64,000 nt of DNA from a virus (lineage: Duplodnaviria; Caudoviricetes), in the IMG/VR virus record IMGVR_UViG_3300020577_007160, positions 64,001 to 128,000 of that record; one strand, 5' to 3'. Within the stretch, counting starts at the first letter, position 1. Each line of letters starts with the position of its first letter. Made by a program: the position numbers and the translations under genes. A model generated the notes under the pieces. That model searched no databases, was not told the origin of the DNA, and was given only the letters and a program-made list of their open reading frames with translations. This document shows positions 1 to 64,000 of the stretch, one piece after another.

Positions 1-1513
1 CATAAGAAAATACAACATCCTCTATCATATTTAACATTTTTAAAATTTCTTTACCATGAGAAATGCGAGTCACAGAAACTAAAACTGATAAATTCTTTGG
101 ATAACAATATCGAATAATATGGGTCGCTACTGTATTCCTATTGAAATTATTAACTATAAATCTATCATAAACCTTACTATAATTTTTAATAAAAAATTTC
201 TGCTTATTAAAATCATAAGGAATAAAGAAAACATTAGGTTCTGAAATAACTCCGAGATCAATAAAATATTGAGGTGATATTTTTACAATAGTAGAATGAA
301 GGCATCCAATGATGGCTGCGTCTTTTGGGGACTTATAAGGATCATCTCTATTTTCAAGAGGAGTGCCAGAGAATCCAAGCAATAAATCTAGATCATTAAA
401 GTCAGAAACAATTGATTTATAAGAAGTTGCGGAAAGATGATGGCAATTATGAACTAATATCCCTTCTGCGAAATAATTATTGTTTCCTTCAACTTCGATA
501 TTGTAGACATAGTCACAAGAAAAATCTAAAATTTCTTCAACACTTTCTGGATAACACTTGTTTACATAAGGTTCTTTGTGTAATATTCTATGTTCCCTAA
601 TGCAAACAGCTGAATGAAAAACATTCAAATTTTTAGCAGAAATATAAGACCTACTATTGGAATCATAAATAGGGTGTTCTGGAGTACACATAAATTCAGA
701 ACCATTACTAAATCGAATCTTAATCAAATTAGTTTTTAATTCGGATTTAAAGATTCTAAGTATTTTCTTTAATTCTATTTTTTTAGAATTATGATTAAAG
801 GATTTTACAAAATCTCCGGTCTTCAAAGTTGAAATAGGTTTTCCATCTACTAAAGTATCACCAGGAAAACACTCATCAACAATTATACCGCCAACAGTAG
901 AAAAAAATTCTTTATTAGCACCTTTTTTAAAAGAATTATATAGGGTATCAATAGTACAGACAATTATTTGTTTATCATAGTCTTTCTGAGAATCCCCTAA
1001 TAAACCTACATTTTGAATACCTCTTGATAAAAGTCTTTTAGCAGTTTGTTCCATCAGCCCAACTTCTTCTTCCAAAATAAGAATCTTTTTCTCAGAAGAA
1101 ACATTATCTTGATATAGTTTGGATACTCCACAGAAAATCTCAGTTTTGCCAGTACGTGTTGGAAGATCTACTATGCCCCGTGTTCTCAACATGCATTTTC
1201 TTATAGAGGAAATCTGATCATAACGAAGTGTTATTCCACTTAATAAATTTTCTGGGATTTCGAAATTAAAATTTTTTACTATAATATTATCTTTAATAGA
1301 TAAAGGTAAAGTGCCTAATTTTGATAGAACATAGGGTACTAATCCAGTAAAGAACTTACAATGGTCTTCATGGGTATATAAAAATTCCTTGTATAAAGTT
1401 ATACCACTAGGATATTCAATATAAGATAAAGACAATATATCTTTTAATTTAAAGAATTCTTCCTCATTATAGTTCTTTACATAAGTAAAATTAGACTCCT
1501 TAATAAACAACAT
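1..1513 (-). CDS. SF2 DNA helicase, UvsW-like, intein-containing (runs off the left edge; not in ORF track)
   Basis: Manual translation from ATG at 1513: Q motif LRYDQ, Walker A-like LPTRTGKT, Walker B IIVDE|CHH split by an intein, motif III GFSGTP, motif IV TRISHG. Frame is open to position 2. Confidence 0.9.
   Translation of the reverse strand, partial: MLFIKESNFTYVKNYNEEEFFKLKDILSLSYIEYPSGITLYKEFLYTHEDHCKFFTGLVPYVLSKLGTLPLSIKDNIIVKNFNFEIPENLLSGITLRYDQISSIRKCMLRTRGIVDLPTRTGKTEIFCGVSKLYQDNVSSEKKILILEEEVGLMEQTAKRLLSRGIQNVGLLGDSQKDYDKQIIVCTIDTLYNSFKKGANKEFFSTVGGIIVDECFPGDTLVDGKPISTLKTGDFVKSFNHNSKKIELKKILRIFKSELKTNLIKIRFSNGSEFMCTPEHPIYDSNSRSYISAKNLNVFHSAVCIREHRILHKEPYVNKCYPESVEEILDFSCDYVYNIEVEGNNNYFAEGILVHNCHHLSATSYKSIVSDFNDLDLLLGFSGTPLENRDDPYKSPKDAAIIGCLHSTIVKISPQYFIDLGVISEPNVFFIPYDFNKQKFFIKNYSKVYDRFIVNNFNRNTVATHIIRYCYPKNLSVLVSVTRISHGKEILKMLNMIEDVVFSY
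446..871 (-). mobile_element. Mini-intein (142 aa, no homing endonuclease) in the helicase DECH box
   Basis: Starts CFPGDTLV, block B CTPEHP, ends VYNIEVEGNNNYFAEGILVHN followed by Cys+1. Splicing restores VDECHH. Confidence 0.92.
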
Positions 1514-1873
1514 TTAAGATTCTAATAATAATTCATAAAATTCTTCAAGACTTTTTCCAGAAGAAATAAATTCTAAATGATTTGAATATTTAACAATATT
1601 CAATTGATGTTTCTTAATAGACTCTGAAAGTTTTACTATCTCTGCATTAGAAGTAATAATAGCATCTTTCAAAGATTCTTCTAATGGAAGAATAGTGCCT
1701 ATTTCCAATAATATCATTGTATCTTGAGATAGCTCCTCTAATGCTAATCTATTAGGATCTCTCAGAAAATTTATATTCTTGTTATATTTTAATAAAAAAT
1801 TTTTAAAATTCCAAGGTAAACTAGAAAATATCTTTCTTAAATCTGAAAGAATGAAAGTTTTTATAAATTGCAT
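1514..1873 (-). CDS. Hypothetical protein
   Basis: 119-aa ORF abutting the helicase start and preceded by a promoter-like motif; no recognised family. Confidence 0.6.
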   Translation of the reverse strand: MQFIKTFILSDLRKIFSSLPWNFKNFLLKYNKNINFLRDPNRLALEELSQDTMILLEIGTILPLEESLKDAIITSNAEIVKLSESIKKHQLNIVKYSNHLEFISSGKSLEEFYELLLES

Positions 1874-1907
1874 AAAATAAAAATAATTAAAAATTCACGA
1901 TACAAAC

Positions 1908-1931
1908 ATGAACGTTTTAATTTTTATAAAA
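1908..1931 (-). promoter_or_regulatory. Putative promoter TTTTAT-N11-CGTTCAT
   Basis: One of five copies of the bipartite motif; lies directly downstream of a terminator and upstream of the helicase operon. Confidence 0.6.
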
Positions 1932-1958
1932 AGAAAATGCCATCCGAGGATGGCATTT
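1928..1958 (-). terminator. Rho-independent terminator
   Basis: AAATGCCATC-cgag-GATGGCATTT stem with a T-tract on the minus strand. Confidence 0.8.
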
Positions 1959-1981
1959 AAATTGAACTATGATTATGGTAA

Positions 1982-2491
1982 TTACCAGGTAGTTGATCCA
2001 TTTACTTTAGATAAGTAAAATGCAAAACCTAAATATTCCCCTGTATAATTATCTGATTTATATTTTTCTCCATAAACATGAGAACGTCTTCCATACCAAT
2101 TACCATCGTAATCCTGTGCTAATCCATCTTCTTCGTTTTCAACAGGATCTACATAGATGTCATAACCTTCATAGGCAAAATCTTTTCCTTCATTACTGAG
2201 CTTGTCAGCGAGTTCTTCTAAATAAGAAAAAGAAACAAACCCATATTGACCAAGACCAAATGTATCAATGAATTCTTGGGTGTTGTCTGTGTAATTCTGA
2301 GGATTCAACCCAAACACTTCAAAAGCACTTTCTGGTGCTGATTTCAGTTTTTTACGAACAATAGAAACAAGGCTCGATAAACTTGCACCAGTGCTACGCT
2401 CTTCCCTAACATTTCTATTATTTCTATTAACACCAACTTTTCTTTCCAGTCTTTGTAATCTCTCATTGAGAGATAATTTTCTTTTAATCAT
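1982..2491 (-). CDS. Tagged hypothetical protein (putative capsid-packaged cargo)
   Basis: N-terminus KLSLNERLQRLERKVG...VREE; AGGAG Shine-Dalgarno (SD). Confidence 0.75.
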   Translation of the reverse strand: MIKRKLSLNERLQRLERKVGVNRNNRNVREERSTGASLSSLVSIVRKKLKSAPESAFEVFGLNPQNYTDNTQEFIDTFGLGQYGFVSFSYLEELADKLSNEGKDFAYEGYDIYVDPVENEEDGLAQDYDGNWYGRRSHVYGEKYKSDNYTGEYLGFAFYLSKVNGSTTW

Positions 2492-2499
2492 TGTTGTTC

Positions 2500-2533
2500 T
2501 CCTTTTATGAAAATTGTTAAAACTATATAACTG
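2500..2533 (-). promoter_or_regulatory. Conserved leader CAGTTATATAGTTTTA...ATAAAAGGA (putative late promoter plus SD)
   Basis: 16 bp identical to 43061-43076; variant at 17191-17205. Confidence 0.5.
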
Positions 2534-2556
2534 ATTAAAATATATATATTAACTAA

Positions 2557-3867
2557 TTAACCTTTCTCAATGTATTTAACGTTTGTCATATCTTTTATAT
2601 AATCGGGAGAAAACCCATTACCATCCAAACCAGGATTTTCACTTACAAATAGAACTCTAACTTCTTCTGGAATAAAATCAAGAGTTTTTAAATTGTTATC
2701 TTGAACACTCAATAAATCTAATTTTTTATCTTTAATCCCCTTCAAAGAAATTAAAAGATTTGATTCAAATAATAAACTTCCACCACCCACTTTTGGGCAA
2801 TGTTCTAAATTTCTTAATTTATTATTTGAAGCATTAACACCCCAACAAGTTTCTGGACATCCATAAAGAGTATCTAAATTATTATAACTAATATTCAATC
2901 TCCCCTCAATAATTCCAAATCTATCTAAACCAAATTTTGAATAAAGATACTCATGAACTGACTTATAAGACCCTAGTTTCTCCTTGAGATTAACATCCCC
3001 TGTGACGTTTATTATGTTTCCATCTAATTCAACCTTACGGCATTTAAACGTAGATGCGAGTTTTAATTCAACAGAATCTGCTAAATTAATTGGTAAATCC
3101 TCCCAAGATTCTATTGGATTTCCATCCCAGATCAATTCCCCTTTAACATTTTTAAGATCTTCTGTGTGATATTTAAAGTCTTCGATGTTATTATTGGATA
3201 TATTTAAATCCCCACCAATTTTCTTTGGCATTCCCCAAAGACTTTCTAAATTATTAAAAGAAACGTCAAAATCCCCAGTAACTTCTAAAATACATTTAAT
3301 TTTCAAAGATTTTAAATACTCGTTAATAGTTTTAAAATTCTTCAATTGACCTGAAAAATTAACATCTCCTCTGATTATTACATCCCTATTAATTAGGGTA
3401 ATTTCTCCATTAACAAATTTTTGTAAAGAATTCTTAGCATTAATATCATCAAAATTATCTTTTAAAAATTGTTTTATACCATTAAATGGTTTACCATTTA
3501 CTTTTGTCAGATAAAACAATCCCCTTTCATAGGGGGGATAATAATATTTTTTATTTCTAAATTCTCTTATTTTTAATTTTGGAGTAAAGTCACAACAAAA
3601 TCCAGAATAAGAAAATGTACCTAGTACATCCTTAATATCATTAAAAATAGTATGGCCAATAAATCTTGGGTCATCAGAATTCAACATCTCTACAATATCA
3701 TCCCCCGTAAGACGGTCATCAATATCTATTGAATCAACTTTCTCTGGGAGAGATTTATCTCTTAAATATTTTTCTATGTCAGGGATAGAGGTGAGAGATT
3801 CAGAAATAATGCCCAATTCTCTCTCAAGAATCGAAAGTCTTTCAACAATTGATTTGTTAGATTTCAT
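2557..3867 (-). CDS. Tagged LRR-like repeat protein (paralog of 7195..8529)
   Basis: SIVERLSILERELGIISES tag; repeats such as GDFDVSFNNLESLWGMP and NASNNKLRNLEHCP. Confidence 0.8.
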   Translation of the reverse strand: MKSNKSIVERLSILERELGIISESLTSIPDIEKYLRDKSLPEKVDSIDIDDRLTGDDIVEMLNSDDPRFIGHTIFNDIKDVLGTFSYSGFCCDFTPKLKIREFRNKKYYYPPYERGLFYLTKVNGKPFNGIKQFLKDNFDDINAKNSLQKFVNGEITLINRDVIIRGDVNFSGQLKNFKTINEYLKSLKIKCILEVTGDFDVSFNNLESLWGMPKKIGGDLNISNNNIEDFKYHTEDLKNVKGELIWDGNPIESWEDLPINLADSVELKLASTFKCRKVELDGNIINVTGDVNLKEKLGSYKSVHEYLYSKFGLDRFGIIEGRLNISYNNLDTLYGCPETCWGVNASNNKLRNLEHCPKVGGGSLLFESNLLISLKGIKDKKLDLLSVQDNNLKTLDFIPEEVRVLFVSENPGLDGNGFSPDYIKDMTNVKYIEKG

Positions 3868-3930
3868 CCAATTTTCTCAGTTAAAATATATAAAATTTTA
3901 TAACTAAAATTTTAAAATAAACATCAAAAT

Positions 3931-6471
3931 TTACCAAACTATTTTAAATTTAACCTTCTTACCAGGATCTACAAATTTCATTATTATATCTTCATTTTCC
4001 TCTACGTCTGTCAACTCCGAACATAAGAACGTTTTTGTCATGCGTAATCTCGCAATCAAATCCTTAGCGTCTAGTTCACAACCTTTTAGCAGCCATGCTT
4101 TGTCATTGAATTTTGATAGAGAACACGCACCCCCCCATGACGTACCAATTTCAATATCAGCAGTTATTGGTACTCCATTCAAAAAGTCATGACGCTCTGC
4201 AACACCCTCGTTCATCGTATGATGAACAATATTCAAAACCTCAAATATCTCATCAGGATGGGTATCCACCTGAATCGAATCGTGAACTGTACCGATTAAT
4301 TTGGATTTTAAATTTCTTGTTTTTAATTCCTCATATATCTTCAACGTAGATCCCAAAACTACATCAGAAGCTGTTGATTGAATTGGGGTATTTTGTGCTG
4401 CTCTTTGGGACTCTGCTATTTTCTTCCACTCCGTAGAATCAACATCTCTTAAATGTCTTATTCTTCCAAATTTAGTTTGAACAAATTTATTCTTTTTCAA
4501 AAATTTATGTTGATACTCTATCCAGGATTTCAAAGCAGGAAACCCAACAAAAAAGAAATCTACTAACTTCTTTGCTTCTTCCCTTGATATCCCTAAATCA
4601 TTTGATAATCCGTATTCCCCCTTTCCGTATAAGATCCCGAAGACTATTGTCTTAGCACGTTTACGTTCCTGTTTAGAAACAAGTTCTGGGGAAGTTTTAA
4701 ACATCTGGGATGCCACATAAGAATGAATATCATACCCTTTTATATATGCGTCTTTTAATTTCTCATCTTTACTTAATGCTGTGATTACTTTTACTTCAAT
4801 TTGGGCAAAATCGCTAGAAATAATTAAACCACCAATGTCTGCGAAACGGCTCACAATCATTCTTTTGATATCATTTCCAGAAGGCAAAGTATGGAAATAC
4901 GATGAATTATGAACCACAACTCCAGAAGACAACAAAAAATTATTCCAACCATCCAACACTGAAATATCATACACTGGAACAGGATTCAACAACAGAACTA
5001 ACATTATTTTAGATACATAGATATTGATACCCTTTGACATCAACATATCATTTTCAATGAGGTCTTTGGCTTCCTTGTATGTTCCATCGTGGAGCATCCA
5101 TTTATGATCAGGGGTGCATCTTTCGGAGCAACCATTACTCAACATGACCTCGATCAATTCTGACGTGTATTTTGTCAGTCCTAATGATATTGCTTTTGCA
5201 TATTGGATCTCACCTTCTGGACTGCATGAATAGACATAGAATTCACTATCTTTTTCTAATTCATCCAATCTCTTTTCAGTACCATTTAATAATGGTATTT
5301 TTGTTTCACCTACAAAACACAGTCTCCCCGTTGCAGTGCCAATCAAATTATATTCTGGAGTATACATATCCCCAAATCTTCTTTCATCTAATGGCTCAAG
5401 ATATGTTGACAACATTTTAACAGAATTACGATTTTCCAATAATTCAGAACAGAATTTTTTAGCATCTTCTGATACTTCTCCAGAATTAGATTCTATTAAT
5501 TTCAATAATGATTTTTCATCCGTTGAAGGAAACCCTTTTTCTGTTTTTGTCAAAACAGGGCAATTATAATAGTTCTTACCAAATAAAACATTACCTACCT
5601 GTTTTGTTGAATCAATATTAAATTGCGTTAAAGTATCCTCCTTGTATTTTTTAATAAAAGGCAAATTCTGAATATGGTCTTCAAATTCCTGGATCTTTTT
5701 AGAATAGCATTCTATAAGAAAATTTCGAAAATTCCAATCAATAGAAATCCCAGTTGTTTTTAATTCAACAAAAACATGAATAGCTTTCAATAAGTATTCA
5801 TATGCAGTCATAATCCTATTTTTTGCCTTCTCTAGTAAGCCTAGTCGAAGATAATATGTGGCAATGGAATCATATGCACCATACTTGGAAAGTATCTCAT
5901 AGGGAATATTGAAAAAGTGACGGTCTTTCTTCAAACGATGGGAATTTAATTCTTTTTGAAGTTCATCCTCCCAAACAAGATCAACGTCAAAAGTGTGGCG
6001 GAAAATATTTTTCAGGGATAACGGCATTCCGGTGTCACGGCGAGCACCATAAATATAATAAGCCAGAAATAAAGTATCATCCTTAATTCGGACTCTTGAC
6101 ATGTCGAGTTTGAATTGAAATGCCAAGTAACTCAAGTCAAAAATAAGGTTATGACCAACGACAGGAATAACATAAAGAAGTTTGAATAAACAACTAAGGA
6201 TAATAGATTTTTCATTTTCTGGAACATAAAATCCAGGATGATCATATCCAATATAATAACCTATTTTATGGATAGGATCACAAATAGAAAATCCAGCAAA
6301 TCCACAATCAGGCTTATAAAAATCTAAGTGTTTTGTTTCAACGTCGAAAACAAAATGATCAATATCTCCAGCTATGTACTTTTGAAGTACTACTCCTGCA
6401 ATATCCCTGAATTCAAAAGCATTAAGTTCCTTCGTGATTAATAATTCGTCTGAATTATATTTTGTTAACAT
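3931..6471 (-). CDS. polA: Family A DNA polymerase with 3'-5' exonuclease, intein-containing
   Basis: Exonuclease motifs FDVET, VGHNLIFD, YGAYD; TATGRL|SS; motif A SDFAQIE; motif B RKRAKTIVFGILYG; motif C TVHDS. Confidence 0.95.
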   Translation of the reverse strand: MLTKYNSDELLITKELNAFEFRDIAGVVLQKYIAGDIDHFVFDVETKHLDFYKPDCGFAGFSICDPIHKIGYYIGYDHPGFYVPENEKSIILSCLFKLLYVIPVVGHNLIFDLSYLAFQFKLDMSRVRIKDDTLFLAYYIYGARRDTGMPLSLKNIFRHTFDVDLVWEDELQKELNSHRLKKDRHFFNIPYEILSKYGAYDSIATYYLRLGLLEKAKNRIMTAYEYLLKAIHVFVELKTTGISIDWNFRNFLIECYSKKIQEFEDHIQNLPFIKKYKEDTLTQFNIDSTKQVGNVLFGKNYYNCPVLTKTEKGFPSTDEKSLLKLIESNSGEVSEDAKKFCSELLENRNSVKMLSTYLEPLDERRFGDMYTPEYNLIGTATGRLCFVGETKIPLLNGTEKRLDELEKDSEFYVYSCSPEGEIQYAKAISLGLTKYTSELIEVMLSNGCSERCTPDHKWMLHDGTYKEAKDLIENDMLMSKGINIYVSKIMLVLLLNPVPVYDISVLDGWNNFLLSSGVVVHNSSYFHTLPSGNDIKRMIVSRFADIGGLIISSDFAQIEVKVITALSKDEKLKDAYIKGYDIHSYVASQMFKTSPELVSKQERKRAKTIVFGILYGKGEYGLSNDLGISREEAKKLVDFFFVGFPALKSWIEYQHKFLKKNKFVQTKFGRIRHLRDVDSTEWKKIAESQRAAQNTPIQSTASDVVLGSTLKIYEELKTRNLKSKLIGTVHDSIQVDTHPDEIFEVLNIVHHTMNEGVAERHDFLNGVPITADIEIGTSWGGACSLSKFNDKAWLLKGCELDAKDLIARLRMTKTFLCSELTDVEENEDIIMKFVDPGKKVKFKIVW
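4906..5319 (-). mobile_element. Mini-intein (138 aa) in the DNA polymerase
   Basis: CFVGETKI...CTPDHKW...VYDISV...VVHN/S inserted in TGRL|SS; too short to hold a homing endonuclease. Confidence 0.92.
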
Positions 6472-6516
6472 AATACTATCACAATATCTCTGGATTAAAA
6501 TTCTTTAAATACTATC

Positions 6517-6540
6517 AAGAACGGAACAATAATCTTAAAA
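6517..6540 (-). promoter_or_regulatory. Putative promoter TTTTAA-N11-CGTTCTT
   Basis: Motif copy between a terminator and the DNA polymerase start. Confidence 0.6.
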
Positions 6541-6571
6541 TAATTAATGCCCATAAAATGGGCATTAATTA
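6537..6571 (-). terminator. Rho-independent terminator
   Basis: Perfect 14-bp stem TAATTAATGCCCAT/ATGGGCATTAATTA followed by T residues on the minus strand. Confidence 0.75.
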
Positions 6572-6590
6572 TAATCGTCAGTTATCACAA

Positions 6591-6737
6591 TTACTTACTG
6601 GCATCTTTGTAATAAAGATCATAATAATCCTGATCTTCCTTTTTTGTAAGAGAAACCATTTTTGTTGCTAACTTCTTAGAAATTAAAGAAGCAATATAAA
6701 ACAACCATGCATAAAACTTGATTTTTAATTTTGGCAT
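6591..6737 (-). CDS. Small hypothetical protein (48 aa; below the ORF-track cutoff)
   Basis: MPKLKIKFYAWLFYIASLISKKL...DASK; fills the gap between 6755 and the terminator. Confidence 0.5.
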   Translation of the reverse strand: MPKLKIKFYAWLFYIASLISKKLATKMVSLTKKEDQDYYDLYYKDASK

Positions 6738-6754
6738 ATATTTATAATATAGAA

Positions 6755-7162
6755 TTAAAGTAGTCCTAGATTTTCTAGTGTTTCCATTGGAATTACTAAT
6801 TGTAATTCTGCTAATATTAGCAAACCATCTTCCAACGAAATTGTTTTCTGATTACTTTCTTCAGAACGTTTATTCTTTAGTAAGATGTGCATACTATCCT
6901 TTGATAAGGATATTAGTATCCTATATTCATCTTTTTCAAGAACAGAATATGATCGAGAACAAAATGGTGCTGTACCATTATCAAAATGAAGAGCATCAGG
7001 AAATAATGAAAAATCATGATGATAAAATCTTTCAAACTTCGCACCCGTTGGAGTCACGAACTCTGGATACTCTTCAGAAAAATCCAGACGTTGTAAGGGT
7101 ATTGATTGAAGTATTTCTTCTGGTTTTGATTCTTCCTGCGTTGATGTTGGTTTTTTAGCCAT
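6755..7162 (-). CDS. Hypothetical protein
   Basis: 135-aa ORF with AAGGA SD, co-oriented with its neighbours. Confidence 0.65.
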   Translation of the reverse strand: MAKKPTSTQEESKPEEILQSIPLQRLDFSEEYPEFVTPTGAKFERFYHHDFSLFPDALHFDNGTAPFCSRSYSVLEKDEYRILISLSKDSMHILLKNKRSEESNQKTISLEDGLLILAELQLVIPMETLENLGLL

Positions 7163-7194
7163 GATATATTTTCCTTGAAATTTTAAATAACTAT

Positions 7195-8529
7195 TTAAAA
7201 ACGAATATCCTTACATTCTGTTTTACTTAAAACATAATCCTCCGTAAACCCTCTTCCGTTTAATCCTGGATTTTTCATTACATTTGCCATATAATTGATT
7301 TTCTTTGGTATAAAATCTAGAGATTTTAATTTATTATCCATAACATCGAAATCCCATATTATATCGTCTTTAATACCCTCTAAAGAAATTAAAGAATTTG
7401 AATAAAATTCTAATGTTCCATGAACCCCAACTTCAGGACAATACTCTAAATTTCGAAGATTATTATTACTCGCATTTATCGAAAGACATTTTTTAGGACA
7501 TCCATAAAGAGATTCTAAATTATTAGAACTAATATTTATTTGATGAGAAATAGTTCCAAACCCTTCTAAACCAAATTCAGATTTAAGATAATCATGAACA
7601 GATTTATAAGAACCTAATTTACCAGAAAGATAAACATTACCAAAAGCATTTATTAAATCACCATCTAACTCAACTCTTTTACACTTAAAAAGAAAAGTTA
7701 ATTTTAACTCTAAATTATTAATAAATTTAACTGGCAGAAATTCCCAATCATCAATAGGGTTATTATTAAATATAAATTTTCCACCAACATTTTCAAGCTG
7801 TTTATCACAATATCTAAAACCAGAAATTCTATTATTGGAGATATCCAAATCTCCATATATTTCATAAGGCATTCCATAAAGAGATTCTAAATTATTGTCA
7901 GAAAAATCAACATTACCAGTGACTTTTGAAATCTCTTTAATTTTCAAGGATTTTAAAAAATCTTTAATACTTTTAAAATTTCCTAGTTTTCCTGAAAGAT
8001 CCAGATCCCCGTTAATTACAATACTTCGCTTTTTTAAAGCAACTTCACCATCCACATATTTTTCTAGAAAATTTAAAACATTAATACTATCAAAATTTAA
8101 TTTTAAAAATTGTTCAATACTATTGAATTGTTTTTTATCTACAGAGGTAAGATAAAATACTCCGTACTCATCCCAAGGAGTATGAACAAATTTTTTATTT
8201 CTAAGTTCCCGAACATTCAATTTTCCAGAAGTAAAATCACAACAAAATCCAGAATAAACAAAAGAACCCAATACACCTTGAATATCATAAAATCCATCGT
8301 GATCAATAAATCTTGGGTCGTCTAAATCAAGATATTTTAAAAGATCCCGCCCTGAATCAACAAATCTTTGGGGATTAATTTCTAATTCTTTTATCTTCGC
8401 AGGTACTGATTTCTGAATTAAATATTCTTCTACCTCAGATTTAGAATTAAAAGATTCCTGAATTATTCCTAGTTCTTTTTCTAAGAAAAGGATTCTATCT
8501 AAAATAGAATTTGATTTAATAGTTTTCAT
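7195..8529 (-). CDS. Tagged LRR-like repeat protein (paralog of 2557..3867)
   Basis: SILDRILFLEKELGIIQES tag; shares DDPRFI, YSGFCCDFT and FKCxxVELDG segments plus LRR-like repeats with 2557..3867. Confidence 0.8.
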   Translation of the reverse strand: MKTIKSNSILDRILFLEKELGIIQESFNSKSEVEEYLIQKSVPAKIKELEINPQRFVDSGRDLLKYLDLDDPRFIDHDGFYDIQGVLGSFVYSGFCCDFTSGKLNVRELRNKKFVHTPWDEYGVFYLTSVDKKQFNSIEQFLKLNFDSINVLNFLEKYVDGEVALKKRSIVINGDLDLSGKLGNFKSIKDFLKSLKIKEISKVTGNVDFSDNNLESLYGMPYEIYGDLDISNNRISGFRYCDKQLENVGGKFIFNNNPIDDWEFLPVKFINNLELKLTFLFKCKRVELDGDLINAFGNVYLSGKLGSYKSVHDYLKSEFGLEGFGTISHQINISSNNLESLYGCPKKCLSINASNNNLRNLEYCPEVGVHGTLEFYSNSLISLEGIKDDIIWDFDVMDNKLKSLDFIPKKINYMANVMKNPGLNGRGFTEDYVLSKTECKDIRF

Positions 8530-8557
8530 TTTATAAATTTAATTTTGAAAAATTTAT

Positions 8558-9673
8558 TTATATAACCTGCTTTGATGGTGAGGAAGACCTAACTTTAATA
8601 AACAACTTACTTATTTTTTGATAAAATAAATCAGTCTTATTATAATAATTAGACTCAAGATACGGTACAATATAAGAAACAAATTCACTAGACTTCTTCC
8701 ACAATAAATATAAAATAGGGATTTCAAAATAAATCGTAGAATCCTGAGAAAGTTTTAGAAAACTTGAATTAATTAAACTTGTTTTAAATTTGTTCCAAAT
8801 ATCAATCAAAATATCAACATTTGGATTTTCTAATGAATTGATAATATCAATACAATTCTTGTAATTCGTGAAACAACTATCAAAGACTTCCAAAGAATCA
8901 AATTGAACAGGAGGACAATAAATATCATCCCGATCCTGCAGGTTTTCTTGCAAGAGTTTTTTCATTTTATCCCAATGAGGTTCATAAATATGAAAAGACA
9001 TTGAATTATGAAGATATGTTCCTAATCCTACCCCTAATTGATTCGCAATAAACTCCTGAAGGAATGTAAACGCGAAATAATTCGTTCCACTGTATCCCCA
9101 CCATTCGTCGTTACTCCTGTTATCAACAGTCATATATAATTTATTTATGTTGTCCTCTGGATCCCGACGAACTAAAAAATGAATCATATTATTGCATGCT
9201 ATATCCTTACCAGGAGTAGAATCTACTGGAGGATAAGAAATCACCAAAAAGGCACGTCTTGAATATAAATCTTTTTTCAGAATTTCAATAACAACTTTTA
9301 ATTGATCTATTGGCAATCCAGCATCGTTGGGATAACTCCGAATTCGTTTTCCATAACCAGATCTCCAGACTGGGGATTCATCGTCAGGATTATCTGAGAA
9401 CTCAATGGCACGAGGTAGAAATGGTGACAAGTACTTTACTTCATTTGATCCCCCCAATACCCACACTGCTTCCGCAATCTGAGCAATTAGATTCTCCTTC
9501 CTGCTGTGAAAACCAATGAGCCTATTCTTTGGGTCAATGGCAGCTATTCCGACTTGTAGTAACTCTTTGGTGCGTCCGTAACGGGAATCAATTTCAGGTG
9601 CAATATCAAGGTATTCGCTCAAGGTCTTGATTGCTGAGGTCAATCCCTTTGTGTAAATTAAAGATGGTAACAT
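8558..9673 (-). CDS. Thymidylate synthase-family protein, probably dUMP hydroxymethyltransferase
   Basis: YGKRIR, DQL..V..L..D..SRRA, catalytic DIACNN and RSNDEWWGYSGTNYFAFTFLQE; Asn at the dUMP-specificity position. Confidence 0.8.
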   Translation of the reverse strand: MLPSLIYTKGLTSAIKTLSEYLDIAPEIDSRYGRTKELLQVGIAAIDPKNRLIGFHSRKENLIAQIAEAVWVLGGSNEVKYLSPFLPRAIEFSDNPDDESPVWRSGYGKRIRSYPNDAGLPIDQLKVVIEILKKDLYSRRAFLVISYPPVDSTPGKDIACNNMIHFLVRRDPEDNINKLYMTVDNRSNDEWWGYSGTNYFAFTFLQEFIANQLGVGLGTYLHNSMSFHIYEPHWDKMKKLLQENLQDRDDIYCPPVQFDSLEVFDSCFTNYKNCIDIINSLENPNVDILIDIWNKFKTSLINSSFLKLSQDSTIYFEIPILYLLWKKSSEFVSYIVPYLESNYYNKTDLFYQKISKLFIKVRSSSPSKQVI

Positions 9674-10145
9674 TTTTATGTTCGTGGATTTTATTGAGTA
9701 AATAACTATACGTTTTCTTTTTTAAACTCGCAAAATGAGTTATAGTCTTTGGAGTAAGAGGAATATAATGATCGTTTTTATAAACGATAAAATCTAAATC
9801 TCTTTCCAAGAGATAATAACATTTTCTAAATAAGTAACCTTTAGCAACCGTACCACCAAAGTCATGATATTTGGGAATAAAAATTAATGGGGTACAAAAA
9901 TGTTCAGGAGAAAAATGTTTTTCTAATCGTATTGATTTTCCATTCTGAGGATTATAAATAATTGTTGCTTCAACCTTGTAATAAGGACATTTTGAACGCG
10001 GAACAAGAACTGAATTACCACTAGGTATTCTTACACCAGAAGAATAATAATCTGAATTATTAGACTGACGAATTAAATATTTATCGGTTCTTTCATAAAT
10101 TCTATTATCTATGATAAGAACATCTGAAAAAGATTTAATTTTCAC
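9606..10145 (-). CDS. Hypothetical protein
   Basis: 179-aa ORF overlapping its neighbours in the operon. Confidence 0.6.
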   Translation of the reverse strand: MKIKSFSDVLIIDNRIYERTDKYLIRQSNNSDYYSSGVRIPSGNSVLVPRSKCPYYKVEATIIYNPQNGKSIRLEKHFSPEHFCTPLIFIPKYHDFGGTVAKGYLFRKCYYLLERDLDFIVYKNDHYIPLTPKTITHFASLKKKTYSYLLNKIHEHKNVTIFNLHKGIDLSNQDLERIP

Positions 10146-10359
10146 CAGTAAAATACCTCTTCAAAATAACCTTATCTTCTGAGGATAATCCTGGAATTAT
10201 CCCTTCGCGGACTATTCGTAAAATCAAAGTTGTAGAAACATTACTTCCAACATTTAAAAGATATGTTGAAACTATATTATAAACATTAGAAGAGTCCCCA
10301 ACACTCAACTTAAATTCTCTTTGAAATTCATTGATCCAAAAATTCCGGTCTCTTATCAT
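10135..10359 (-). CDS. Hypothetical protein
   Basis: 74 aa; ATGA overlap with the recA stop. Confidence 0.6.
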   Translation of the reverse strand: MIRDRNFWINEFQREFKLSVGDSSNVYNIVSTYLLNVGSNVSTTLILRIVREGIIPGLSSEDKVILKRYFTGEN

Positions 10360-11486
10360 ATTTCAGGAGTAGTGACTGCAACAGGTGGTTTATATTGGAG
10401 TAATTCTTGAAATTCATTTACTCTGGTTATGAGATGGCTCAACGGATGAAGACGTTTTAAATTTTCATAAGCATGAAATTTAAAAAAATCAAAAATTGGA
10501 AATCCAGGTAAAGCTGAGAGTTCGTCTAATAAGTCTGATCGAGAACGAACTGATTTCTTTATACCCATGAAGTCTAATTTTATCCAACCTGCTTTCGCAA
10601 AATCAATTCCTGGGATCTGATATTCTGTAGCAACAATGTATTCAATGAGAGAATCTAAAGAATCAAAACCAGTATCAAAATATTGAGATAAATAAACCTT
10701 TTGTTTTTCTGGTGACTGCTTGGATTTCCAAAGAGTCATTGTTGTTTTAAATCCAATGAGTATTTTCTCATTATTTTTATCATAAATAGGAGAACTCTTC
10801 TTCACGTCAATTCTTGCGGAAGCATGATGACGTATCCCATGACCACCAGATGGTTCATATTTCTGGGAAGAATAAATTGAGCCTCCTATGATATCATTGA
10901 CTTGAGAAACTAATAACAAGCAGGAATTTGTCGTTGATAACTCGTTAGAAACCACTCGTAACCATGACCGCAAAAGAATTGGTTTATCAGAATAAACTTT
11001 TGATAAACCTTCCTTACCCTTCACTCGGTCAATTTCTGACGTGGAAGGTGATGCAGAGATAGTATCCCAAATAATTAATATTGGATAATTACTCAGAGAA
11101 GCAATCTTCTCTATTGTTTTCATTATTATTGTTGCGCCTTGTTCAAACGAAGAGAATCTTGGGCGTAGAACTTTACTCGTATCTACGCCTAGAGATCTTG
11201 CTCTCTCTGTATCAAAGGAAGACTCAGACTCTAATAAAAGAACAACACCACCCAATTTCTGGAATTCAGCCATATTTTGGTATGTGAATGTTGTTTTCCC
11301 AGCACTCTCTTCTCCATAGAGTTCATAGATTTTACCAAGAAAATAACCACCACCAAGTATAACATCCATTGCGCCCACACCAGTAGATATTGCACTATTA
11401 CAATGCAAATCCCCTTCCTCGTTTTCGGGCTTTAATTCTATCTTACTTGTCTTAAAATGACCTGAAATTTCTTCTATTATATCCAT
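10356..11486 (-). CDS. recA: RecA/UvsX recombinase
   Basis: ISTG..MD.ILGGG, Walker A GEESAGKTT, IIWDTI, GGHGIRHHASARI. Confidence 0.92.
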   Translation of the reverse strand: MDIIEEISGHFKTSKIELKPENEEGDLHCNSAISTGVGAMDVILGGGYFLGKIYELYGEESAGKTTFTYQNMAEFQKLGGVVLLLESESSFDTERARSLGVDTSKVLRPRFSSFEQGATIIMKTIEKIASLSNYPILIIWDTISASPSTSEIDRVKGKEGLSKVYSDKPILLRSWLRVVSNELSTTNSCLLLVSQVNDIIGGSIYSSQKYEPSGGHGIRHHASARIDVKKSSPIYDKNNEKILIGFKTTMTLWKSKQSPEKQKVYLSQYFDTGFDSLDSLIEYIVATEYQIPGIDFAKAGWIKLDFMGIKKSVRSRSDLLDELSALPGFPIFDFFKFHAYENLKRLHPLSHLITRVNEFQELLQYKPPVAVTTPEI

Positions 11487-11495
11487 CTTATTTTA

Positions 11496-12578
11496 TTAAC
11501 CCTTCTTTATTTTCTCAGCACATTGAATTTCATAAACACAAATCTGACAAATCATTTCTTTGGGATTAAAAATGTCTTTATTTCCAAAACACTCTGGTGC
11601 GTCCTTTGGTAAGGATGACTTGACTGGAGCTACTGTTGGCGGATCAACAGTAGAAGTCACTACTGGTGCTGTTGGTTGCGGTGATGATTGCACCACTGGT
11701 AACTCCAGTGCAGGAGTCGTTGGAACTGATGTTGGTTCTGATTGCTCGCTAACCTGCACCGAAGGTGGTGCTTGAGGTGCAACTGGTATTGAAGGTGCTG
11801 GCATCGGTGCGGAAGCAAAAGTCTTACCAACCAGATTAAAATTTTCTAATAATCTATTCCGATATAATTCTGCTGATTCTTTTATTTTCTCAAATACTTG
11901 AGCACTCGGATATGCAAACACAGCATCGAGATCCGGAAGATCTTTCAGAAACTCTTCAATTTCATCAGTATTGGTTATTATTGGAGAAGTTGTTGGTACA
12001 ACGTCCCGATCATATGTTGTCTTTTTATTGACTTCATTTCTTGTTATTTTGAGATCTCTTCCATTCAAAGGATCAGTAATATCCCCAAAATCTGGATCCA
12101 TTAATTTTGACCATATCCATGCTTTCATTGTTGGTGGAAAATTTCCAATATGAATAACCTTTGGATCAACTTCAGGAAAATTAGTACTACTCCGCACCAG
12201 AACATTCATGTAGTAACGATGAACTGGATTTGCTTTCCAAGCATCAAATGCAAACTTTTTACCCCTTTCAGAAAGATAATCAATTTCCCGAATTACTTTC
12301 ATTATTGGGCATTCCACTCCTTTTTCTGGGAACATTTTTTCAACGCAAAAATGATTCGCAGTTTTGCTAGGATCTAATGTTGGTAATTTAAAAAATTGAA
12401 AAACATCTTTTCCAAAGTCGCCCCGTTGCGAATATGGAGGAAGTACTCGTATTCTATGAAGCCCCACCTTATCAGGACTAAACCATTTATAGGTTTTTCT
12501 TTGAGATGAATCTTTTGATTCATATTTATTTTGATTTTCAACAATGACTTTTCCTAAGTCAAGATTCGGCTTAAACAT
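11496..12578 (-). CDS. gp32-like single-stranded DNA-binding protein
   Basis: IRVLPP, CPI, YYMNVLVR and DITDPLNGRDLKITR motifs; position next to recA; Pro-rich linker and C-terminal Cys cluster. Confidence 0.75.
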   Translation of the reverse strand: MFKPNLDLGKVIVENQNKYESKDSSQRKTYKWFSPDKVGLHRIRVLPPYSQRGDFGKDVFQFFKLPTLDPSKTANHFCVEKMFPEKGVECPIMKVIREIDYLSERGKKFAFDAWKANPVHRYYMNVLVRSSTNFPEVDPKVIHIGNFPPTMKAWIWSKLMDPDFGDITDPLNGRDLKITRNEVNKKTTYDRDVVPTTSPIITNTDEIEEFLKDLPDLDAVFAYPSAQVFEKIKESAELYRNRLLENFNLVGKTFASAPMPAPSIPVAPQAPPSVQVSEQSEPTSVPTTPALELPVVQSSPQPTAPVVTSTVDPPTVAPVKSSLPKDAPECFGNKDIFNPKEMICQICVYEIQCAEKIKKG

Positions 12579-12616
12579 GGATTAATCCTAAAATGTAAGA
12601 TGTATAATTATGAGTA

Positions 12617-12640
12617 ATGAACGTTTCAGATTGAATTAAG
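12617..12640 (-). promoter_or_regulatory. Putative promoter (..TTAAT-TCAATCTGAAA-CGTTCAT)
   Basis: 18 bp (TCAATCTGAAACGTTCAT) identical to 16671-16688; upstream of the SSB/recA operon. Confidence 0.6.
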
Positions 12641-14456
12641 ATAATTCGGTTATTCCGTTTATTTTTGTTAAGTTTATCTGGTTATCAAAATATTCGTAGG
12701 GTAAGTCTGGAATATGACTTATGATATAAACACAAAAATCTTTGTAATTTTCTCGAACTAAAGAAAGAACATTGAGAATACCTTCCCTGTCCAAAGAATC
12801 AAATATTTCATCAAGTACAAGAATGTTAGCATTAAGATTAGATATATTGAAAATTAAATCTCGTATTGATAGTTGAATTAAAATATCTATTCTCCGAGAC
12901 TGACCACCGGAACAATCAGTATAATCAAATATATTCCCCATGGAATCTTCTAACTCTATTGAAATTTTAGAAGACTCTAAGGTTTCCCCTTTGAATATTA
13001 ATCGAGCTACAGCATTGGAAAATAGAAACTGAGAATATTCTTCTAAAGAAGAATTTAATGCTTCAATATCCTGAGCTATAATGTAAGAACGTATTCCTCG
13101 TGGAGAAAATATTTTATCGAGTTCCTTATAAATTAAGGAATTTTTACTGAGAATAGTAGAAGAGTTTTCTAATTCAGAAATTACTTTTTTTAAGTTTTTA
13201 ATTTTTAAGGATAAATCCTCTATGGAAGATTCTGATGTTTCTAATTTTTGAAGTATTAATTGGCGGTTTCTTTCATAAGTAGATTCAATCTCTTGAATCT
13301 GCCTTTTCGTTGCTTCTTCACTAGTAATCAATGTAGTAATTGTACTATCAATTAATGAGTTTTTCTGATATAAATTTTGTATAAAATTATTTAATTCTTG
13401 ATATTGTTCTTCTTGTTCTTGGACAAGAGATTGTATTTGAGTTCTTTGAACTTGTAATTCTTCTAACTTAAGAGTTAAATCATTAATTTTATCTTTATAA
13501 AAATCTTGCGTATTCTTCCCACATATCTTGCATTCCCCATTAGGAATATACTTTAATTCATATTCGATATTTTGAAAAGATTGTTGTATTGTATCAAATT
13601 GTTTTTTATCCTTGTTTCTTTTTGGTTCTAAGTCCAAAAGAAGTTTCTTATTAGATTGAAGATGTTCATTGATATTTTCTTTTTTCTTTGAAAAAAGATT
13701 TTTCTGTGATTGATATTCTGTTAGGGCTTCGGACAATCCCTGAACTCTCGAAAGATCGGGTTTTAATTCTTGGAGTTTTACAGAATATTCTTGTATTAAA
13801 ATTTTATTATTTTGTATATCATTTTCTAATGATGGGATGTTTTCTTCTGAATAGATTTTAATCTTTGATTGTAATTGTGTTAATTCTTTGGTTATTGTTA
13901 AATCTTTTTTTGATGCTATTTCTCGTGCCTTATCCCAGACTTCAACATTACGAATTTTCTCTAAAAGTAATCTACGTTCGGTTTCTGTGAGAAGAGAAAA
14001 TCTTGAATTGAATCCCTGAGTTAAAAATATTGTAGAATCAAATAGATCTTTTGATATTCCTAATAATCTAAATATGAAATTCTGATTCTCTTTCATTCGC
14101 TTCAATGAAACATCTTTTCCATCAGAAAATATTTTAATACTGTCTTCAAATATGGAATGCTTCCTGTAACGAATTATAGTATAATTTTCAGTATTAGAAT
14201 CAAAATTAAGTTCAACAGAAGTATCACCTCCAGATTGGCGATTGACAATTGAATCTGCAGTTTTTCCTCTTGAGGTTTCCCCGTAAAGAGCCCACATTAC
14301 TGCATCAAATAATGAGGACTTTCCACTTCCATTTGAAGTGGATTTAGTATCATCTAAATTGATACCTCTAACAAAAGTTATACCTTTTGTGAATTGTAAG
14401 GTAATGTCTTCAATTGAAAGAAAATTCTTTATACTAATGTACTTAAATTCTATCAT
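12636..14456 (-). CDS. sbcC: SbcC/Rad50/gp46-like ATPase
   Basis: NFLS, SNGSGKSSLFD, coiled coils with CKIC zinc hook, SGGQ signature, LVLDE, ISH. Confidence 0.92.
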   Translation of the reverse strand: MIEFKYISIKNFLSIEDITLQFTKGITFVRGINLDDTKSTSNGSGKSSLFDAVMWALYGETSRGKTADSIVNRQSGGDTSVELNFDSNTENYTIIRYRKHSIFEDSIKIFSDGKDVSLKRMKENQNFIFRLLGISKDLFDSTIFLTQGFNSRFSLLTETERRLLLEKIRNVEVWDKAREIASKKDLTITKELTQLQSKIKIYSEENIPSLENDIQNNKILIQEYSVKLQELKPDLSRVQGLSEALTEYQSQKNLFSKKKENINEHLQSNKKLLLDLEPKRNKDKKQFDTIQQSFQNIEYELKYIPNGECKICGKNTQDFYKDKINDLTLKLEELQVQRTQIQSLVQEQEEQYQELNNFIQNLYQKNSLIDSTITTLITSEEATKRQIQEIESTYERNRQLILQKLETSESSIEDLSLKIKNLKKVISELENSSTILSKNSLIYKELDKIFSPRGIRSYIIAQDIEALNSSLEEYSQFLFSNAVARLIFKGETLESSKISIELEDSMGNIFDYTDCSGGQSRRIDILIQLSIRDLIFNISNLNANILVLDEIFDSLDREGILNVLSLVRENYKDFCVYIISHIPDLPYEYFDNQINLTKINGITELS

Positions 14457-15405
14457 AAAATAATTTATTAATATTTTGACTCAACATTGCAGAAGAAAAA
14501 CTATAAAATTCATATCTTTGAATAATATCATTTATCTCATTTTGAGAATAGTCTAATCTTTCTAAAATTTTAGTTTTTATTCTTGTGCGGGAATCAAGAT
14601 CAAAATTTACTTTCGATAAGTCTACAAGTTCAAGATTGAGTTTCAAACGAGAAATAACTTCATCAGTTCCTAACAATTTACCCTTTCCCTTTTGCATAGT
14701 AGACCAAGACTGAATGGATTCGATGGTAGGGGTGGATAACTCAGAAAGCATCTTCTTAACCGATACCTGCCCGAATCCCTTCAATACGGAAGGGATATTA
14801 TCATGACCACCCAAAATAGATAAATATAAGCAATGATGTTTCGGGGATTCTACTTCGAGAACTTCTCGAAAGTTTTCAAGAGAGATATATTCTTGTTTTG
14901 TTGCTCGAAAAATATCAACATCATCTTTGACTAATTGACACCAGTCATAATCATCACTCACAAGAATCTTCTTCTTGTTTTCTAAATTCATACGAGAAAT
15001 GAAACCCGCTAAGTCATCTGCTTCATAAGAGTTTTCCCACAAAACTTTAATACCTAATTTTGGTAAAATTGATTTAACTAAATCTTTTTGTTCCTTATAA
15101 AATTCACCCATACTACAACCAAGAATCTCGTCATGTTGATTCCACGTATCATCGGGTTTTTCTGGTCTTAATTTATAATTTTCATCTATTGCTAGTCGAA
15201 AACTCTTTCCCGTAGAAAGAAGAAAATAAACCTCAACAATATTATGTTGAGATAAGGAATCCAATATTCCGAATAAAGAATTCAATACACCATAAAGTAT
15301 TCCAGTTCTTACTCCGTCTTTTGTCCTAAATTCTCTTAATTTAGGGACATAAATACAACGATGAAGATACATATCACCATCAATTAAGAGAACTCCCTGC
15401 TTCAT
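14443..15405 (-). CDS. 5'-3' exonuclease / phage RNase H (FEN-like)
   Basis: LLIDG, YK..R, YEADD, VSDDYDWCQL, DNIP..GFG. Confidence 0.88.
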   Translation of the reverse strand: MKQGVLLIDGDMYLHRCIYVPKLREFRTKDGVRTGILYGVLNSLFGILDSLSQHNIVEVYFLLSTGKSFRLAIDENYKLRPEKPDDTWNQHDEILGCSMGEFYKEQKDLVKSILPKLGIKVLWENSYEADDLAGFISRMNLENKKKILVSDDYDWCQLVKDDVDIFRATKQEYISLENFREVLEVESPKHHCLYLSILGGHDNIPSVLKGFGQVSVKKMLSELSTPTIESIQSWSTMQKGKGKLLGTDEVISRLKLNLELVDLSKVNFDLDSRTRIKTKILERLDYSQNEINDIIQRYEFYSFSSAMLSQNINKLFYDRI

Positions 15406-16444
15406 TTATGCATCCCTTCCCGTACAATAATAAGTCTTCAACATCAGATTTAATATCTATATTCTTTAAATAATGCTCAAATAATTCATTATTTGTCAAT
15501 GAAGTAAATTTAACAACATCCTTTTGTTTATCTTTTTTAATTGAAACTAATTTCTCGGTTCTGTACCCAAGAAACCTTTTGAGTTCAATCTGAACTTCAT
15601 TTATTTCTTCTACAGTATTAGCAGCATAATAAACATAAGAATTATCAGACAATTTATCAAGATCATATCTTGAATAAACTCTAACTAACTTAGGAGAAAT
15701 TTTATTAGGTATTAAAGTGAAATCTAAAGTTTCTGAATCTATGATATAGATTCCACGTTGAATCGCTAATTCTGGTTCATCAATATTTACTTGAAGTAAT
15801 GATCCTGGGAATACTATATTCCCTAATATTTGAGGTATGTGGTGGTGGCCATTAAAAACTAATCCAAAAGATTTAACCTGAGCAGTTAAATCAACATATT
15901 CGGATTCTTCTAAAGATTGATTAGATTTTTTAAAATACTTATAATATCCACCTTTAAGAGATAAATGCCCAAAAAATATAGACTTCTCTTTGTTGGTTAA
16001 TATAGATTCAGGCAAAGAAAACTTATCTTTACTAAAGTAATAGGGACAAAATACTAAGTTTTCTGATTTTAATAAATCTTTTACTACAATGGTATTTGGG
16101 TAATCATTTAAGAAATCAATTATAGATACTTCTCTATTTTCTGAAATAAAATCATGATTCCCTAATAAGATATAATGCACCGCATTAATAGAATTACAAG
16201 ATTCACATAATCGTTTTAACATTGAAAATGATGTTGTCACCGTATGAGAATCCAAAGAATTCATTGAATGATAAATATCCCCACCACAAACAACAATATC
16301 GGGTTTATGGTGTTCTATTTGTTCAATGACAAATTCTAATGCTTCACAAGTATGGTCTAATAAATTAGAGTGACCATTTTTAGATATCTTAAAAAAGTCA
16401 CCATTATATCGAAAATGAATATCAGTATAAAAAAGTATTTTCAT
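15380..16444 (-). CDS. sbcD: SbcD/Mre11/gp47-like metallophosphoesterase nuclease
   Basis: TDIH, GGDIYH, GNHD, GHL, NGHHH, PGS; start placed at MKILFYTD. Confidence 0.9.
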   Translation of the reverse strand: MKILFYTDIHFRYNGDFFKISKNGHSNLLDHTCEALEFVIEQIEHHKPDIVVCGGDIYHSMNSLDSHTVTTSFSMLKRLCESCNSINAVHYILLGNHDFISENREVSIIDFLNDYPNTIVVKDLLKSENLVFCPYYFSKDKFSLPESILTNKEKSIFFGHLSLKGGYYKYFKKSNQSLEESEYVDLTAQVKSFGLVFNGHHHIPQILGNIVFPGSLLQVNIDEPELAIQRGIYIIDSETLDFTLIPNKISPKLVRVYSRYDLDKLSDNSYVYYAANTVEEINEVQIELKRFLGYRTEKLVSIKKDKQKDVVKFTSLTNNELFEHYLKNIDIKSDVEDLLLYGKGCINEAGSSLN

Positions 16445-16664
16445 CAATATCAAAATTATTTAGTAACACTTCGTAAACATAATCTAAATCAAATCCAAGA
16501 GATTTAATAAATCCAAAAACAGTATTCAAAGAATAACACAAAGAATTTGGAATACTAAAATACCATTGATATTCTTCAAAAGAGTAATAACTAATATTTA
16601 GTATATTAAATAACTTAATTAGTTGTTCGGTATTCAAATAATATGTTGTATTAAATATACTCAT
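16422..16664 (-). CDS. Hypothetical protein
   Basis: 80 aa; first gene after the promoter motif. Confidence 0.5.
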   Translation of the reverse strand: MSIFNTTYYLNTEQLIKLFNILNISYYSFEEYQWYFSIPNSLCYSLNTVFGFIKSLGFDLDYVYEVLLNNFDIDENTFLY

Positions 16665-16670
16665 GTTCCT

Positions 16671-16694
16671 ATGAACGTTTCAGATTGATTAAAA
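16671..16694 (-). promoter_or_regulatory. Putative promoter TTTTAA-N11-CGTTCAT
   Basis: Motif copy immediately after a terminator, heading the nuclease operon. Confidence 0.6.
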
Positions 16695-16719
16695 TAAAAA
16701 TGCCCACCAATGGTGGGCA
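16691..16719 (-). terminator. Rho-independent terminator
   Basis: TGCCCACCA/TGGTGGGCA stem plus TTTTTATTTT on the minus strand. Confidence 0.8.
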
Positions 16720-16743
16720 AATCTAGAGAAGATATTCTGAGAA

Positions 16744-17163
16744 TTAACGAATCAAATCCATATTCAACGGAACATCATAATTATTTTTAGTGTAGTGATT
16801 ACGGGTAGTTTTTATTCCGTATTGTATGGATCGAACATCAATAGTATCCCTCGTTACTGTTCCATCTGAATCTACCCAAATATAACCAAAAACCCTAGGA
16901 CTTCCATTTCCTGTATTGAAAACATTCTCACAAGAAACTCTGTATTTTGAAACTCGAGAATTTGAAGACTCTTCCGAAAAGTTAATAGTTCCTAAGTATT
17001 CTGCAAATCTTATATTATTACCATTAATAATCTCGTCTTTGAAATATTCATAAAGTTCTTCCCCACATTCCCCCCTTGTACAACGGTACGCACGTGAAGT
17101 ACTAGATTCTTTAACAAGAACTTTTTCTTCTAACCTTAATATTCTTCTTTCGATTGAATTCAT
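16744..17163 (-). CDS. Tagged hypothetical protein (paralog of 60378..60809)
   Basis: MNSIERRILRLEEKVLVKES; AEYLG...GNGS.R.FG.IW.D.DG shared with 60378. Confidence 0.78.
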   Translation of the reverse strand: MNSIERRILRLEEKVLVKESSTSRAYRCTRGECGEELYEYFKDEIINGNNIRFAEYLGTINFSEESSNSRVSKYRVSCENVFNTGNGSPRVFGYIWVDSDGTVTRDTIDVRSIQYGIKTTRNHYTKNNYDVPLNMDLIR

Positions 17164-17170
17164 TTGATTT

Positions 17171-17205
17171 TCCTTTTATTAGTTGAATTGAAAACTATAC
17201 AACTA
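17171..17205 (-). promoter_or_regulatory. Conserved leader variant TAGTTGTATAGTTTT...ATAAAAGGA
   Basis: Matches the leaders at 2500-2533 and 43040-43076. Confidence 0.45.
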
Positions 17206-17214
17206 ATATATATA

Positions 17215-18033
17215 TTACCATTTTAAATTAGAACCAAAATCAAAATAATGCCTATCTAATTTATATTTAAATTTCATTCTATCAATTATATTAAAATACT
17301 TTTGTTTTTCAGTACAAGCAGGATTAATTATATTATTCGGTTCTCCATAACTAGTCTTCATCATATAATAAACCTTTCCGAGAACTTTTTGACCAAATCT
17401 ATCAAATTTCACATTAAGAAATTCATCCAATGGAGCATTAAAATTAGAACCTTCATAGAGTTTTTCTACTTCACTTATGAAGTTCTTTGACAAACCTACC
17501 GAACGTAAATATCCAGATATAGTAACACTCTCGAATTCAGTTGGAATTGCATTGTCTCTCAAAATAATAAGAGTCTCAATTATTGATTCTAAATTCTGCA
17601 ATTCAAATGGTTCATTAAATCTTATATCTTGAAAGAATTGTTCAATGTCCCGCTTGAGTGATAATACATTAGCACTATGAATCTTGATTGGTAACGTTAC
17701 TTTTGATTCAGATAATTGATTTTTTGATTCTCTGAAATTTCGCTTATTCCAAATAATATCATAGAATTTATCAACACAATACCCTTCTGGAGAAATGCCT
17801 TCAGTTATTCCTGGAATAATTACATCTTCGTAATCTTCAAGAAGTTGAGATAAAAATGGTTCAAATTCATTTCTGGGGTCAGTACCTTCATAAAGTTTTT
17901 CTATAATTGCCTTTACCTTTTGAACATAATCAAAAGCAATATCATTATACTTCTTCATATCAGAAACAAGAAGTTTCTCTCTTTGGGAAACTTCTTGTGA
18001 ATTCAAATCAAATTCTCTTAACCGTCTTTTCAT
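17215..18033 (-). CDS. Hypothetical protein (MKRRLRE start, internal xxES sites)
   Basis: 272-aa ORF; FRES and LSES motifs. Confidence 0.7.
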   Translation of the reverse strand: MKRRLREFDLNSQEVSQREKLLVSDMKKYNDIAFDYVQKVKAIIEKLYEGTDPRNEFEPFLSQLLEDYEDVIIPGITEGISPEGYCVDKFYDIIWNKRNFRESKNQLSESKVTLPIKIHSANVLSLKRDIEQFFQDIRFNEPFELQNLESIIETLIILRDNAIPTEFESVTISGYLRSVGLSKNFISEVEKLYEGSNFNAPLDEFLNVKFDRFGQKVLGKVYYMMKTSYGEPNNIINPACTEKQKYFNIIDRMKFKYKLDRHYFDFGSNLKW

Positions 18034-18103
18034 AATATGAAAAATTTAATATTTAGTATTAGAACCGAGACCTAATCCACTAATTGATTTACACAATATC
18101 ATT

Positions 18104-18483
18104 TTAAGTCTCTATATCATCCTCAAATTGACTCGCATAATACCATTCTAATTCTCTTTTATTTTCCATCTTTTTTAGCCATTTATACTCTAATCCTGTG
18201 TACTTCTTTATAAATTTGGCTTCCTGATCATATAAATCAACATCTACCGCATTAATAGATTTTCCATTAATCTTTATCCACTGGTCTAATCCTAAATGAA
18301 CTATAAAAGACTTACCACGATATTTAAAAGAATATTCTGTATATCCATAACGATCATAACCTGACCCATGAGATCCATTTTTTACCTTAAAATCTAAAAA
18401 TAAATTATCATTGGATTCTCCAAGTATACATTCTTCTAATTTTTCAATACGCTCTAGAAGAGAGAGAGAGATTGGTGTTTCAT
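18104..18483 (-). pseudogene. Tagged gene frameshifted at a (CT)6 run (phase-OFF or recoded; 125 aa if one CT is removed)
   Basis: AAGGA SD, then ATG AAA CAC CAA TCT CTC TCT CTC TTC TAG. The shifted frame reads LLERIEKLEECILGES... and stays open to TAA at 18104. Confidence 0.8.
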
Positions 18484-18495
18484 TATTATTATTCC

Positions 18496-18777
18496 TTATT
18501 GTTTTATATAATGTTTATCCCTAGCAGAACTAGGAAAAGAACTTAATTTTCGTCCTATTTTATTAAAGAGTTCAACATAAACACAACCTTGTTCTTCCCA
18601 ATCAGAAAATGCTTTAGTGCTTGTATCATATTTTTTCTTTAATGGCTTCCTATCCATAAAATAGATAATAGCATAATTCCCAGAATTAGATTCGATTAGC
18701 TTACTTTCCACCCCAACTTTTCTTTCCAATCTATCTATTCTTTCCACTAAAGAAAGACTTGAATTTGAAAATTTCAT
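18496..18777 (-). CDS. Tagged hypothetical protein
   Basis: SLSLVERIDRLERKVGVESKLIES. Confidence 0.75.
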   Translation of the reverse strand: MKFSNSSLSLVERIDRLERKVGVESKLIESNSGNYAIIYFMDRKPLKKKYDTSTKAFSDWEEQGCVYVELFNKIGRKLSSFPSSARDKHYIKQ

Positions 18778-18792
18778 TCAGTACCTAAATGC

Positions 18793-19659
18793 TCATTGTT
18801 GTATATAATAAAATTCAACTGTCAATCCAGCATTATTCCATGACAATAATCTTATATATTTTACTGGATTTATTGTTGCTGTTTTATAAGAACCAGAACT
18901 AACCGTCACAGTACTTGATTCAACATATGTTAAATCATCATCAGACTCCATGATTCGAACAACAATACTTCCACCAGTAGCATTATACAAAGATATTAAA
19001 TTATAGTATTCTTGATTACTCTTAACATAAAAATCATTATAGGTAGAATTCCGATGCTTATAATCACAAGTCAATGCAGCAGAAGTATCTGGTGGTTGAA
19101 TAAAGAACAGAAGAAATGTTCCATCAGTATAATTGATATATCCATCCGCAACTTTCTGATGGATTAATTCTCTGTTTTTATTGTCAGTAATTGATATCTG
19201 AGTAGATAAAAAATTAATCTTAAATGTCACTGTTCCTGGGACAATTTTTCCTTGTGCTAATTTTCCTCGGAACTTCGTGACATTGGCTGCACCAGAGAGT
19301 CCTGTTGATTCTGCTGTTACCTGTGTTGGACTCGCAACAACATACGTGTAATTGACAGTGATGTTCGTTGAGTTGTCGGGTGCGGTTGTATAGGTTAAAT
19401 CCCAGATACCTGTAGTGTAATTGATTGTACCCGTTACTCCTGTTCCGGTTAGTGTTCCAGAACCGTTATCAGTAGCAGTAACCGGAGACGCTGCAATAGT
19501 TGCAGTAAATGTTATGGTAGAAACCTGAATAGAGCCATGAGCAAGAGTTCCTGAAAATATCTTCAACGTTCCATTAGGAGAAGATGATGCAACTTCAGAA
19601 CTAACAGCTGTTCCAGCTGCATATGAACTTGTCGTTATGGCTTTTATTCGTGACGGCAT
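18793..19659 (-). CDS. Putative virion structural protein with two GxINYxTG beta-sandwich modules
   Basis: Thr/Gly/Ser-rich; TDNGSGTL.GTGVTGTINYTTG; paralog of 20363..21211. Confidence 0.65.
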   Translation of the reverse strand: MPSRIKAITTSSYAAGTAVSSEVASSSPNGTLKIFSGTLAHGSIQVSTITFTATIAASPVTATDNGSGTLTGTGVTGTINYTTGIWDLTYTTAPDNSTNITVNYTYVVASPTQVTAESTGLSGAANVTKFRGKLAQGKIVPGTVTFKINFLSTQISITDNKNRELIHQKVADGYINYTDGTFLLFFIQPPDTSAALTCDYKHRNSTYNDFYVKSNQEYYNLISLYNATGGSIVVRIMESDDDLTYVESSTVTVSSGSYKTATINPVKYIRLLSWNNAGLTVEFYYIQQ

Positions 19660-19661
19660 TT

Positions 19662-20069
19662 TTATCTTATATCCTCAATTTCCGTTACCCATTTTGGAAA
19701 ACCAACAAATGGGTCATCCTTACAATAAAGTGTGTAACTATTCCCGTTAGTTCCTCCAGAACCAACATATCTCCAATACCAATGAACATCAGCACAATAC
19801 ATTTTTTTGAGACCCAAAAAAGATTTATAATCTCTAATATACGTCTTTACTTCTAAAACTAATTCTGAAAATAAAGAAGCACATATACCAAGACGCTCTT
19901 CTTTGTAGGTTCTCTTAAAAGTATAAACATCGTCTTCTGAATAATCAGCTTTTTTCAAAATAGTCATTAGATTATTATCAAAATCTAAGAATTTTGCACT
20001 CTCTTCATTCAGCTTCTTTGAAGAAACTTTTTCTTCCAATCTTGATATTCTTCTTTCTATTGAATTCAT
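19662..20069 (-). CDS. Tagged hypothetical protein
   Basis: Start at ATG 20069: MNSIERRISRLEEKVSSKKLNEES. Confidence 0.75.
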   Translation of the reverse strand: MNSIERRISRLEEKVSSKKLNEESAKFLDFDNNLMTILKKADYSEDDVYTFKRTYKEERLGICASLFSELVLEVKTYIRDYKSFLGLKKMYCADVHWYWRYVGSGGTNGNSYTLYCKDDPFVGFPKWVTEIEDIR

Positions 20070-20084
20070 TTTTATACTTTTCAA

Positions 20085-20366
20085 TTAATAATTGTAAATG
20101 TTTTCTTCTAACTCATCTTTCAAAGATTCAAATTTTACTCCAAGTCTTCTCAAAATATCTTTTAACTCATTTATTGAATTCGTGAGTTGTCTTTTATACC
20201 TGTTATTCAATTCAGATTCAATATCCAGAATACTTGATTCTTCTAAACTATCCAATTTAGATAGCAAAATATCATAATATCTTAAAAAATAATCTAACTC
20301 AGTTAAAACTGAATTTTTAGATTTTTCAAGATCTCGTGTAAATTCTTCAGCTTCCCGTCTTTTCAC
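20085..20366 (-). CDS. Hypothetical acidic helical protein
   Basis: Probable GTG start overlapping the upstream stop (GTGA): MKRREAEEF. Confidence 0.55.
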   Translation of the reverse strand: MKRREAEEFTRDLEKSKNSVLTELDYFLRYYDILLSKLDSLEESSILDIESELNNRYKRQLTNSINELKDILRRLGVKFESLKDELEENIYNY

Positions 20367-21211
20367 AAAACCTCCAATTGGCATTTTAGCTGACAACTTG
20401 AACTATAAATCCTGTAATACTTTCTTGGGTATAATTGAACTATCTTCAAACCACCTGGAACAACATAATATGTGCCAACATATGTAAATGTTGAATTGTC
20501 TTCAGACCATGCTAAGTGAAAATATTGAGTTGTTGCATGATTATGCCGAACTACAAGACAATTAGAATCTTCATATTTCAATCCAATTAACTCTTCATTA
20601 ACTTGGGAAGAACGATGCTGATACGTAGCTGTTAATGCAGCTGCATTATCAGGTGCAGTATAGAAAACTAATTTAAATATTCCAGTTTGATATTCAATGT
20701 AACCATAATCTAATCCTGTTCCTGAAAAGTTTCCATTAACATCGTCTGAAAATACGACAGGTGCAGAAGAAAAATTAATAGAAAAAGAAACTGATCCTGG
20801 AACAATTTCATCTAACAAGTTTCCTTCATAAGACAATTTTCCAGTCACTCCTGATATTCCAGTAGATCCCCCTGTTACCTGAATTGGGGTAGTAACAGTA
20901 TAATTGTAAACTGCGGTGATATTTGTTGAGTTGTCGGGTGCGGTTGTGAAAGTAAGAGCATATGCTCCTGTTCCATAATTGATTGTACCCGTTACTCCTG
21001 TGCCAGCAAGAACTCCATTACCATCGTCGGTGATAGTTACAGGTGAAGCAGAGATAGTAGAGGTTATTGTCAAAGAAGATGGTTTTATGTAACGACTCGT
21101 AAGAGTTATTGTTCCAGTAAATATTTTCTTTGTTCCATTCGCAGTGGCATCAATTGTTACTGAGGACTGCGCACTATGGGTAGAAAATATTTTAGTTTCG
21201 ATAGTTTTCAT
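20363..21211 (-). CDS. Putative virion structural protein (paralog of 18793..19659)
   Basis: TDDGNGVLAGTGVTGTINYGTG and TTAPDNSTNIT shared, including at the DNA level. Confidence 0.65.
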   Translation of the reverse strand: MKTIETKIFSTHSAQSSVTIDATANGTKKIFTGTITLTSRYIKPSSLTITSTISASPVTITDDGNGVLAGTGVTGTINYGTGAYALTFTTAPDNSTNITAVYNYTVTTPIQVTGGSTGISGVTGKLSYEGNLLDEIVPGSVSFSINFSSAPVVFSDDVNGNFSGTGLDYGYIEYQTGIFKLVFYTAPDNAAALTATYQHRSSQVNEELIGLKYEDSNCLVVRHNHATTQYFHLAWSEDNSTFTYVGTYYVVPGGLKIVQLYPRKYYRIYSSSCQLKCQLEVL

Positions 21212-21244
21212 AAATTAATTATATAAGTATTCCAATTTCCTATT

Positions 21245-21550
21245 TTATATGAAAGTGAATAATTCCTGAAACTCAGATTTATCCAAGAGTACCGTAGTAT
21301 ATAACCCAATATCCCTATAATCAGAAGTATTATTCTCCTGATGAAGATATTTTATCTTCACAAAAACTTCTTCAATATCCCTTTCATAATACGCTATTCT
21401 TACCTTTGATTTTTCCGGAATAGCTGTATCCTGAATAAGTTGAGTAGTGTTGTCTTCCAACACTCTCCACATCGCTATAGGGGAATAATTCACAATTGCT
21501 TTTTGCAATTTCATTGAAGCGTCTTTGTATATTCTTTTTCGTCTTTTCAA
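21245..21550 (-). CDS. Hypothetical protein
   Basis: 101-aa ORF with TTG start. Confidence 0.55.
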   Translation of the reverse strand: MKRRKRIYKDASMKLQKAIVNYSPIAMWRVLEDNTTQLIQDTAIPEKSKVRIAYYERDIEEVFVKIKYLHQENNTSDYRDIGLYTTVLLDKSEFQELFTFI

Positions 21551-21552
21551 TT

Positions 21553-21927
21553 TTAATAATTGTCTAATATAATTTCACCATCATCTACTACTTTTTCAAA
21601 ATCTGATCCACCTTTGTACTCAACATAAAATGTTAAATCATAATCCACTGTTGCTTCCTCAACATCGTCTTCAGAGTAGTATTCGGACTGAATAATGAAA
21701 TGGAACGTATACTTCGCATTATCCACGTCAGATTGAGTTACACCAAAAGAAGTTTTCTTAATTGGGAATTCTAAAAATACTTCTGTTTTCCAATCTGTAC
21801 CCGCAACAAATTTATAATTTTTATCTACCCATTTCAATAATGATAATTTTCTCAATATTGAGATAGAAGATTTTATTAACTTTGACTTAAGAGTCTTTTG
21901 AGAAAATCCGAAAGCACTTTTACTCAT
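21553..21927 (-). CDS. Hypothetical protein
   Basis: 124 aa; ATGA overlap. Confidence 0.6.
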   Translation of the reverse strand: MSKSAFGFSQKTLKSKLIKSSISILRKLSLLKWVDKNYKFVAGTDWKTEVFLEFPIKKTSFGVTQSDVDNAKYTFHFIIQSEYYSEDDVEEATVDYDLTFYVEYKGGSDFEKVVDDGEIILDNY

Positions 21928-22664
21928 CGAGATATCAATACAAAATTATGAACTAAATAAGGATCAAATTTCCATACCTGATTATTCACCTCTTTCAACG
22001 TTGTACCTGAAAAACAATAATCATCTACTACTAAAATTCTTTTGTTTTTCAACAATCTCTCTATTTTTGAATAAGCAGGATTTGGAGAAATAAAATTATG
22101 AATGTACTGCACGAACGGTTTGGGTATCTTTTTGACCTCCAAAGTTCCAGAACGTTTTACTAATTTTAACGTTCTGAGAACGTAGGCTCGGAAAGACGGA
22201 GATATATCAGAATCTAAAAGGTGTTCTAACTGCGAGTAATCAATATTGGAAGAATCTTTAACAAAAATATCATTGTAAAATAATAAGTCAAGATGACGAC
22301 TTCTCAGAAATTTTTCTACTCTTTTCAAAAGTAATGAATTACTTGGAGGAAATAAAACAATATCATATTGACTTAAGTTATGATAATGATTGAATGTTAT
22401 TAATGCTCGTTGTAAAAAATTAGATATTTCTACCCGTATATTCGCAGACTTTTTTATCCAAACTAAGAAATTTGACTTTATTCTTGGACAGGTAGTTTTT
22501 GAGGTCTTGTAAAAATAGAACAATTCTAGACCAGAAATTCTACGCTTACGCAGTCCCTGATCTGGAAATTTTAATGTCAGTATGTCATCAGGTTCATCAT
22601 GGGAATAGTCAAAGTCATAATCTTCTGTTCCAATCCCTGCTCGAATACCCTCTTGATATTTCAT
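21924..22664 (-). CDS. Type I phosphoribosyltransferase-like protein
   Basis: PRPP-binding loop RILVVDDYCFSGTTL; FPPSNS motif. Confidence 0.7.
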   Translation of the reverse strand: MKYQEGIRAGIGTEDYDFDYSHDEPDDILTLKFPDQGLRKRRISGLELFYFYKTSKTTCPRIKSNFLVWIKKSANIRVEISNFLQRALITFNHYHNLSQYDIVLFPPSNSLLLKRVEKFLRSRHLDLLFYNDIFVKDSSNIDYSQLEHLLDSDISPSFRAYVLRTLKLVKRSGTLEVKKIPKPFVQYIHNFISPNPAYSKIERLLKNKRILVVDDYCFSGTTLKEVNNQVWKFDPYLVHNFVLISR

Positions 22665-23174
22665 CTAAATATACGTTATTGTTGCATTGATATTTTCTTC
22701 GTCGAAAGCATCTTCGAATTCAGCTTGGATTTCATCCAAGTAATCATCGTAGACCGAAACTAACCAACACCTTGAAGACTCGTCAAAATCAAACGTATAA
22801 TCAGTTGTTCTCAGGTAATTGCCAATGTAACGATTATCAATACTCGTTGCACCTTTTATTTTCAAACCTGTATGAATAGACGAATTTTCACCAAAAATAG
22901 ATTCTTCTAATCTTATTAATCTACTATTTAGATCTAAATTTTCACCAACAACATTTTTAATAAATCTCTTCGATATAATAACATAACTTCCTGACGGTAA
23001 CTTCAACGGAAGTTCCTTACTCCAATCTGGTTTCTTGTATTCCCCCGAAACGCAATTTGTAGGAATACCCCTACCATTTAATTTTATTTCTCTGGTAGGA
23101 ACTACAGTAGCAATCTTGCCAGTATCTATACCATTGGTAATCTGAACTTTGTCACCAATTCTAAAATTTTTCAT
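22665..23174 (-). CDS. Two-domain protein: KOW/SH3-like N-terminus, internal tag, acidic domain
   Basis: FRIGDKVQITNGIDTGKIATV; internal LNSRLIRLEESIFGE. Confidence 0.6.
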   Translation of the reverse strand: MKNFRIGDKVQITNGIDTGKIATVVPTREIKLNGRGIPTNCVSGEYKKPDWSKELPLKLPSGSYVIISKRFIKNVVGENLDLNSRLIRLEESIFGENSSIHTGLKIKGATSIDNRYIGNYLRTTDYTFDFDESSRCWLVSVYDDYLDEIQAEFEDAFDEENINATITYI

Positions 23175-23177
23175 TTA

Positions 23178-23567
23178 TTAAAAATTCCTAAACAATTCAG
23201 TAAACTTCTCAGAACTATCTGGAGTTAATACAACTAATTTTTTTCTCAATTTTTTCATTATCTCAAGCATGTTTTTAGAACCTTTGGAAGTGCCATCCCA
23301 GAAGCAAATCAATGCATCCGCATTCTTCGCCATCAACATATTTCTTTGAACTCCAGCACTCTTCCCAACACTCCAATCAGGTTCATAAACTTCAAAGGGG
23401 ATATGATTCTCTTTTGCATATCGAATAGCCAGAGAATCCACACCTTTAGCAGCACCAGAAATTATGGTAGTGATTCTCATATTGATTCTGATATCATCGA
23501 GTATTGACTCGATCTCAGGATAATAGTCTGAACCAATAGATCTTGAACCTGCAATTATAACTCGCAT
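23178..23567 (-). CDS. SLOG-superfamily (YspA-like/DUF2493) protein
   Basis: VIIAGSR, IISGAAKGVD, AGVQRN..MA, FWDGTSKGS.NM. Confidence 0.85.
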   Translation of the reverse strand: MRVIIAGSRSIGSDYYPEIESILDDIRINMRITTIISGAAKGVDSLAIRYAKENHIPFEVYEPDWSVGKSAGVQRNMLMAKNADALICFWDGTSKGSKNMLEIMKKLRKKLVVLTPDSSEKFTELFRNF

Positions 23568-23581
23568 TTAAAATAAAACCC

Positions 23582-24514
23582 TTATGATTCTTTATAATAT
23601 CGTTTTCTACCTTCCCCAAGAAGAAGGTTATTATATTTACGTTTTTCACAAAATGCTGATTCAATATTATTGATAGATAAATATGGAAACGGAGAATTAG
23701 ATTCCCTATATGCTACTGATTCCCAGTCTTTGCCAGTCATATTTTTTATGTACTCAAAATACTGAGCCTGAGAATCCGTAGTAGATTTTATTAATTTTGA
23801 AAAAATATCATTTGAAGTTTTCTGAAGATCAAAAGTTTCAGTAATAGATTTCAACGTTCCTGGACCAACTGTACACAGGTCATGATCGTCTAACATGTTG
23901 TTCTTAAAGAAGAACGGACGACAATATGTTAAATCCTGAATAATCTCGCCACCAAGAAATTCCCCAATAAGTGGAACATTCGTTATCTTTAACGTGGCTT
24001 CTCGGAGAGAAGAACAGTTACGAAGATCCTCCGTTATCTTCCCAATATTCTTGGAAAAAAACTGCAACATCAATAAAAACTGAGCATGCTTATCCTTCCG
24101 ATAAGAAGGATCATATTTCATCTGAGTAACAGTATAAGCCGAATTCCAAATACTGATTCCTTCCTTGATTTTATTATCAAGGATATCTTCATAATACTTA
24201 TGATCATAATTATCAGGATCCATTACTCCTAATAATTGAGAATAAATTGTATCAAGATTGAATATTCTTCCTGAAACAATATTGAAAAGTTTTCTCTCAA
24301 AACTCAATAATGTATTGTGACAAATAGTCTGAATGATCTTCAGAGAAACCCTATCCAATTCTCGATAAATATTACAGAACTTATATGTTTGCAATATAGG
24401 ATTATCAGTCCATGGTGCAGGGGATTTCAATACTGACTTCTTATACCATATCAGCTGACGATCATATATGAATTCAAAAAACTCTACTAATTTAGTATTC
24501 AACATAATATTCAA
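23582..24514 (-). CDS. aGPT-Pplase1 / 5-hmdU DNA kinase helical-domain protein
   Basis: F..FIYDRQ.IW.KK...PWTDNPIL..YKFCNIYRELDRVS, IGEFL..EI..DL, VGPGT, IE..FCE..KY. Confidence 0.78.
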   Translation of the reverse strand: MNIMLNTKLVEFFEFIYDRQLIWYKKSVLKSPAPWTDNPILQTYKFCNIYRELDRVSLKIIQTICHNTLLSFERKLFNIVSGRIFNLDTIYSQLLGVMDPDNYDHKYYEDILDNKIKEGISIWNSAYTVTQMKYDPSYRKDKHAQFLLMLQFFSKNIGKITEDLRNCSSLREATLKITNVPLIGEFLGGEIIQDLTYCRPFFFKNNMLDDHDLCTVGPGTLKSITETFDLQKTSNDIFSKLIKSTTDSQAQYFEYIKNMTGKDWESVAYRESNSPFPYLSINNIESAFCEKRKYNNLLLGEGRKRYYKES

Positions 24515-24831
24515 AATATTTTAATAACAGGCTGACCACCAAGAAACCATATCCGAGAATTGACATTCCCATAACGAGCATACATTCTATGAAGATATGG
24601 TGCATCCTCACCTTCAATACCCCGACTGTGAAGATACTCTAAGAACTCGGATAAGGGGATATGTTCCTGATAAAGGTAATGATCTACTATGGAACTCTTA
24701 TCCCGCACCAATCGAATCAATTCATTCGTCAATAAAACATATTCTTCAGTGGAAATAGTAACTGAAGAATATTTTGAACTCAGTTTCTTTGAAGTAGACA
24801 TTATTAGAAGTAATAAATATTTCCAGTACAA
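24511..24831 (-). CDS. Hypothetical protein (start may be the downstream Met, MSTSKK)
   Basis: ORF track; co-oriented with neighbours. Confidence 0.55.
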   Translation of the reverse strand: MYWKYLLLLIMSTSKKLSSKYSSVTISTEEYVLLTNELIRLVRDKSSIVDHYLYQEHIPLSEFLEYLHSRGIEGEDAPYLHRMYARYGNVNSRIWFLGGQPVIKIF

Positions 24832-24836
24832 AATAT

Positions 24837-24877
24837 AAAAAGAGGACTCTCTAAGAATGCAGCGTAGAAAGCCCTCT
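24837..24877 (-). terminator. Rho-independent terminator
   Basis: Minus strand AGAGGGCTTTCTA...TAGAGAGTCCTCT-TTTATA; 13-bp stem with G-U pairs that only form on this strand. Confidence 0.65.
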
Positions 24878-24932
24878 CTGGTCTGTAAAACACTGGGGAA
24901 TATTTTACAGATAACACCATTTTATGATTCTA

Positions 24933-25904
24933 TTAATTCAGAAGAAGTTCATTTCCTTCATATTCGTCTACCAACATATCGTCGTCACTCAAACTCAATG
25001 CTGGTAAAAGCGTTTTATTGAGAGAACGCTTACAATACGATAAAGCACGATTCATCATAAAATTTTCTGATTTATAAAACAACCGGAATAATCTTTGATC
25101 TTCATCCTTTACCTTTCTCTCCGATGAGACGTGGTTAGCGTAGTAGGTAACTCCATTGAACAATCCCCACAGGTTCTCCCCCTTACTCTTCATTTCACTC
25201 TCTATGCACTCGAGAAGCACTCCTATTTTGTTTTTAGCACGAGTACTCATACTCTCAATTGACTTCTTCTCCGGCATCCATAGAATGTGTTTCACAATTC
25301 CCTCGGACATTGATTTCTTTTTCTCACCCACCAATGGTGTTGAAGCAAAGATATCATAAACCTGATTCATTATGTTGTTCTCTGTTTTCAAAGAATTAAA
25401 TAAATCTTTTCCTAATTCGAGTTTATTCTCAAACAACTGATCATGAGTGACTCGAAAATTTGTTTCTTTCAATAAGGACGGAAATACATTTTTACAAGAA
25501 GCAACTCTCTCGGTAAGACCAAATCGGATAGCAAAGCCAACCCGATGATGAAATAGGGCAAAAACTCTTTTTTGAATCTCATCCCCTGAATTTCCTATTT
25601 TATGAGAAAACTCAGGAATAACCTGAGAGAATAAAACATTCTTTGTTCCACCATCAAAACTATATGCTTTCTCAATTTCCGTGCTTACAGAAAAGAGAGA
25701 CTGAACAAAATTGAACACGGTTTCATTCTGAATCGGTACATACCGATTACCACAGAATCCGAGTTCAACACTATTATCAGCACGTACCAAAGCTGACATG
25801 TCTTTGGACACTGTAGAATGCCCATTGTGGTTGAAGTGCATCGGTACTTTATCTACCTTGAAATCCAATGCACTTCCTTTGAAATCAAATAAGTTGTTAC
25901 TCAT
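24933..25904 (-). CDS. DUF932/DUF945-like phage protein
   Basis: LDFKV.K.P, ALVRADN..LG....Y.PIQNE..F.F, R..C.N, NLWGLFNGVTYYANH. Confidence 0.75.
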   Translation of the reverse strand: MSNNLFDFKGSALDFKVDKVPMHFNHNGHSTVSKDMSALVRADNSVELGFCGNRYVPIQNETVFNFVQSLFSVSTEIEKAYSFDGGTKNVLFSQVIPEFSHKIGNSGDEIQKRVFALFHHRVGFAIRFGLTERVASCKNVFPSLLKETNFRVTHDQLFENKLELGKDLFNSLKTENNIMNQVYDIFASTPLVGEKKKSMSEGIVKHILWMPEKKSIESMSTRAKNKIGVLLECIESEMKSKGENLWGLFNGVTYYANHVSSERKVKDEDQRLFRLFYKSENFMMNRALSYCKRSLNKTLLPALSLSDDDMLVDEYEGNELLLN

Positions 25905-25950
25905 ACCAACAATCCTCTAAAGTTTTAAGAAAAATTTTACTAACGATGAG

Positions 25951-25974
25951 AAGAACGTAACAACTTTCTTAAAA
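25951..25974 (-). promoter_or_regulatory. Putative promoter TTTTAA-N11-CGTTCTT
   Basis: Motif copy upstream of the DUF932-like gene. Confidence 0.6.
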
Positions 25975-26064
25975 TCTATAGAATCATAAAATTTTTCTCT
26001 CAACATCTATTTTCAGTCTCTCACGCTCGCGCGTAATAATTGATATTAAAATTCTTATAGTTAT

Positions 26065-26139
26065 ACTTAATAAAGAGTTACTTAATAAAGAGTTACTTAA
26101 TAAAGAGTTACTTAATAAAGAGTTACTTAATAAAGAGTT
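26065..26139. repeat. Five perfect tandem 15-bp repeats (ACTTAATAAAGAGTT)
   Basis: Read directly: units start at 26065, 26080, 26095, 26110 and 26125; no spacers. Confidence 0.97.
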
Positions 26140-26569
26140 AACTATATCTATATATAACGCGCATATACACATGAGTGCAATTATAGGAGAATGGTGTTTC
26201 TAAAAGAACTGTATTTAACTCCTATAGGGCTTATAGTAATTGAGAAAGTGTTCAGGTCATCATTTCTATCAAAATAGTAATTTTGGAAGCATAGTAGGGA
26301 TTCTAGAAGGGAATCCGGACAGAACCTTACCGAGAGAAAGAAACCCCCAATTCCGCCGTACCCCCTTTAACATATATGCTTTATATATTTCTATATCAAA
26401 CTTAGAACTTTTTATGAAAACTTGGTTTCTTCCCATATCACTGAATCCTAATCCTGACTTCTACTATCGTTACTAGTGCTCGAAATCATGTTGAACCCTC
26501 CTTGTGACCTTATGATATGTTTCAACGCTTATAGAGCATTCTATTCTTTCATTCAGAATGCAATAGAAC

Positions 26570-27196
26570 TTATTGGAATCTGAATCCCAGTAATCCAAAA
26601 CTCCTCATTCTTCCCAGTGGTGATAGAACATTCCTCTTCCGTATCCAAACACCACCTCCATTCCTCTGATCGCCACTATTGCCCGAAGAGGTGTTGAACC
26701 CTACCGTGGTGACCCAACCACCTTTTCCGACGCTTATGACACGTTCTATGTGCCCAAAGGGCTTATCTGAAAATTTCCAGACAATCAGGTCATTGACTTC
26801 TGGTATGGGTTTCGTTTTGATTGGCTTGATTGTTCTCGCCTTATGAAACCCAACTGCTCTTTTAGGATCTGTGGTATAAATGAACAATTGAGATGCCAGA
26901 GGACTTGGGTATAAAGGAATAGAATCCTTGGAATATTTCAGTTGAAATCTTGCAGTATCGAAACACCAGTATTGACCTGCTGCACAATAAGGTATTGGAT
27001 ATCCAATACCTACTGATTTTCCATACTTCAATCCCTCAATAATATTGTCCCCACCTTTCTCATATTTCCCAACCTGAGAAAGAAGAACTTTTAATGAAAC
27101 TTCCAATAGGGAAGAATCAATTCTGATAGTATATCGTTGAAGTTGTGCTGATGCTGATATACTAAACAGTAAGAATAAAAATATATACTTTATCAT
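26570..27196 (-). CDS. CHAP-family endolysin with Sec signal peptide
   Basis: Start moved to ATG 27196 (ATGA overlap): MIKYIFLFLLFSISASA|Q; PYCAAG, GHIERV, TVGFNTS, GGGVW.R.R. Confidence 0.8.
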   Translation of the reverse strand: MIKYIFLFLLFSISASAQLQRYTIRIDSSLLEVSLKVLLSQVGKYEKGGDNIIEGLKYGKSVGIGYPIPYCAAGQYWCFDTARFQLKYSKDSIPLYPSPLASQLFIYTTDPKRAVGFHKARTIKPIKTKPIPEVNDLIVWKFSDKPFGHIERVISVGKGGWVTTVGFNTSSGNSGDQRNGGGVWIRKRNVLSPLGRMRSFGLLGFRFQ

Positions 27197-27654
27197 TTTG
27201 AGGATGTGGAATCTTGAAATTGATTTTGATATGTTGAGTCTAGCATATTGATGGTATTTGATGATGAAGATTTCAATCCTGACCATTCACTCTGCGTAAA
27301 GCAATAACCAACCACTACGCACCCAACAGCAACACAAACTCCGAGAAAGATCATTCCAGGAAAATTTGAATTTTCTTTACTGTAGTTCTGACGACCAACA
27401 CTAAAAATAGCAATGTTCGTTAAAAATATGCAGAGACAGACTATAGCAATAGCAAACTGAAGAGTATTGACGACTTCCTGTTGTTCTGCTAATTTACCAA
27501 AATAGAATGCACCATAGAGAAAAATAAATATCGTTAAATTTCTTGATAAGAAATTTATAGCATAACGTAAGTCAATAACCTGTGCTTCAAAAGTTTCTTC
27601 AACAAGGGCTTTTACCTTTTTTGTAAGATTTTGTTTTTCTTGAGATTCTGACAT
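27193..27654 (-). CDS. Holin-like membrane protein (about 3 TM helices)
   Basis: Three hydrophobic segments; immediately upstream of the lysin. Confidence 0.55.
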   Translation of the reverse strand: MSESQEKQNLTKKVKALVEETFEAQVIDLRYAINFLSRNLTIFIFLYGAFYFGKLAEQQEVVNTLQFAIAIVCLCIFLTNIAIFSVGRQNYSKENSNFPGMIFLGVCVAVGCVVVGYCFTQSEWSGLKSSSSNTINMLDSTYQNQFQDSTSSK

Positions 27655-27667
27655 TTTAACTGCCTTT

Positions 27668-28345
27668 CTAAAATTTGTAACAATACTGTAAACTGATTTT
27701 ATTATTTGTGGAAATTATTCCATAATCATAACCAAGATAAATGTTTTCAACGAATTCTATTCTTGCACCAACATTTAAATCAATATCTTCTAGCTTCTGC
27801 CCACTTATAGATGTTGAAACATGAATAAAGGTAATTCGGGCTAGGCTCATCCCCAAAGACCACTCTATGCCGATTTTAGAATAACTTGCACCAATGAGTG
27901 GATTGTATTCAAAATCAAAAATTTTATCTTCAAAATCTAAGATTGTAACAGTAGAATCTTTTTCTAAAGAAGAAATTTTTATTGGGGATGCTTTGAAAAT
28001 TTCAGGAAAGAATCCAGAAGGGGATTTTTCTACTATAAGAGTAGTTGGATTAGGGATAGTACCTGCAGAATCTGGAGGATGAGAAATACTAATAATTTTT
28101 TCTACATTTTTAGAATTATTGTATTTTAATTGTATTAGTTTTTTATCCTTATCAAGAATAGTTATTTCATTTTCTCTTTTTGGTAACGATATTCTTGGAA
28201 CATTAGATTCCTTTGGATTTGCACTTGGGGGATCTTTTGAAGTGCAACCAGAACAATTCTTAAAAATAACTCCAGTTATTATAATCAATGCTATAATAGC
28301 TAAAGCAAATCTAACCTTATAAAATATATCTTGAAATGATAGCAT
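27668..28345 (-). CDS. Membrane-anchored protein, possible spanin equivalent
   Basis: N-terminal hydrophobic helix followed by Cys; C-terminal amphipathic beta-strands ending YCYKF; sits in the lysis cassette. Confidence 0.45.
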   Translation of the reverse strand: MLSFQDIFYKVRFALAIIALIIITGVIFKNCSGCTSKDPPSANPKESNVPRISLPKRENEITILDKDKKLIQLKYNNSKNVEKIISISHPPDSAGTIPNPTTLIVEKSPSGFFPEIFKASPIKISSLEKDSTVTILDFEDKIFDFEYNPLIGASYSKIGIEWSLGMSLARITFIHVSTSISGQKLEDIDLNVGARIEFVENIYLGYDYGIISTNNKISLQYCYKF

Positions 28346-28642
28346 TTAGTTCTCGTTAGATTCTATGATTTCAAGATATAGAGTAGAAGTTATTTCAGAA
28401 CCTGTTATGGTAATTCGAGGTGAAATTCTTACCCCAAATTTTTGACTCAGTTTTCTTAATTCGTCTTTGAATGTTAATAAACGATTTTCTTCTTCCTCTT
28501 TTTTAAGACGATTTAATTCTTCTACTAATTGTTTCCTACGATCAAGAATAAGTTCCTTATTTTCTTCTATCAAAATATCTGGAGATAATGGAAGAATAGA
28601 AGTAGTAGATTCTTTCGCATGTTTAAACTTATTTTCTGACAT
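28346..28642 (-). CDS. Hypothetical coiled-coil protein
   Basis: 98 aa; AAAGGA SD. Confidence 0.6.
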   Translation of the reverse strand: MSENKFKHAKESTTSILPLSPDILIEENKELILDRRKQLVEELNRLKKEEEENRLLTFKDELRKLSQKFGVRISPRITITGSEITSTLYLEIIESNEN

Positions 28643-28669
28643 GATTAAAATCCTTTGAGTGGTAAATTC

Positions 28670-29029
28670 TTATAATTCTGCTATTTTAAATTTTATAGAT
28701 TGTTCATCTGAATTTATGATATAATATATATTCAGATAAACTGATTTTTCTGACCGAACAAAATCTGCTTTTAATCTACTAATATAGATATTACGTATAT
28801 AACTCTTAAACTTATCTCTTATATTTAAGTAGTATAAATATGCTATTTCATTGATACTATAAATGTTCCGTTGAAGAAACATATCTTCGTCAATACCATA
28901 ATTAGGATCTACGATTCTTGTAGTTATTGGAACTCTGAAAAACACTTCAAATTGATTCACAGGTTCTGTGGTAACCGTAGTTGTTTTATCTGAGGCAAAT
29001 TTAAGAGGAAATTTTGTTATGTATGGCAT
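28670..29029 (-). CDS. gp25-like baseplate wedge / sheath-initiator protein
   Basis: FPL, R..DPNYG, size and context. Confidence 0.65.
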   Translation of the reverse strand: MPYITKFPLKFASDKTTTVTTEPVNQFEVFFRVPITTRIVDPNYGIDEDMFLQRNIYSINEIAYLYYLNIRDKFKSYIRNIYISRLKADFVRSEKSVYLNIYYIINSDEQSIKFKIAEL

Positions 29030-29044
29030 AGTAAAATCCTAATA

Positions 29045-30781
29045 TTATGCTATTGGTGGTGTATTGCCAGAGGACAAACCATTGTCAATATAAGGCAAAA
29101 TAGAAACAAGACCTAACTTCCCACCTACTACAACAATACGATATGCTTTATTTGTTGAACCATCCTGTAAAACTGGTCCATATAATGAAGATTTAAATAT
29201 CCAATCTCCTGCGATTTGAGATGAACCAACAATATCAATTCCCATTCCATTTCTACCTACGATTTCTTTCACTTTTGAAGTGCCAATAACTCCAAGCGTA
29301 TCACCTTGTTTCCCCCAAATAATAAATGACCCTTCCTGAGATATTGTTAAATCATGAATAGTTGGTCCAAATTCAACGCCGTTTTCTGTTGAATTTACTC
29401 GTACTAATTTACTTTTATTATTAGCGAACGTTGTTGGAAATCCTGGGACAGCAGTGAGAGCAGTAATTGGATTTGCGACTTCTAAATTAATTTTCAATGC
29501 AGCACCAGTGGTGGCATCCCCCGTTGTAACTGCTGGAGTAATCGCAACCGTACCACCAGTACTAGAAAATTCTACCTGATATGAATTATAATTTGTGCTT
29601 GATGCTCGAATCTGAATCAAAGGATCATTGATCTCTAATGCAGTTCCTGCTGCATTCACCCGTGGGAATTTTAATCCTGTTTGGGTAGATCCAGAATATG
29701 AATCCGGAGTATCTGTTAATTTGAGAAAAGTATCAACAGCATCAAAGTATTCAACTGCAGTTGCTCCAGCATTTACTTTTATCCATTTATTAGCAGTATA
29801 ACTGCTAGGGAATCCAGTAATAGTTATTAGGGTATGGGTGTGCCCTGTGGCAGATTTGCCATCTAGAGTAGTCTGCAGGTCTGTTACGTTAGCAATAGTA
29901 TGAGCATGCACCAAAGGTGCTTTTGTTGATAAGAGAGAATCAACATCTGCTATCTGATAATAGCGAGCATCATGAGTATGACCTGTATCAGATTTTCCTG
30001 CGAGAGCAGTTGTTATTTCAGACTCAGTGAAGTATCGATCATCATGGGTATGACCTGTGGCAGATTTTCCTGATAATAAAGTATCAGTTTCGGTTTCAGT
30101 ATAATATCGATCGTCATGAGTATGAACTGCTAATGCAGCATCAAAGAATTCTAATCCAGTAGCTCCAGTATTTACTCGAATTGCTTTCAATCCCTGGGAA
30201 GCATAAGAATCTGGAGTATCAGTTAATTTGAGAAAATTCCAAGACCTTTGATCAGAAAGTAATTCTATTTTTTGAGTTACTACCCCACCTGAGGATATAT
30301 CAGCTAAATAAATATGAAACTCAGTGCTTGTATCTGCTGGAACAGAACCTGAAATATATAAATAACTTATTGAATAAGTATATTGATTTGGTCCAGAAAA
30401 TGTACGAGCACCTATTGTAATATTTACGTCTGACGGGTGAGTTGTAGAAGTCTTTTTTAAAGTTGTTATTTTTAATATTAATTTCATATTAGAAGCCGTG
30501 AAAGTAGCAACCGTAGATAAGGTTGTTTCTTTCATTATGAATTCTTTATGAAATAATACTCCAGCTGTAACATTAATATTGCTACCGCTTTTTTGAACTT
30601 CAAGACCTTCAACTCTTACTGTTCCTGCATATTTCTCAACAAAATAACCATACCGACCCAAATGGAGTTTCTCATTGGTATTAAAATGTTCCTCAAAAGT
30701 CAATCCTGGACTCGGTAAGTATTCAAGTCGTAGAACTTTATCATCAGGCTGAGAAAATAGTTCAGAATTAGTTGGTTCCAT
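29045..30781 (-). CDS. Tail fibre protein
   Basis: Repeats FLKLTDTPDSY, VNxxxTxxEF and HTHDxRY/HxH; downstream of the baseplate genes. Confidence 0.75.
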   Translation of the reverse strand: MEPTNSELFSQPDDKVLRLEYLPSPGLTFEEHFNTNEKLHLGRYGYFVEKYAGTVRVEGLEVQKSGSNINVTAGVLFHKEFIMKETTLSTVATFTASNMKLILKITTLKKTSTTHPSDVNITIGARTFSGPNQYTYSISYLYISGSVPADTSTEFHIYLADISSGGVVTQKIELLSDQRSWNFLKLTDTPDSYASQGLKAIRVNTGATGLEFFDAALAVHTHDDRYYTETETDTLLSGKSATGHTHDDRYFTESEITTALAGKSDTGHTHDARYYQIADVDSLLSTKAPLVHAHTIANVTDLQTTLDGKSATGHTHTLITITGFPSSYTANKWIKVNAGATAVEYFDAVDTFLKLTDTPDSYSGSTQTGLKFPRVNAAGTALEINDPLIQIRASSTNYNSYQVEFSSTGGTVAITPAVTTGDATTGAALKINLEVANPITALTAVPGFPTTFANNKSKLVRVNSTENGVEFGPTIHDLTISQEGSFIIWGKQGDTLGVIGTSKVKEIVGRNGMGIDIVGSSQIAGDWIFKSSLYGPVLQDGSTNKAYRIVVVGGKLGLVSILPYIDNGLSSGNTPPIA

Positions 30782-30784
30782 GAT

Positions 30785-31927
30785 TTATATTTCAATATCA
30801 GAAATTTGAGTCAATACTGGTGCATAAAATACCATCGTATTTTCCAATGTTATGTCTTGATCTGTATCAAGTAAGATTGTATTTGCATCAATTATACTAT
30901 TAATTCTATAACTCGTTATGAATGAATTCGCAGCATGTTTTATACCAATATAATTTTGACCTGGAGACGCGAACAATGTCGCGAAACTTGTACCCCCTGA
31001 CTTCGTGACATTCCAAATACCAACCCCACCAGAAACAATATTTACTGCTGTTGCATTCTGCAACATTATTTGCAATTTATTATCTTGAGTGAATTCAATA
31101 TTCTTTAATTCAAAGGAAAGAGTCTGAGTCAATAAGTCAAATATTTCTGTTGATACTGAAGAAGTAACATAAATCAATACTGCTGTCGTATTCTTATTTG
31201 TTGAATTACTTAATTGTGGAATATTCCCAATATAACCTACTTGGTCTCCATATTGATTCCCTGCAGTATCCCGCATAGATGAATTGGGGAATCCGTAAAG
31301 CCGGAACTCCAAGAACATTTGTTGTTTTGGCTCAATACAAACTCCAACATAGACCAGTCCAGAAGTAATGATCTTTTTGATATATTCTTCCAAACCATTA
31401 CGAATATACCTTTTAGAATTTAAATCAAAATAATAAGAATAATTAACTGTTACTGAACCGACCGTATTGGAAGTGAATAATATTTTATATTCACCTGTAT
31501 TGTAATTTATGTATCCACTAGATACTCCAGTACCTTTCAATATCCAATGAGTTGCGTCCGTTGCTGAAGATGTTCCGTCGGTTATGGTGACAGACCCTGG
31601 AATAATACGACTTGAGTATTTTAATGTTCCAGAATAAACTGATGAACCAGAACTTCCAATTGGTTCTGCAGTTATTGATTGTTGGAGCTGAGTTAATAAA
31701 TTTCTTTTCTGCGCAGTAGTATAATTGAAATATAAAGGAATGCCTTTTGAATACAGAATATAATTTAATAAACCATCTGGAAGATTTTCATATTTTATTA
31801 AATTATAAAGTGCAAATAACTTTTTACGAGAAGAAGCATAACCATAATCAAACAGATCCTTTACTTCATTGAGTGCTGGATCATAATTTAATAGATTTGG
31901 TGTTATTGCTTCAGATGGTAAATGCAT
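30785..31927 (-). CDS. Baseplate wedge protein (gpI/gp7-like) with an inserted GxINYxTG module
   Basis: Position between the J-like and fibre genes; LP..LL..I...KG motif; IIPGSVTITDG...GYINYNTG insert. Confidence 0.55.
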   Translation of the reverse strand: MHLPSEAITPNLLNYDPALNEVKDLFDYGYASSRKKLFALYNLIKYENLPDGLLNYILYSKGIPLYFNYTTAQKRNLLTQLQQSITAEPIGSSGSSVYSGTLKYSSRIIPGSVTITDGTSSATDATHWILKGTGVSSGYINYNTGEYKILFTSNTVGSVTVNYSYYFDLNSKRYIRNGLEEYIKKIITSGLVYVGVCIEPKQQMFLEFRLYGFPNSSMRDTAGNQYGDQVGYIGNIPQLSNSTNKNTTAVLIYVTSSVSTEIFDLLTQTLSFELKNIEFTQDNKLQIMLQNATAVNIVSGGVGIWNVTKSGGTSFATLFASPGQNYIGIKHAANSFITSYRINSIIDANTILLDTDQDITLENTMVFYAPVLTQISDIEI

Positions 31928-32440
31928 TTATTTTAAAGATACTTTTAAATTAAAATTATTCTCAATAAATTCTTTTATGTCAATAGTATTTCCTTCCTCT
32001 AAATTAAAATTTTCTAGCCAGTCTTCCTCATCCCAGTCAGAAAATTCATTTTCACATTCGTTTTCAAAAAGAATAATAGAAGTAATATAATTAGTAATAT
32101 TCTTTATATCCTTAAGTACTACTTCTTCCATTTCATCTTTTATTATTCTTTTTATGGAAGTCCCAGAATAACTATCTTGATAAGGTTTAATCTGATAATT
32201 ATTAGACAATTTATTTCCATCGACAACAATACATACTGGATATATTGAAGCAATAGATTTCCATGCATTTTTATCTCTTGTAAAGGACACCCAACCATGA
32301 TTAGGAGAAATTTTTAATGTATTATTATCTAGTATTTTAACTAAATTAGTTAAATAAGTATAATGATACAGAATACCAACCTGTTTGGATTCTTTAAATA
32401 CTAAATTTTCTAATCTATTTATTCTTTGATTAATATCCAT
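31928..32440 (-). CDS. Tagged putative ADP-ribosyltransferase-fold protein
   Basis: MDINQRINRLENLVFKES tag; LYHYT, VSFTR and EMEE in ART-like order. Confidence 0.6.
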   Translation of the reverse strand: MDINQRINRLENLVFKESKQVGILYHYTYLTNLVKILDNNTLKISPNHGWVSFTRDKNAWKSIASIYPVCIVVDGNKLSNNYQIKPYQDSYSGTSIKRIIKDEMEEVVLKDIKNITNYITSIILFENECENEFSDWDEEDWLENFNLEEGNTIDIKEFIENNFNLKVSLK

Positions 32441-32464
32441 TTATTTATATAGATTTGTTGGATA

Positions 32465-33772
32465 CTAAGATCTATATGATGATGGATCGATTTTATTTTT
32501 ATTTACACTGCAAACATTCAAAATATCTTCTAGTGTAAATACTTTTGAATATTTATAACAACGAAACCAGCCACCAACTTCCGTTGGGCATCTATTTAAA
32601 GACTCTATATTATTAAGAGAACAATCAAAACTTCCTTTAAGTTTAGTTGGACAGCCAACTAAAGATGTTAAATTATTTGAGGAACAATTAAGACTTTTTA
32701 AAACTTCTGGACAACCTTTTAAAGAGATTAATTTATTATGTGAACAATCAAAATTCCCTTCAACTTCCATGGGACATCCGTCCAAGGATTCCAAGTTATT
32801 AAAAGAACAATTAAAATTACCAGCTTTTATTGGAGATCCTTCCAAAGATGTTAGATTGTTGCTAAAACAAGTAAATGTTCCCCCAACTTTCTCGGGACAT
32901 CCATCCAAGGATGTTAGGCTGTTACTAGAACAATCAAAATCCCCAGTAACAGTTCCGAATTTGCCAAATCTAAGAATAGAGTTTATTCGTTGCCTAGACA
33001 TATCAACATCCCCATCAACATCTATTAGTCCATCTGAGTTGATTTTGTAAGAACCTTTAATTACCTTCTTTAATAACATTTTTCTTGTTAATAATTCTCT
33101 TACTTTAAATAATTCTTTTGGTAAACCAATTTCTGAAAATGGAATATTAGTATCCAAAGCATTATAACATTCTAATTTTTCATTATAATAAACAGCTACT
33201 GCTGTTTTGTATAAAGGATTTGAACTATCTAATTTCTTATTAAAAACAAAATAAAACGTTACTTTATTTCTTCTATATTGATGAAAGTAATTCTTACTAT
33301 CTGTAGCTGATATACACCACTTCGTGGTGTTACCATATTGAATTGCTGCTTTTTTATTTTTTATCAAAAGAACAAGATGTTTATCATTATTCAAAATTGT
33401 TTCTGTTCCTTTATTTTTAAGAAGTCTTTGTTCTTCTGACTTACTCATTTTATCAGAATTAGAACTTATATACTCATTGAATTCATTATAGGTTTTGAAC
33501 CTGTTGATATCTTTGATATCAAGTAGATTTTTTGAACTTAATCTATCAAATGATTCTATATTATTCTTAAGTTCTTCAAAATCAATAGAAGGATCTTGCA
33601 AATAAAACTTACAGATTTTTTCTATATATTTATACGTCTTCGACGTATCAATTGATACAAGTTCTTCAAATGTTTTAGAATCAATCTTATTTGAATATAA
33701 TTTTCTTGCATTCGCAAGAGATTCAAATAACTGGTTTTCAAGGATTTGGATTCTTTTGAGGAAGGGTTTCAT
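32465..33772 (-). CDS. Tagged LRR-like paralog, 6 repeats
   Basis: LKRIQILENQLFES; YGxxTKWCI domain; about 21-aa GxFxCxxNxLxSLxGxP repeats. Confidence 0.85.
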   Translation of the reverse strand: MKPFLKRIQILENQLFESLANARKLYSNKIDSKTFEELVSIDTSKTYKYIEKICKFYLQDPSIDFEELKNNIESFDRLSSKNLLDIKDINRFKTYNEFNEYISSNSDKMSKSEEQRLLKNKGTETILNNDKHLVLLIKNKKAAIQYGNTTKWCISATDSKNYFHQYRRNKVTFYFVFNKKLDSSNPLYKTAVAVYYNEKLECYNALDTNIPFSEIGLPKELFKVRELLTRKMLLKKVIKGSYKINSDGLIDVDGDVDMSRQRINSILRFGKFGTVTGDFDCSSNSLTSLDGCPEKVGGTFTCFSNNLTSLEGSPIKAGNFNCSFNNLESLDGCPMEVEGNFDCSHNKLISLKGCPEVLKSLNCSSNNLTSLVGCPTKLKGSFDCSLNNIESLNRCPTEVGGWFRCYKYSKVFTLEDILNVCSVNKNKIDPSSYRS

Positions 33773-33780
33773 AATTAGTT

Positions 33781-35280
33781 TTATTTAAATTTAGGATTAA
33801 CTAAAACAGTTTTTGCAAACTTAGATCTTATATTAGATGTTGTCGCTACTTCCGTATTGATAGTTATTGTTGATCCAACATTCGTAAATATTTCATCGAT
33901 TTCGCATTCAAATAATATATCAGAATTTGGAGATATTACAGGATCAATAATTTCTATTGACAATATTCCAGGATAATTTATCAATAAGTCATAAATCTCA
34001 GAAAGTAAAACAGGTTCTCCAAAATCCCGAGTCCAATTTCCGTCTGAACCTAAATATAGGGGATCTAATAAATTATTGATTTGAGTATTAACATAAGTAT
34101 CAATATCCCCCTGATCATAATTTGGATCAGTATGAACTGTTAATTCTAATGTTACGGTAATATATTTTGGGTTAACTACTCCAACTTTATATCCTGCAAC
34201 AATAATATCATCAATAGCGGATTTAACATTATCTTTCAAAGGATTGCTAGGATTTCCCCCACCATCAGGGATCAATTGAACTATTGGATAATTTATGTGT
34301 GGTGTAACATTTGCCCTAGCAACTCCATCGTAACTCTCTGCGAATATTTGTATATCCTCGGTGCTAACAAGACGATTATTCATTCGAGGTAATCGAATCG
34401 CTAAAGACCTAATTCGTTCAATTGAATCCGGATTACGACCTCCAGTGGCATCCTTAGGATTAGTTAAAGAAGTAATCCTGCCATTGAGACTTGAAGGGAT
34501 AGTATACGTAGTAGTAATCTTTCCCGCTAGAACATTTCCCCTAGCACCACCACCATTGATATAGGATATTTTTATTACTTCTCCAAGTGTTGGAATTTTA
34601 CCATTGGTATCATCTCCAAAAATAAATTGATGAGTTTCTTCATCTAATTGGCGATATAAATAACGAGTTTCACTCGAACTCGCATTCAATAAACTATCAA
34701 TTTCTGTCCATTCTGTTGCATTGACAAATACCCTAATTGTATTATCAACTAATCTATCTCGAATAATTATTGAAGTAAATGCTGTTCCTTTAGAAGTTTC
34801 AAGACGTTCCTTATATTGACCTTCAATAAATAACTGATTATTAATTGCCGTCGTAGAAGCAGAAAATGTTATTGAAGAAGGATTCGTGAAATAAACCGTA
34901 TTCCCGTCATTCCCTGAAGCAGACAGAACAATAGAGTATGCTGCAGCCACAACAGGGCTTCCACTACTCGTAATAACAAAATTTATTAAAGTATGAGAAC
35001 TGACATAATTAGTAGGAATGTATTGCAATTGTAAGGCATGGTTGAGAATGTTTTCCCTTGTAAGTGCAGTAGCTATATTGAATTCCTGGGAAACATTATT
35101 AGCAAATCTTGCAAGACGTTCAATTGACAATAAGTAATAGTCTAATGTAAATCTTAAAATATCGTTAGCATTATCAATATCCCAGTCTACTAAATTAGAC
35201 TTAGAATTTTTTAATGTTTTAACTTCATTGAATAAAGTTACGTAATCCTGAGAAATTATGTCAGTGAGAATTAAACTCAT
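33781..35280 (-). CDS. Baseplate J / gp6-like wedge protein
   Basis: DY..L, TALTREN, FGDDTNGKIP, GGARGNV, ATGGRNPDSIERIR, RLVSTED. Confidence 0.88.
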   Translation of the reverse strand: MSLILTDIISQDYVTLFNEVKTLKNSKSNLVDWDIDNANDILRFTLDYYLLSIERLARFANNVSQEFNIATALTRENILNHALQLQYIPTNYVSSHTLINFVITSSGSPVVAAAYSIVLSASGNDGNTVYFTNPSSITFSASTTAINNQLFIEGQYKERLETSKGTAFTSIIIRDRLVDNTIRVFVNATEWTEIDSLLNASSSETRYLYRQLDEETHQFIFGDDTNGKIPTLGEVIKISYINGGGARGNVLAGKITTTYTIPSSLNGRITSLTNPKDATGGRNPDSIERIRSLAIRLPRMNNRLVSTEDIQIFAESYDGVARANVTPHINYPIVQLIPDGGGNPSNPLKDNVKSAIDDIIVAGYKVGVVNPKYITVTLELTVHTDPNYDQGDIDTYVNTQINNLLDPLYLGSDGNWTRDFGEPVLLSEIYDLLINYPGILSIEIIDPVISPNSDILFECEIDEIFTNVGSTITINTEVATTSNIRSKFAKTVLVNPKFK

Positions 35281-35298
35281 ATTTTAAATAATATAAAA

Positions 35299-36342
35299 TT
35301 AAACATTTATTTCCCCCTTAACATCACAAACTTTTACTACATCTTTTACTGTAAATTTTTTCTTATTAAAGTAACAACTAAATTTTCCACCAACATATAT
35401 TGGTGCATATTTTAATGATGTTAGAACACAAAAGCCACAATTAAAATATCCGCCAATTTGTATTGGGCATCCTTCTAAGGATGTTAGATTGTTATGAGAA
35501 CAATCAAAATCTCCAGTAACGATTCCAAAATTTCCAATATCTAGAATAGAATTTAATTTTTTATTATTTAAATCAACATCCCCATCAACATCTATTAACC
35601 CTCGAAAATTTATTTTGTATGTTCCTTTAATGCAATTGACTAAATCCTCCTGTTCTGGTAATTCTTTCACTTTAAATAACTTTTCAGATAATCCTAATTT
35701 TGAAAGAATAGAATTTCTAATTTTTTTATCAATTGCATTATAACATTCTAATTTACCACTATAATTAACAGCTACTGCTATTTTATAATTTGGATTTGAA
35801 CTATCTAGTTCTTTATTAAAGATAAAATAAAAAGTAACTCTTTTTCCTCTATAAGACTTAAAATAATTTTTACTATCAGTAGCAGAAATGCACCATTTTG
35901 TGTTTGATCCATATTGAATAGCTGCCTGTTCGTCTTTGATCAAAAGAACAAGAACATTTTCATTATTCAATATCGTTTCTGTTCCTTTATTTTTAAGAAG
36001 TCTTTGTTCTTCTGACTTTGACATTTTATCAGAATTAGAGTCTAAATACTCTTTAAATGAAGAATAAATCTTAAATTGATTTATATCTTTGATATCAATT
36101 AGATTTTTTGAACTTAATCTATCAAATAATTCTATATCTGATTTCAATTCATCTAGATCTATATCTTCATTCTGAAGGTAGAATTTACATATCTTTTCAA
36201 TATATTTATAAGTTTTAGAAATATCTATTGATATAAGTTGTTCAAATATTGAAGGTTCAATCTTATTTGAATATAATTTTCTTGCATTCGCAAGAGATTC
36301 GAATAATTGATTTTCTAGTATTTTGATTCTTTTGAGGATCAT
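35299..36342 (-). CDS. Tagged LRR-like paralog, 2 repeats
   Basis: Same architecture as 32465..33772. Confidence 0.85.
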   Translation of the reverse strand: MILKRIKILENQLFESLANARKLYSNKIEPSIFEQLISIDISKTYKYIEKICKFYLQNEDIDLDELKSDIELFDRLSSKNLIDIKDINQFKIYSSFKEYLDSNSDKMSKSEEQRLLKNKGTETILNNENVLVLLIKDEQAAIQYGSNTKWCISATDSKNYFKSYRGKRVTFYFIFNKELDSSNPNYKIAVAVNYSGKLECYNAIDKKIRNSILSKLGLSEKLFKVKELPEQEDLVNCIKGTYKINFRGLIDVDGDVDLNNKKLNSILDIGNFGIVTGDFDCSHNNLTSLEGCPIQIGGYFNCGFCVLTSLKYAPIYVGGKFSCYFNKKKFTVKDVVKVCDVKGEINV

Positions 36343-36390
36343 TTTATTTGTTAAATTTTATATTAAATTTGATTTTATATATAATATAAT

Positions 36391-36843
36391 TTAAAGTCCA
36401 AAAGAGTCTTTAAAAATTGAGTAACCGAAATTTAATAGTTCTTTATAGGATGTAATATTATGATCCTGAAGAATTACTTTTTTTATATCCTGATCTGGTA
36501 CTACTTTATAATAAGAAATTAAAGTAGAAACTTCTACAGAATTCTCTGCTAAAATATGAGGTAATTTTGATTGAAAATCTATAGCGTAATCAGTTGTAGC
36601 TAGATTTAATTTTTGATCTTCTTTTGGTTCTACGTAGAACCTAACTATCAGATTGTCTGTTGTTTTATTGAATTTAATTTCTACTACAGAATTAATAATT
36701 ATTCCAAATATTGTTTCATATTCATCTTTATAATCAACTGGTGTTTTGCCTCGAAGAATAGTTTTGATCTCTTCGTAGATAGAAGATATTGGTGTCTTGT
36801 AAACTTCTGTTGTTGCTTCTTCCTCTTCTTTTAATCTTTTCAT
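36391..36843 (-). CDS. Hypothetical protein (MKRLKEE start)
   Basis: 150-aa ORF. Confidence 0.65.
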   Translation of the reverse strand: MKRLKEEEEATTEVYKTPISSIYEEIKTILRGKTPVDYKDEYETIFGIIINSVVEIKFNKTTDNLIVRFYVEPKEDQKLNLATTDYAIDFQSKLPHILAENSVEVSTLISYYKVVPDQDIKKVILQDHNITSYKELLNFGYSIFKDSFGL

Positions 36844-36845
36844 TT

Positions 36846-37679
36846 TTAACTCTGCGGTTTATTCGACACAAAATTCTGTCCTGGAACTACTCCTGCCGCA
36901 AGACTAGCCACGTTCGATGGAAACAAAGGTGCAGGAGCACCTAAGTTCCCAACAGCAAGGTTTGGAGCAGCATTCTTCAGCCAATCTACGAAAGGTTTCA
37001 GAGAAACATAATCACCATCAATCTGAGTACCAGAACTCATCATATTTAATATATGACCAAATTTATCTTGTAATGAAATCCCCGATGAATCTAAAACAAT
37101 AGCATTTCCAAATTTATCCTCTATTCGTATTCCTTCAGAAGAAGTTTGAATAAAATTAACAAAAGTATCCGTTATTTTGATACCATTGTTATCCATGAAA
37201 ACTTCGTTGTTATTTTTCCCGTCTTTTATTTTAATAAACTCTTCGTCTTTTTTACGGTTAATTTCAAAAGTTGTTTTGTCAGTAAGATAAATAATCCTAA
37301 AATACTCTTCATCTTTAAAATTATTTAATAGAAAATTCCAATTTTCATCAAAGTACATCATTTTAAGATCTGGATAAAAGGTATCGAAGTCCGTAGATAC
37401 CTTGGATAAATACGTGAATCCAGACCATGCCATATTGTTGAAATCATTGTTCAAAGGTTCTACAATAACTCCGATAAAATTAGAGAATTTCTGAACAAAG
37501 GTTTTTGATGGCACAATAAATTGACCAAATTGAAAAATTGGTTTAACATAACTTATATTTGATTGAAACTTTACTGGTATGTATCCCCTCTTATTAACAT
37601 CATCTACCCAGTATTCTATTGGGGCAAATTCAGCAATATATCGAGTATAAGATTTATTTTTACCAGGTTCTTCAAACAT
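36846..37679 (-). CDS. Baseplate spike (gpV/gp5-like)
   Basis: C-terminal IxIxDKFGNxIxxDxxG beta repeats and GNLGAP tip; follows the hub gene; start probably MFEEPG. Confidence 0.7.
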   Translation of the reverse strand: MFEEPGKNKSYTRYIAEFAPIEYWVDDVNKRGYIPVKFQSNISYVKPIFQFGQFIVPSKTFVQKFSNFIGVIVEPLNNDFNNMAWSGFTYLSKVSTDFDTFYPDLKMMYFDENWNFLLNNFKDEEYFRIIYLTDKTTFEINRKKDEEFIKIKDGKNNNEVFMDNNGIKITDTFVNFIQTSSEGIRIEDKFGNAIVLDSSGISLQDKFGHILNMMSSGTQIDGDYVSLKPFVDWLKNAAPNLAVGNLGAPAPLFPSNVASLAAGVVPGQNFVSNKPQS

Positions 37680-38826
37680 AAATTTCACCTTTGACATCAC
37701 AAATTTCTACTACATCCTCTGCTGTAAATTTTTTCTTGTTAGAATAACAATTAAAATTCCCTTTAACTTCCATAGGACATCCTTTTAAGGATGTTAATTT
37801 ATTATTAAAACAATTAAAATTTCCATTAATTTTTGTTGGGCAACCTTCTAAAGATTCTAGATTGTTATAAGTACAAATAAAACTTCCCCCAACTTCCTTT
37901 GGACATCCATCTAAGGATGTTAGTTTATTATCAAAACAACTAAATTTTCCTCCAACTTTTATTGGGCATCCTTTTAAGGATGCCAAATTGTTACCAACAC
38001 AAATAAAATCTCCAGTAACAATTCCGAATCTGCCTATATCAAGAATAGATTTTATATTTGAAATATCTACATCTCCGTCAACATCTATTAATCCTTGAGA
38101 ATTGATTTTATATGTTCCAATAATACAATTTTCTAATTTTTCTTCTTTTGATAATCCTTTTACTACAAATAACTTTTTAGGTAATCCTAATTTTGAAAAT
38201 GAAACCTTTTTATCGACAGCATTATAACATTCTAGTTTTCCCCATTTATAAACAGTAACTGCTATTTTGTATAATGGATTTGAACTATCTAAATCTTTAT
38301 TAAAGACAAAATAAAATGTTACAGATTCTTTTCTATATTTTTTAAAATAGTTTTCACTATCAGTAGCAGAAATGCACCATTTCGTATTTGAACCATACTG
38401 AATAGATGCTTGTTCATCTTTTATTAAAAGTACAAGATATTTATCATTATTCAATACTACTTCTGAACCTTTATTTTTCAATAATTTGACTTCTTCTGAT
38501 TTTGACATTTTGTCAGAATTAGAACTTATATACTCATTGAATTCATCATAAGTTTTAAATCTATTGATATCCTTGATATCAATCAAATTCTTTGAACTTA
38601 ATCTATCAAACAATTTTATATTATTCTTGAGTCCTTTAAGATCTATATCTTCATTCTGAAGGTAAAATTTACATATCTTTTCAATATATTTATAAGTTTT
38701 AGAAGTATCAATTGATATTAGTTCATCAAATACTTCAGGATCAATTTTATTTGAGTATAATTTTCTTGCATTCGCAAGAGACTCGAATAATTGGTTTTCT
38801 AGGATTTGGATTCTTTTGAGTATCAT
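37672..38826 (-). CDS. Tagged LRR-like paralog, 4 repeats
   Basis: Start MILKRIQILENQLFES at 38826. Confidence 0.85.
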   Translation of the reverse strand: MILKRIQILENQLFESLANARKLYSNKIDPEVFDELISIDTSKTYKYIEKICKFYLQNEDIDLKGLKNNIKLFDRLSSKNLIDIKDINRFKTYDEFNEYISSNSDKMSKSEEVKLLKNKGSEVVLNNDKYLVLLIKDEQASIQYGSNTKWCISATDSENYFKKYRKESVTFYFVFNKDLDSSNPLYKIAVTVYKWGKLECYNAVDKKVSFSKLGLPKKLFVVKGLSKEEKLENCIIGTYKINSQGLIDVDGDVDISNIKSILDIGRFGIVTGDFICVGNNLASLKGCPIKVGGKFSCFDNKLTSLDGCPKEVGGSFICTYNNLESLEGCPTKINGNFNCFNNKLTSLKGCPMEVKGNFNCYSNKKKFTAEDVVEICDVKGEIYV

Positions 38827-38827
38827 T

Positions 38828-40648
38828 TTACATTCCAAAATTATAAGAAGTTTTCCAACTACCGTTTTCTATTGTGTGAGTTAAAGATTTCAATCGTAAT
38901 CCTGTTAGTTTAGGCTTACGAGTTCCCATGTCCTTTCCGGATGGAGTCTTTATGGTATCAATTTGTGTTGATGAATTTCCAGTATTATTTTGCTTATTCT
39001 TTGCTTCCTGTAATGCCTTCTGTTTTTCAGCTTCATTTTCTTTTGCTATTTGTTCTTCCCTTTTATTGATATCCTGAAGAGATTCTGAATTGACACCAAT
39101 AGAATAATATTTTCCCAATCCGAGGATTGGATAAACCATATTGATCTGCGCAAAAGGATTACCTAACGTTTGGAAACTAGCCTCTATGCCGTGAAACTGA
39201 TAAACCTTGTAGGTATTTCCACCTTCAGGGTATTTCGGTGCTCCAGTGTTAGCGATGAAAAATTGCTTCACAGTTTCAAAATTAAAATTATTTCCTTTTA
39301 TTAATTGATTGAAAGTTGCTTCTGCTTCTGGAGTATCGAGTTTCCTCATATCTAATTCGTATAAAATTGGATCTCCGTTTTCATCGATATCCGTCAATAC
39401 CATTTTTGTTCCGACTTTAGTTCCCTTTGCGATTGTTTTAGTTGGGTCACTAGGATCAACAGTATCAGTTTCCGTAATTATATCCTGTTCTTCCATCACT
39501 GCTGATGCCTGCCAATTACCTGAAATAGTAATTGATGGTTCATCCAGCATAACAAAGTTCTTCGTTATCAAAGGATTGTACGGAATTTTTATCCCATTGT
39601 TCATTCTATTGAAATAGAATTGAACTCGCAAGGAAGTAATGTCCCCATTGGAATTGCTTTTATTTTCTATTACTGCTCTAGTCTCTACATCACCGACTTT
39701 TTTAGGTATTATCTTTCCTGATTTATCAGTAGTTGTTTCATCTTTTTTAACTGTTCTTGCTTCAAAAACCAGAGAAGATCCTGTTTTAGATAAAATGTCT
39801 TTCAACAATAACCAATCTGTTATTGGTTCTGCTTTTATAGATGGTAATACTCTATCTGTGCCAAGTTTAGTTTTTACTTCTTCTATTCTATTGTCTAAAC
39901 AAAAATATATTTCAGGGATTGTACCTCGATATTCTACTGGATATTTATAGCTACCCAATATTTCTCTTAATATATCTTTATTTGATAAGTAGGGTTCAGG
40001 ATCATCCGCTGCTTTTGTAGCCCAAGATCGGTCAAATGTTTTAGAATATTCTGGATTAGTTTTTGCAGCAAGATTTGTTATTTCAACTTCGGTTGAACTT
40101 TTAGCAACTCCAAGACTTGGATATGCAAAAGTTCTGACCGTTCGAGTCATTTCAAATCCAGAACATTGAAATACGTACTCAGCATTTGGATAAGCATTCT
40201 TTGGGAATGATGGTTTCATTTCCTTCAGAAATCCCCGATATTCTTTTACTCCAACATCTGGGAAATCATTAAGATACCGTAAGGAAAATATGCCTTTTAT
40301 ACGAGTACAAATCCCAGGATATAACCATGGGAATTCAATGTCCCCATTTGAGGTTGGTACTCCAGGATCAATGATCTTAAATGATACTTCTGTTATTCCG
40401 TTTTCACTTTCTGTAACAGAAATGCCCCCCATTATCCAGGGCTTATTTATAGAATTTTTAGAACCATCCTCTAAAAAAGAATATTCTTCCCCATAATAAT
40501 CTTTTTTTATTTCAATGTATTCATCCTGAGCATAAACTCCACGATACAAGGTTTCTGTATCAACTTTGATTATTAAAAGTTTAACAGAAAAATCTGCTTC
40601 ATATCCATGAAATAATTCAGTATTTGAATATTCGTCAAAAGTATTCAT
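38828..40648 (-). CDS. Baseplate hub (gpD/gp27-like)
   Basis: TDWLLL, GNP..., L.H.IENGSWKT motifs; context upstream of the spike. Confidence 0.6.
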   Translation of the reverse strand: MNTFDEYSNTELFHGYEADFSVKLLIIKVDTETLYRGVYAQDEYIEIKKDYYGEEYSFLEDGSKNSINKPWIMGGISVTESENGITEVSFKIIDPGVPTSNGDIEFPWLYPGICTRIKGIFSLRYLNDFPDVGVKEYRGFLKEMKPSFPKNAYPNAEYVFQCSGFEMTRTVRTFAYPSLGVAKSSTEVEITNLAAKTNPEYSKTFDRSWATKAADDPEPYLSNKDILREILGSYKYPVEYRGTIPEIYFCLDNRIEEVKTKLGTDRVLPSIKAEPITDWLLLKDILSKTGSSLVFEARTVKKDETTTDKSGKIIPKKVGDVETRAVIENKSNSNGDITSLRVQFYFNRMNNGIKIPYNPLITKNFVMLDEPSITISGNWQASAVMEEQDIITETDTVDPSDPTKTIAKGTKVGTKMVLTDIDENGDPILYELDMRKLDTPEAEATFNQLIKGNNFNFETVKQFFIANTGAPKYPEGGNTYKVYQFHGIEASFQTLGNPFAQINMVYPILGLGKYYSIGVNSESLQDINKREEQIAKENEAEKQKALQEAKNKQNNTGNSSTQIDTIKTPSGKDMGTRKPKLTGLRLKSLTHTIENGSWKTSYNFGM

Positions 40649-40924
40649 TTAATTTCTAATGTATACTTTATGATCTGGAACAAGATCCTCAGATTCTATG
40701 AACCATGGAATCGAATTATTATCTGAATCATCAATGAGTAAGAATGGTTTCAAATATGAAGGTCTTAACGGGGTATTTACTCTTTTAAGAATAAAAGATA
40801 AATCTTTTATTTCTTTAATATACTGAAGAGATTTTAACCAAGAAAACCAATTTTTGAAAAAAATTTTTACTTTCAGATAAAATCTAAAAATAGAAATTAA
40901 AGCAATGATTGTAAAGTTATTCAT
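40649..40924 (-). CDS. Hypothetical protein
   Basis: 91 aa; AAAGGA SD. Confidence 0.55.
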   Translation of the reverse strand: MNNFTIIALISIFRFYLKVKIFFKNWFSWLKSLQYIKEIKDLSFILKRVNTPLRPSYLKPFLLIDDSDNNSIPWFIESEDLVPDHKVYIRN

Positions 40925-40943
40925 AAAATCCTTTAAAATAAAT

Positions 40944-41252
40944 TCATATTACCTGCATCCCACGATCATACGTCATTACTTTTGAATTAAGATTCGTTGA
41001 ACTTATCAAAGGTATTTTTATTTTCATTCCTTCTTCTAATTCGTCAGGAAATAGATTAGGATTACTATCATAAATCTTATACCATAATAAACGTTTTCCA
41101 TAGAATTTCATTGCAAGAAATTCAAATACAAAACCTTCAAAGGTATGAATGTCATCATAATTTAAAATGTATTCAATATAATTGACAGTTGTATCTCGTT
41201 TTTCATAAGATTGAACAACTGAATCCTCAATATTTAAAATTGAATATTTCAT
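40944..41252 (-). CDS. LysM-like / tail-X baseplate protein
   Basis: LAMKFYG...LW..I.DSNP.....L..G..I.IP. Confidence 0.75.
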   Translation of the reverse strand: MKYSILNIEDSVVQSYEKRDTTVNYIEYILNYDDIHTFEGFVFEFLAMKFYGKRLLWYKIYDSNPNLFPDELEEGMKIKIPLISSTNLNSKVMTYDRGMQVI

Positions 41253-41258
41253 TTTAAA

Positions 41259-42101
41259 TTAAAGCCCTAAGTCCATTGGCATTTCTAAAATTGAATTCGA
41301 TGAAATGCCGAGATTACTCGATGCAATATCGAATGCAAATCCAGCTGCGGATTCTAATATATTTTCCTTTACTTCCAAGTCGGAAATTGAAGATTCTAAT
41401 TTAGCCCAACGGATTCTTTGATTATCCATTTGTTCCGCGAATTGTCCATCTTCAATGACTGCGAAGTTTATTTGAGTCTCAAGATATCGTGGTGTAAGAA
41501 ACCTATTGAAATTCTTTTCAGTTACGTCGAATCCTTTTAATTTTCCTCGAAACCATCGTCTTCCGAGAATCAAATAAACATCTGGAGGTGCGAATGTACC
41601 TTGTCGTTTTTCTTGAGATTCCTGAGATATTTCTGAAGTAACAGAACTCAATAAATTTGTTGCACTGGATTCCAGGGAAGACGTCAAAGTTCCGAGGGAA
41701 ATACCCTCACCTGACGTGAATGGTGCAAGAGTATTTTTAATGAAATTTCCAGCTTCAAATACTTTTTGAAAAGGTCTAGAATTAGATGGCAATGTCAAAG
41801 TCTCAAGAATTGCCTCAATACCAAGAACTCCTAAAGACCTTCGAACTACGGAAGGACTAAGGAGTTCTGTTGCAGAAGTCTCAAACTGTAAGGTAAAATT
41901 TAATTCCTTTTGATTATTTCCACTCCAAGTTAATATTTGAGTAGGATATAATGGTGCATCCAAGGTCTCATAATTAACATCTTTTTTAACAGAAATTTCA
42001 ATAGGGTTAAATTGAAATTTCAGAGTTAATCCAATATCTGGAGCATGAAACATCCCCTTGAGAACTGAATTCCGAAGTTTTGATATTTCTTCTCCAAACA
42101 T
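41259..42101 (-). CDS. Tail tube initiator / baseplate protein
   Basis: FQFNP.EI...K...Y, PP.V.L..G, F...LTP; follows the tape measure region. Confidence 0.72.
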   Translation of the reverse strand: MFGEEISKLRNSVLKGMFHAPDIGLTLKFQFNPIEISVKKDVNYETLDAPLYPTQILTWSGNNQKELNFTLQFETSATELLSPSVVRRSLGVLGIEAILETLTLPSNSRPFQKVFEAGNFIKNTLAPFTSGEGISLGTLTSSLESSATNLLSSVTSEISQESQEKRQGTFAPPDVYLILGRRWFRGKLKGFDVTEKNFNRFLTPRYLETQINFAVIEDGQFAEQMDNQRIRWAKLESSISDLEVKENILESAAGFAFDIASSNLGISSNSILEMPMDLGL

Positions 42102-42107
42102 AAATTA

Positions 42108-42525
42108 TTAAAGTTTAAAAATTCTAGGATTAGTTACTCCAGTTATAATTTTGAATTCTTTAAGGGCTAATTCAAAAGTTTGATAATCTTCTATTAATGG
42201 CTTATTTCTTATCTTTTTTCCACTTGGAAGAGTAGTGAATCCTTTAACAGATTCTATGTGAAGAAACCATGTATCATCATTTTTATAAACTGAAGCTACT
42301 AACTCATCTCTATTAGAGACTGCAGTATAAATTACTCCGTATTCCATATCAGGATCGTGGTCTGCTTGTAAAAGATCCATTTTAGTTCCACAAATCCAAT
42401 TCAAACTAAATAAATTAAATCCACTTATTTCATTTAATCTTTTTCTTGGATTACTTTCTACAATATTTTCTAGAATTTCAAGTCTCTCAGAGAGAGAGTT
42501 TTGAACCTGTTCGTGTGTTACGCAT
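42108..42525 (-). CDS. Tagged gene requiring a +1/-2 shift at (CT)5-TGA (139 aa if restored)
   Basis: AGGAG SD, ATG 42525: MRNTRTGSKLSL*. The shifted frame reads SERLEILENIVES... and is continuous with ORF 42108..42404. Confidence 0.75.
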
Positions 42526-42543
42526 TTTATTCTCCTGTTGTGT

Positions 42544-43033
42544 CTAAATTAATTCAAAATCATAAGAATTATGATAATTCAATGGATTTTTTACAACATG
42601 TTTCATCCAACTATCTCCTGAAGTATAATTATCAGCATTGGCTCTCCAAAAAATCTGAGAATATCCATCATCATAATTTAGATAAAAGGATAAACCAGTA
42701 TTATCAAGAATTATAGTACACATTTTATTTTCCAATGAATCTTCTTCAAGATCTAATTTTTCGATTATTATTTGTTCTAATATGGAAGAGATTTTAACAT
42801 AACCGATATAAGGTTCTTGTGGTTCTCTTTTCATTTTAGTAATTCTCTCCGCACCTTCAAAAGTTCCCCAATCTTCTGGAGTAAACCTTTTGAGTTTAAT
42901 ACCATTGGAATATCTCAATACTGGAGGGCAATCGTAATTGTGTTCTTTCAAAGAACCCTTACTCTCTATGATTCTTTCTAATTTTTGAATCCGTTCAGAG
43001 AGAGAGTTTTGAACTTGTTCTTCTGTTGAGCAT
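42544..43033 (-). CDS. Tagged gene requiring a +1/-2 shift at (CT)5-TGA (163 aa if restored)
   Basis: AAAGGA SD, ATG 43033: MLNRRTSSKLSL*. The shifted frame reads SERIQKLERIIES... and is continuous with ORF 42544..42951. Confidence 0.75.
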
Positions 43034-43039
43034 TTTACG

Positions 43040-43076
43040 TCCTTTTATTTAAAATTGTATTAAAACTATATAACTG
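43040..43076 (-). promoter_or_regulatory. Conserved leader CAGTTATATAGTTTTA...ATAAAAGGA
   Basis: Identical 16-mer to 2518-2533. Confidence 0.5.
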
Positions 43077-46000
43077 TTATCGTGGCAAAGTTTCCAAACC
43101 GTACTGACGACCTTGTTCTCGACGAATAATGGTCTTGATTTCTTCTAATAATTTCTTCGCATCATAATTCGGATTAACAGAATTTATTTGAATTGACCCT
43201 GCATTGAAATTAATTGTAACAGAATTCGATGAAGAAGTATTTTTAGGACTCTTTTCTTCAGACAAACCAACAGTCTTACGAACCCCAAAAACAGTATCTG
43301 TGGGTTCAAAAAATACGGGTTCTTGTCCTGGACGCACGACGAAGTCCTTACCAGGATTAGCGGCTGACCCACGCTTGATGGATTCAGGTTCTACTGGCTC
43401 TTTTTTATTCGTAGATTTTATGAAATTATCAAGAGTTTCTGGAGTATCTTTCTTCTGTTTTTTATCTGAAATTTTAACAAACTTATCAAGATTATCTATT
43501 GATGGCTTTTCTTCCTTTTCCTTAGGAATTGCCTTCACAACTTTATTGATAGTCTCTGATATTCCTTTATTCTTATTCTCTGAAACAGAACCTTTTTCTG
43601 GTACAAAATTTGTTATTTCTTTTATTGGTTCTTTCTTCTTAGAATCCGGAGTTTCTTTGGTGGTAGTTGCGAGTTTATTTAATTCTTTCGTGGGTTCTTT
43701 TTTAGTTACAGTATCTCGATTTTCTTTCTTGTAAGAATCCGGAATAAACTTATCCATTTTCTGGGACATGGGTTCATTTGAATTCTTAATAGAAGCCAAT
43801 AATTCATCAAATTTTGGATTGGCGAATCCAATGAATTTCAAAGATTTTCCTTTATCAAATGTCCCCATACTATTTGGGAAAGTATTTCGACTGACTTTCA
43901 CGCCTTCCCTGCCTTCCCCGTCAGTGCCAGTATTTCCTTCTACTGTAGTAAATTTGCCTCCTGCCACGCTGTCTACGAGTCCTAAGTGTCCTGAGCCAAA
44001 GGAATTCTGCTTCATGAAATCTTCAAGATTATCTACTGATTTGTCCTTGCCCCATGCTACCAGTGCTCCAGGTTTTGGATTGGTCTTGCTCAATTCAAAA
44101 TATCCGGATTTTCCAGCATTGGCTAAAGTTTCTTGAGCATTGAAACTGAACACATTTTTTATCTTACTCCATACGTCAGGTAGGGACGAAAATATACCCG
44201 AATATGTTGTTTTGGCGAAAGCAGCACACCATGCCAGACCTTCACGGATTTGATCATCAGCGAGTTTCGAAATTGAATCTGAAGAATATCCAGCATATTT
44301 CTTCATCATTTTATTGAAGTTTTCATTTTCAAAACCAAGATTCCCCACTGATACTTTTTTATCGGAAGCTAATTCTGCTATTCCTTTTTCTTCTGCTTCC
44401 TTTTTTGTGAGTAGAAGATTGTTACCTTTTTTATCTGTGATATATTTTCCAGATTTGTCTTTCGCATAATATCCCTGAACTTCTTTCGATACTTCTTTTT
44501 GACCAATGAATTGTTGTGCAAAAGAAGTTAAACTACTGGTAATATTTTCTGGAGTATAATTCTTGGGTAAAAATTCTGCAACATCTTTGATTTCGTCACT
44601 TCCTGCAATTGTTTTAGCAATGCCCGCTACTGGATTCATTCCTGACGTAACAGTATTGACTACTACGTCTTTCGCCAGCCCTACTCCGGCTCTTGCTGCA
44701 TCCATGATATTACCCTTCTTTATTGATTCAATAAATCCAGGTTTTTTACTTACAATTGCTTCATCCTTTTCATTCATAGGATATACTTCACCATTTTTAA
44801 CAATGGCATCATTCACCGCTGGTTTCACTGCGGAATCCTGAAACAGCTGATTCATAGATGCTAAATTTTCCTTCATTACTTCTCCTGTGGCAGAGGATAT
44901 CCAACCAACATATTCCATGGCAGATTTTTTCTGCAACGTTGCCGCTTCTTCACCTTCAGCTTTTTTGCGACTTAAATCACTTTTTGAAAGACTCTGAATA
45001 GCAGAAACCAACTTCATTATTTCATCTAATTTAGCAGTTTTCTCTACCCCATCCTTCATTTTCCGAATATCCGGTAACTGCTTATTGACGTCATATAATT
45101 TATTCTTCATGGTTTCAAATGCCATTGAATACGCAGAACCAGCTTCAATGCCATAATCCCCAAATGATTTCATCTCATCATTCAGGTTATTTACCATAGA
45201 ACTCAGATCAGTAGATTTAGATAAATCTGCGAAAGACGAACCAATGCTCGCAACAATTGACTGAGTTTTTTCTTTTACTCCGTCATCAATAATTAACTTG
45301 GAAATATTAACATTAGGTAATTTATTCAAGACATCAATAACCATGTTTACTGTTTTCTTGAACATTCGAATCATTGGATCAAAGAATCCGTCTCCAAATA
45401 TTAATTCTCCTAAATTAACCATTGAACCAAAACCACCTGATAATAACTGTCCGATTTTAGATGGAATTGAACCAAAGAAATTCATTATGGTATCAGGTAA
45501 ATTCTTTAAATTTGTCATTACCTGATCAGACGCTTCACTGAAAGCAGCACCAAATTTTCCAGGTAATTCTGAGAAGAACTTTGTGAAAGAATTCCAGGCA
45601 TCTTTAATCCAACCAACAATTGAACCAAGAATATTCCCTAACATTGTTGAAAATGTTTTCCACAGATTTTTCAAAGAATCCCAAATGTAGGTTCCAATTG
45701 AACTGAAAATATCAACTATTAACGTCCAAATTCTCCCAAATAATGATTTAACAAAATCCCATAATGCACCAAAGATATTTTTGATATTTTCCCAAGCACC
45801 TGAAAAATCTCCAGTAAAGAGATTTTTGAACATATCAAAAATATTACCAAATACATTCCCGATTAATGCTCCAATATCTTTGAACACGCCGACAACAAAA
45901 TCAATAACTCCACTCAGAATATTTTTTATGAGAGTTATTGCATCAGAAAATCCTTGAACTAAACCACCAAGAAAATTCATAAATGGATTATCAGAACCCA

Positions 46001-48548
46001 TCAAACTCGATGCAGCATCTGACAAAAATGAAGAGATCCAGGTAAGAACTGAATTGAAAGCATTCTTAAAAGTATCCCCAATGAAGCTACCAATTGTATC
46101 AAAAATATCAAATATTTTTCCACCAGCATCCATGAAATCCCCAGAAAACAACGAAGAAAAGAATTCTCCGATTTTTCCAATGATATCCCCTGCTGCGGTG
46201 ACTGCACCTTGCAGTACGGAAATGATAGAATCCCATCCTATTTTCAAGCCAATCAAAACATTCCCCAACCATTTTAAAAATGGATTATCGGATTTCAATA
46301 ATTTATCAGCTATGCCACCAATCCAATCAGATATCCATTTCCCCAATAATCCAAGACCTTCTGATAACATTTTCCCTAATTCTGGACCAATATAAGCTAA
46401 TTGTTCTGCTACCCAAACTAAGGCATCCCAGAGCATTGATGCCAGTCGTGGAGTCCAATCAATGATTATCTGAATAGCACCAATTAATAATTTCTTCAGT
46501 ATTGGTACAATCATTTTCAACAAGCCACCAAGAGTTTTCAATAACTCAGGAAATAATGCCTGAACTTTTGCTCCAAGAGTCTTGGCAAAATTGACAATTG
46601 AATCAATGATTTTTCCTGCAGCAGCAACGACTGCTGGAATTAATTTTGGTAACTGAGAATTGAACCATTTGAAAAATCCAGTAATCAGGTCAAATGCCTT
46701 ACCTACGAATCCAGTTATTCCATCAATCAACATCGAAATTATATCTCCAAGATCTGTCACTCCTCCTGCCAGATCCCCTTTGAATAATTTCTTTATCATT
46801 GAACCAATTTTTTGACCAATGAATCCAAGGATAAATATTATAGGATAAAATATATCTCGAATTTTACCAACAATTGATTTGAAGAACTCCGTAGCACCAC
46901 CCATAGATCCTGAGACGTTCCCTAGCAACCCCCCAATGAACTTGATGACAGTTCCCATCATCGAACCGATTGCCTGCCCTACTGCTAAAATCGAGTCCTT
47001 ATTGGCTTCTATTGTATTAAATATATTTGTTAAAACATCTTGCATTGCACGGAATGCACCCGAACCCGAAATGGTTTGTTGTAATTTTTCAAAGAATCCA
47101 GATATTGAAGCAATCTGACCTTCAGTTGAGTTCTTCATCCTATCAGCATTTCCTGAGTATTGCTTGTCAAGAAAATCTGCTGTTTTTTGCATACGTTCCT
47201 GGTAGGTGCTCGCACCTGCTAATGCTTCCTGCAGTGCTGCTGGATCAATGGTGTTCCCGAAGGACTCCGTGAATGATTGAAAATCCCCACCTTTCGCCAA
47301 CGCAGTCATTGCGGACATAGTGGATTGAAGGTCTTTTCCTGGACCAGTGGCAGCGTTGAGAACTCCTTTGAAATTAACTTTATCTACGCTCAAACCCATT
47401 TCCCCCAATTCAGTGGTATAGGATTCAAGATCGTCTTTTGCTAATCCATATTGCTGGGACATATCATTGATAAATCCGGTTGCTTTTTTAGCATAGTCAG
47501 AACTACCAAAACGATTTGTCATTTTGACAGTCATTTTTTCTAATTCCTGACCAGATTTCCAAGCAGATTCGAATGCCTCTTTGATGGAGTATATTCCCCC
47601 TGCTGCACCACCAATGGCTGCTAACGGAGGAATAAGATTTGTCAAATTGAATGCTTGATCTTTTATTGTTGAGGAAACATTCTTAAATCCTGATACCATT
47701 TTACCAGAAAGATCCTGCATATTCTTAGAAATATTAGAGAGTCCTCTGCCAGCCATTTGAGCAGAAGACAATAATCCTCCTGGAATCGTTGAAAGTCCCC
47801 TGCCTAGGGATTGTGCTGTCCCCCCAATTTTCGACAAACCTGACCCAAATACGCTGCCAAAATTTGATGCTTTCTTTTGATTCTCCGTGATTTCATTTCC
47901 CATTTGAGCCAATGACAAGACTCCATTATCAAATTCATCATTCATTCTTCCTGTTTGAGCAACAACACTATCCAAAGATGAATTTAAATTATTGAGTATA
48001 TCTTCTTGTTCCTGGTTAAAATTTTGAAGACCATTATTCAGATAATCAAATCCTGCGAAGTCTTCCATGTCCTGACTCATGGAATTTACAAATTGAGACT
48101 TTGGATTATAAGCAGTGAAATCATCCAGATCATTCATAGATTCTTGTAAAGATTTTTTAATATCTTTTTGATTCTTTGAATTTAATCTATTGGCTACTTC
48201 TCCTGTTCGAGCAAAATCCGTGAATGTTTTTCCAGATTCTTTTAATTTCTTATTATACTTAGTTTGTTCTGTTTGAGAATTTTTTAATGTTTTATTAAAA
48301 TCTTCTATTTTCTTTTTATTTTTATAATGTGTAGAATATTTTTTATTTAAACCATCATATCCATGTCCAACATCATCCAAACTTTTTTTAAGATTTGAAT
48401 CAAATGTTCCAGTTGTAGTACCGAGATCTTTAACTTTTCCTATCCAATTTTGGATAGATGCAGTTATGCTCTGGATTGTTTTATTAGCAGAATCCAGAGT
48501 AGCAACATCAACACTAAAACCTAAATCTATTTTATTTGGATCTTTCAT
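43077..48548 (-). CDS. Tape measure protein with a CHAP peptidoglycan-hydrolase domain
   Basis: 1823 aa; helical W/F-periodic repeats; AWCAAF...GHLGLV...TVEGNT. Confidence 0.9.
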   Translation of the reverse strand: MKDPNKIDLGFSVDVATLDSANKTIQSITASIQNWIGKVKDLGTTTGTFDSNLKKSLDDVGHGYDGLNKKYSTHYKNKKKIEDFNKTLKNSQTEQTKYNKKLKESGKTFTDFARTGEVANRLNSKNQKDIKKSLQESMNDLDDFTAYNPKSQFVNSMSQDMEDFAGFDYLNNGLQNFNQEQEDILNNLNSSLDSVVAQTGRMNDEFDNGVLSLAQMGNEITENQKKASNFGSVFGSGLSKIGGTAQSLGRGLSTIPGGLLSSAQMAGRGLSNISKNMQDLSGKMVSGFKNVSSTIKDQAFNLTNLIPPLAAIGGAAGGIYSIKEAFESAWKSGQELEKMTVKMTNRFGSSDYAKKATGFINDMSQQYGLAKDDLESYTTELGEMGLSVDKVNFKGVLNAATGPGKDLQSTMSAMTALAKGGDFQSFTESFGNTIDPAALQEALAGASTYQERMQKTADFLDKQYSGNADRMKNSTEGQIASISGFFEKLQQTISGSGAFRAMQDVLTNIFNTIEANKDSILAVGQAIGSMMGTVIKFIGGLLGNVSGSMGGATEFFKSIVGKIRDIFYPIIFILGFIGQKIGSMIKKLFKGDLAGGVTDLGDIISMLIDGITGFVGKAFDLITGFFKWFNSQLPKLIPAVVAAAGKIIDSIVNFAKTLGAKVQALFPELLKTLGGLLKMIVPILKKLLIGAIQIIIDWTPRLASMLWDALVWVAEQLAYIGPELGKMLSEGLGLLGKWISDWIGGIADKLLKSDNPFLKWLGNVLIGLKIGWDSIISVLQGAVTAAGDIIGKIGEFFSSLFSGDFMDAGGKIFDIFDTIGSFIGDTFKNAFNSVLTWISSFLSDAASSLMGSDNPFMNFLGGLVQGFSDAITLIKNILSGVIDFVVGVFKDIGALIGNVFGNIFDMFKNLFTGDFSGAWENIKNIFGALWDFVKSLFGRIWTLIVDIFSSIGTYIWDSLKNLWKTFSTMLGNILGSIVGWIKDAWNSFTKFFSELPGKFGAAFSEASDQVMTNLKNLPDTIMNFFGSIPSKIGQLLSGGFGSMVNLGELIFGDGFFDPMIRMFKKTVNMVIDVLNKLPNVNISKLIIDDGVKEKTQSIVASIGSSFADLSKSTDLSSMVNNLNDEMKSFGDYGIEAGSAYSMAFETMKNKLYDVNKQLPDIRKMKDGVEKTAKLDEIMKLVSAIQSLSKSDLSRKKAEGEEAATLQKKSAMEYVGWISSATGEVMKENLASMNQLFQDSAVKPAVNDAIVKNGEVYPMNEKDEAIVSKKPGFIESIKKGNIMDAARAGVGLAKDVVVNTVTSGMNPVAGIAKTIAGSDEIKDVAEFLPKNYTPENITSSLTSFAQQFIGQKEVSKEVQGYYAKDKSGKYITDKKGNNLLLTKKEAEEKGIAELASDKKVSVGNLGFENENFNKMMKKYAGYSSDSISKLADDQIREGLAWCAAFAKTTYSGIFSSLPDVWSKIKNVFSFNAQETLANAGKSGYFELSKTNPKPGALVAWGKDKSVDNLEDFMKQNSFGSGHLGLVDSVAGGKFTTVEGNTGTDGEGREGVKVSRNTFPNSMGTFDKGKSLKFIGFANPKFDELLASIKNSNEPMSQKMDKFIPDSYKKENRDTVTKKEPTKELNKLATTTKETPDSKKKEPIKEITNFVPEKGSVSENKNKGISETINKVVKAIPKEKEEKPSIDNLDKFVKISDKKQKKDTPETLDNFIKSTNKKEPVEPESIKRGSAANPGKDFVVRPGQEPVFFEPTDTVFGVRKTVGLSEEKSPKNTSSSNSVTINFNAGSIQINSVNPNYDAKKLLEEIKTIIRREQGRQYGLETLPR

Positions 48549-48557
48549 TTTAGATTC

Positions 48558-49973
48558 TTAAACTGAAATATGCCTTTTAACATCACAAATTTCCATTACA
48601 TCTTCTGTTGTAAATTTTACAGAATTTCTTGAACAACTAAAATCCCGTCCAACCTTTGTTGGACATCCGTCTAAAGATGTTAATTTGTTTGTGCTACAAC
48701 TAAAATCCCCTCCAACTTTTACAGGGCATCCTTTTAATGTTTTTAAATTATTATTGGAACAATTAAATGTTCTCCCAATTTCCTTCGGACATCCTTTTAA
48801 GGATGTTAGATTATTGCTATAACAATTAAAATTTCCTCGTATTTTTTCTGGACATCCTTCTAAGGATTCTAATTTATTAAAAGAACAGTTAAAATTTTTA
48901 CCAACTTTTGTTGGAGATCCGTCTAAGGATGTTAGACTGTTGCTAGAACAATCAAATGTTCCTCCAACCTTTACTGAATATGCTTCTAAAGATATTAGTC
49001 TAACATTAAAAGAACATTCAAAATTTCCTCCAACTTCCTTTGGACTTCCGTCTAGTGACATTAATAAATTAGTATTACATTTAAAATCACCCCCAACTCT
49101 CGTTGGAGATCCGTCTAAGGATGTCAACTTGCTACCAGAACAATTAAAATTCCCAGTAACAGTTCCGAATCTGCCTATTTCAAGAATTGATTTTATATTG
49201 ATATTTGAAATATCAACATCCCCGTCAACATCTATTAATCCTTGAGAATTAATTTTGTATGTCCCTTTAATTCGAATTTCTAAATTTTCTTCTTTTGATA
49301 ATTCTTTTACTTTAAATAATTCTCTTGGTAAACCAACTTCTGAACACGGAATCTCATTATCTATAGCATCGTAACACTCTAGTCTTCCACTAGAATAAAC
49401 AGCTACTGCTATTTTGTATAATGGATTATCTGAGGACAGAGTTTTGTTGAAAACAAAATAAAATGTTGTGGATTCTTTTCTGTAACGTTTAAAATAATTT
49501 TTACTATCAGTAGCTGAAATACACCATTTTGTGTTTGAACCATATTGAATTGCTGCCTGTTCGTCTTTGATCAATAGGACAAGATATTTATCATTATTCA
49601 ATACTACTTCTGAACCTTTGTTCTTTATTAATTTTGTTTCTTCTGATTTTGACATTTTATCAGAATTAGAGTCTAAATATTCTTTAAATGAAGAATAAGT
49701 CTTAAATTGATTTATATCTTTGATATCAATTAGATTTTTAGATGAAAGTTTATCGAATAATTCAATATTTGATTTTAATTCTTCAAAATCTAGATCTTCA
49801 TTCTGAAGATAGAACTTACATATCTTTTCAATATATTTATAAGTTTTAGAAGTATCAATTGATATTAGTTCATCAAATACTTCAGAACCAATCTTATTTG
49901 AGTATAATTTTCTTGCATTCGCAAGAGACTCAAATAATTGGTTTTCTAATATTTGTATTCTTCTGAGTAGCAT
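48558..49973 (-). CDS. Tagged LRR-like paralog, 8 repeats
   Basis: MLLRRIQILENQLFES; eight full repeats plus a C-terminal cap. Confidence 0.85.
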   Translation of the reverse strand: MLLRRIQILENQLFESLANARKLYSNKIGSEVFDELISIDTSKTYKYIEKICKFYLQNEDLDFEELKSNIELFDKLSSKNLIDIKDINQFKTYSSFKEYLDSNSDKMSKSEETKLIKNKGSEVVLNNDKYLVLLIKDEQAAIQYGSNTKWCISATDSKNYFKRYRKESTTFYFVFNKTLSSDNPLYKIAVAVYSSGRLECYDAIDNEIPCSEVGLPRELFKVKELSKEENLEIRIKGTYKINSQGLIDVDGDVDISNINIKSILEIGRFGTVTGNFNCSGSKLTSLDGSPTRVGGDFKCNTNLLMSLDGSPKEVGGNFECSFNVRLISLEAYSVKVGGTFDCSSNSLTSLDGSPTKVGKNFNCSFNKLESLEGCPEKIRGNFNCYSNNLTSLKGCPKEIGRTFNCSNNNLKTLKGCPVKVGGDFSCSTNKLTSLDGCPTKVGRDFSCSRNSVKFTTEDVMEICDVKRHISV

Positions 49974-49991
49974 TTTATACTGATGTTGTTT

Positions 49992-50023
49992 AAAATAAAA
50001 ATGGGGATTTGCAATAAATCCCC
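49992..50023 (-). terminator. Rho-independent terminator
   Basis: GGGGATTT/AAATCCCC stem plus T-tract. Confidence 0.65.
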
Positions 50024-50061
50024 TATATGAATTGTTATTTTAACATTCTTTTATTTCAATT

Positions 50062-50292
50062 CTAGTTTGGTTTTTCTTCCCGATTCTGAAGTGCTTTATT
50101 GAAGAACCATTTAAATTCACTCAATGGGAGATCTAATGCTTCATTATAAAGAAAATGAATATCAGTTTTCAATAAGTAAATCATATCAAGAATTGGATAC
50201 TTGAAATAACCAAAGTAAGGATTTAGAGCAACTTGGAGGAAATACATAAATCCATAATTATGTTTTTCTTCTAAGCTGCTATGAATAAAAAA
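50062..50292 (-). CDS. Tail assembly chaperone frameshift extension (GT-like)
   Basis: The -1 frame from slippery T TTT TTA (50286-50292) is open into ORF 50062..50247. Confidence 0.7.
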   Translation of the reverse strand, partial: FFIHSSLEEKHNYGFMYFLQVALNPYFGYFKYPILDMIYLLKTDIHFLYNEALDLPLSEFKWFFNKALQNREEKPN

Positions 50293-51083
50293 TTTGGTTC
50301 AATCGGAACAGAAATTTCTTTATCACAATACGTGCAAGATGCTTCTGTGAACAAACGATGACTTGGAAATTTATTGAATTCTCGAGAAACAATTTGCATA
50401 TCCCGAGCAGTCATTTCACTTATTAATTTTTCTCCAAACATTTTTCGGAGACTGTCAGGTAATTGTGTGCCATCTTCGGATTCGACTGAAACAAAACAAG
50501 AAGCAATTATTCGTTCCCCAAAGTCCGATTTAGCCGATGGAGAAAAATGTTTTTCATTTTTCAACATATCCCCTAAGGTTGGCATTCTGAACGTCATATA
50601 TTTCCAGACCTTACCTTTGAGACCAAGGTCTTCCATATTAGGTAAATTTATTTCTACACCATTGATGAGTTCAGCTAAAAATTCAGCATCTGGAGAAGGA
50701 CAGTCTTCTGGCAATTCAAGATCCTCTAAATTAATATCTAAAGATATTTCCTGTTGCCGTGCGCAGGAACAAACAGTTTTCAATCCTCGTATATCAGAAC
50801 TCAAATTGAAAACATGACCTGCTATCAACAAGTAAGAAACATCAATGAGAGATAAATTTTTAATTACATCTGGAAAATCACGACCAGTCATTGAACACGA
50901 TACTCCTCCAATATTATCCAATATTATTGAAAGAGTTTTAGCCAACCATCGTACTGGGTGTTCTTTACGATAATCATCATTGTTAATTTCTTTTAATTGA
51001 GCTACTTTCAAGGGTTTCAATTTAAAATCTTTGAGTAAAGTACCATTATTCAGTACTCCAACTCTGAGTTCATTTGTTATCAT
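50271..51083 (-). CDS. Tail assembly chaperone / gp26-like (Cys pairs)
   Basis: Between the tube and tape measure genes; CSC and CTYC; FRMPTLGD; ends at a slippery site. Confidence 0.7.
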   Translation of the reverse strand: MITNELRVGVLNNGTLLKDFKLKPLKVAQLKEINNDDYRKEHPVRWLAKTLSIILDNIGGVSCSMTGRDFPDVIKNLSLIDVSYLLIAGHVFNLSSDIRGLKTVCSCARQQEISLDINLEDLELPEDCPSPDAEFLAELINGVEINLPNMEDLGLKGKVWKYMTFRMPTLGDMLKNEKHFSPSAKSDFGERIIASCFVSVESEDGTQLPDSLRKMFGEKLISEMTARDMQIVSREFNKFPSHRLFTEASCTYCDKEISVPIEPNFLFIAA

Positions 51084-51111
51084 TCGTTAAAATCCTTATG
51101 TTAAAATACTA

Positions 51112-51603
51112 TTAATAATCATTATCACCAAGCGTCTTAACTTGTTCTACTGACCAAAAATCACAGGAACAAGAATACGTCATTTCAATATTTGAAGCAG
51201 AAGAATTATCATAAGATGGGTATTGTTCTGATTTGAAACAGAGACCAACCAAATAATATTTCAATACTTCTTCCCCATGATGCCACTTCGTGGCAACAGC
51301 ATCAAATTTTTGACCTGACTTAATGAAAGTGTCTACCATTTCTCTCATTTTTTTATCATTGTCACTACCATCAGCAACACGAGAAAGAGTAACATCTTCA
51401 TAATTAATAATTCCACCATGGAATTTGTACTTCAGTCCTACCCCACCGTCAGTGACTTCTGTTGTTTCAACAGTGCGAGTCAATCCATCTAATTTTTGAA
51501 AATTGGGAAATTGCATTCCAGAATCAACAATTTCTAATGTGAAATTATTCGCTGTAAGCGGATGTCTTGGCTGTTCTTTTGGTCCAACTATCGGCTCTGC
51601 CAT
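51112..51603 (-). CDS. Tail tube protein (gp19-like)
   Basis: PL...NF.LEI, FQKLDGL, DGG...K..G...YEDVTLSR, IE...SCD. Confidence 0.85.
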   Translation of the reverse strand: MAEPIVGPKEQPRHPLTANNFTLEIVDSGMQFPNFQKLDGLTRTVETTEVTDGGVGLKYKFHGGIINYEDVTLSRVADGSDNDKKMREMVDTFIKSGQKFDAVATKWHHGEEVLKYYLVGLCFKSEQYPSYDNSSASNIEMTYSCSCDFWSVEQVKTLGDNDY

Positions 51604-51902
51604 TTTTGTATTCCTTTATTTTTGTATAAAACATCTATATATTTTTCTGGATAACGTAAATACATAGGATCTGTATTTATCAAAGTATTTTCGAGTTGAC
51701 TAAATTGATTACGAGTTAGAATAAACATATCATATTTTTCATTAAATGCTGTATAACCAAATTGTTTGTCTATGTATTTTAATATAAAAGTTCGATCAGT
51801 TCTAAAATAGACATAATTAGAATTATAGATCGGAGTAGGAATACTGGATTCTTTTATCCCAAGTTTTCTTTCAAGAATTCTGATTCTTTGTTCAACGTTC
51901 AT
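51588..51902 (-). CDS. Tagged hypothetical protein
   Basis: MNVEQRIRILERKLGIKES. Confidence 0.72.
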   Translation of the reverse strand: MNVEQRIRILERKLGIKESSIPTPIYNSNYVYFRTDRTFILKYIDKQFGYTAFNEKYDMFILTRNQFSQLENTLINTDPMYLRYPEKYIDVLYKNKGIQKWQSR

Positions 51903-52233
51903 AACTATATGAAATATATTTCTTATAATTCTGAAAAATTACATTTTCTAGTCTGTACATCAATGCATTTATTTCATCCCTATCAAGGGAATATTCATCC
52001 TGAAGATACTCTTTTATTTTAGATTCAGACCGTCTCAAGATAACATTATTCCATTTTCCATTTCTATCAATTATGTCAGAAATATAATATCCAGTAATTT
52101 CTTTATAATTATTTATAATTTCAAAAACAACTTGTTGAGTTTTTTGAAAACTAAGAATATTTTGTTCAGTTAATTTTCGTTGCTTTATTCCAAGTTTGTT
52201 CTCAAGAATTCTAATTCTTTGTTCGATATTCAT
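51892..52233 (-). CDS. Tagged hypothetical protein
   Basis: MNIEQRIRILENKLGIKQRKLTE. Confidence 0.72.
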   Translation of the reverse strand: MNIEQRIRILENKLGIKQRKLTEQNILSFQKTQQVVFEIINNYKEITGYYISDIIDRNGKWNNVILRRSESKIKEYLQDEYSLDRDEINALMYRLENVIFQNYKKYISYSYER

Positions 52234-52312
52234 GATTTTATATCAATCCTTTAATATTTGTAATCTTTCAAGATTTTCAACAATTTTCTCTATAATCTAG
52301 AGATATAATTAT

Positions 52313-52603
52313 TTATTCAAAATCTTCTTTAAATTGAATCATATCAAACTTAGTATCTTGTAATACTTTTATTATTTTATCTAGTTTACTGGTATCGGAA
52401 ATCCATTCAGTTCTTCTTCTCTTTGTTCTTTTTAAATCTTCATATAAGTGATTTAATTGTATTGAAGATGTAGCCAATGAATGCATTATTAATTCTTGAG
52501 CCGTATCTCTTTCATATGCTCCTTCTTTTGGGGAAGAAAATTCTCTGGATTCAGATGATACTCTTTCCTCAAGTTTCAAAATTCTACGTTCTAAGTTTGT
52601 CAT
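52313..52603 (-). CDS. Tagged hypothetical protein
   Basis: Start MTNLERRILKLEERVSSES at 52603. Confidence 0.72.
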   Translation of the reverse strand: MTNLERRILKLEERVSSESREFSSPKEGAYERDTAQELIMHSLATSSIQLNHLYEDLKRTKRRRTEWISDTSKLDKIIKVLQDTKFDMIQFKEDFE

Positions 52604-52616
52604 TGTTTTATCCTTA

Positions 52617-52973
52617 TTATTTTCCAAATATCTTAGATTTAAATGAAAGAACTTTTTCTTTTACAAAATATTTTGCGATATTCTTTAGTTCTCTAGAAGA
52701 TAAATTTGTATTTTTATAGTCTTTCATTAACTCTATTACCGAGTATTCAATTGAAATTGAAAGATCAGACCTAAATTCTTTTAGATCCCAATAAAAATCA
52801 ATTGCATAAATTTGCCTTCTTTTGTCAATGCAACCTGAATTATTTACTTCCCAACCATAAATTAAAAACTGATTTTCTATTAGACGATTGAGTTGAGAAC
52901 CTAAATCTTCTAAATTAGTTTCAGAATGAAACTTTTCCTCAAGTTTCGAAATTCTACGTTCTAAATTTGTCAT
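52617..52973 (-). CDS. Tagged hypothetical protein
   Basis: MTNLERRISKLEEKFHSE. Confidence 0.72.
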   Translation of the reverse strand: MTNLERRISKLEEKFHSETNLEDLGSQLNRLIENQFLIYGWEVNNSGCIDKRRQIYAIDFYWDLKEFRSDLSISIEYSVIELMKDYKNTNLSSRELKNIAKYFVKEKVLSFKSKIFGK

Positions 52974-52977
52974 TATT

Positions 52978-54369
52978 TTATCCTATTATCTGAACATCAA
53001 ACTCATTTGTGGACGGTGCTACTGAAAACTTAAATGTCATCGTATTGGTAGTTGTTGATTCATTTGCTACAATAACCTGATCATAAGGGGAAACAACCCT
53101 ACGCACAGAAGATGTTACTCTACGAGTTCCTAGGTTGTGAGTTACGACAATATTTGTAGTTGAACCATCACCAATTTGAGCATTAAATATTCTTGTTCTA
53201 TATGGGGATTTAGTTTGAAGAGCATCCCCTGATATTTCTATTGTTACATCATCAACAACAACATCTAACGTATTTCCAGTTTTGGAAAGAGCAGCACCTG
53301 CTGTAATCTGACCTGCACCAGAAAATTGAATAAATGTTAATGATGTTGTATTTAATGTTATTGGAGCATTCGTAGAAAGTACCCACGATGAGTCAGCCCA
53401 AGTAGACCCTTCATTTATGAAAACATAAGATCCTGGAGCAGCATCAGCAGAAGAATCAAAATCAACTGCACGAGTTAAAACAAATGGATTAGAACCATCA
53501 CCAACAGTTGTAACAATATAAATACCATTATCTGCACCAGTGGATTGATTCTTAACTAAAATTCTATCATTTACTGCTAGATTAGTTACTCCATCAATTC
53601 CGGTATCATTGATGCTTCCATTGGCAGAAGCAGTCAATACATTGCTACTGCGAGTAGCAGATAAATTAGCAGTTGTTGCTACTCTTGATGCATCCTTAAA
53701 TACTAATCCTTGCTTGGTTGCATCAACATAATCCTTTGTTGCTGCATCAGAACCTACGCTAGGAGCAGCCAATGATGTTATACGCTGCGAATTGAAGGAA
53801 ACTGCACTCGTGGGTGCAGCCATCTGATCCAGACGACTAGTACGAACCTGAGTATCAAAATCCGATATCGTAGACGCAGTCTGAGATCCAGTATGGTTTG
53901 CTCTTGACAGGTAATATGATGCTGCCTGTGAATTCAGATTCGTAGCATTAGTGGCAGTAGATGCTGTTCCAGTTAAATTAGCAGTTATTGTTCCTGCTGA
54001 AAAATTACCAGAACCATCACGTTTGACAATTGCACCATTCGTATTGGCATCAGTTGCTCCATCTAATTTTGTTTTATCTGCTGCGGACATTGATCCTGGA
54101 TCCGACGTTGAAGCAGCAGATATTGTTATATTTGGAGTTGATCCCCCACTAGAAGCAATTGGAGCAGATGCAGTTACGGCTGTTACTGTTGATGGAGATC
54201 CAGAACTAACCCACGTACTACCATTATAGTAGTACATTTGATTTGTTCCCGTATCATAGTATACCTGACCAGTGACAGGACTAGATGGAGGTGATGCTAA
54301 ATTTTGAATTCTCGCATTTTGAAGTTCGTTTTTAACGAGATCAATAGAAGAAAGAAATGGTATTGACAT
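52978..54369 (-). CDS. Fibre/decoration structural protein
   Basis: GQVYYDT, MSAADKTKLDG, RANHTG, DAATKDYVD, DRILVKNQ...NGIY, THNLG. Confidence 0.78.
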   Translation of the reverse strand: MSIPFLSSIDLVKNELQNARIQNLASPPSSPVTGQVYYDTGTNQMYYYNGSTWVSSGSPSTVTAVTASAPIASSGGSTPNITISAASTSDPGSMSAADKTKLDGATDANTNGAIVKRDGSGNFSAGTITANLTGTASTATNATNLNSQAASYYLSRANHTGSQTASTISDFDTQVRTSRLDQMAAPTSAVSFNSQRITSLAAPSVGSDAATKDYVDATKQGLVFKDASRVATTANLSATRSSNVLTASANGSINDTGIDGVTNLAVNDRILVKNQSTGADNGIYIVTTVGDGSNPFVLTRAVDFDSSADAAPGSYVFINEGSTWADSSWVLSTNAPITLNTTSLTFIQFSGAGQITAGAALSKTGNTLDVVVDDVTIEISGDALQTKSPYRTRIFNAQIGDGSTTNIVVTHNLGTRRVTSSVRRVVSPYDQVIVANESTTTNTMTFKFSVAPSTNEFDVQIIG

Positions 54370-54378
54370 AATTTTATA

Positions 54379-54870
54379 TTAACTTAAATATGCATTTCCT
54401 GCGAAGGAACTAGAAAACGTAACTACAGCCTGATTCGCATTCGTATGAGTTACCTGTCCATAAACTTTTGTACCAGAAGAATCAAATACTGCAACTGCAG
54501 GTCTATAACCAAGATTATGAGTTATTGTCCAAGTAGAATTAGGAACAGATTGACTATGAGAATACGTGAAATCAATTCCAGATTTATTGGTTATTTTTGA
54601 CCAGTCTACCTGTTTTTTCCCGCCAGATTCTCCAGCAAAAAATCCGTCAATTACTGCTTTGTTATAATAATTAGAAAGATCTATTCCCCCTGCAATTATG
54701 GCTTCTAATTTTTGAGAGGAATAAGAACGATCATTTCTTATATTAACGTCGTCAATCATTTGACGTGGATCGATCACATCATACCTGTCCTGAGGATCAA
54801 ACGGAGAATTAGGACTTTTATTGAAAATATCCAAATTCTGATCTGTAGACCGTTCGTTGAATACTACCAT
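54379..54870 (-). CDS. Small fibre-associated structural protein
   Basis: W.ITHNLG..P.V.V.D..G...F...FAG.AYL C-terminal module. Confidence 0.65.
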   Translation of the reverse strand: MVVFNERSTDQNLDIFNKSPNSPFDPQDRYDVIDPRQMIDDVNIRNDRSYSSQKLEAIIAGGIDLSNYYNKAVIDGFFAGESGGKKQVDWSKITNKSGIDFTYSHSQSVPNSTWTITHNLGYRPAVAVFDSSGTKVYGQVTHTNANQAVVTFSSSFAGNAYLS

Positions 54871-54903
54871 TTTATTGCTTAGTAAATATCTTGTGCTAAA
54901 TTC

Positions 54904-55128
54904 TCAAATGAGAATTAATTCGATATCTGAAATAAGTTCTGAAACACGAGAATCTAATTTAAAAATTCTTAATTCCCCTTTATACTCTTTTTTAAGAAGA
55001 ACTAATTTTTTGTAAAATTCATCTAATCTTTCATACTCATCATCTAACGCTCCGTTGCCCTCGTTGATTTTATTATTTTTACTAACTTTCGATTCTAAAA
55101 ATCGAATTCTACTTTCAATTGAATTCAT
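54904..55128 (-). CDS. Tagged hypothetical protein
   Basis: MNSIESRIRFLESKVSKNNKINEG. Confidence 0.7.
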   Translation of the reverse strand: MNSIESRIRFLESKVSKNNKINEGNGALDDEYERLDEFYKKLVLLKKEYKGELRIFKLDSRVSELISDIELILI

Positions 55129-55129
55129 C

Positions 55130-55693
55130 TTAATCCTGTTTTATCGTTAATTTAAAATACAATTTTGTACCAGTAAGAATTGACTTTGAAGACATATCAT
55201 CTTTCGTGACAAAAATTCCAACCAATACTCTTGTATCTTTATAACTCTGAATATTCAGATTTATTTCCTTCAATTGAGCCATTGCAATAACTTCTGTTCC
55301 ACGTTTTACTGTTTTATAATCTGTTGCTGCAACATCAATATACCCTGCGAAGTCTTCCCAGTCTAAACTCGCACCCATGTCAAACTTAGTGTTGATTGCT
55401 CCTGAAACATAAGTTGTGTCTGATGGAGTAAAGAATAACAGAGATCCTGGAATTTTATGGGGCGTAGTGACAGTATTGGCACTTTGTTCAAAAATATGGA
55501 GTTGTTTTATTTGAAACGTTCCCCCATAACGAATTGATGCACCATTGAATAACATTGCTTCTGCAGCAATTCGATCGGGTTCTAGGGTTATGTTTCCAAC
55601 ATATTCATATGAACTATCAATATGAACAATCATCCTCCCAAATTTTCCACGGTAATTCCTGGCATACCCTTCGTTGTTTTCTGTTGCTGACAT
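55130..55693 (-). CDS. Putative structural protein
   Basis: 187 aa in the fibre cluster. Confidence 0.55.
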   Translation of the reverse strand: MSATENNEGYARNYRGKFGRMIVHIDSSYEYVGNITLEPDRIAAEAMLFNGASIRYGGTFQIKQLHIFEQSANTVTTPHKIPGSLLFFTPSDTTYVSGAINTKFDMGASLDWEDFAGYIDVAATDYKTVKRGTEVIAMAQLKEINLNIQSYKDTRVLVGIFVTKDDMSSKSILTGTKLYFKLTIKQD

Positions 55694-55696
55694 AAT

Positions 55697-57145
55697 TTAA
55701 CTTAGTGCAATAGGAATTATTCCGGCTTGAACTTCTTTACCATAGGTATCACACCTATCAATATTTATATAACCATAAGATAATGATAATGGTGGTTGGA
55801 TTGCCATAGGTAGATTATGCTTAACTTTTATTTCAATATAGTCTCCGAGTTCCAAAACAATCCGATCTGTACCCTGACATGAAGACCGAAAGTGATAATT
55901 GTTATCGGGTTGTAATCCTGTAATTACGCCAATATCATAATCAAGAACAGAATATTGGAGACCATTACGAAATAACCCATACCTAATATTGTATTCTGTT
56001 CCTGTTCCTAATCCATCATTACCATAATCAAAAACATAGAAAAAACTAATAGTATATATTCCAGGAACCTGTGGATAAAATTTCCATTTTGTAGAAGTCT
56101 TATAAACAAGGTCTCCACGAATTACTTCAACATAATTGAATAATAGAGTACTCCAAGCACCAAAATTAAATGTTTGAGCAGGATTAGCAATCCAACGGAC
56201 ATTAACTCCCATATCAAAGAAATATTCTTCTGGAGGAAAGTTCAAAATATCCCAATGAATTGTTCCAATTTCTGTTAATAATTCTCCTATATCTTGTTCA
56301 CTATTAAGAACAAGATAATCATCATAATTCATGAACCTTCTTCCTTTAAAATAAAGGATTTGCCCCTCAACATAAAATCCACTAATAACATCAAAATTAT
56401 CATGAGAATGAGAAAATTTTCTCAATACTTCCAAGTAATTTACTATAGCAGATTTAAACTTGTTGAATTCTATTTCAGATAATAATTCAGTATGAGTATG
56501 TTCCCTAGGGGGAAACTGAGAAGGTACGTTCTTTATATCTTGATATGCTACTGGGATTTGATTTCCTACTGAACCATCAGGATTTATATAAGAAGACTTT
56601 CTCATATAATTTTCCAGAATGGATGCTAATTGTTCCTGAGTTACTAAGTTCGATGGTAATTGTAATTTCTTGTCAGCAATTTGATATATCTTTATATCTA
56701 AAGAAGAAATAGTTAAAGCAATTGATTTAAATATTTCATGACTGAATGCTAAATTAAAATGATCTGCTTTATTGAGGTAAATCTCAAAATCATATTCTTT
56801 TGTTAAATCAGTAGTATTACTAATTACTCCGCTTCCATTTAAATTATATTCTATTCTATCCAAAAGACCTTGATAAATTCCATTAATATATTTTAATACT
56901 AATAAAGCAATAGTAGTATTCGCAAGGTCTAATAACGCATTTATACTAAATACAAACTTTAATTTAACATGGTAATACCCACCTTCAAGACTCGAATAAA
57001 TAAAAGGTATATTCTGAAGTAAATTATTAGCATTATACGTTTGCTTCAATGGCAGAAATATGTCATGACCTTCTCCCAATCTCTTAGGAATAAGCATTGA
57101 CAAATTTGAATCAGAATAATTATGAACTAATAATTCGTCTCTCAT
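55697..57145 (-). CDS. Structural protein with a C-terminal C1q/TNF-like domain
   Basis: FPPREHTH, HSHDN; F....PGIY.ISF...IVLELGDYIEI. Confidence 0.6.
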   Translation of the reverse strand: MRDELLVHNYSDSNLSMLIPKRLGEGHDIFLPLKQTYNANNLLQNIPFIYSSLEGGYYHVKLKFVFSINALLDLANTTIALLVLKYINGIYQGLLDRIEYNLNGSGVISNTTDLTKEYDFEIYLNKADHFNLAFSHEIFKSIALTISSLDIKIYQIADKKLQLPSNLVTQEQLASILENYMRKSSYINPDGSVGNQIPVAYQDIKNVPSQFPPREHTHTELLSEIEFNKFKSAIVNYLEVLRKFSHSHDNFDVISGFYVEGQILYFKGRRFMNYDDYLVLNSEQDIGELLTEIGTIHWDILNFPPEEYFFDMGVNVRWIANPAQTFNFGAWSTLLFNYVEVIRGDLVYKTSTKWKFYPQVPGIYTISFFYVFDYGNDGLGTGTEYNIRYGLFRNGLQYSVLDYDIGVITGLQPDNNYHFRSSCQGTDRIVLELGDYIEIKVKHNLPMAIQPPLSLSYGYINIDRCDTYGKEVQAGIIPIALS

Positions 57146-57153
57146 GCTACCTT

Positions 57154-57190
57154 AAAATAAAAGGGATCTCCATTTTCAAGAAGATCCCTT
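57154..57190 (-). terminator. Rho-independent terminator
   Basis: AAGGGATCT/AGATCCCTT stem plus TTTATTTT. Confidence 0.7.
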
Positions 57191-57233
57191 GTCAATTAAC
57201 AATTGAAAATTAAAACTTCTAATAAAATAAGAA

Positions 57234-57668
57234 TTAATGTTGGTTTGCGTAATTAACAATGTAATCTGAAATCCAAGAACAATCTCCGAATCTTAGTCTC
57301 CACATCGCCATTTTTCCTAAATCCGCGGGAAATGGTTTATTAAAAACAAGAGCAATATCGGAACGACCACCAGAAGTCTTAAGAAGATAAGCTCCTCTGA
57401 ATAATTCACTTGGGGATTTTGAGGTTGCAATATCTTCGTCGAATAACATTTCAGAAACTCCGTCGATCCATTCATTTGGATTTCCCCCTGCTCCCAAAAG
57501 AACAATCCCCTTAGAATTAGATCTTTCCATAAGATTTTCAAATCTATAAAAGTTGATAGGTTTGATATTCCAATTGGAATAATTTCCTCGCAAAGTTTCT
57601 ACAACTTTTCTAGTATTAATTCCTATTTTTTCTTCTAATCTACTTATTCTGCGTTCTAAGTTTGTCAT
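57234..57668 (-). CDS. Tagged hypothetical protein
   Basis: MTNLERRISRLEEKIGINTRKVVE. Confidence 0.75.
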   Translation of the reverse strand: MTNLERRISRLEEKIGINTRKVVETLRGNYSNWNIKPINFYRFENLMERSNSKGIVLLGAGGNPNEWIDGVSEMLFDEDIATSKSPSELFRGAYLLKTSGGRSDIALVFNKPFPADLGKMAMWRLRFGDCSWISDYIVNYANQH

Positions 57669-57688
57669 CGGGTTTTAAAATTAAAAGA

Positions 57689-59167
57689 TTAAACAACATT
57701 AACGTCAAACCCACCAACCATTTGAACAAGATTAACGTAGACTGTTTCAGCAACTTCTGCGAAGTTCATATAAATGTCAACGACTAACTGACGATTCTGA
57801 CGAACATTCACATCATTGTTTGTTGCATCACAAGTCACCCGAACATTATTATCATATCCATTTTCGCGTTCAAACATCCCCTTTGTGAATTGAGACGATA
57901 AGAATATATTTATAGCATTTTGAATCTGAGCTCGTGTGCGATCATTATTCTGACGTTGTTCGTATTCTCCAAGAGTTTGACGAAACGTAGAAATCAAGAA
58001 ATTGATTGAACGTCGAATATGGATAGAATAATGTTTCGATGTTGTGGAAAGAGTTCTTGAGGTTCGGGTAACAAATCCCTTACCTTTATAATACTGAATA
58101 ACATTCCAACCATTGGTATGAACCATTACTTCAATAGCGGAATTCGACAATTCATATTTTTGTCCTAGAACACCAAAAATTGAGGCTCTCAATCCTGCAG
58201 GTGGTACGAAAGCATTACCACCCTCCGAAATGCATTGACGAATATAATATGCTCCGATAACGCCTCCCAAATTCGGAATCCATTGCTGTGCCCCTCCAGA
58301 GAAATAATTAGCAACTTTAGTCCAGTTGAAATATCCTGCTAAGAAAGATTTACTTATATTCAAAGCAGAATATGTTGTTGACAAGTCTGAAGTAGTAGAA
58401 GCATATGTTGCAGCAATCAATCCCATGCAGTCGTTTCTACCAGAACAATATGTTTCCAATGCCTGATGATCTGTCAATGCCGTCCATTCTGGTGCGAACA
58501 GCATTTGAACAGAATAGTTATCTAAATAACCATATTCTGTTGCTGATAAATTAGTAGGAGCAGTAGGATTTGTACCAGTTGCCAATGCTGTTTTTGTGCA
58601 TGCTGCAAGAGTGTAGGATCCAGTAATGACAGCTTTTACGTAACGACTCTGGGATTGAAGAGTCCCTTCAATTGTGCCAGTAGTCAATCCTCCAATGGAC
58701 TCTACTAAAACATCAGAACCTGAAGTAGAATCATAAACATTGCATTTCCACGCTGAGCCATCAGCAACAACCTCTACCTTATAATTATTAGTATAAGTCC
58801 CTTGGGACTCATCCCCATAATATGCTGCTGTGAATGTTATCTGATTCGGGGATGTTCCAAAGGCAATTACACCACCTGTGCCCAATGCACCTGAATTCGC
58901 AGGACGCAGGCAATATACATTAATATCATTAGGAGCAGCGTTCGCAAATAATGCTCTTATTTCATAATAAGAAACTAATTGGGATGCCGTAGTAACCGGA
59001 CCAAAAATTATTTCATAATCTTTTAAAGATGAAATAAAAATGACCTTATTTACTGGTCCGCGTAATGATTTAACAATTACCCCTACGTTAGTTATATCTG
59101 CAGGAGTTAGCACCGGACTGCTTGGTCCGGCTAATTCTCTAACTTGTAATCCAATAGGTTGTGCCAT
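57689..59167 (-). CDS. Contractile tail sheath protein
   Basis: GLQVRE, RGPVN..I.S..DY...FG, PPAG, SRTLS, IHIRR, CDATNN, AETV. Confidence 0.92.
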   Translation of the reverse strand: MAQPIGLQVRELAGPSSPVLTPADITNVGVIVKSLRGPVNKVIFISSLKDYEIIFGPVTTASQLVSYYEIRALFANAAPNDINVYCLRPANSGALGTGGVIAFGTSPNQITFTAAYYGDESQGTYTNNYKVEVVADGSAWKCNVYDSTSGSDVLVESIGGLTTGTIEGTLQSQSRYVKAVITGSYTLAACTKTALATGTNPTAPTNLSATEYGYLDNYSVQMLFAPEWTALTDHQALETYCSGRNDCMGLIAATYASTTSDLSTTYSALNISKSFLAGYFNWTKVANYFSGGAQQWIPNLGGVIGAYYIRQCISEGGNAFVPPAGLRASIFGVLGQKYELSNSAIEVMVHTNGWNVIQYYKGKGFVTRTSRTLSTTSKHYSIHIRRSINFLISTFRQTLGEYEQRQNNDRTRAQIQNAINIFLSSQFTKGMFERENGYDNNVRVTCDATNNDVNVRQNRQLVVDIYMNFAEVAETVYVNLVQMVGGFDVNVV

Positions 59168-59196
59168 GGTTCTTTATTTCAAATTATAAAAAATGT

Positions 59197-59586
59197 TTAT
59201 CTATTCAATATTCTTTTCGCATAAGATAATCTAATACTCCAACCCGAAGCATCGGGGTCACCAGCACAGTCTTCATCATCCGTAACCCATGCCTGATCAT
59301 CATCAATGGAACAAATCCAAAGTTTTCCATAGGATCCAAAATCAACATAATCTCCAGGTTCTATTTCATCAATATCTATATTTTCTGAAAATCTAGATTC
59401 TTTTACCTTAGATTTCTGTTTTTTCCATTTATTGAAGGCAATTATATATTCTCTTTCAGAATTAAATTTTCCTCCAGTTTCTTTTTCAAATTGTTTTAAT
59501 TCTTTATCAGAAGCATCTTGATAAAGAGATTTTCCTTCTTTCAATACTTTTGATTCAAGTCTTCTGATTCTTTGTTCAATGTTCAT
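59197..59586 (-). CDS. Tagged hypothetical protein
   Basis: Start MNIEQRIRRLESKVLKEG at 59586; further VKES and FSEN sites. Confidence 0.75.
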   Translation of the reverse strand: MNIEQRIRRLESKVLKEGKSLYQDASDKELKQFEKETGGKFNSEREYIIAFNKWKKQKSKVKESRFSENIDIDEIEPGDYVDFGSYGKLWICSIDDDQAWVTDDEDCAGDPDASGWSIRLSYAKRILNR

Positions 59587-59587
59587 T

Positions 59588-60253
59588 TTAATTTCCTTCA
59601 ACAAAAGTATTTGTATTAACTATAAAACTCAATATTCGTAGATAATCTACTGGTTTCGTAGAATATAACGAAGTCTCAATTTTAATTGTTTGAATTGCTC
59701 TGAATTTATTTGAATCCTCTTCCACATTTTGAGTAATTGGATCCATCTTAACAGTATGATTTATTCCAAAAAGATTTATATATTGTTGATTATAATCATC
59801 TTCCACCATCTTATAATACAATAAATCTTTTAATATTCGGTGATCAATCCAACTATCAGAAATTCCTTCAATTTGATATTGAAATGCTACTCTACGAATG
59901 GCTCGATGTTGACTTGCGATATCAGTATCTTTATCAAAAGTGGATTCAGTATCAGTATAGGGCATTGTCTCTCTGAGATCTTCTTCATCCAAAGGAGAAA
60001 CCAAAATAAACGGATATGTTAATTTTGGGTTCTGCCTAAGAATTGTTTCTACTGTTAATTGTTTTTCATATATGTTTGAATATCTAAATATTACCGGAAC
60101 ATATTGAGCCGGAACATTAGCATTAGAACCATCCAGTATCTCAAGATTTACTTTTGAAGTATCAGTTGAATCCAGAGAGACAATCCATTTGAAATATCTT
60201 GTTTGAAGGTATTTCATGAACTCAATGTCTATTTCATAGATTTGAGTATACAT
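59588..60253 (-). CDS. Probable tail terminator / neck protein (gp15-like)
   Basis: VPVIF, YPFI.V, F.YQI; upstream of the sheath gene. Confidence 0.5.
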   Translation of the reverse strand: MYTQIYEIDIEFMKYLQTRYFKWIVSLDSTDTSKVNLEILDGSNANVPAQYVPVIFRYSNIYEKQLTVETILRQNPKLTYPFILVSPLDEEDLRETMPYTDTESTFDKDTDIASQHRAIRRVAFQYQIEGISDSWIDHRILKDLLYYKMVEDDYNQQYINLFGINHTVKMDPITQNVEEDSNKFRAIQTIKIETSLYSTKPVDYLRILSFIVNTNTFVEGN

Positions 60254-60276
60254 ATATTTGTTAATTATAAATCCAA

Positions 60277-60381
60277 TTAAATTTTATTAACAAATTCTTT
60301 TCCATCTTCTTCTAAATTTTTAAAATTTAAGTATTTCACTCTTAAATCAAATTTAATTGCTTCCCTTAATAAATGCCTCAA
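60277..60381 (-). CDS. Possible 34-aa peptide MRHLLREAIK...
   Basis: TTG overlapping the upstream stop (TTGA); fills the gap. Confidence 0.3.
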   Translation of the reverse strand: MRHLLREAIKFDLRVKYLNFKNLEEDGKEFVNKI

Positions 60382-60809
60382 ATAAAATCTCGATTTAAAA
60401 CTTCAACCTCATAATTTTCTTTTTTTGAAGAATTAAAAAGATTTTTAACAGACCAAGCAATAGAAGCCATATCTAAATTATCTTTAATAGCATTTCCATC
60501 TTTATCTATCCAAATTTCCCCAAACGTTCTGTTGCTCCCATTTCCCCAATTAAAAATATTTCCGGAACATACTCTAAATTTAATTCCAGATGGGCTACTA
60601 TAAAAGCGCATTTCTCCTAAATATTCTGCATATTTAATATTTTTTCTTTGTATCTTTTTTACAAAATACTGATATACATTTTCTGCAATTTCAGGAGTAG
60701 TTTTAGTCGCATAATATTTGCCTGGAACAACTATATTATTCTGATGATTTAATCTTCCTTCTTTTAATATTTTTCTTTCAAGCCTCAAAATACGTTGTTC
60801 AATGTTCAT
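60378..60809 (-). CDS. Tagged hypothetical protein (paralog of 16744..17163)
   Basis: MNIEQRILRLERKILKEG. Confidence 0.78.
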   Translation of the reverse strand: MNIEQRILRLERKILKEGRLNHQNNIVVPGKYYATKTTPEIAENVYQYFVKKIQRKNIKYAEYLGEMRFYSSPSGIKFRVCSGNIFNWGNGSNRTFGEIWIDKDGNAIKDNLDMASIAWSVKNLFNSSKKENYEVEVLNRDFI

Positions 60810-60819
60810 TTTGGTTTCC

Positions 60820-62421
60820 TTAGATTTTTTGAGATAAAAATTTACTTACTCTACGTTTGTAAGATTCTTCTGTTTTAGGTTCTTCTGTTGGAGTTTCTTC
60901 AGCAGATGCTTCTGGTGTCTCTTCCTCTGTTGAGGATGTTTCTTCCGCAGAGTCCTCTACTGGGGGTTCAGTCATCATAGAATCATCGTCTTCAACTGGG
61001 GGAACTTCCATATTGGCAGTTTCATCGAATTCTATTTCAATGATTGATTTACCAGTATCATCAGTAGAACTATGAATATTTTTTATTGGTTTATCAAAAC
61101 TCAAAGAAAGAGACTCATTTATTCTAGATGAAATCAATTTTTTGAATTCTTTCAAAACAACGCTTCTTTTATATTCGGGGTAATCACTGGCAACTTCTTC
61201 ATATAATTGTGGAAGTTTTTTACGTTTTAAATAACGTTTGATCTCGTTTTCATTTACTTTGAAATATTTACGTAAACTACTACGTAATTTACTTTCTGTT
61301 TTACAAGATTCATCTTCATAATCATTTTCATCATATTCTTCTATATCATCTGCTGATATTTCTTCTTCATCTCCGTCTTCATCTTCCATATCCCCAAAGT
61401 CATCAGAAGTATCAATTTCATCCTCCATGTCTGCGTCGGTTTCTGAGTCATCATCCTCGTCATCTTCTGAGACTCGACGCTTATTTCTGCCAAGGCGTTT
61501 TTCTACTTCCATAGATAAATCATCTATATCCATAGTATCTTCATCATTATCTTCTTCATCGTCATTATAGGATTCAATACCATCCTCTAACCCTTCATTA
61601 CGACGAGATTCATATACTTCCTCTGACCCCATTTGTCCCTTGCTACGCAAGCGAGTTAAAAGGGCATTCAAGGATGCGTCCTTCAATGATAAGTCTTCAG
61701 TTTTTAATGTGAAGAACAATTTAGAGTCACCTTCAGATGTTTCTGCAGACCGGAATCGAAAATGCATACCAGAAATAACATTAGTACGAACTTTCAATAA
61801 ATTGTCTTCAACAAGATTCAAAGTAAGGAATGACTTCAATTTATGTTTCAGAACTCGAGAATTTGCAGGACTGAGAATTTTAAATACGCAAATATCTCCA
61901 TCAGCGACAACAAAGAATCGAACAAGTTTCCTTGCATTATCTGTGATAGCAAATAAATATGCTTTATCTGGATAATATCGTGCTATCTTTTTGAGAGATT
62001 TAAAATTTGAAGTATTCTTTAATGCAGACTCAGGATCACCAGGAAGAATACCATAGAATAATAATTGCACATTAGAAACTGTGAGACCTTCTTTAATATT
62101 CAAAGTCTTTTTTAATTTTGAATATGAATTTCCACTTTCTAAGATTCTATCTAATTTTTTCAAAAATGATTCAGTCTTCATAGTGTTATCTGTGACGTTT
62201 ATTAAATGTTTTGTTTCCTGTTCAAATTCCTGCATATGATCTGCAGGGGTCAAATTAATTTTATCGAAACCATTATTTGTTAGATAATTTTTTAATGAAT
62301 CCCCTGATATGAAATTCTTAATTTCTCCTTCGAGATTCACTGAATAAGAATTTCCCATTATAGCATCAATGGTTAAAATTCTACCGAGATTATCTACATA
62401 TTTATCTTGTATTTCGAACAT
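60820..62421 (-). CDS. Acidic low-complexity protein, candidate prohead core/scaffold
   Basis: Long D/E tracts; many (I/L/V)xE-S/G/D sites; located among neck genes. Confidence 0.5.
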   Translation of the reverse strand: MFEIQDKYVDNLGRILTIDAIMGNSYSVNLEGEIKNFISGDSLKNYLTNNGFDKINLTPADHMQEFEQETKHLINVTDNTMKTESFLKKLDRILESGNSYSKLKKTLNIKEGLTVSNVQLLFYGILPGDPESALKNTSNFKSLKKIARYYPDKAYLFAITDNARKLVRFFVVADGDICVFKILSPANSRVLKHKLKSFLTLNLVEDNLLKVRTNVISGMHFRFRSAETSEGDSKLFFTLKTEDLSLKDASLNALLTRLRSKGQMGSEEVYESRRNEGLEDGIESYNDDEEDNDEDTMDIDDLSMEVEKRLGRNKRRVSEDDEDDDSETDADMEDEIDTSDDFGDMEDEDGDEEEISADDIEEYDENDYEDESCKTESKLRSSLRKYFKVNENEIKRYLKRKKLPQLYEEVASDYPEYKRSVVLKEFKKLISSRINESLSLSFDKPIKNIHSSTDDTGKSIIEIEFDETANMEVPPVEDDDSMMTEPPVEDSAEETSSTEEETPEASAEETPTEEPKTEESYKRRVSKFLSQKI

Positions 62422-62447
62422 CGTATTTTAGAGTTTAATATATAACG

Positions 62448-62891
62448 CTAGTCTGAAAATTTATGACTGATATCTATTTGACATATCAAATGAAGTGGAA
62501 CATGAACTGATGGAATGAAATCAGCATACTCCGCTGACAAGATTTCATAACGTTCTGTTTCTTTGTTAAAGGGAAAGATTATCAAGTCTCCTCTTTGTAT
62601 TTCTATGCCTTTTTCTTTTAACTGTCGGCAATTTAATCTAATTTGAATCTTGTTGGTTTTAACCCAAACACCTTCTTGCAATTCATTGATTTTCTTTTCT
62701 CGATCATAATCAGCATTTATTGGTATTAAATTACTACTATAAGTGCTTTTAACTCGCGTACCGAGAATTGAATGGATCTGAGAATGCTCTCGTTGAAATT
62801 GAGAAATATAAATATAAGGAAAACGTTCAAACAACTGTAGTTCATTTTGTTCTACAAGATCTACCTCAGCTTCTGAAAACCATGTTTCCAT
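62448..62891 (-). CDS. Probable head-closure / neck protein (gp14-like)
   Basis: GDLIIFP....YEI motif and context. Confidence 0.5.
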   Translation of the reverse strand: METWFSEAEVDLVEQNELQLFERFPYIYISQFQREHSQIHSILGTRVKSTYSSNLIPINADYDREKKINELQEGVWVKTNKIQIRLNCRQLKEKGIEIQRGDLIIFPFNKETERYEILSAEYADFIPSVHVPLHLICQIDISHKFSD

Positions 62892-63137
62892 TTAGTATTT
62901 TAAAGATATATTATATTCTTCTAATTTATCTTCTATCGTATTTGTAAGTTTATCTAAGTCTGATCTTATTCCAAATACACTAAAAGTTTTCACCCATTTA
63001 ATTCTGAAACTTCCTAATTCTTTGTAACACTGAGCCAAAGATTCTTTATCTCTTTCTGATATATCACTTTCCCTTAAATTTCTTTTATTAGAAACTCTAT
63101 TTTCTAATATTTTGATTCTTTGTTCTAGTGTTTTCAT
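62892..63137 (-). CDS. Tagged hypothetical protein
   Basis: MKTLEQRIKILENRVSNKRNLRES. Confidence 0.72.
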   Translation of the reverse strand: MKTLEQRIKILENRVSNKRNLRESDISERDKESLAQCYKELGSFRIKWVKTFSVFGIRSDLDKLTNTIEDKLEEYNISLKY

Positions 63138-63634
63138 AGTAAATTATATTGTTGTTTCAAAATTTCAAATAAATGTTTAATATCCAAGAAAGCATCAGAA
63201 TCAAAATGATCTTTCAATTTAAATTCTCGGGACATCACTCTCTTCGGATTTATTTCATCAATTCTTTTAGAATTTAATAAGTAATACTTAAAATCAAAAG
63301 TTGAGTACACTAGAACAAAATAGAAAAAATCATATTTAAGTGAGTTTTCAAATCCTAATAATTGAGAATCTGATAACATTCCAAGATGAAAATTTTCAGT
63401 TTCTGTATATTTAAATTCAATCAAGCAACACTTTGATCCATTGAATACAAACATGAAATCTGAAACCTGACCTGGAATCCTCACGCTTACTCTTTTACCA
63501 CCTGTAAATCCAGAGAAAGAATCATAGAATCTTATTAACTGGATATTTCTTTTCTCGGTTTCTACTTTTAATTTCTGAATCAACTTACTTTCAAATTCTT
63601 TTCCTTTTTTCGCTTTAGCGGAACTTGGAGGCAT
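63134..63634 (-). CDS. RecU-like Holliday junction resolvase (PD-(D/E)XK)
   Basis: GKEFE, SDF, IEFK.T, LSDSQ. Confidence 0.75.
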   Translation of the reverse strand: MPPSSAKAKKGKEFESKLIQKLKVETEKRNIQLIRFYDSFSGFTGGKRVSVRIPGQVSDFMFVFNGSKCCLIEFKYTETENFHLGMLSDSQLLGFENSLKYDFFYFVLVYSTFDFKYYLLNSKRIDEINPKRVMSREFKLKDHFDSDAFLDIKHLFEILKQQYNLL

Positions 63635-63668
63635 AGGGTATTATCAGGATTACTATCAAATTAAATGT

Positions 63669-64000
63669 TTATGTTAAATACGTTTGTTTTACTATAGTAG
63701 TGTTAAATGCTTCCAGTAATGCTGTTCCTTCACTCACTAGGGCTTCCCCGTCATTCGTTGCTGCCTGACTACCACCACTGACTCTCCTCAGTATTCTACC
63801 CTCTGTTATTTTTGTTTGAGCCTGAACATATTGCATTATCAATGGTAATTGACTTGAAGGGAAATGTTCATTGGTAGTACTTATATTTGCATAGTCTTCG
63901 GCTAACGCAGGAATCTTAGCTGAAAAATTTATATAGAAACAAGAAGTAGATGGAGGAATATCATCAACATAGATTTTATTTCTATTTTGTTCTGAATACA
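63669..64000 (-). CDS. Neck / head-completion protein (gp13-like), C-terminal part
   Basis: Manual translation: IMQYVQAQTKITEGRILRRVSGG...NDGEALVSEG...; open to the right edge. Confidence 0.6.
   Translation of the reverse strand, partial: YSEQNRNKIYVDDIPPSTSCFYINFSAKIPALAEDYANISTTNEHFPSSQLPLIMQYVQAQTKITEGRILRRVSGGSQAATNDGEALVSEGTALLEAFNTTIVKQTYLT

Follow-up and report, generated by a model that had tools for sequence, protein, structure and literature searches.

The stretch of DNA analysed here, a window of 64,000 nucleotides, belongs to the 179.5-kb (~180 kb) genome of an uncultured, T4-related phage from wastewater. Thirty genes of this genome, 23 in the window and 7 outside it, begin with the same tag and together account for about 10% of the proteome residues. 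The tag is an N-terminal amphipathic helix of two heptads with the core R-[IL]-x-x-[LF]-E-x-x-hydrophobic and the consensus (L/I)-E-x-R-(I/L)-x-x-L-E-x-K-(V/I/L), the hydrophobic positions being spaced 4-3-4. The features of the window are as follows (L089 is a close relative of the phage).

1982..2491, minus strand: tagged gene, 169 aa, orphan; "SLxERL..LERKV" tag subtype; own promoter-like motif upstream
2557..3867, minus strand: tagged gene, 436 aa, member of family A (repeats, LRR-like); cut predicted behind residue 23 (I-S-E)
7195..8529, minus strand: tagged gene, 444 aa, family A, 54% identity to its paralogue 2557-3867; predicted cut after I-Q-E, residue 25
16744..17163, minus strand: tagged gene, 139 aa, 43% paralogue of 60378-60809; predicted cut after V-K-E, residue 19; own promoter-like motif
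17195..17203, minus strand: core of the promoter-like motif, ~40 nt upstream of the tagged gene starting at 17163
18104..18483, minus strand: out-of-frame tagged gene; ATG and 8 sense codons, (TC)6, stop; tag and body of ~118 aa in the -1/+2 frame
18459..18470, minus strand: (CT/TC)6 tract in the leader of the gene starting at 18483
18496..18777, minus strand: tagged gene, 93 aa, orphan
19662..20069, minus strand: tagged gene, 135 aa, orphan
31928..32440, minus strand: tagged gene, 170 aa, body modelled as ADP-ribosyltransferase superfamily (Tpt1/KptA/DarT-like); predicted cut F-K-E17/S18; adjoins baseplate genes
32465..33772, minus strand: tagged gene, 435 aa, family A, PcfJ-like domain and predicted LRR solenoid; predicted cut L-F-E17/S18
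35299..36342, minus strand: tagged gene, 347 aa, family A
37672..38826, minus strand: tagged gene, 384 aa, family A
42108..42525, minus strand: out-of-frame tagged gene; 12-codon leader, (CT)5 then TGA; a -2 or +1 slip gives a tagged protein of 139 aa
42489..42498, minus strand: (CT)5 tract in the leader of the gene starting at 42525
42544..43033, minus strand: out-of-frame tagged gene, (CT)5-TGA; a -2 or +1 slip gives the full tagged protein; own promoter-like motif
42997..43006, minus strand: (CT)5 tract in the leader of the gene starting at 43033
48558..49973, minus strand: tagged gene, 471 aa, family A, immediately downstream of the tape measure gene
51588..51902, minus strand: tagged gene, 104 aa, orphan; predicted cut I-K-E18/S
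51892..52233, minus strand: tagged gene, 113 aa, orphan
52313..52603, minus strand: tagged gene, 96 aa, orphan; lacks a clear hydrophobic-x-E
52617..52973, minus strand: tagged gene, 118 aa, orphan; lacks a clear hydrophobic-x-E
54904..55128, minus strand: tagged gene, 74 aa, orphan
57234..57668, minus strand: tagged gene, 144 aa, a short way downstream of the sheath gene; body unrelated to that of the tagged gene in the L089 slot
59197..59586, minus strand: tagged gene, 129 aa; different tagged body in the L089 slot
60378..60809, minus strand: tagged gene, 143 aa; different tagged body in the L089 slot
62892..63137, minus strand: tagged gene, 81 aa; different tagged body in the L089 slot

Further copies of the promoter-like motif start at 2531, 8566 and 43074. 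The preliminary description of the window counted 23 genes beginning with the tag. The motif is present at all 23 loci, but only 20 of them are intact open reading frames (ORFs) that start with it, whereas in the assembly three (starting at 18483, 42525 and 43033) are out of frame. These three stop after 9-12 codons, right behind a (CT)5-6 run, with the tag and an intact body following in the shifted frame. On the coding strand there are four (CT) tracts of at least 4 units, all in leaders of tagged genes; in three of these genes the frame is off by one unit. The three genes thus have the layout of phase-variable contingency genes, that is, a repeat in the 5′ coding region in which a change in unit number switches the frame. 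At the gene starting at 42525 the (CT)5 length is the same in contigs from two other samples, a comparison of contigs in which minority variants are invisible.

A scan of 312 ORFs with R[ILVM]xx[LF]Exx[ILVFM] gave 30 matches genome-wide, and 26 of these fall within residues 1-15, against an expected 8.8% (binomial P = 7e-24). A hidden Markov model (HMM) of the tag, a scan suggested in the preliminary description, found 28 matches of at least 15 bits in the genome, every one on the coding strand, and nothing comparable in ~1 Mb of DNA from distantly related phages, where the top score was 11 bits. Overall, the tag is strongly N-terminal and specific to this phage lineage. The codons used for its conserved Leu, Arg, Glu and Ile residues differ among copies (six Leu codons, five Arg codons), and this free variation indicates that selection acts on the peptide. 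Indeed, the R and E positions are invariant in 27 tags from two phages and the hydrophobic periodicity is kept.

Without the tag, the 30 bodies fall into ~24 unrelated groups, in agreement with the initial impression that most are unrelated, and no resemblance was found between them and the untagged proteins of the same genome. The 10 largest tagged proteins gave no significant match in Pfam and the 20 small ones none in PHROG, whereas 26 of 40 untagged neighbours have PHROG matches (Fisher P = 5e-7 against none in the tagged proteins searched). When 5.8 billion proteins were searched by word index with the product of 60378..60809, the protein itself was the only match, in a search that overlooked its 43% paralogue too. 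Many tagged proteins are small and charged; the pI of the bodies ranges from 4.4 to 9.5, so that they are not uniformly basic. The genes are spread over 125 kb and lie within late structural operons or stand alone with their own promoter-like motif: seven are in early or replication regions, and many, including four of the six LRR genes, are found among tail and baseplate genes. As had been claimed for core replication and tail genes, those for DNA polymerase, ThyA, UvsX, SSB, SbcCD, tape measure, sheath and baseplate lack the tag.

L089, whose major capsid protein is 86% identical to that of the phage, has ~10 tagged genes within 21 kb. They occupy the same slots between structural genes that are 44-87% identical, and their bodies are not BLAST-similar. 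The tagged set is large (~30 genes), turns over fast and consists mostly of orphan bodies. Outside this pair, four of four other phage records having shared leaders of their own encode an S77 protease, and three genes of the cultured relative SP-15 begin with a short leader of that phage's own.

A second element follows the helix. The motif hydrophobic-x-E is found there in 28 of 30 tags, against a background of 34% (P = 1e-11), and hydrophobic-x-E with S, G, A or T at P1′ in 20 of 26, against 7% (P = 1.5e-18); two tags lack any hydrophobic-x-E and 6 of the 26 lack one with a small residue next to it. This arrangement recalls the specificity of the T4 prohead protease gp21, which cleaves after L/I-X-E (PMC9026906). 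A protease of this type is encoded in the genome by an ORF of 513 aa (Peptidase_S77, PF03420, 69.6 bits, above the cut-off; also phrog_207, head maturation protease), in which it is fused to a coiled-coil scaffold domain. The major capsid protein is of the Gp23 type (PF07068 in the protein itself and in all its listed homologues; phrog_138), and a tblastn search with it reaches gp23 of a T4-like cyanophage.

Two cargo families can be followed into other phages. The first is represented by the gene at 31928..32440. The AlphaFold2 model of its product (pLDDT 89.5) consists of the tag as a separate helix (residues 3-15), a coil linker (16-22) and a body from residue 23. Foldseek matched the model to Tpt1, KptA, DarT and Scabin at a probability of 1.0, and VIA gave Z = 11.5 for yeast Tpt1 (rmsd 2.7, 112 aligned) and Z of about 9 for DarT and KptA. 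The fold alignments begin at residue 16-22, past the tag helix. As modelled, the body has the ADP-ribosyltransferase (ART) fold, and its earlier designation as ART-like is confirmed at fold level; searches of this body against Pfam, NCBIfam and PHROG families gave no match. Its invariant residues Y25, H26, T28, S52, R55 and E106 would fit a putative H-type NAD pocket. Among 46 mutually divergent homologues of the body, the junction with the leader has E at P1 in 43, L/I at P3 in 35 and A/G/S at P1′ in 41. The leaders themselves are exchanged: the closest homologue bears the tag type of the window, the median leader length is 10 aa, leaders in other phages range from 6 to 21 residues, and one, MKTYKEFVFE, is identical at 7 of 10 positions to the T4 capsid-targeting sequence (CTS) MKTYQEFIAE (PMC8442874). 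The ART-like module also occurs in giant multi-domain homologues, where hydrophobic-x-E followed by G/A precedes all 17 internal modules; therefore, in this family alone, the motif could belong to the domain instead of being a cut site.

The second family (family A) consists of six tagged PcfJ-like/LRR genes. Their homologues carry PF12799 (LRR_4), the model contains a regular beta-solenoid, and weak matches were obtained to the LRRs of YopM, IpaH and SspH1 by fold and to InlJ and SspH2 in NCBIfam. These proteins are accordingly predicted to contain LRR repeats arranged in a solenoid, and the term LRR-like, used at the outset, holds at family and fold level. The E17 before the predicted cut of 32465..33772 is invariant in 17 homologues whose leaders differ by lineage. 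Both families thus have many homologues elsewhere, with other short leaders and the same E/small-residue junction. On the other hand, the six LRR proteins, sited in the baseplate module, could be structural.

We propose, with a probability of about 0.7, that the tag is a capsid-targeting propeptide peculiar to this lineage, a differently built counterpart of the 10-residue T4 CTS, which is cleaved from cargo that is then delivered with the DNA. The tag helix would dock the cargo on the prohead core, that is, on the protease-scaffold fusion; the short linker behind it, ending in hydrophobic-x-E before S, G or A, would be the L/I-x-E site of the gp21-type protease. Once the shell closes, the protease would clip the leader of 13-30 residues, and the mature cargo would remain in the head and exit with the DNA at infection. 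The preliminary description had likewise an N-terminal address load an exchangeable set of proteins into the head, for a protease to trim; the gp21-type protease, the L/I-x-E site and the T4-like leaders at the same junction in homologues give this good comparative support, loading and trimming being steps that we infer. The anti-defence or host-takeover roles that it gave the cargo are putative. Its further claim of a new system was not borne out: what we see is most likely a variant of the T4 CTS/gp21 system, much enlarged and with a coiled-coil-type address, in a phage of the T4 superfamily. The tag is classed as a variant, and not as a CTS member by sequence, because it has no similarity to the T4 CTS. 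This dissimilarity, its greater length than the T4 CTS, the tags without a hydrophobic-x-E site, bodies that are not uniformly basic, and a number of cargo species (~30) far exceeding the documented set of T4, count against our reading.

Alternatively, the tag could be a head-assembly propeptide on accessory core or scaffold proteins, which, like T4 gp67, gp68 and gp22, would be degraded or expelled at maturation and would not act as effectors. The same protease and the same site logic would apply, gp21 also cuts T4 core proteins (PMC9026906), and the small size and charge of many tagged proteins would fit. However, a scaffold would hardly be built from ~24 unrelated bodies that change fast and count an ART-fold enzyme and LRR proteins among them, and the tagged genes swap between close relatives while true structural genes are conserved, which makes this explanation unlikely. 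Similarly improbable is that the helix is a coiled coil, uncleaved and unrelated to head loading, by which the proteins would oligomerise or bind to the virion exterior (as part of the tail, the baseplate or a capsid decoration). The 4-3-4 heptad pattern suits a coiled coil and many tagged genes lie among tail and baseplate genes, but a single docking site would have to serve thirty unrelated proteins, and seven of the genes are in early or replication regions. Moreover, the protease-type site after the helix is far above background, and the leaders of homologous cargo, some of them T4-CTS-like, are at 6-21 residues too short for coiled coils.

There is very little to recommend a third explanation, in which the leader, instead of being a sorting signal, is recognised by a modifying enzyme (RiPP-like, e.g., a radical-SAM maturase): the genome does have one radical-SAM ORF, but it is generic, far below all curated cut-offs and devoid of a SPASM domain, the closest of the tagged genes, which span 125 kb, is ~6 kb away from it, and the tag lacks Cys, Ser/Thr or another typical modification core. 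As for a nucleic-acid feature at the 5′ end (a translation signal, or a joint at which cassettes are exchanged by recombination) with a functionless peptide, the tagged genes do act as swappable units and some share a promoter-like motif, but the wide codon variation behind a kept periodicity and invariant R and E makes this highly improbable.

Compared with known systems, the closest likeness is to the T4 CTS, which is present on IPI, IPII, IPIII and Alt and is removed by gp21 (Mullaney and Black 1996; PMC9026906, PMC3012670, PMC8442874). Like the tag, it is a short N-terminal propeptide on unrelated proteins, with targeting residues followed by an L/I-x-E site, in a phage with a gp21-family protease and a gp23-family capsid. 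The T4 cargo is also a diverse, poorly conserved repertoire with an ART-fold enzyme, Alt, which travels in the head and is injected (PMC5512222); the ART-fold cargo gene adjoins baseplate genes, as do the Alt-family ARTs of T4-like phages. The tag differs from MKTYQEFIAE in being a two-heptad, coiled-coil-type helix of 13-30 residues. Here, moreover, the protease is fused to a scaffold domain, the bodies (pI 4.4-9.5) contrast with the basic T4 internal proteins, and ~30 candidate cargo genes are distributed genome-wide instead of a handful at ip loci. Such loci are said to be polymorphic in T-even phages, as reportedly described by Repoila and coworkers in 1994. In T2L and T6, the variable basic proteins keep a CTS-like leader while their mature parts diverge, as in the tagged set, and this has been linked to an arms race with host defences (PMC9026906, its ref. 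69). These relatives, however, retain the T4-type CTS and dedicated loci, whereas the phage studied here has another address in place of the CTS, on genes scattered among core genes.

In the giant phages phiKZ, 201phi2-1 and SPN3US, the inner-body or ejection proteins have N-terminal propeptides cut by gp175/gp245 (PMC5694885, PMC9026906). As proposed for the tagged phage, many head-internal proteins, some of them paralogous, are cut after Glu by a diverged gp21 homologue, and the propeptides are thought to target the proteins into the prohead. Unlike the tag, these propeptides are mostly longer than 100 residues, are not one shared tag and have the motif S/A/G-x-E; their cargo was found by virion proteomics. 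Phage polyvalent proteins and effector domains, including ARTs, were also predicted to be head-packaged and injected (Iyer et al., 2017; PMC5512222), and the ART-like module of 31928-32440 does recur in giant multi-domain proteins; a polyvalent protein, however, is one multi-domain polypeptide, whereas here the effectors would be separate small genes, each tagged. Finally, some tagged genes resemble the morons and accessory cassettes of tailed phages in standing alone between core genes with their own promoter-like motif, but morons, unlike the tagged genes, are not defined by a common address at the protein level.

The genome that holds the window is 179,512 bp long, has direct terminal repeats and 32% GC, and carries about 305 of its 312 ORFs on the minus strand. 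Within the window we find genes for a DNA polymerase, a thymidylate synthase, a UvsX-like recombinase, SSB and SbcCD, as well as a 1823-aa tape measure protein, baseplate wedge and hub proteins and the tail sheath; a Gp23-type major capsid protein (MCP; PF07068), the portal and the large terminase lie just outside it. By capsid protein, the nearest cultured phages are Listeria LIS04, Bacillus SP-15 and HSE3, Maribacter phages and Streptococcus GXN1 (33-39% identity), and T4-like gp23 proteins are more distant matches. On the strength of these protein matches the phage is placed in the T4 superfamily, as a distant and uncultured myovirus. Metagenomes of wastewater, river and activated sludge from several studies contain near-identical DNA. 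The tape measure gene has no megablast match among GenBank phages, a scan of IMG/VR with the MCP as single protein found no relative, and a metagenome scan gave a single close contig, L089. The head module contains one GIY-YIG-type (by PHROG) homing-endonuclease-like gene (locus L002, 5305-6246), and L089 has three related copies (2143-2928, 5052-5825 and 6775-7746). In addition, a segment of ~60-80 residues (33-40% identity) is common to the capsid protein of the relative (MCP residues about 154-235) and to ORFs 20363-21211 and 30785-31927, which suggests an insertion domain common to virion proteins.

The shared N-terminal tag, which the preliminary description had claimed for 23 genes, is present at all 23 starts, but the genes at 18483, 42525 and 43033 are not intact as written. 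Its core pattern, R-[ILVM]-x-x-[LF]-E-x-x-[ILVFM], has 30 matches in the 312 ORFs, 26 of them within the first 15 residues, against 8.8% expected (P = 7e-24). In six-frame translation, an HMM built from the tags scores at least 15 bits in 28 places, every one of them on the coding strand. Seven more tagged genes lie beyond the window, and the roughly 30 tagged genes make up 10% of the proteome residues. When 27 tags taken from two phages are aligned, R and E are invariant and the preceding L is nearly so, while the hydrophobic positions follow a 4-3-4 spacing, like two coiled-coil heptads. Across ~1 Mb around the capsid genes of 80 distant MCP loci the best score of the HMM was 11 bits or less; the tag is therefore absent from relatives with an MCP identity of 44% or less. 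Two tags have an unusual layout: the gene at 49067-49378 of the whole record (G000 coordinates) has about 20 extra residues ahead of the tag, and the helix is doubled in tandem in L089 2882-3316. ORF 22665-23174, which belongs to no PHROG family, is the sole ORF of the window with an internal tag-like helix (residues 82-101; 11.6 bits), followed by F-G-E-N-S-S.

Once the tag is removed, 22 of the 30 bodies stand alone, two form a pair and six make up a family, in agreement with the earlier claim that most are unrelated. No body is similar to any protein of the genome that lacks the tag. The ten largest tagged proteins have no significant Pfam match. None of 20 small ones matches a PHROG, against 26 of 40 untagged neighbours (Fisher P = 5e-7), and the statement that no recognisable core gene bears the tag also holds. 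In a word-index search of 5.8 billion proteins, gene 60378-60809 found nothing but itself, and its 43% paralogue was missed as well.

Behind the helix lies a protease-type site. A hydrophobic-x-E triplet occurs within 18 residues past the helix in 28 of 30 tags, compared with 34% of background windows (P = 1e-11), and is followed by S, G, A or T in 20 of 26, compared with 7% (P = 1.5e-18); the predicted leaders are 13-30 residues long. In T4, the prohead protease gp21 cleaves after the short motif L/I-X-E, and the capsid targeting sequence (CTS) is a two-part signal, with residues 4 and 7 serving targeting and residues 8 and 10 processing (PMC9026906). The genome encodes, outside the window (G000 130374-131915; L002 2374-3915), a 513-aa ORF in which a gp21-type Peptidase_S77 domain is joined to ~300 aa of coiled-coil, scaffold-like sequence. 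In contrast, the S77 protease was unfused (222-229 aa) in all four searchable records of other leader-bearing phages. A complex prediction between the aligned tags and the coiled-coil scaffold portion gave no answer (score 0.00, without controls) and is evidence neither way. The N-terminus of the protease fusion has hydrophobic-x-E at residues 5 and 16, resembling the LIE-9 site of T4 gp21; its likeness to the tag is weak (6.8 bits), and it was rejected as a member because it is not conserved in L089.

Structure prediction separates leader from cargo. The AlphaFold2 model of the product of gene 31928-32440 (pLDDT 89.5) has a separate tag helix (residues 3-15), a coil (16-22) holding the predicted cut between E17 and S18, and a globular body for which Foldseek returns Tpt1, KptA, DarT and Scabin. 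VIA-align gives Z 11.5 against the yeast Tpt1 catalytic domain (rmsd 2.7, 112 aligned) and about 9 against DarT and KptA, and every fold alignment begins at model residue 16-22. The modelled body thus has an ADP-ribosyltransferase-superfamily fold, in line with the ART-like body named in the preliminary description. T4 Alt, the classic enzyme loaded by a CTS and injected, is an ART too. Alt-family genes of T4-like phages adjoin baseplate genes, which is consistent with late expression and packaging (PMC5512222), and gene 31928-32440 likewise sits in the baseplate module. The LRR-like bodies were also correctly named: the six-member family combines a PcfJ-like domain with leucine-rich repeats, PF12799 is found in its homologues, and its model (pLDDT 88.9) shows at its C-terminus a solenoid that weakly matches LRRs of the YopM, IpaH and SspH1 type.

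The strongest line of evidence, a comparison of sequences, comes from homologues of the cargo. Gene 31928-32440 has 948 representative homologues, and we examined the junction of leader and body in 46 mutually divergent short ones. Their conserved bodies start at the same place, behind leaders with a median length of 10 residues (range 6-21). Of the 46 leaders, 43 end in E and 35 have L or I at the third position from the end; 41 of the bodies open with A, G or S. The leaders themselves vary by lineage: the closest homologue (54% identity) has the same type of tag as the window, and another carries MKTYKEFVFE, identical at 7 of 10 positions to MKTYQEFIAE, the experimentally defined CTS of T4 (PMC8442874). 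Similarly, 17 homologues of the six-member family all have Glu ahead of the predicted cut and nearly all have Ser behind it, with at least four leader types upstream of the junction, one of them T4-CTS-like. A 253-kb viral contig, the source of locus L091, has homologues of both cargo families with that phage's own leader in place of the window's tag. From phage to phage, then, the same cargoes stand behind different addresses, and the joint is always the protease-type site. Four giant multi-domain proteins (P0159, P0160, P0162 and P0163; 594-1829 aa) contain 2-6 ART-like modules each, and hydrophobic-x-E followed by G or A precedes all 17 internal copies. These proteins may be polyproteins jointed by head-protease cut sites; alternatively, for the ART-like family alone, this motif may be part of the domain instead of a cut site.

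Other functions of the tag were considered. A coiled coil for oligomerisation or external attachment would fit the heptad pattern and the tail-module location; however, it leaves the protease-type site unexplained, and homologous cargo elsewhere carries leaders of 6-21 residues, some of them T4-CTS-like, so that we regard it as unlikely. To a similar degree we doubt that the tagged proteins are accessory parts of the scaffold rather than delivered effectors. A nucleic-acid signal is highly improbable, as the Leu, Arg, Glu and Ile conserved in the tags are encoded by many different codons, indicating selection on the peptide and not on the DNA. Equally improbable, and without support here, is a recognition leader for a modifying radical-SAM enzyme, given that the single radical-SAM ORF of the genome is generic, without a SPASM domain, and is not linked to tagged genes.

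Turnover of the cargo is evident in L089, a 21-kb contig with an 86% identical capsid protein and about ten tagged genes. Its structural genes are syntenic with those of the window's genome (44-87% identity), with tagged genes in the same intervening slots; yet in BLAST the bodies in matching slots do not match, and the tag alone aligns. Further tagged genes of L089 stand at sites where the window's genome has none. A de novo scan of the viral loci examined revealed many other large phages with a short leader of their own on genes with unlike bodies:

L114, L100, L119, L029, L097, L096, L047, L149, L102 and L094 (IMG/VR): loci of uncultured phages with their own leader, on several to ten genes each

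These leaders usually end in hydrophobic-x-E, one locus has ten leader-bearing genes in 20 kb, and several of the loci had been picked through a gp23-like capsid gene. The cultured Bacillus phage SP-15 (L169, NC_031245.1) has at least three such genes (SP15_243, SP15_259 and SP15_261), with a leader of 7-8 residues ending F-L-R-E; two of the three are ART-like cargo homologues. No paper surveying such leader families in large phages was found in the literature searched.

The three genes that are not intact have a common feature. All four coding-strand (CT) tracts of at least four units in the 180-kb genome lie inside leaders of tagged genes, coding for S-L-S-L:

18459-18470, 42489-42498 and 42997-43006, minus strand: (CT)n tracts, out of frame by one repeat unit
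G000 about 63481-63490, coding strand: (CT) tract, in frame, in the leader of a tagged gene

At 18483, 42525 and 43033 the ATG is followed by 8-11 more sense codons, (CT)5-6 and a stop, and the tag with an uninterrupted body is in the shifted frame. The frame of 42525 and 43033 is regained by a slip of +1, or by one of -2, in which case CUC re-pairs perfectly with CUC; for 18483 the slip needed is -1/+2. Phase variation, ribosomal slippage and recent pseudogenes are possible explanations. The tract at 42489-42498 is an identical (CT)5 in contigs from two other samples; among contigs of four runs, some low-depth runs have gaps at the tracts, which are not evidence of length variation.

Tagged genes are dispersed, in late operons and as stand-alone units with their own promoter-like motif. 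This motif, AGTTATATAGTTTTCAATTCAAC and variants, has 13 copies on the coding strand, nine of them about 40 nt upstream of tagged genes, which gives the tagged genes of the replication region the look of self-contained units under a single kind of regulation. For the T4 late promoter TATAAATA, counts of 25 against 27 show no enrichment on the coding strand, so that it gives no pointer to late timing. Another intergenic motif, AACGTTCT(T), is over-represented in the gaps preceding genes that mostly lack the tag, above all in the early region, and probably represents a further promoter or regulatory class.

2531, 8566, 17203 and 43074, minus strand: AGTTATATAGTTTTCAATTCAAC-type motif near tagged genes (five more outside the window)
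4033, 6870 and 22156, with many in G000 941-45720: examples of the AACGTTCT(T) motif, found genome-wide

Overall, the N-terminal tag, the protease site and the junctions in homologues support, by sequence comparison, the core of the preliminary description, namely an address that loads a large, exchangeable set of cargo; the system is a variant of the T4 CTS/gp21 system and not a new one. Docking, cleavage, encapsidation, injection and the role of the cargo are steps that we infer. With a probability of about one in four, this lineage swapped a T4-type 10-residue address for a coiled-coil zipper co-evolved with the protease-scaffold fusion, and thereby loads about 30 exchangeable effectors, a subset being switched on and off by slippage at the in-address (CT)n, whether in the DNA or through a -2/+2 slip of the ribosome. 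Such switching would give a virion population with varied injected repertoires.

If the reading as a loading address is correct, the tag marks in the sequence itself which proteins this phage delivers into the cell before expressing its own genes. Among such proteins are anti-restriction and host-takeover factors, and for orphan genes this class can otherwise hardly be predicted. The reading would also mean that a capsid address can be replaced in evolution while cut site and cargo stay, which would aid recognition of such systems in other phages. Protein-loaded phage capsids have already been engineered with the CTS of T4, and an additional address of coiled-coil type would be of use for the same purpose.

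Conceptually, the finding is not novel: reviews of T4 describe T-even internal proteins as diverse save for the conserved CTS and already propose that this sequence may serve in evolution as a device to load a variety of proteins (PMC3012670, PMC9026906). Peculiar to the window's phage are the coiled-coil type of the address, the fusion of protease and scaffold, the scale, the dispersal of the tagged genes and the (CT)n tracts in four leaders.

Follow-up and report, generated by a model that had tools for sequence, protein, structure and literature searches.

Three small accessory genes of an uncultured T4-like phage are broken inside a short CT repeat, which in each of them lies in the coding region of an N-terminal leader, and these breaks are most likely the mark of a slippage-driven switch and not of programmed ribosomal frameshifting. 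We consider it probable that in all three genes, here named A, B and C, the break is a heritable slippage by one repeat unit at the DNA level, by which the gene would be turned on or off in the manner of a contingency locus. The CT tract codes for the residues L-S-L(-S) in an N-terminal leader common to at least ten small accessory genes, and of the four long tracts in this genome three stand in an OFF register, namely the (CT)5 of A, the (CT)5 of B and the (TC)6 of C. Translation of an OFF allele from its real start would end after 9-12 codons, so that the tagged protein would not be made, and replication slippage, by adding or removing one unit, would bring the second half of the leader and the body back into the frame of the ATG, or out of it. 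Each tagged gene with a long tract would act as an independent heritable on/off switch.

The window, i.e., the whole stretch of 64,000 nucleotides that was analysed, comprises bases 64001-128000 of IMGVR_UViG_3300020577_007160, a viral contig of 179,512 bp that has a GC content of 32% and direct terminal repeats and is rated complete. Nearly every gene is carried by the minus strand. The phage genome encodes a Peptidase_S77, the prohead protease of gp21 type (69.6 bits, above the cut-off), and a weak match to a gp19-type tube protein was found at the locus of one relative (L010). When protein databases were searched through a neighbouring gene, only distant phages of Maribacter (Flavobacteriia) were recovered, at 26% identity, and the same approach found no relatives in a collection of viral contigs (viral_contigs). 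GenBank phages contain no DNA match to the region of genes A and B.

Broken frames of genes A and B

Genes A and B lie next to each other on the minus strand, and a previous sequence-only reading had described their start codons, Shine-Dalgarno sequences, 12-codon leaders, (CT)5 runs, TGA stops and +1 continuation just as they are found here. In gene A, AAGGA precedes an ATG at 43033, from which a leader ORF of 12 codons (MLNRRTSSKLSL; 42995..43033) runs into a TGA (42997-42995) at the end of a (CT)5 tract (42997..43006), and the remainder of the tag (ERIQKLERIIES) and the body stay open for 150 codons in the +1 frame (42544..42996). As assembled this tract is out of frame, and it would be in frame at three or six units, giving 161 or 163 aa. 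Gene B is built in the same way, with AGGAGA before an ATG at 42525, a 12-codon leader ORF (MRNTRTGSKLSL; 42487..42525), a TGA (42489-42487) ending the (CT)5 tract (42489..42498), and a tag remainder (ERLEILENIVES) with its body that are open for 126 codons in the +1 frame (42108..42488); here three or six units would give 137 or 139 aa. Immediately after the tract the +1 frame reads SERIQKLE in A and SERLEILE in B. Reading of TGA as a sense codon in an alternative genetic code was considered and rejected, given that the next stop comes only 12 codons further on. Annotation pipelines either report such genes as truncated ORFs with a TTG start (135 and 90 aa) or overlook them, and in both cases the leader and the switch escape notice.

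The two bodies are orphans. A search for homologues among 5.8 billion proteins returned only the bodies themselves, and since A and B have no homologues, an ON allele of either has never been observed. Neither Pfam nor PHROGs had a match for any of the genes A, B and C, and the ESM Atlas offered no usable lead for gene B. Exhaustive HMMER searching of gene A produced one weak match, with 27% identity over about 60 aa, to HYR_4C Ig-like repeats; the matching region covers residues about 61-123 of the 153-aa query (window 42547-43005, minus strand), and the target is a 1798-aa surface protein of the Bacteroidota type IX secretion system (T9SS), which carries a CHU_C type IX secretion signal and repeats the similarity 12 times. 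This weak similarity hints at a Bacteroidota host and at an Ig-like fold of the gene A body. Scans of viral and metagenome collections for exact patterns of the A/B shift site and of the generic tag gave no match.

Upstream of the two genes lies a tape-measure-like gene (43077..48548, minus strand, 1823 aa), assigned by synteny and with a weak CHAP match, and downstream lies a tube-like gene (41259..42101, minus strand, 280 aa) with a weak CIS_tube match. In relatives whose tube-like protein is 68-72% identical (L010, L011, L013, L014 and L015, compared with window 42108-43076), no gene stands between the tape-measure gene and the tube-like gene, so that the two leader cassettes A and B represent an insertion specific to this lineage. 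Those relatives have variable insertions of their own, consisting of 193-aa or 414-aa genes, which come after the tube-like gene instead.

A leader shared by ten genes

A six-frame scan of the whole genome for the strong form of the leader defined a family of ten genes, which begin roughly with M-x-N-R-R-x-S-L-S-L-x-E-R-L-x-x-L-E-R-K-V-G and carry unrelated bodies behind it. Seven of the ten are in frame and the three others are A, B and C. Among the in-frame members, the gene at 1982..2491 (minus strand; MIKRKLSLNERLQRLERKVG...) encodes LSL as TTA TCT CTC and does read KLSLNER, as had been pointed out before, and the gene at 18496..18777 (minus strand; MKFSNSSLSLVERIDRLERKVG...), which stands directly upstream of gene C, uses CTT TCT TTA; a looser copy of the tag begins the in-frame gene at 2557..3867 (minus strand; MKSNKSIVERLSILE...). 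In A, B and C the ATG opens a peptide that fits the first half of the consensus (MxNRRxS.LSL), whose second half is found in another frame. The genuine starts of these three genes are therefore the ATGs, and the frame is lost within the repeat. An AGGA-type ribosome-binding site precedes the ATG in each of them.

The family has the features of a T4-type capsid-targeting leader (CTS), that is, a short leader shared by unrelated proteins, an L/I-x-E motif, and a gp21-type protease in the same genome, and the L-x-E motif sits just after the CT tract. By analogy with T4, the leader-tagged proteins are possibly loaded into the capsid.

Two further observations concern the leaders. Several leader ATGs have an exact TATATAGTTTT motif about 30-40 nt ahead of them (window 43062-43072 and 2519-2529, minus strand), among them that of gene A but not that of gene B, and the motif also precedes the tagged genes at genome positions 57504, 61895 and 63476. 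From its placement it may be a cassette promoter; no enrichment was found within the window when one mismatch was allowed. Moreover, the codons for LSL (TCTCTC or TCTTTC) are complementary to those for ER (GAGAGA or GAAAGA) and co-vary with them in some leaders, forming hairpins of 5-7 bp with a loop of 3-7 nt (e.g., L016:2474-2549, window 2434-2509 and window 18714-18789). We rejected a functional role for such a CTCTC/GAGAG hairpin, since neither A nor C has one and codon choice probably accounts for it.

Gene C and its natural alleles

The third broken gene also lies on the minus strand, where AAGGA precedes an ATG at 18483 and the leader ORF (18454..18483), which reads MKHQSLSLF, ends at a TAG (18456-18454) behind a (TC)6 tract (18460..18471). 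The remainder of its tag (L-E-R-I-E-K-L-E-E) and the body (18104..18454) are open for 116 codons in the -1/+2 frame, and the tract would be in frame at five or eight units, giving 125 or 127 aa.

When tract lengths were changed in silico, addition of one CT unit in A and B, or removal of one TC unit in C, restored a full-length protein with the consensus spacing L-S-L-x-E-R, which single-base repairs would not keep. With six units, gene A would encode 163 aa with the N-terminus ...KLSLSERIQKLE and gene B 139 aa with the N-terminus ...KLSLSERLEILE; with five units, gene C would encode 125 aa beginning with MKHQSLSLLERIEKLE. Whole-unit changes thus repair all three genes, A and B lacking one unit and C having one too many.

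The gene C locus was recovered in five samples, and its tract has five, six or nine units among them, which means that gain and loss of whole units occurs in nature. The (TC)6 of the window, out of frame, recurs in SRR32380193 (L003). In DRR685535 (L005), which is 98% identical to the window overall, the tract is (TC)5 and gene C, otherwise unchanged, is in frame with 125 aa; an exact lookup of this ON protein found it in DRR685535 only. SRR12487045 (L004) and JGI 3300010338 (L006) carry (TC)6 followed by TTAAAG, a variant context in which the gene is in frame, and SRR35672340 (L007) carries (TC)9, in frame with 127 aa. Further tract alleles were sought through neighbouring proteins and none was new, and a metagenome scan for the gene C tag returned two chance matches only, both unrelated. 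Judged from these alleles, being in frame is the normal state of gene C, and the window allele is a very recent expansion by one unit.

The alleles also bear on the possibility that the breaks are errors of sequencing or assembly, the true tracts being (CT)6, (CT)6 and (TC)5. Repeats are error-prone in some technologies and the record is a metagenome-assembled viral contig; against this, contigs from two other runs agree with the window at 100% identity, both (CT)5 tracts included, over 10.9 kb in L001 (SRR32380193) and 8.8 kb in L002 (SRR12487045), even if one of these runs may share reads with the record. Furthermore, L003 reproduces the (TC)6, the same pipeline resolves five, six and nine units elsewhere, and one long tract is in frame. 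Error is thus very improbable as an explanation. The earlier reading had likewise held it unlikely, and the identical contigs bear that out, but its control, the many A/T homopolymers that show no frameshift, is a weak one because the genome lacks any A/T run of 8 or more. The strain in SRR12487045 is not the window genome, because it has only 95% identity at locus C. L001 and L002 both stop at one base, at window position about 38755, where a 76-nt segment is found that recurs elsewhere in the window with 92% identity; a cassette element present in more than one copy, at which k-mer assembly breaks off, is the probable cause.

Gene C likewise speaks against translation of leaderless bodies, either from internal starts or by termination and reinitiation after a short leader ORF. 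TTG codons do lie 15 codons into the body of A (42951) and 28 codons into that of B (42404), with AAGGG before the former, whereas no ribosome-binding site precedes the latter, and the two parts of the tag that flank the break form one unit. In the body of gene C no in-frame ATG, GTG or TTG was found until the last ~30 codons, where fewer than 30 aa are left, and internal initiation is hence not a general answer. We regard it as the least credible of the alternatives, and the downstream TTG starts that the earlier reading had named as its possible refutation are unlikely to account for the breaks in general.

Repeat tracts in the genome

The tract starts 9, 9 and 4 codons after the ATG in A, B and C, respectively. 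In the whole genome, four CT/AG runs of at least five units were observed against 0.77 expected anywhere under a first-order Markov model, and each of the four belongs to the coding strand of a leader tag, one being in frame and three out of frame; since the leaders are paralogous, the four tracts are not independent events. The codon choice that builds them is rare. CTC makes up 7.6% of leucine codons, and the probability of CTC TCT CTC given LSL is 0.002. This is nonetheless the very encoding found in A, B and C, while the fourth tract (genome position 63476), the in-frame one at genome 63481-63490, reads CTC-TCT-CTT after ACT.

Long homopolymers of A or T, on the contrary, are missing. Not a single run of at least 8 occurs in the whole genome, where about 87 would be expected under a first-order Markov model, and runs of length 7 number 28 against 142 expected; G/C runs are as frequent as expected. 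The absence of long A/T runs suggests strong selection against mononucleotide slippage, or an effect of the polymerase or of modification. Slippery mononucleotide runs are thus strongly avoided and the CT tracts nonetheless persist. Taken together, the tracts have several features of an SSR contingency locus, namely a position in the 5′ part of the coding region, toggling of the frame by whole units, and over-representation relative to composition and codon usage; a length difference of whole units between close relatives is found at gene C, whose ON and OFF alleles are otherwise identical. Dinucleotide runs of another kind, (AT)5, occur at window 2540-2549 and 17206-17215, both of them intergenic and just upstream of the gene starts at 2491 and 17163.

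Recoding of the message as a possible alternative

The sequence-only reading had offered three mechanisms for A and B, shifty-stop ribosomal frameshifting, transcriptional slippage and DNA-level switching. The last of these gains from the five, six and nine units in gene C relatives and from the in-frame allele that is one unit shorter and otherwise identical, while the -2/+1 recoding that it preferred finds no support. Programmed recoding would have the ribosome slip (by -2 at CUC_UGA in A and B, by +2 in C), or the RNA polymerase slip on the CU repeat, such that a set fraction of the product is full-length. Such a mechanism is mechanically conceivable, in that a tRNA-Leu paired with CUC in the P site would find a perfect match 2 nt to either side, and all three genes have a stop codon after it; moreover, the bodies are intact, and a site of 20 nt (GTTCAAAACTCTCTCTCTGA) is identical between A and B and kept in both known strains. 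The identity of the shift site is as had been claimed, but it carries no weight as independent evidence, as it follows from the encoding of L-S-L-S-E. A CT-encoded L-S-L-S followed by Glu (GAR), with one unit missing, automatically reads CTC TGA, and for this reason the CTC TGA site is not independent evidence either.

Several results speak against recoding. The shifts would have to go in opposite directions, -2/+1 in A and B and +2/-1 in C. Upstream of the tract, A and B have GTTCAAAA and C has CACCAA, neither of them a stimulator of Shine-Dalgarno type. Folding of 111 nt from each tract revealed no common structure (z = -0.26 for A, -3.0 for B and +0.68 for C), and the hairpin of B lies about 50 nt downstream, which is not a functional distance (5-9 nt), and in-frame leaders fold alike; Rfam contains no match. 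Finally, the out-of-frame arrangement of gene C is not conserved, this gene being in frame in relatives. Bypassing of the T4 gene 60 type was rejected as well, since no matching landing codon would keep the tag. Known transcriptional slippage uses long homopolymers, about 9 or more A/T residues being needed, whereas the sites here are dinucleotide runs in a genome without any A/T run of 8 or more. Low-level ribosomal or transcriptional slippage on the repeat may be conceived, and nothing in these sequences points to it. All in all, we rate programmed recoding as quite improbable.

Slippage switch or decay

The slippage switch has also to be weighed against plain decay, in which A, B and C would be recent pseudogenes of dispensable cassettes, the CT run being merely their most mutable spot and the switching neither reversible nor adaptive. 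Some observations fit decay well. One is in gene C itself, where two independent samples of a lineage with 93-95% identity, L004 (L004:902-1081) and L006 (L006:831-989), share a 1-nt deletion that shortens a T4 run to T3 (ATTCTTTTA to ATTCTTTA) and cuts the gene to 59 aa despite its in-frame TC tract, which means that accessory genes also decay by ordinary mutation. A and B, moreover, are orphans and lineage-specific insertions missing from relatives. Furthermore, one third of dinucleotide-unit lengths are in frame and two thirds are out of frame, and thus three OFF tracts out of four are what unselected drift would yield. The tracts, at 5-6 units, are short, and A and B are in the same OFF state in both known strains, with which stable recoding or fixed pseudogenes would also agree. 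On the other side, none of the three bodies has lost its open frame (150, 126 and 116 codons) in a genome of 32% GC, the OFF and ON alleles of C differ by the repeat unit alone, the tract of rare leucine codons is present in four leaders and persists at 5-9 units across lineages that are 5-7% diverged, and long homopolymers have been purged from the genome whereas CT tracts have not. Decay is, in our judgement, unlikely, if the strongest competitor of the slippage switch.

Returning to the slippage switch, we infer that A and B switch as gene C does, that the switching is frequent and reversible within populations, and that the phage gains from it, for instance because lineages would differ in which of the leader-tagged and possibly capsid-loaded proteins they produce. 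A more far-reaching and only tentative proposal is that the CT tract is a selected mutability device within a portable leader, such that a cargo gene acquiring the leader by cassette recombination would acquire an independent on/off switch along with it, and a phage population would consist of lineages making, and perhaps packaging and injecting, different combinations of tagged proteins. If true, this would amount to combinatorial bet-hedging in the style of Opa and OipA in a virus whose genome otherwise purges slippery homopolymers. Should the leader serve to load proteins into the capsid, switching would change which of them are delivered alongside the DNA, a matter of relevance to the arms races between phages and host defence.

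Comparison with known systems

Programmed frameshifting at a similar site is known from RF2 (prfB), where a +1 shift takes place at CUU UGA C, and -2 frameshifting is known from arteriviruses. The breaks of A and B resemble these in that a leucine codon is followed by UGA and the body lies in the +1/-2 frame, but they differ in having neither a Shine-Dalgarno-like stimulator nor a conserved structure, in the opposite shift of gene C, and in the in-frame state of relatives. For the leader itself the likeness is to the internal proteins of T4, which have a short N-terminal capsid-targeting sequence. Like T4 CTS proteins and PeSL-type cassettes, the genes described here would combine an L-x-E leader on unrelated small proteins with a prohead protease and with cassettes that are flanked by core genes and absent from relatives. 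To our knowledge, no repeat-based switch has been described for T4 CTS genes.

Repeat-driven switching in phages has been recognised only recently. Homopolymer SSR contingency loci have been reported in agt of T2 and rIIA of T4 (Gomez, Barrick, and Waters 2025, bioRxiv 10.1101/2025.10.21.683753), and polyG tracts in Campylobacter phages (Sorensen et al. 2021, Cell Rep 35:109214, as cited in PMC10877375). Common to these loci and the present tracts are frameshifts by polymerase slippage, which are reversible in those phages, and a setting in lytic T4-type or large myoviruses, where bet-hedging has been proposed. However, the known phage loci are mononucleotide runs distributed over many genes, whereas here a dinucleotide is repeated in one portable leader.

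In bacteria, the opa genes of Neisseria, a set of about 11 paralogues, have CTCTT repeats where the leader peptide is encoded (PMC3745409). As in opa, a pyrimidine-rich repeat lies in the coding sequence of the shared leader of a multi-copy family, whose copies are independently in or out of frame, leading to combinatorial expression. The repeat is a dimer here and a pentamer in opa, the bodies are unrelated here and related in opa, and opa switches at a rate of about 1e-3. By analogy, the closest counterpart of the proposed phage CT switch is oipA of Helicobacter pylori, in which CT repeats lie in the coding region of the signal peptide and isolates have 5-9 units, genes with 6 and 9 units being ON and those with 5 units OFF (PMC6327388). 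The two share the CT unit, the position in an N-terminal leader, the range of 5-9 units, the logic by which 6 or 9 units are ON and 5 are OFF (as in A and B), and the occurrence of both states in nature. They differ in that the present case is a phage, that its leader is a hydrophilic, coiled-coil-like tag and not a Sec signal peptide, and that its switching is proposed from a comparison of sequences. What would be new in the phage is a dinucleotide repeat placed inside a shared portable leader, by which unrelated accessory genes would be switched independently of one another, as in the surface-antigen families of bacteria.
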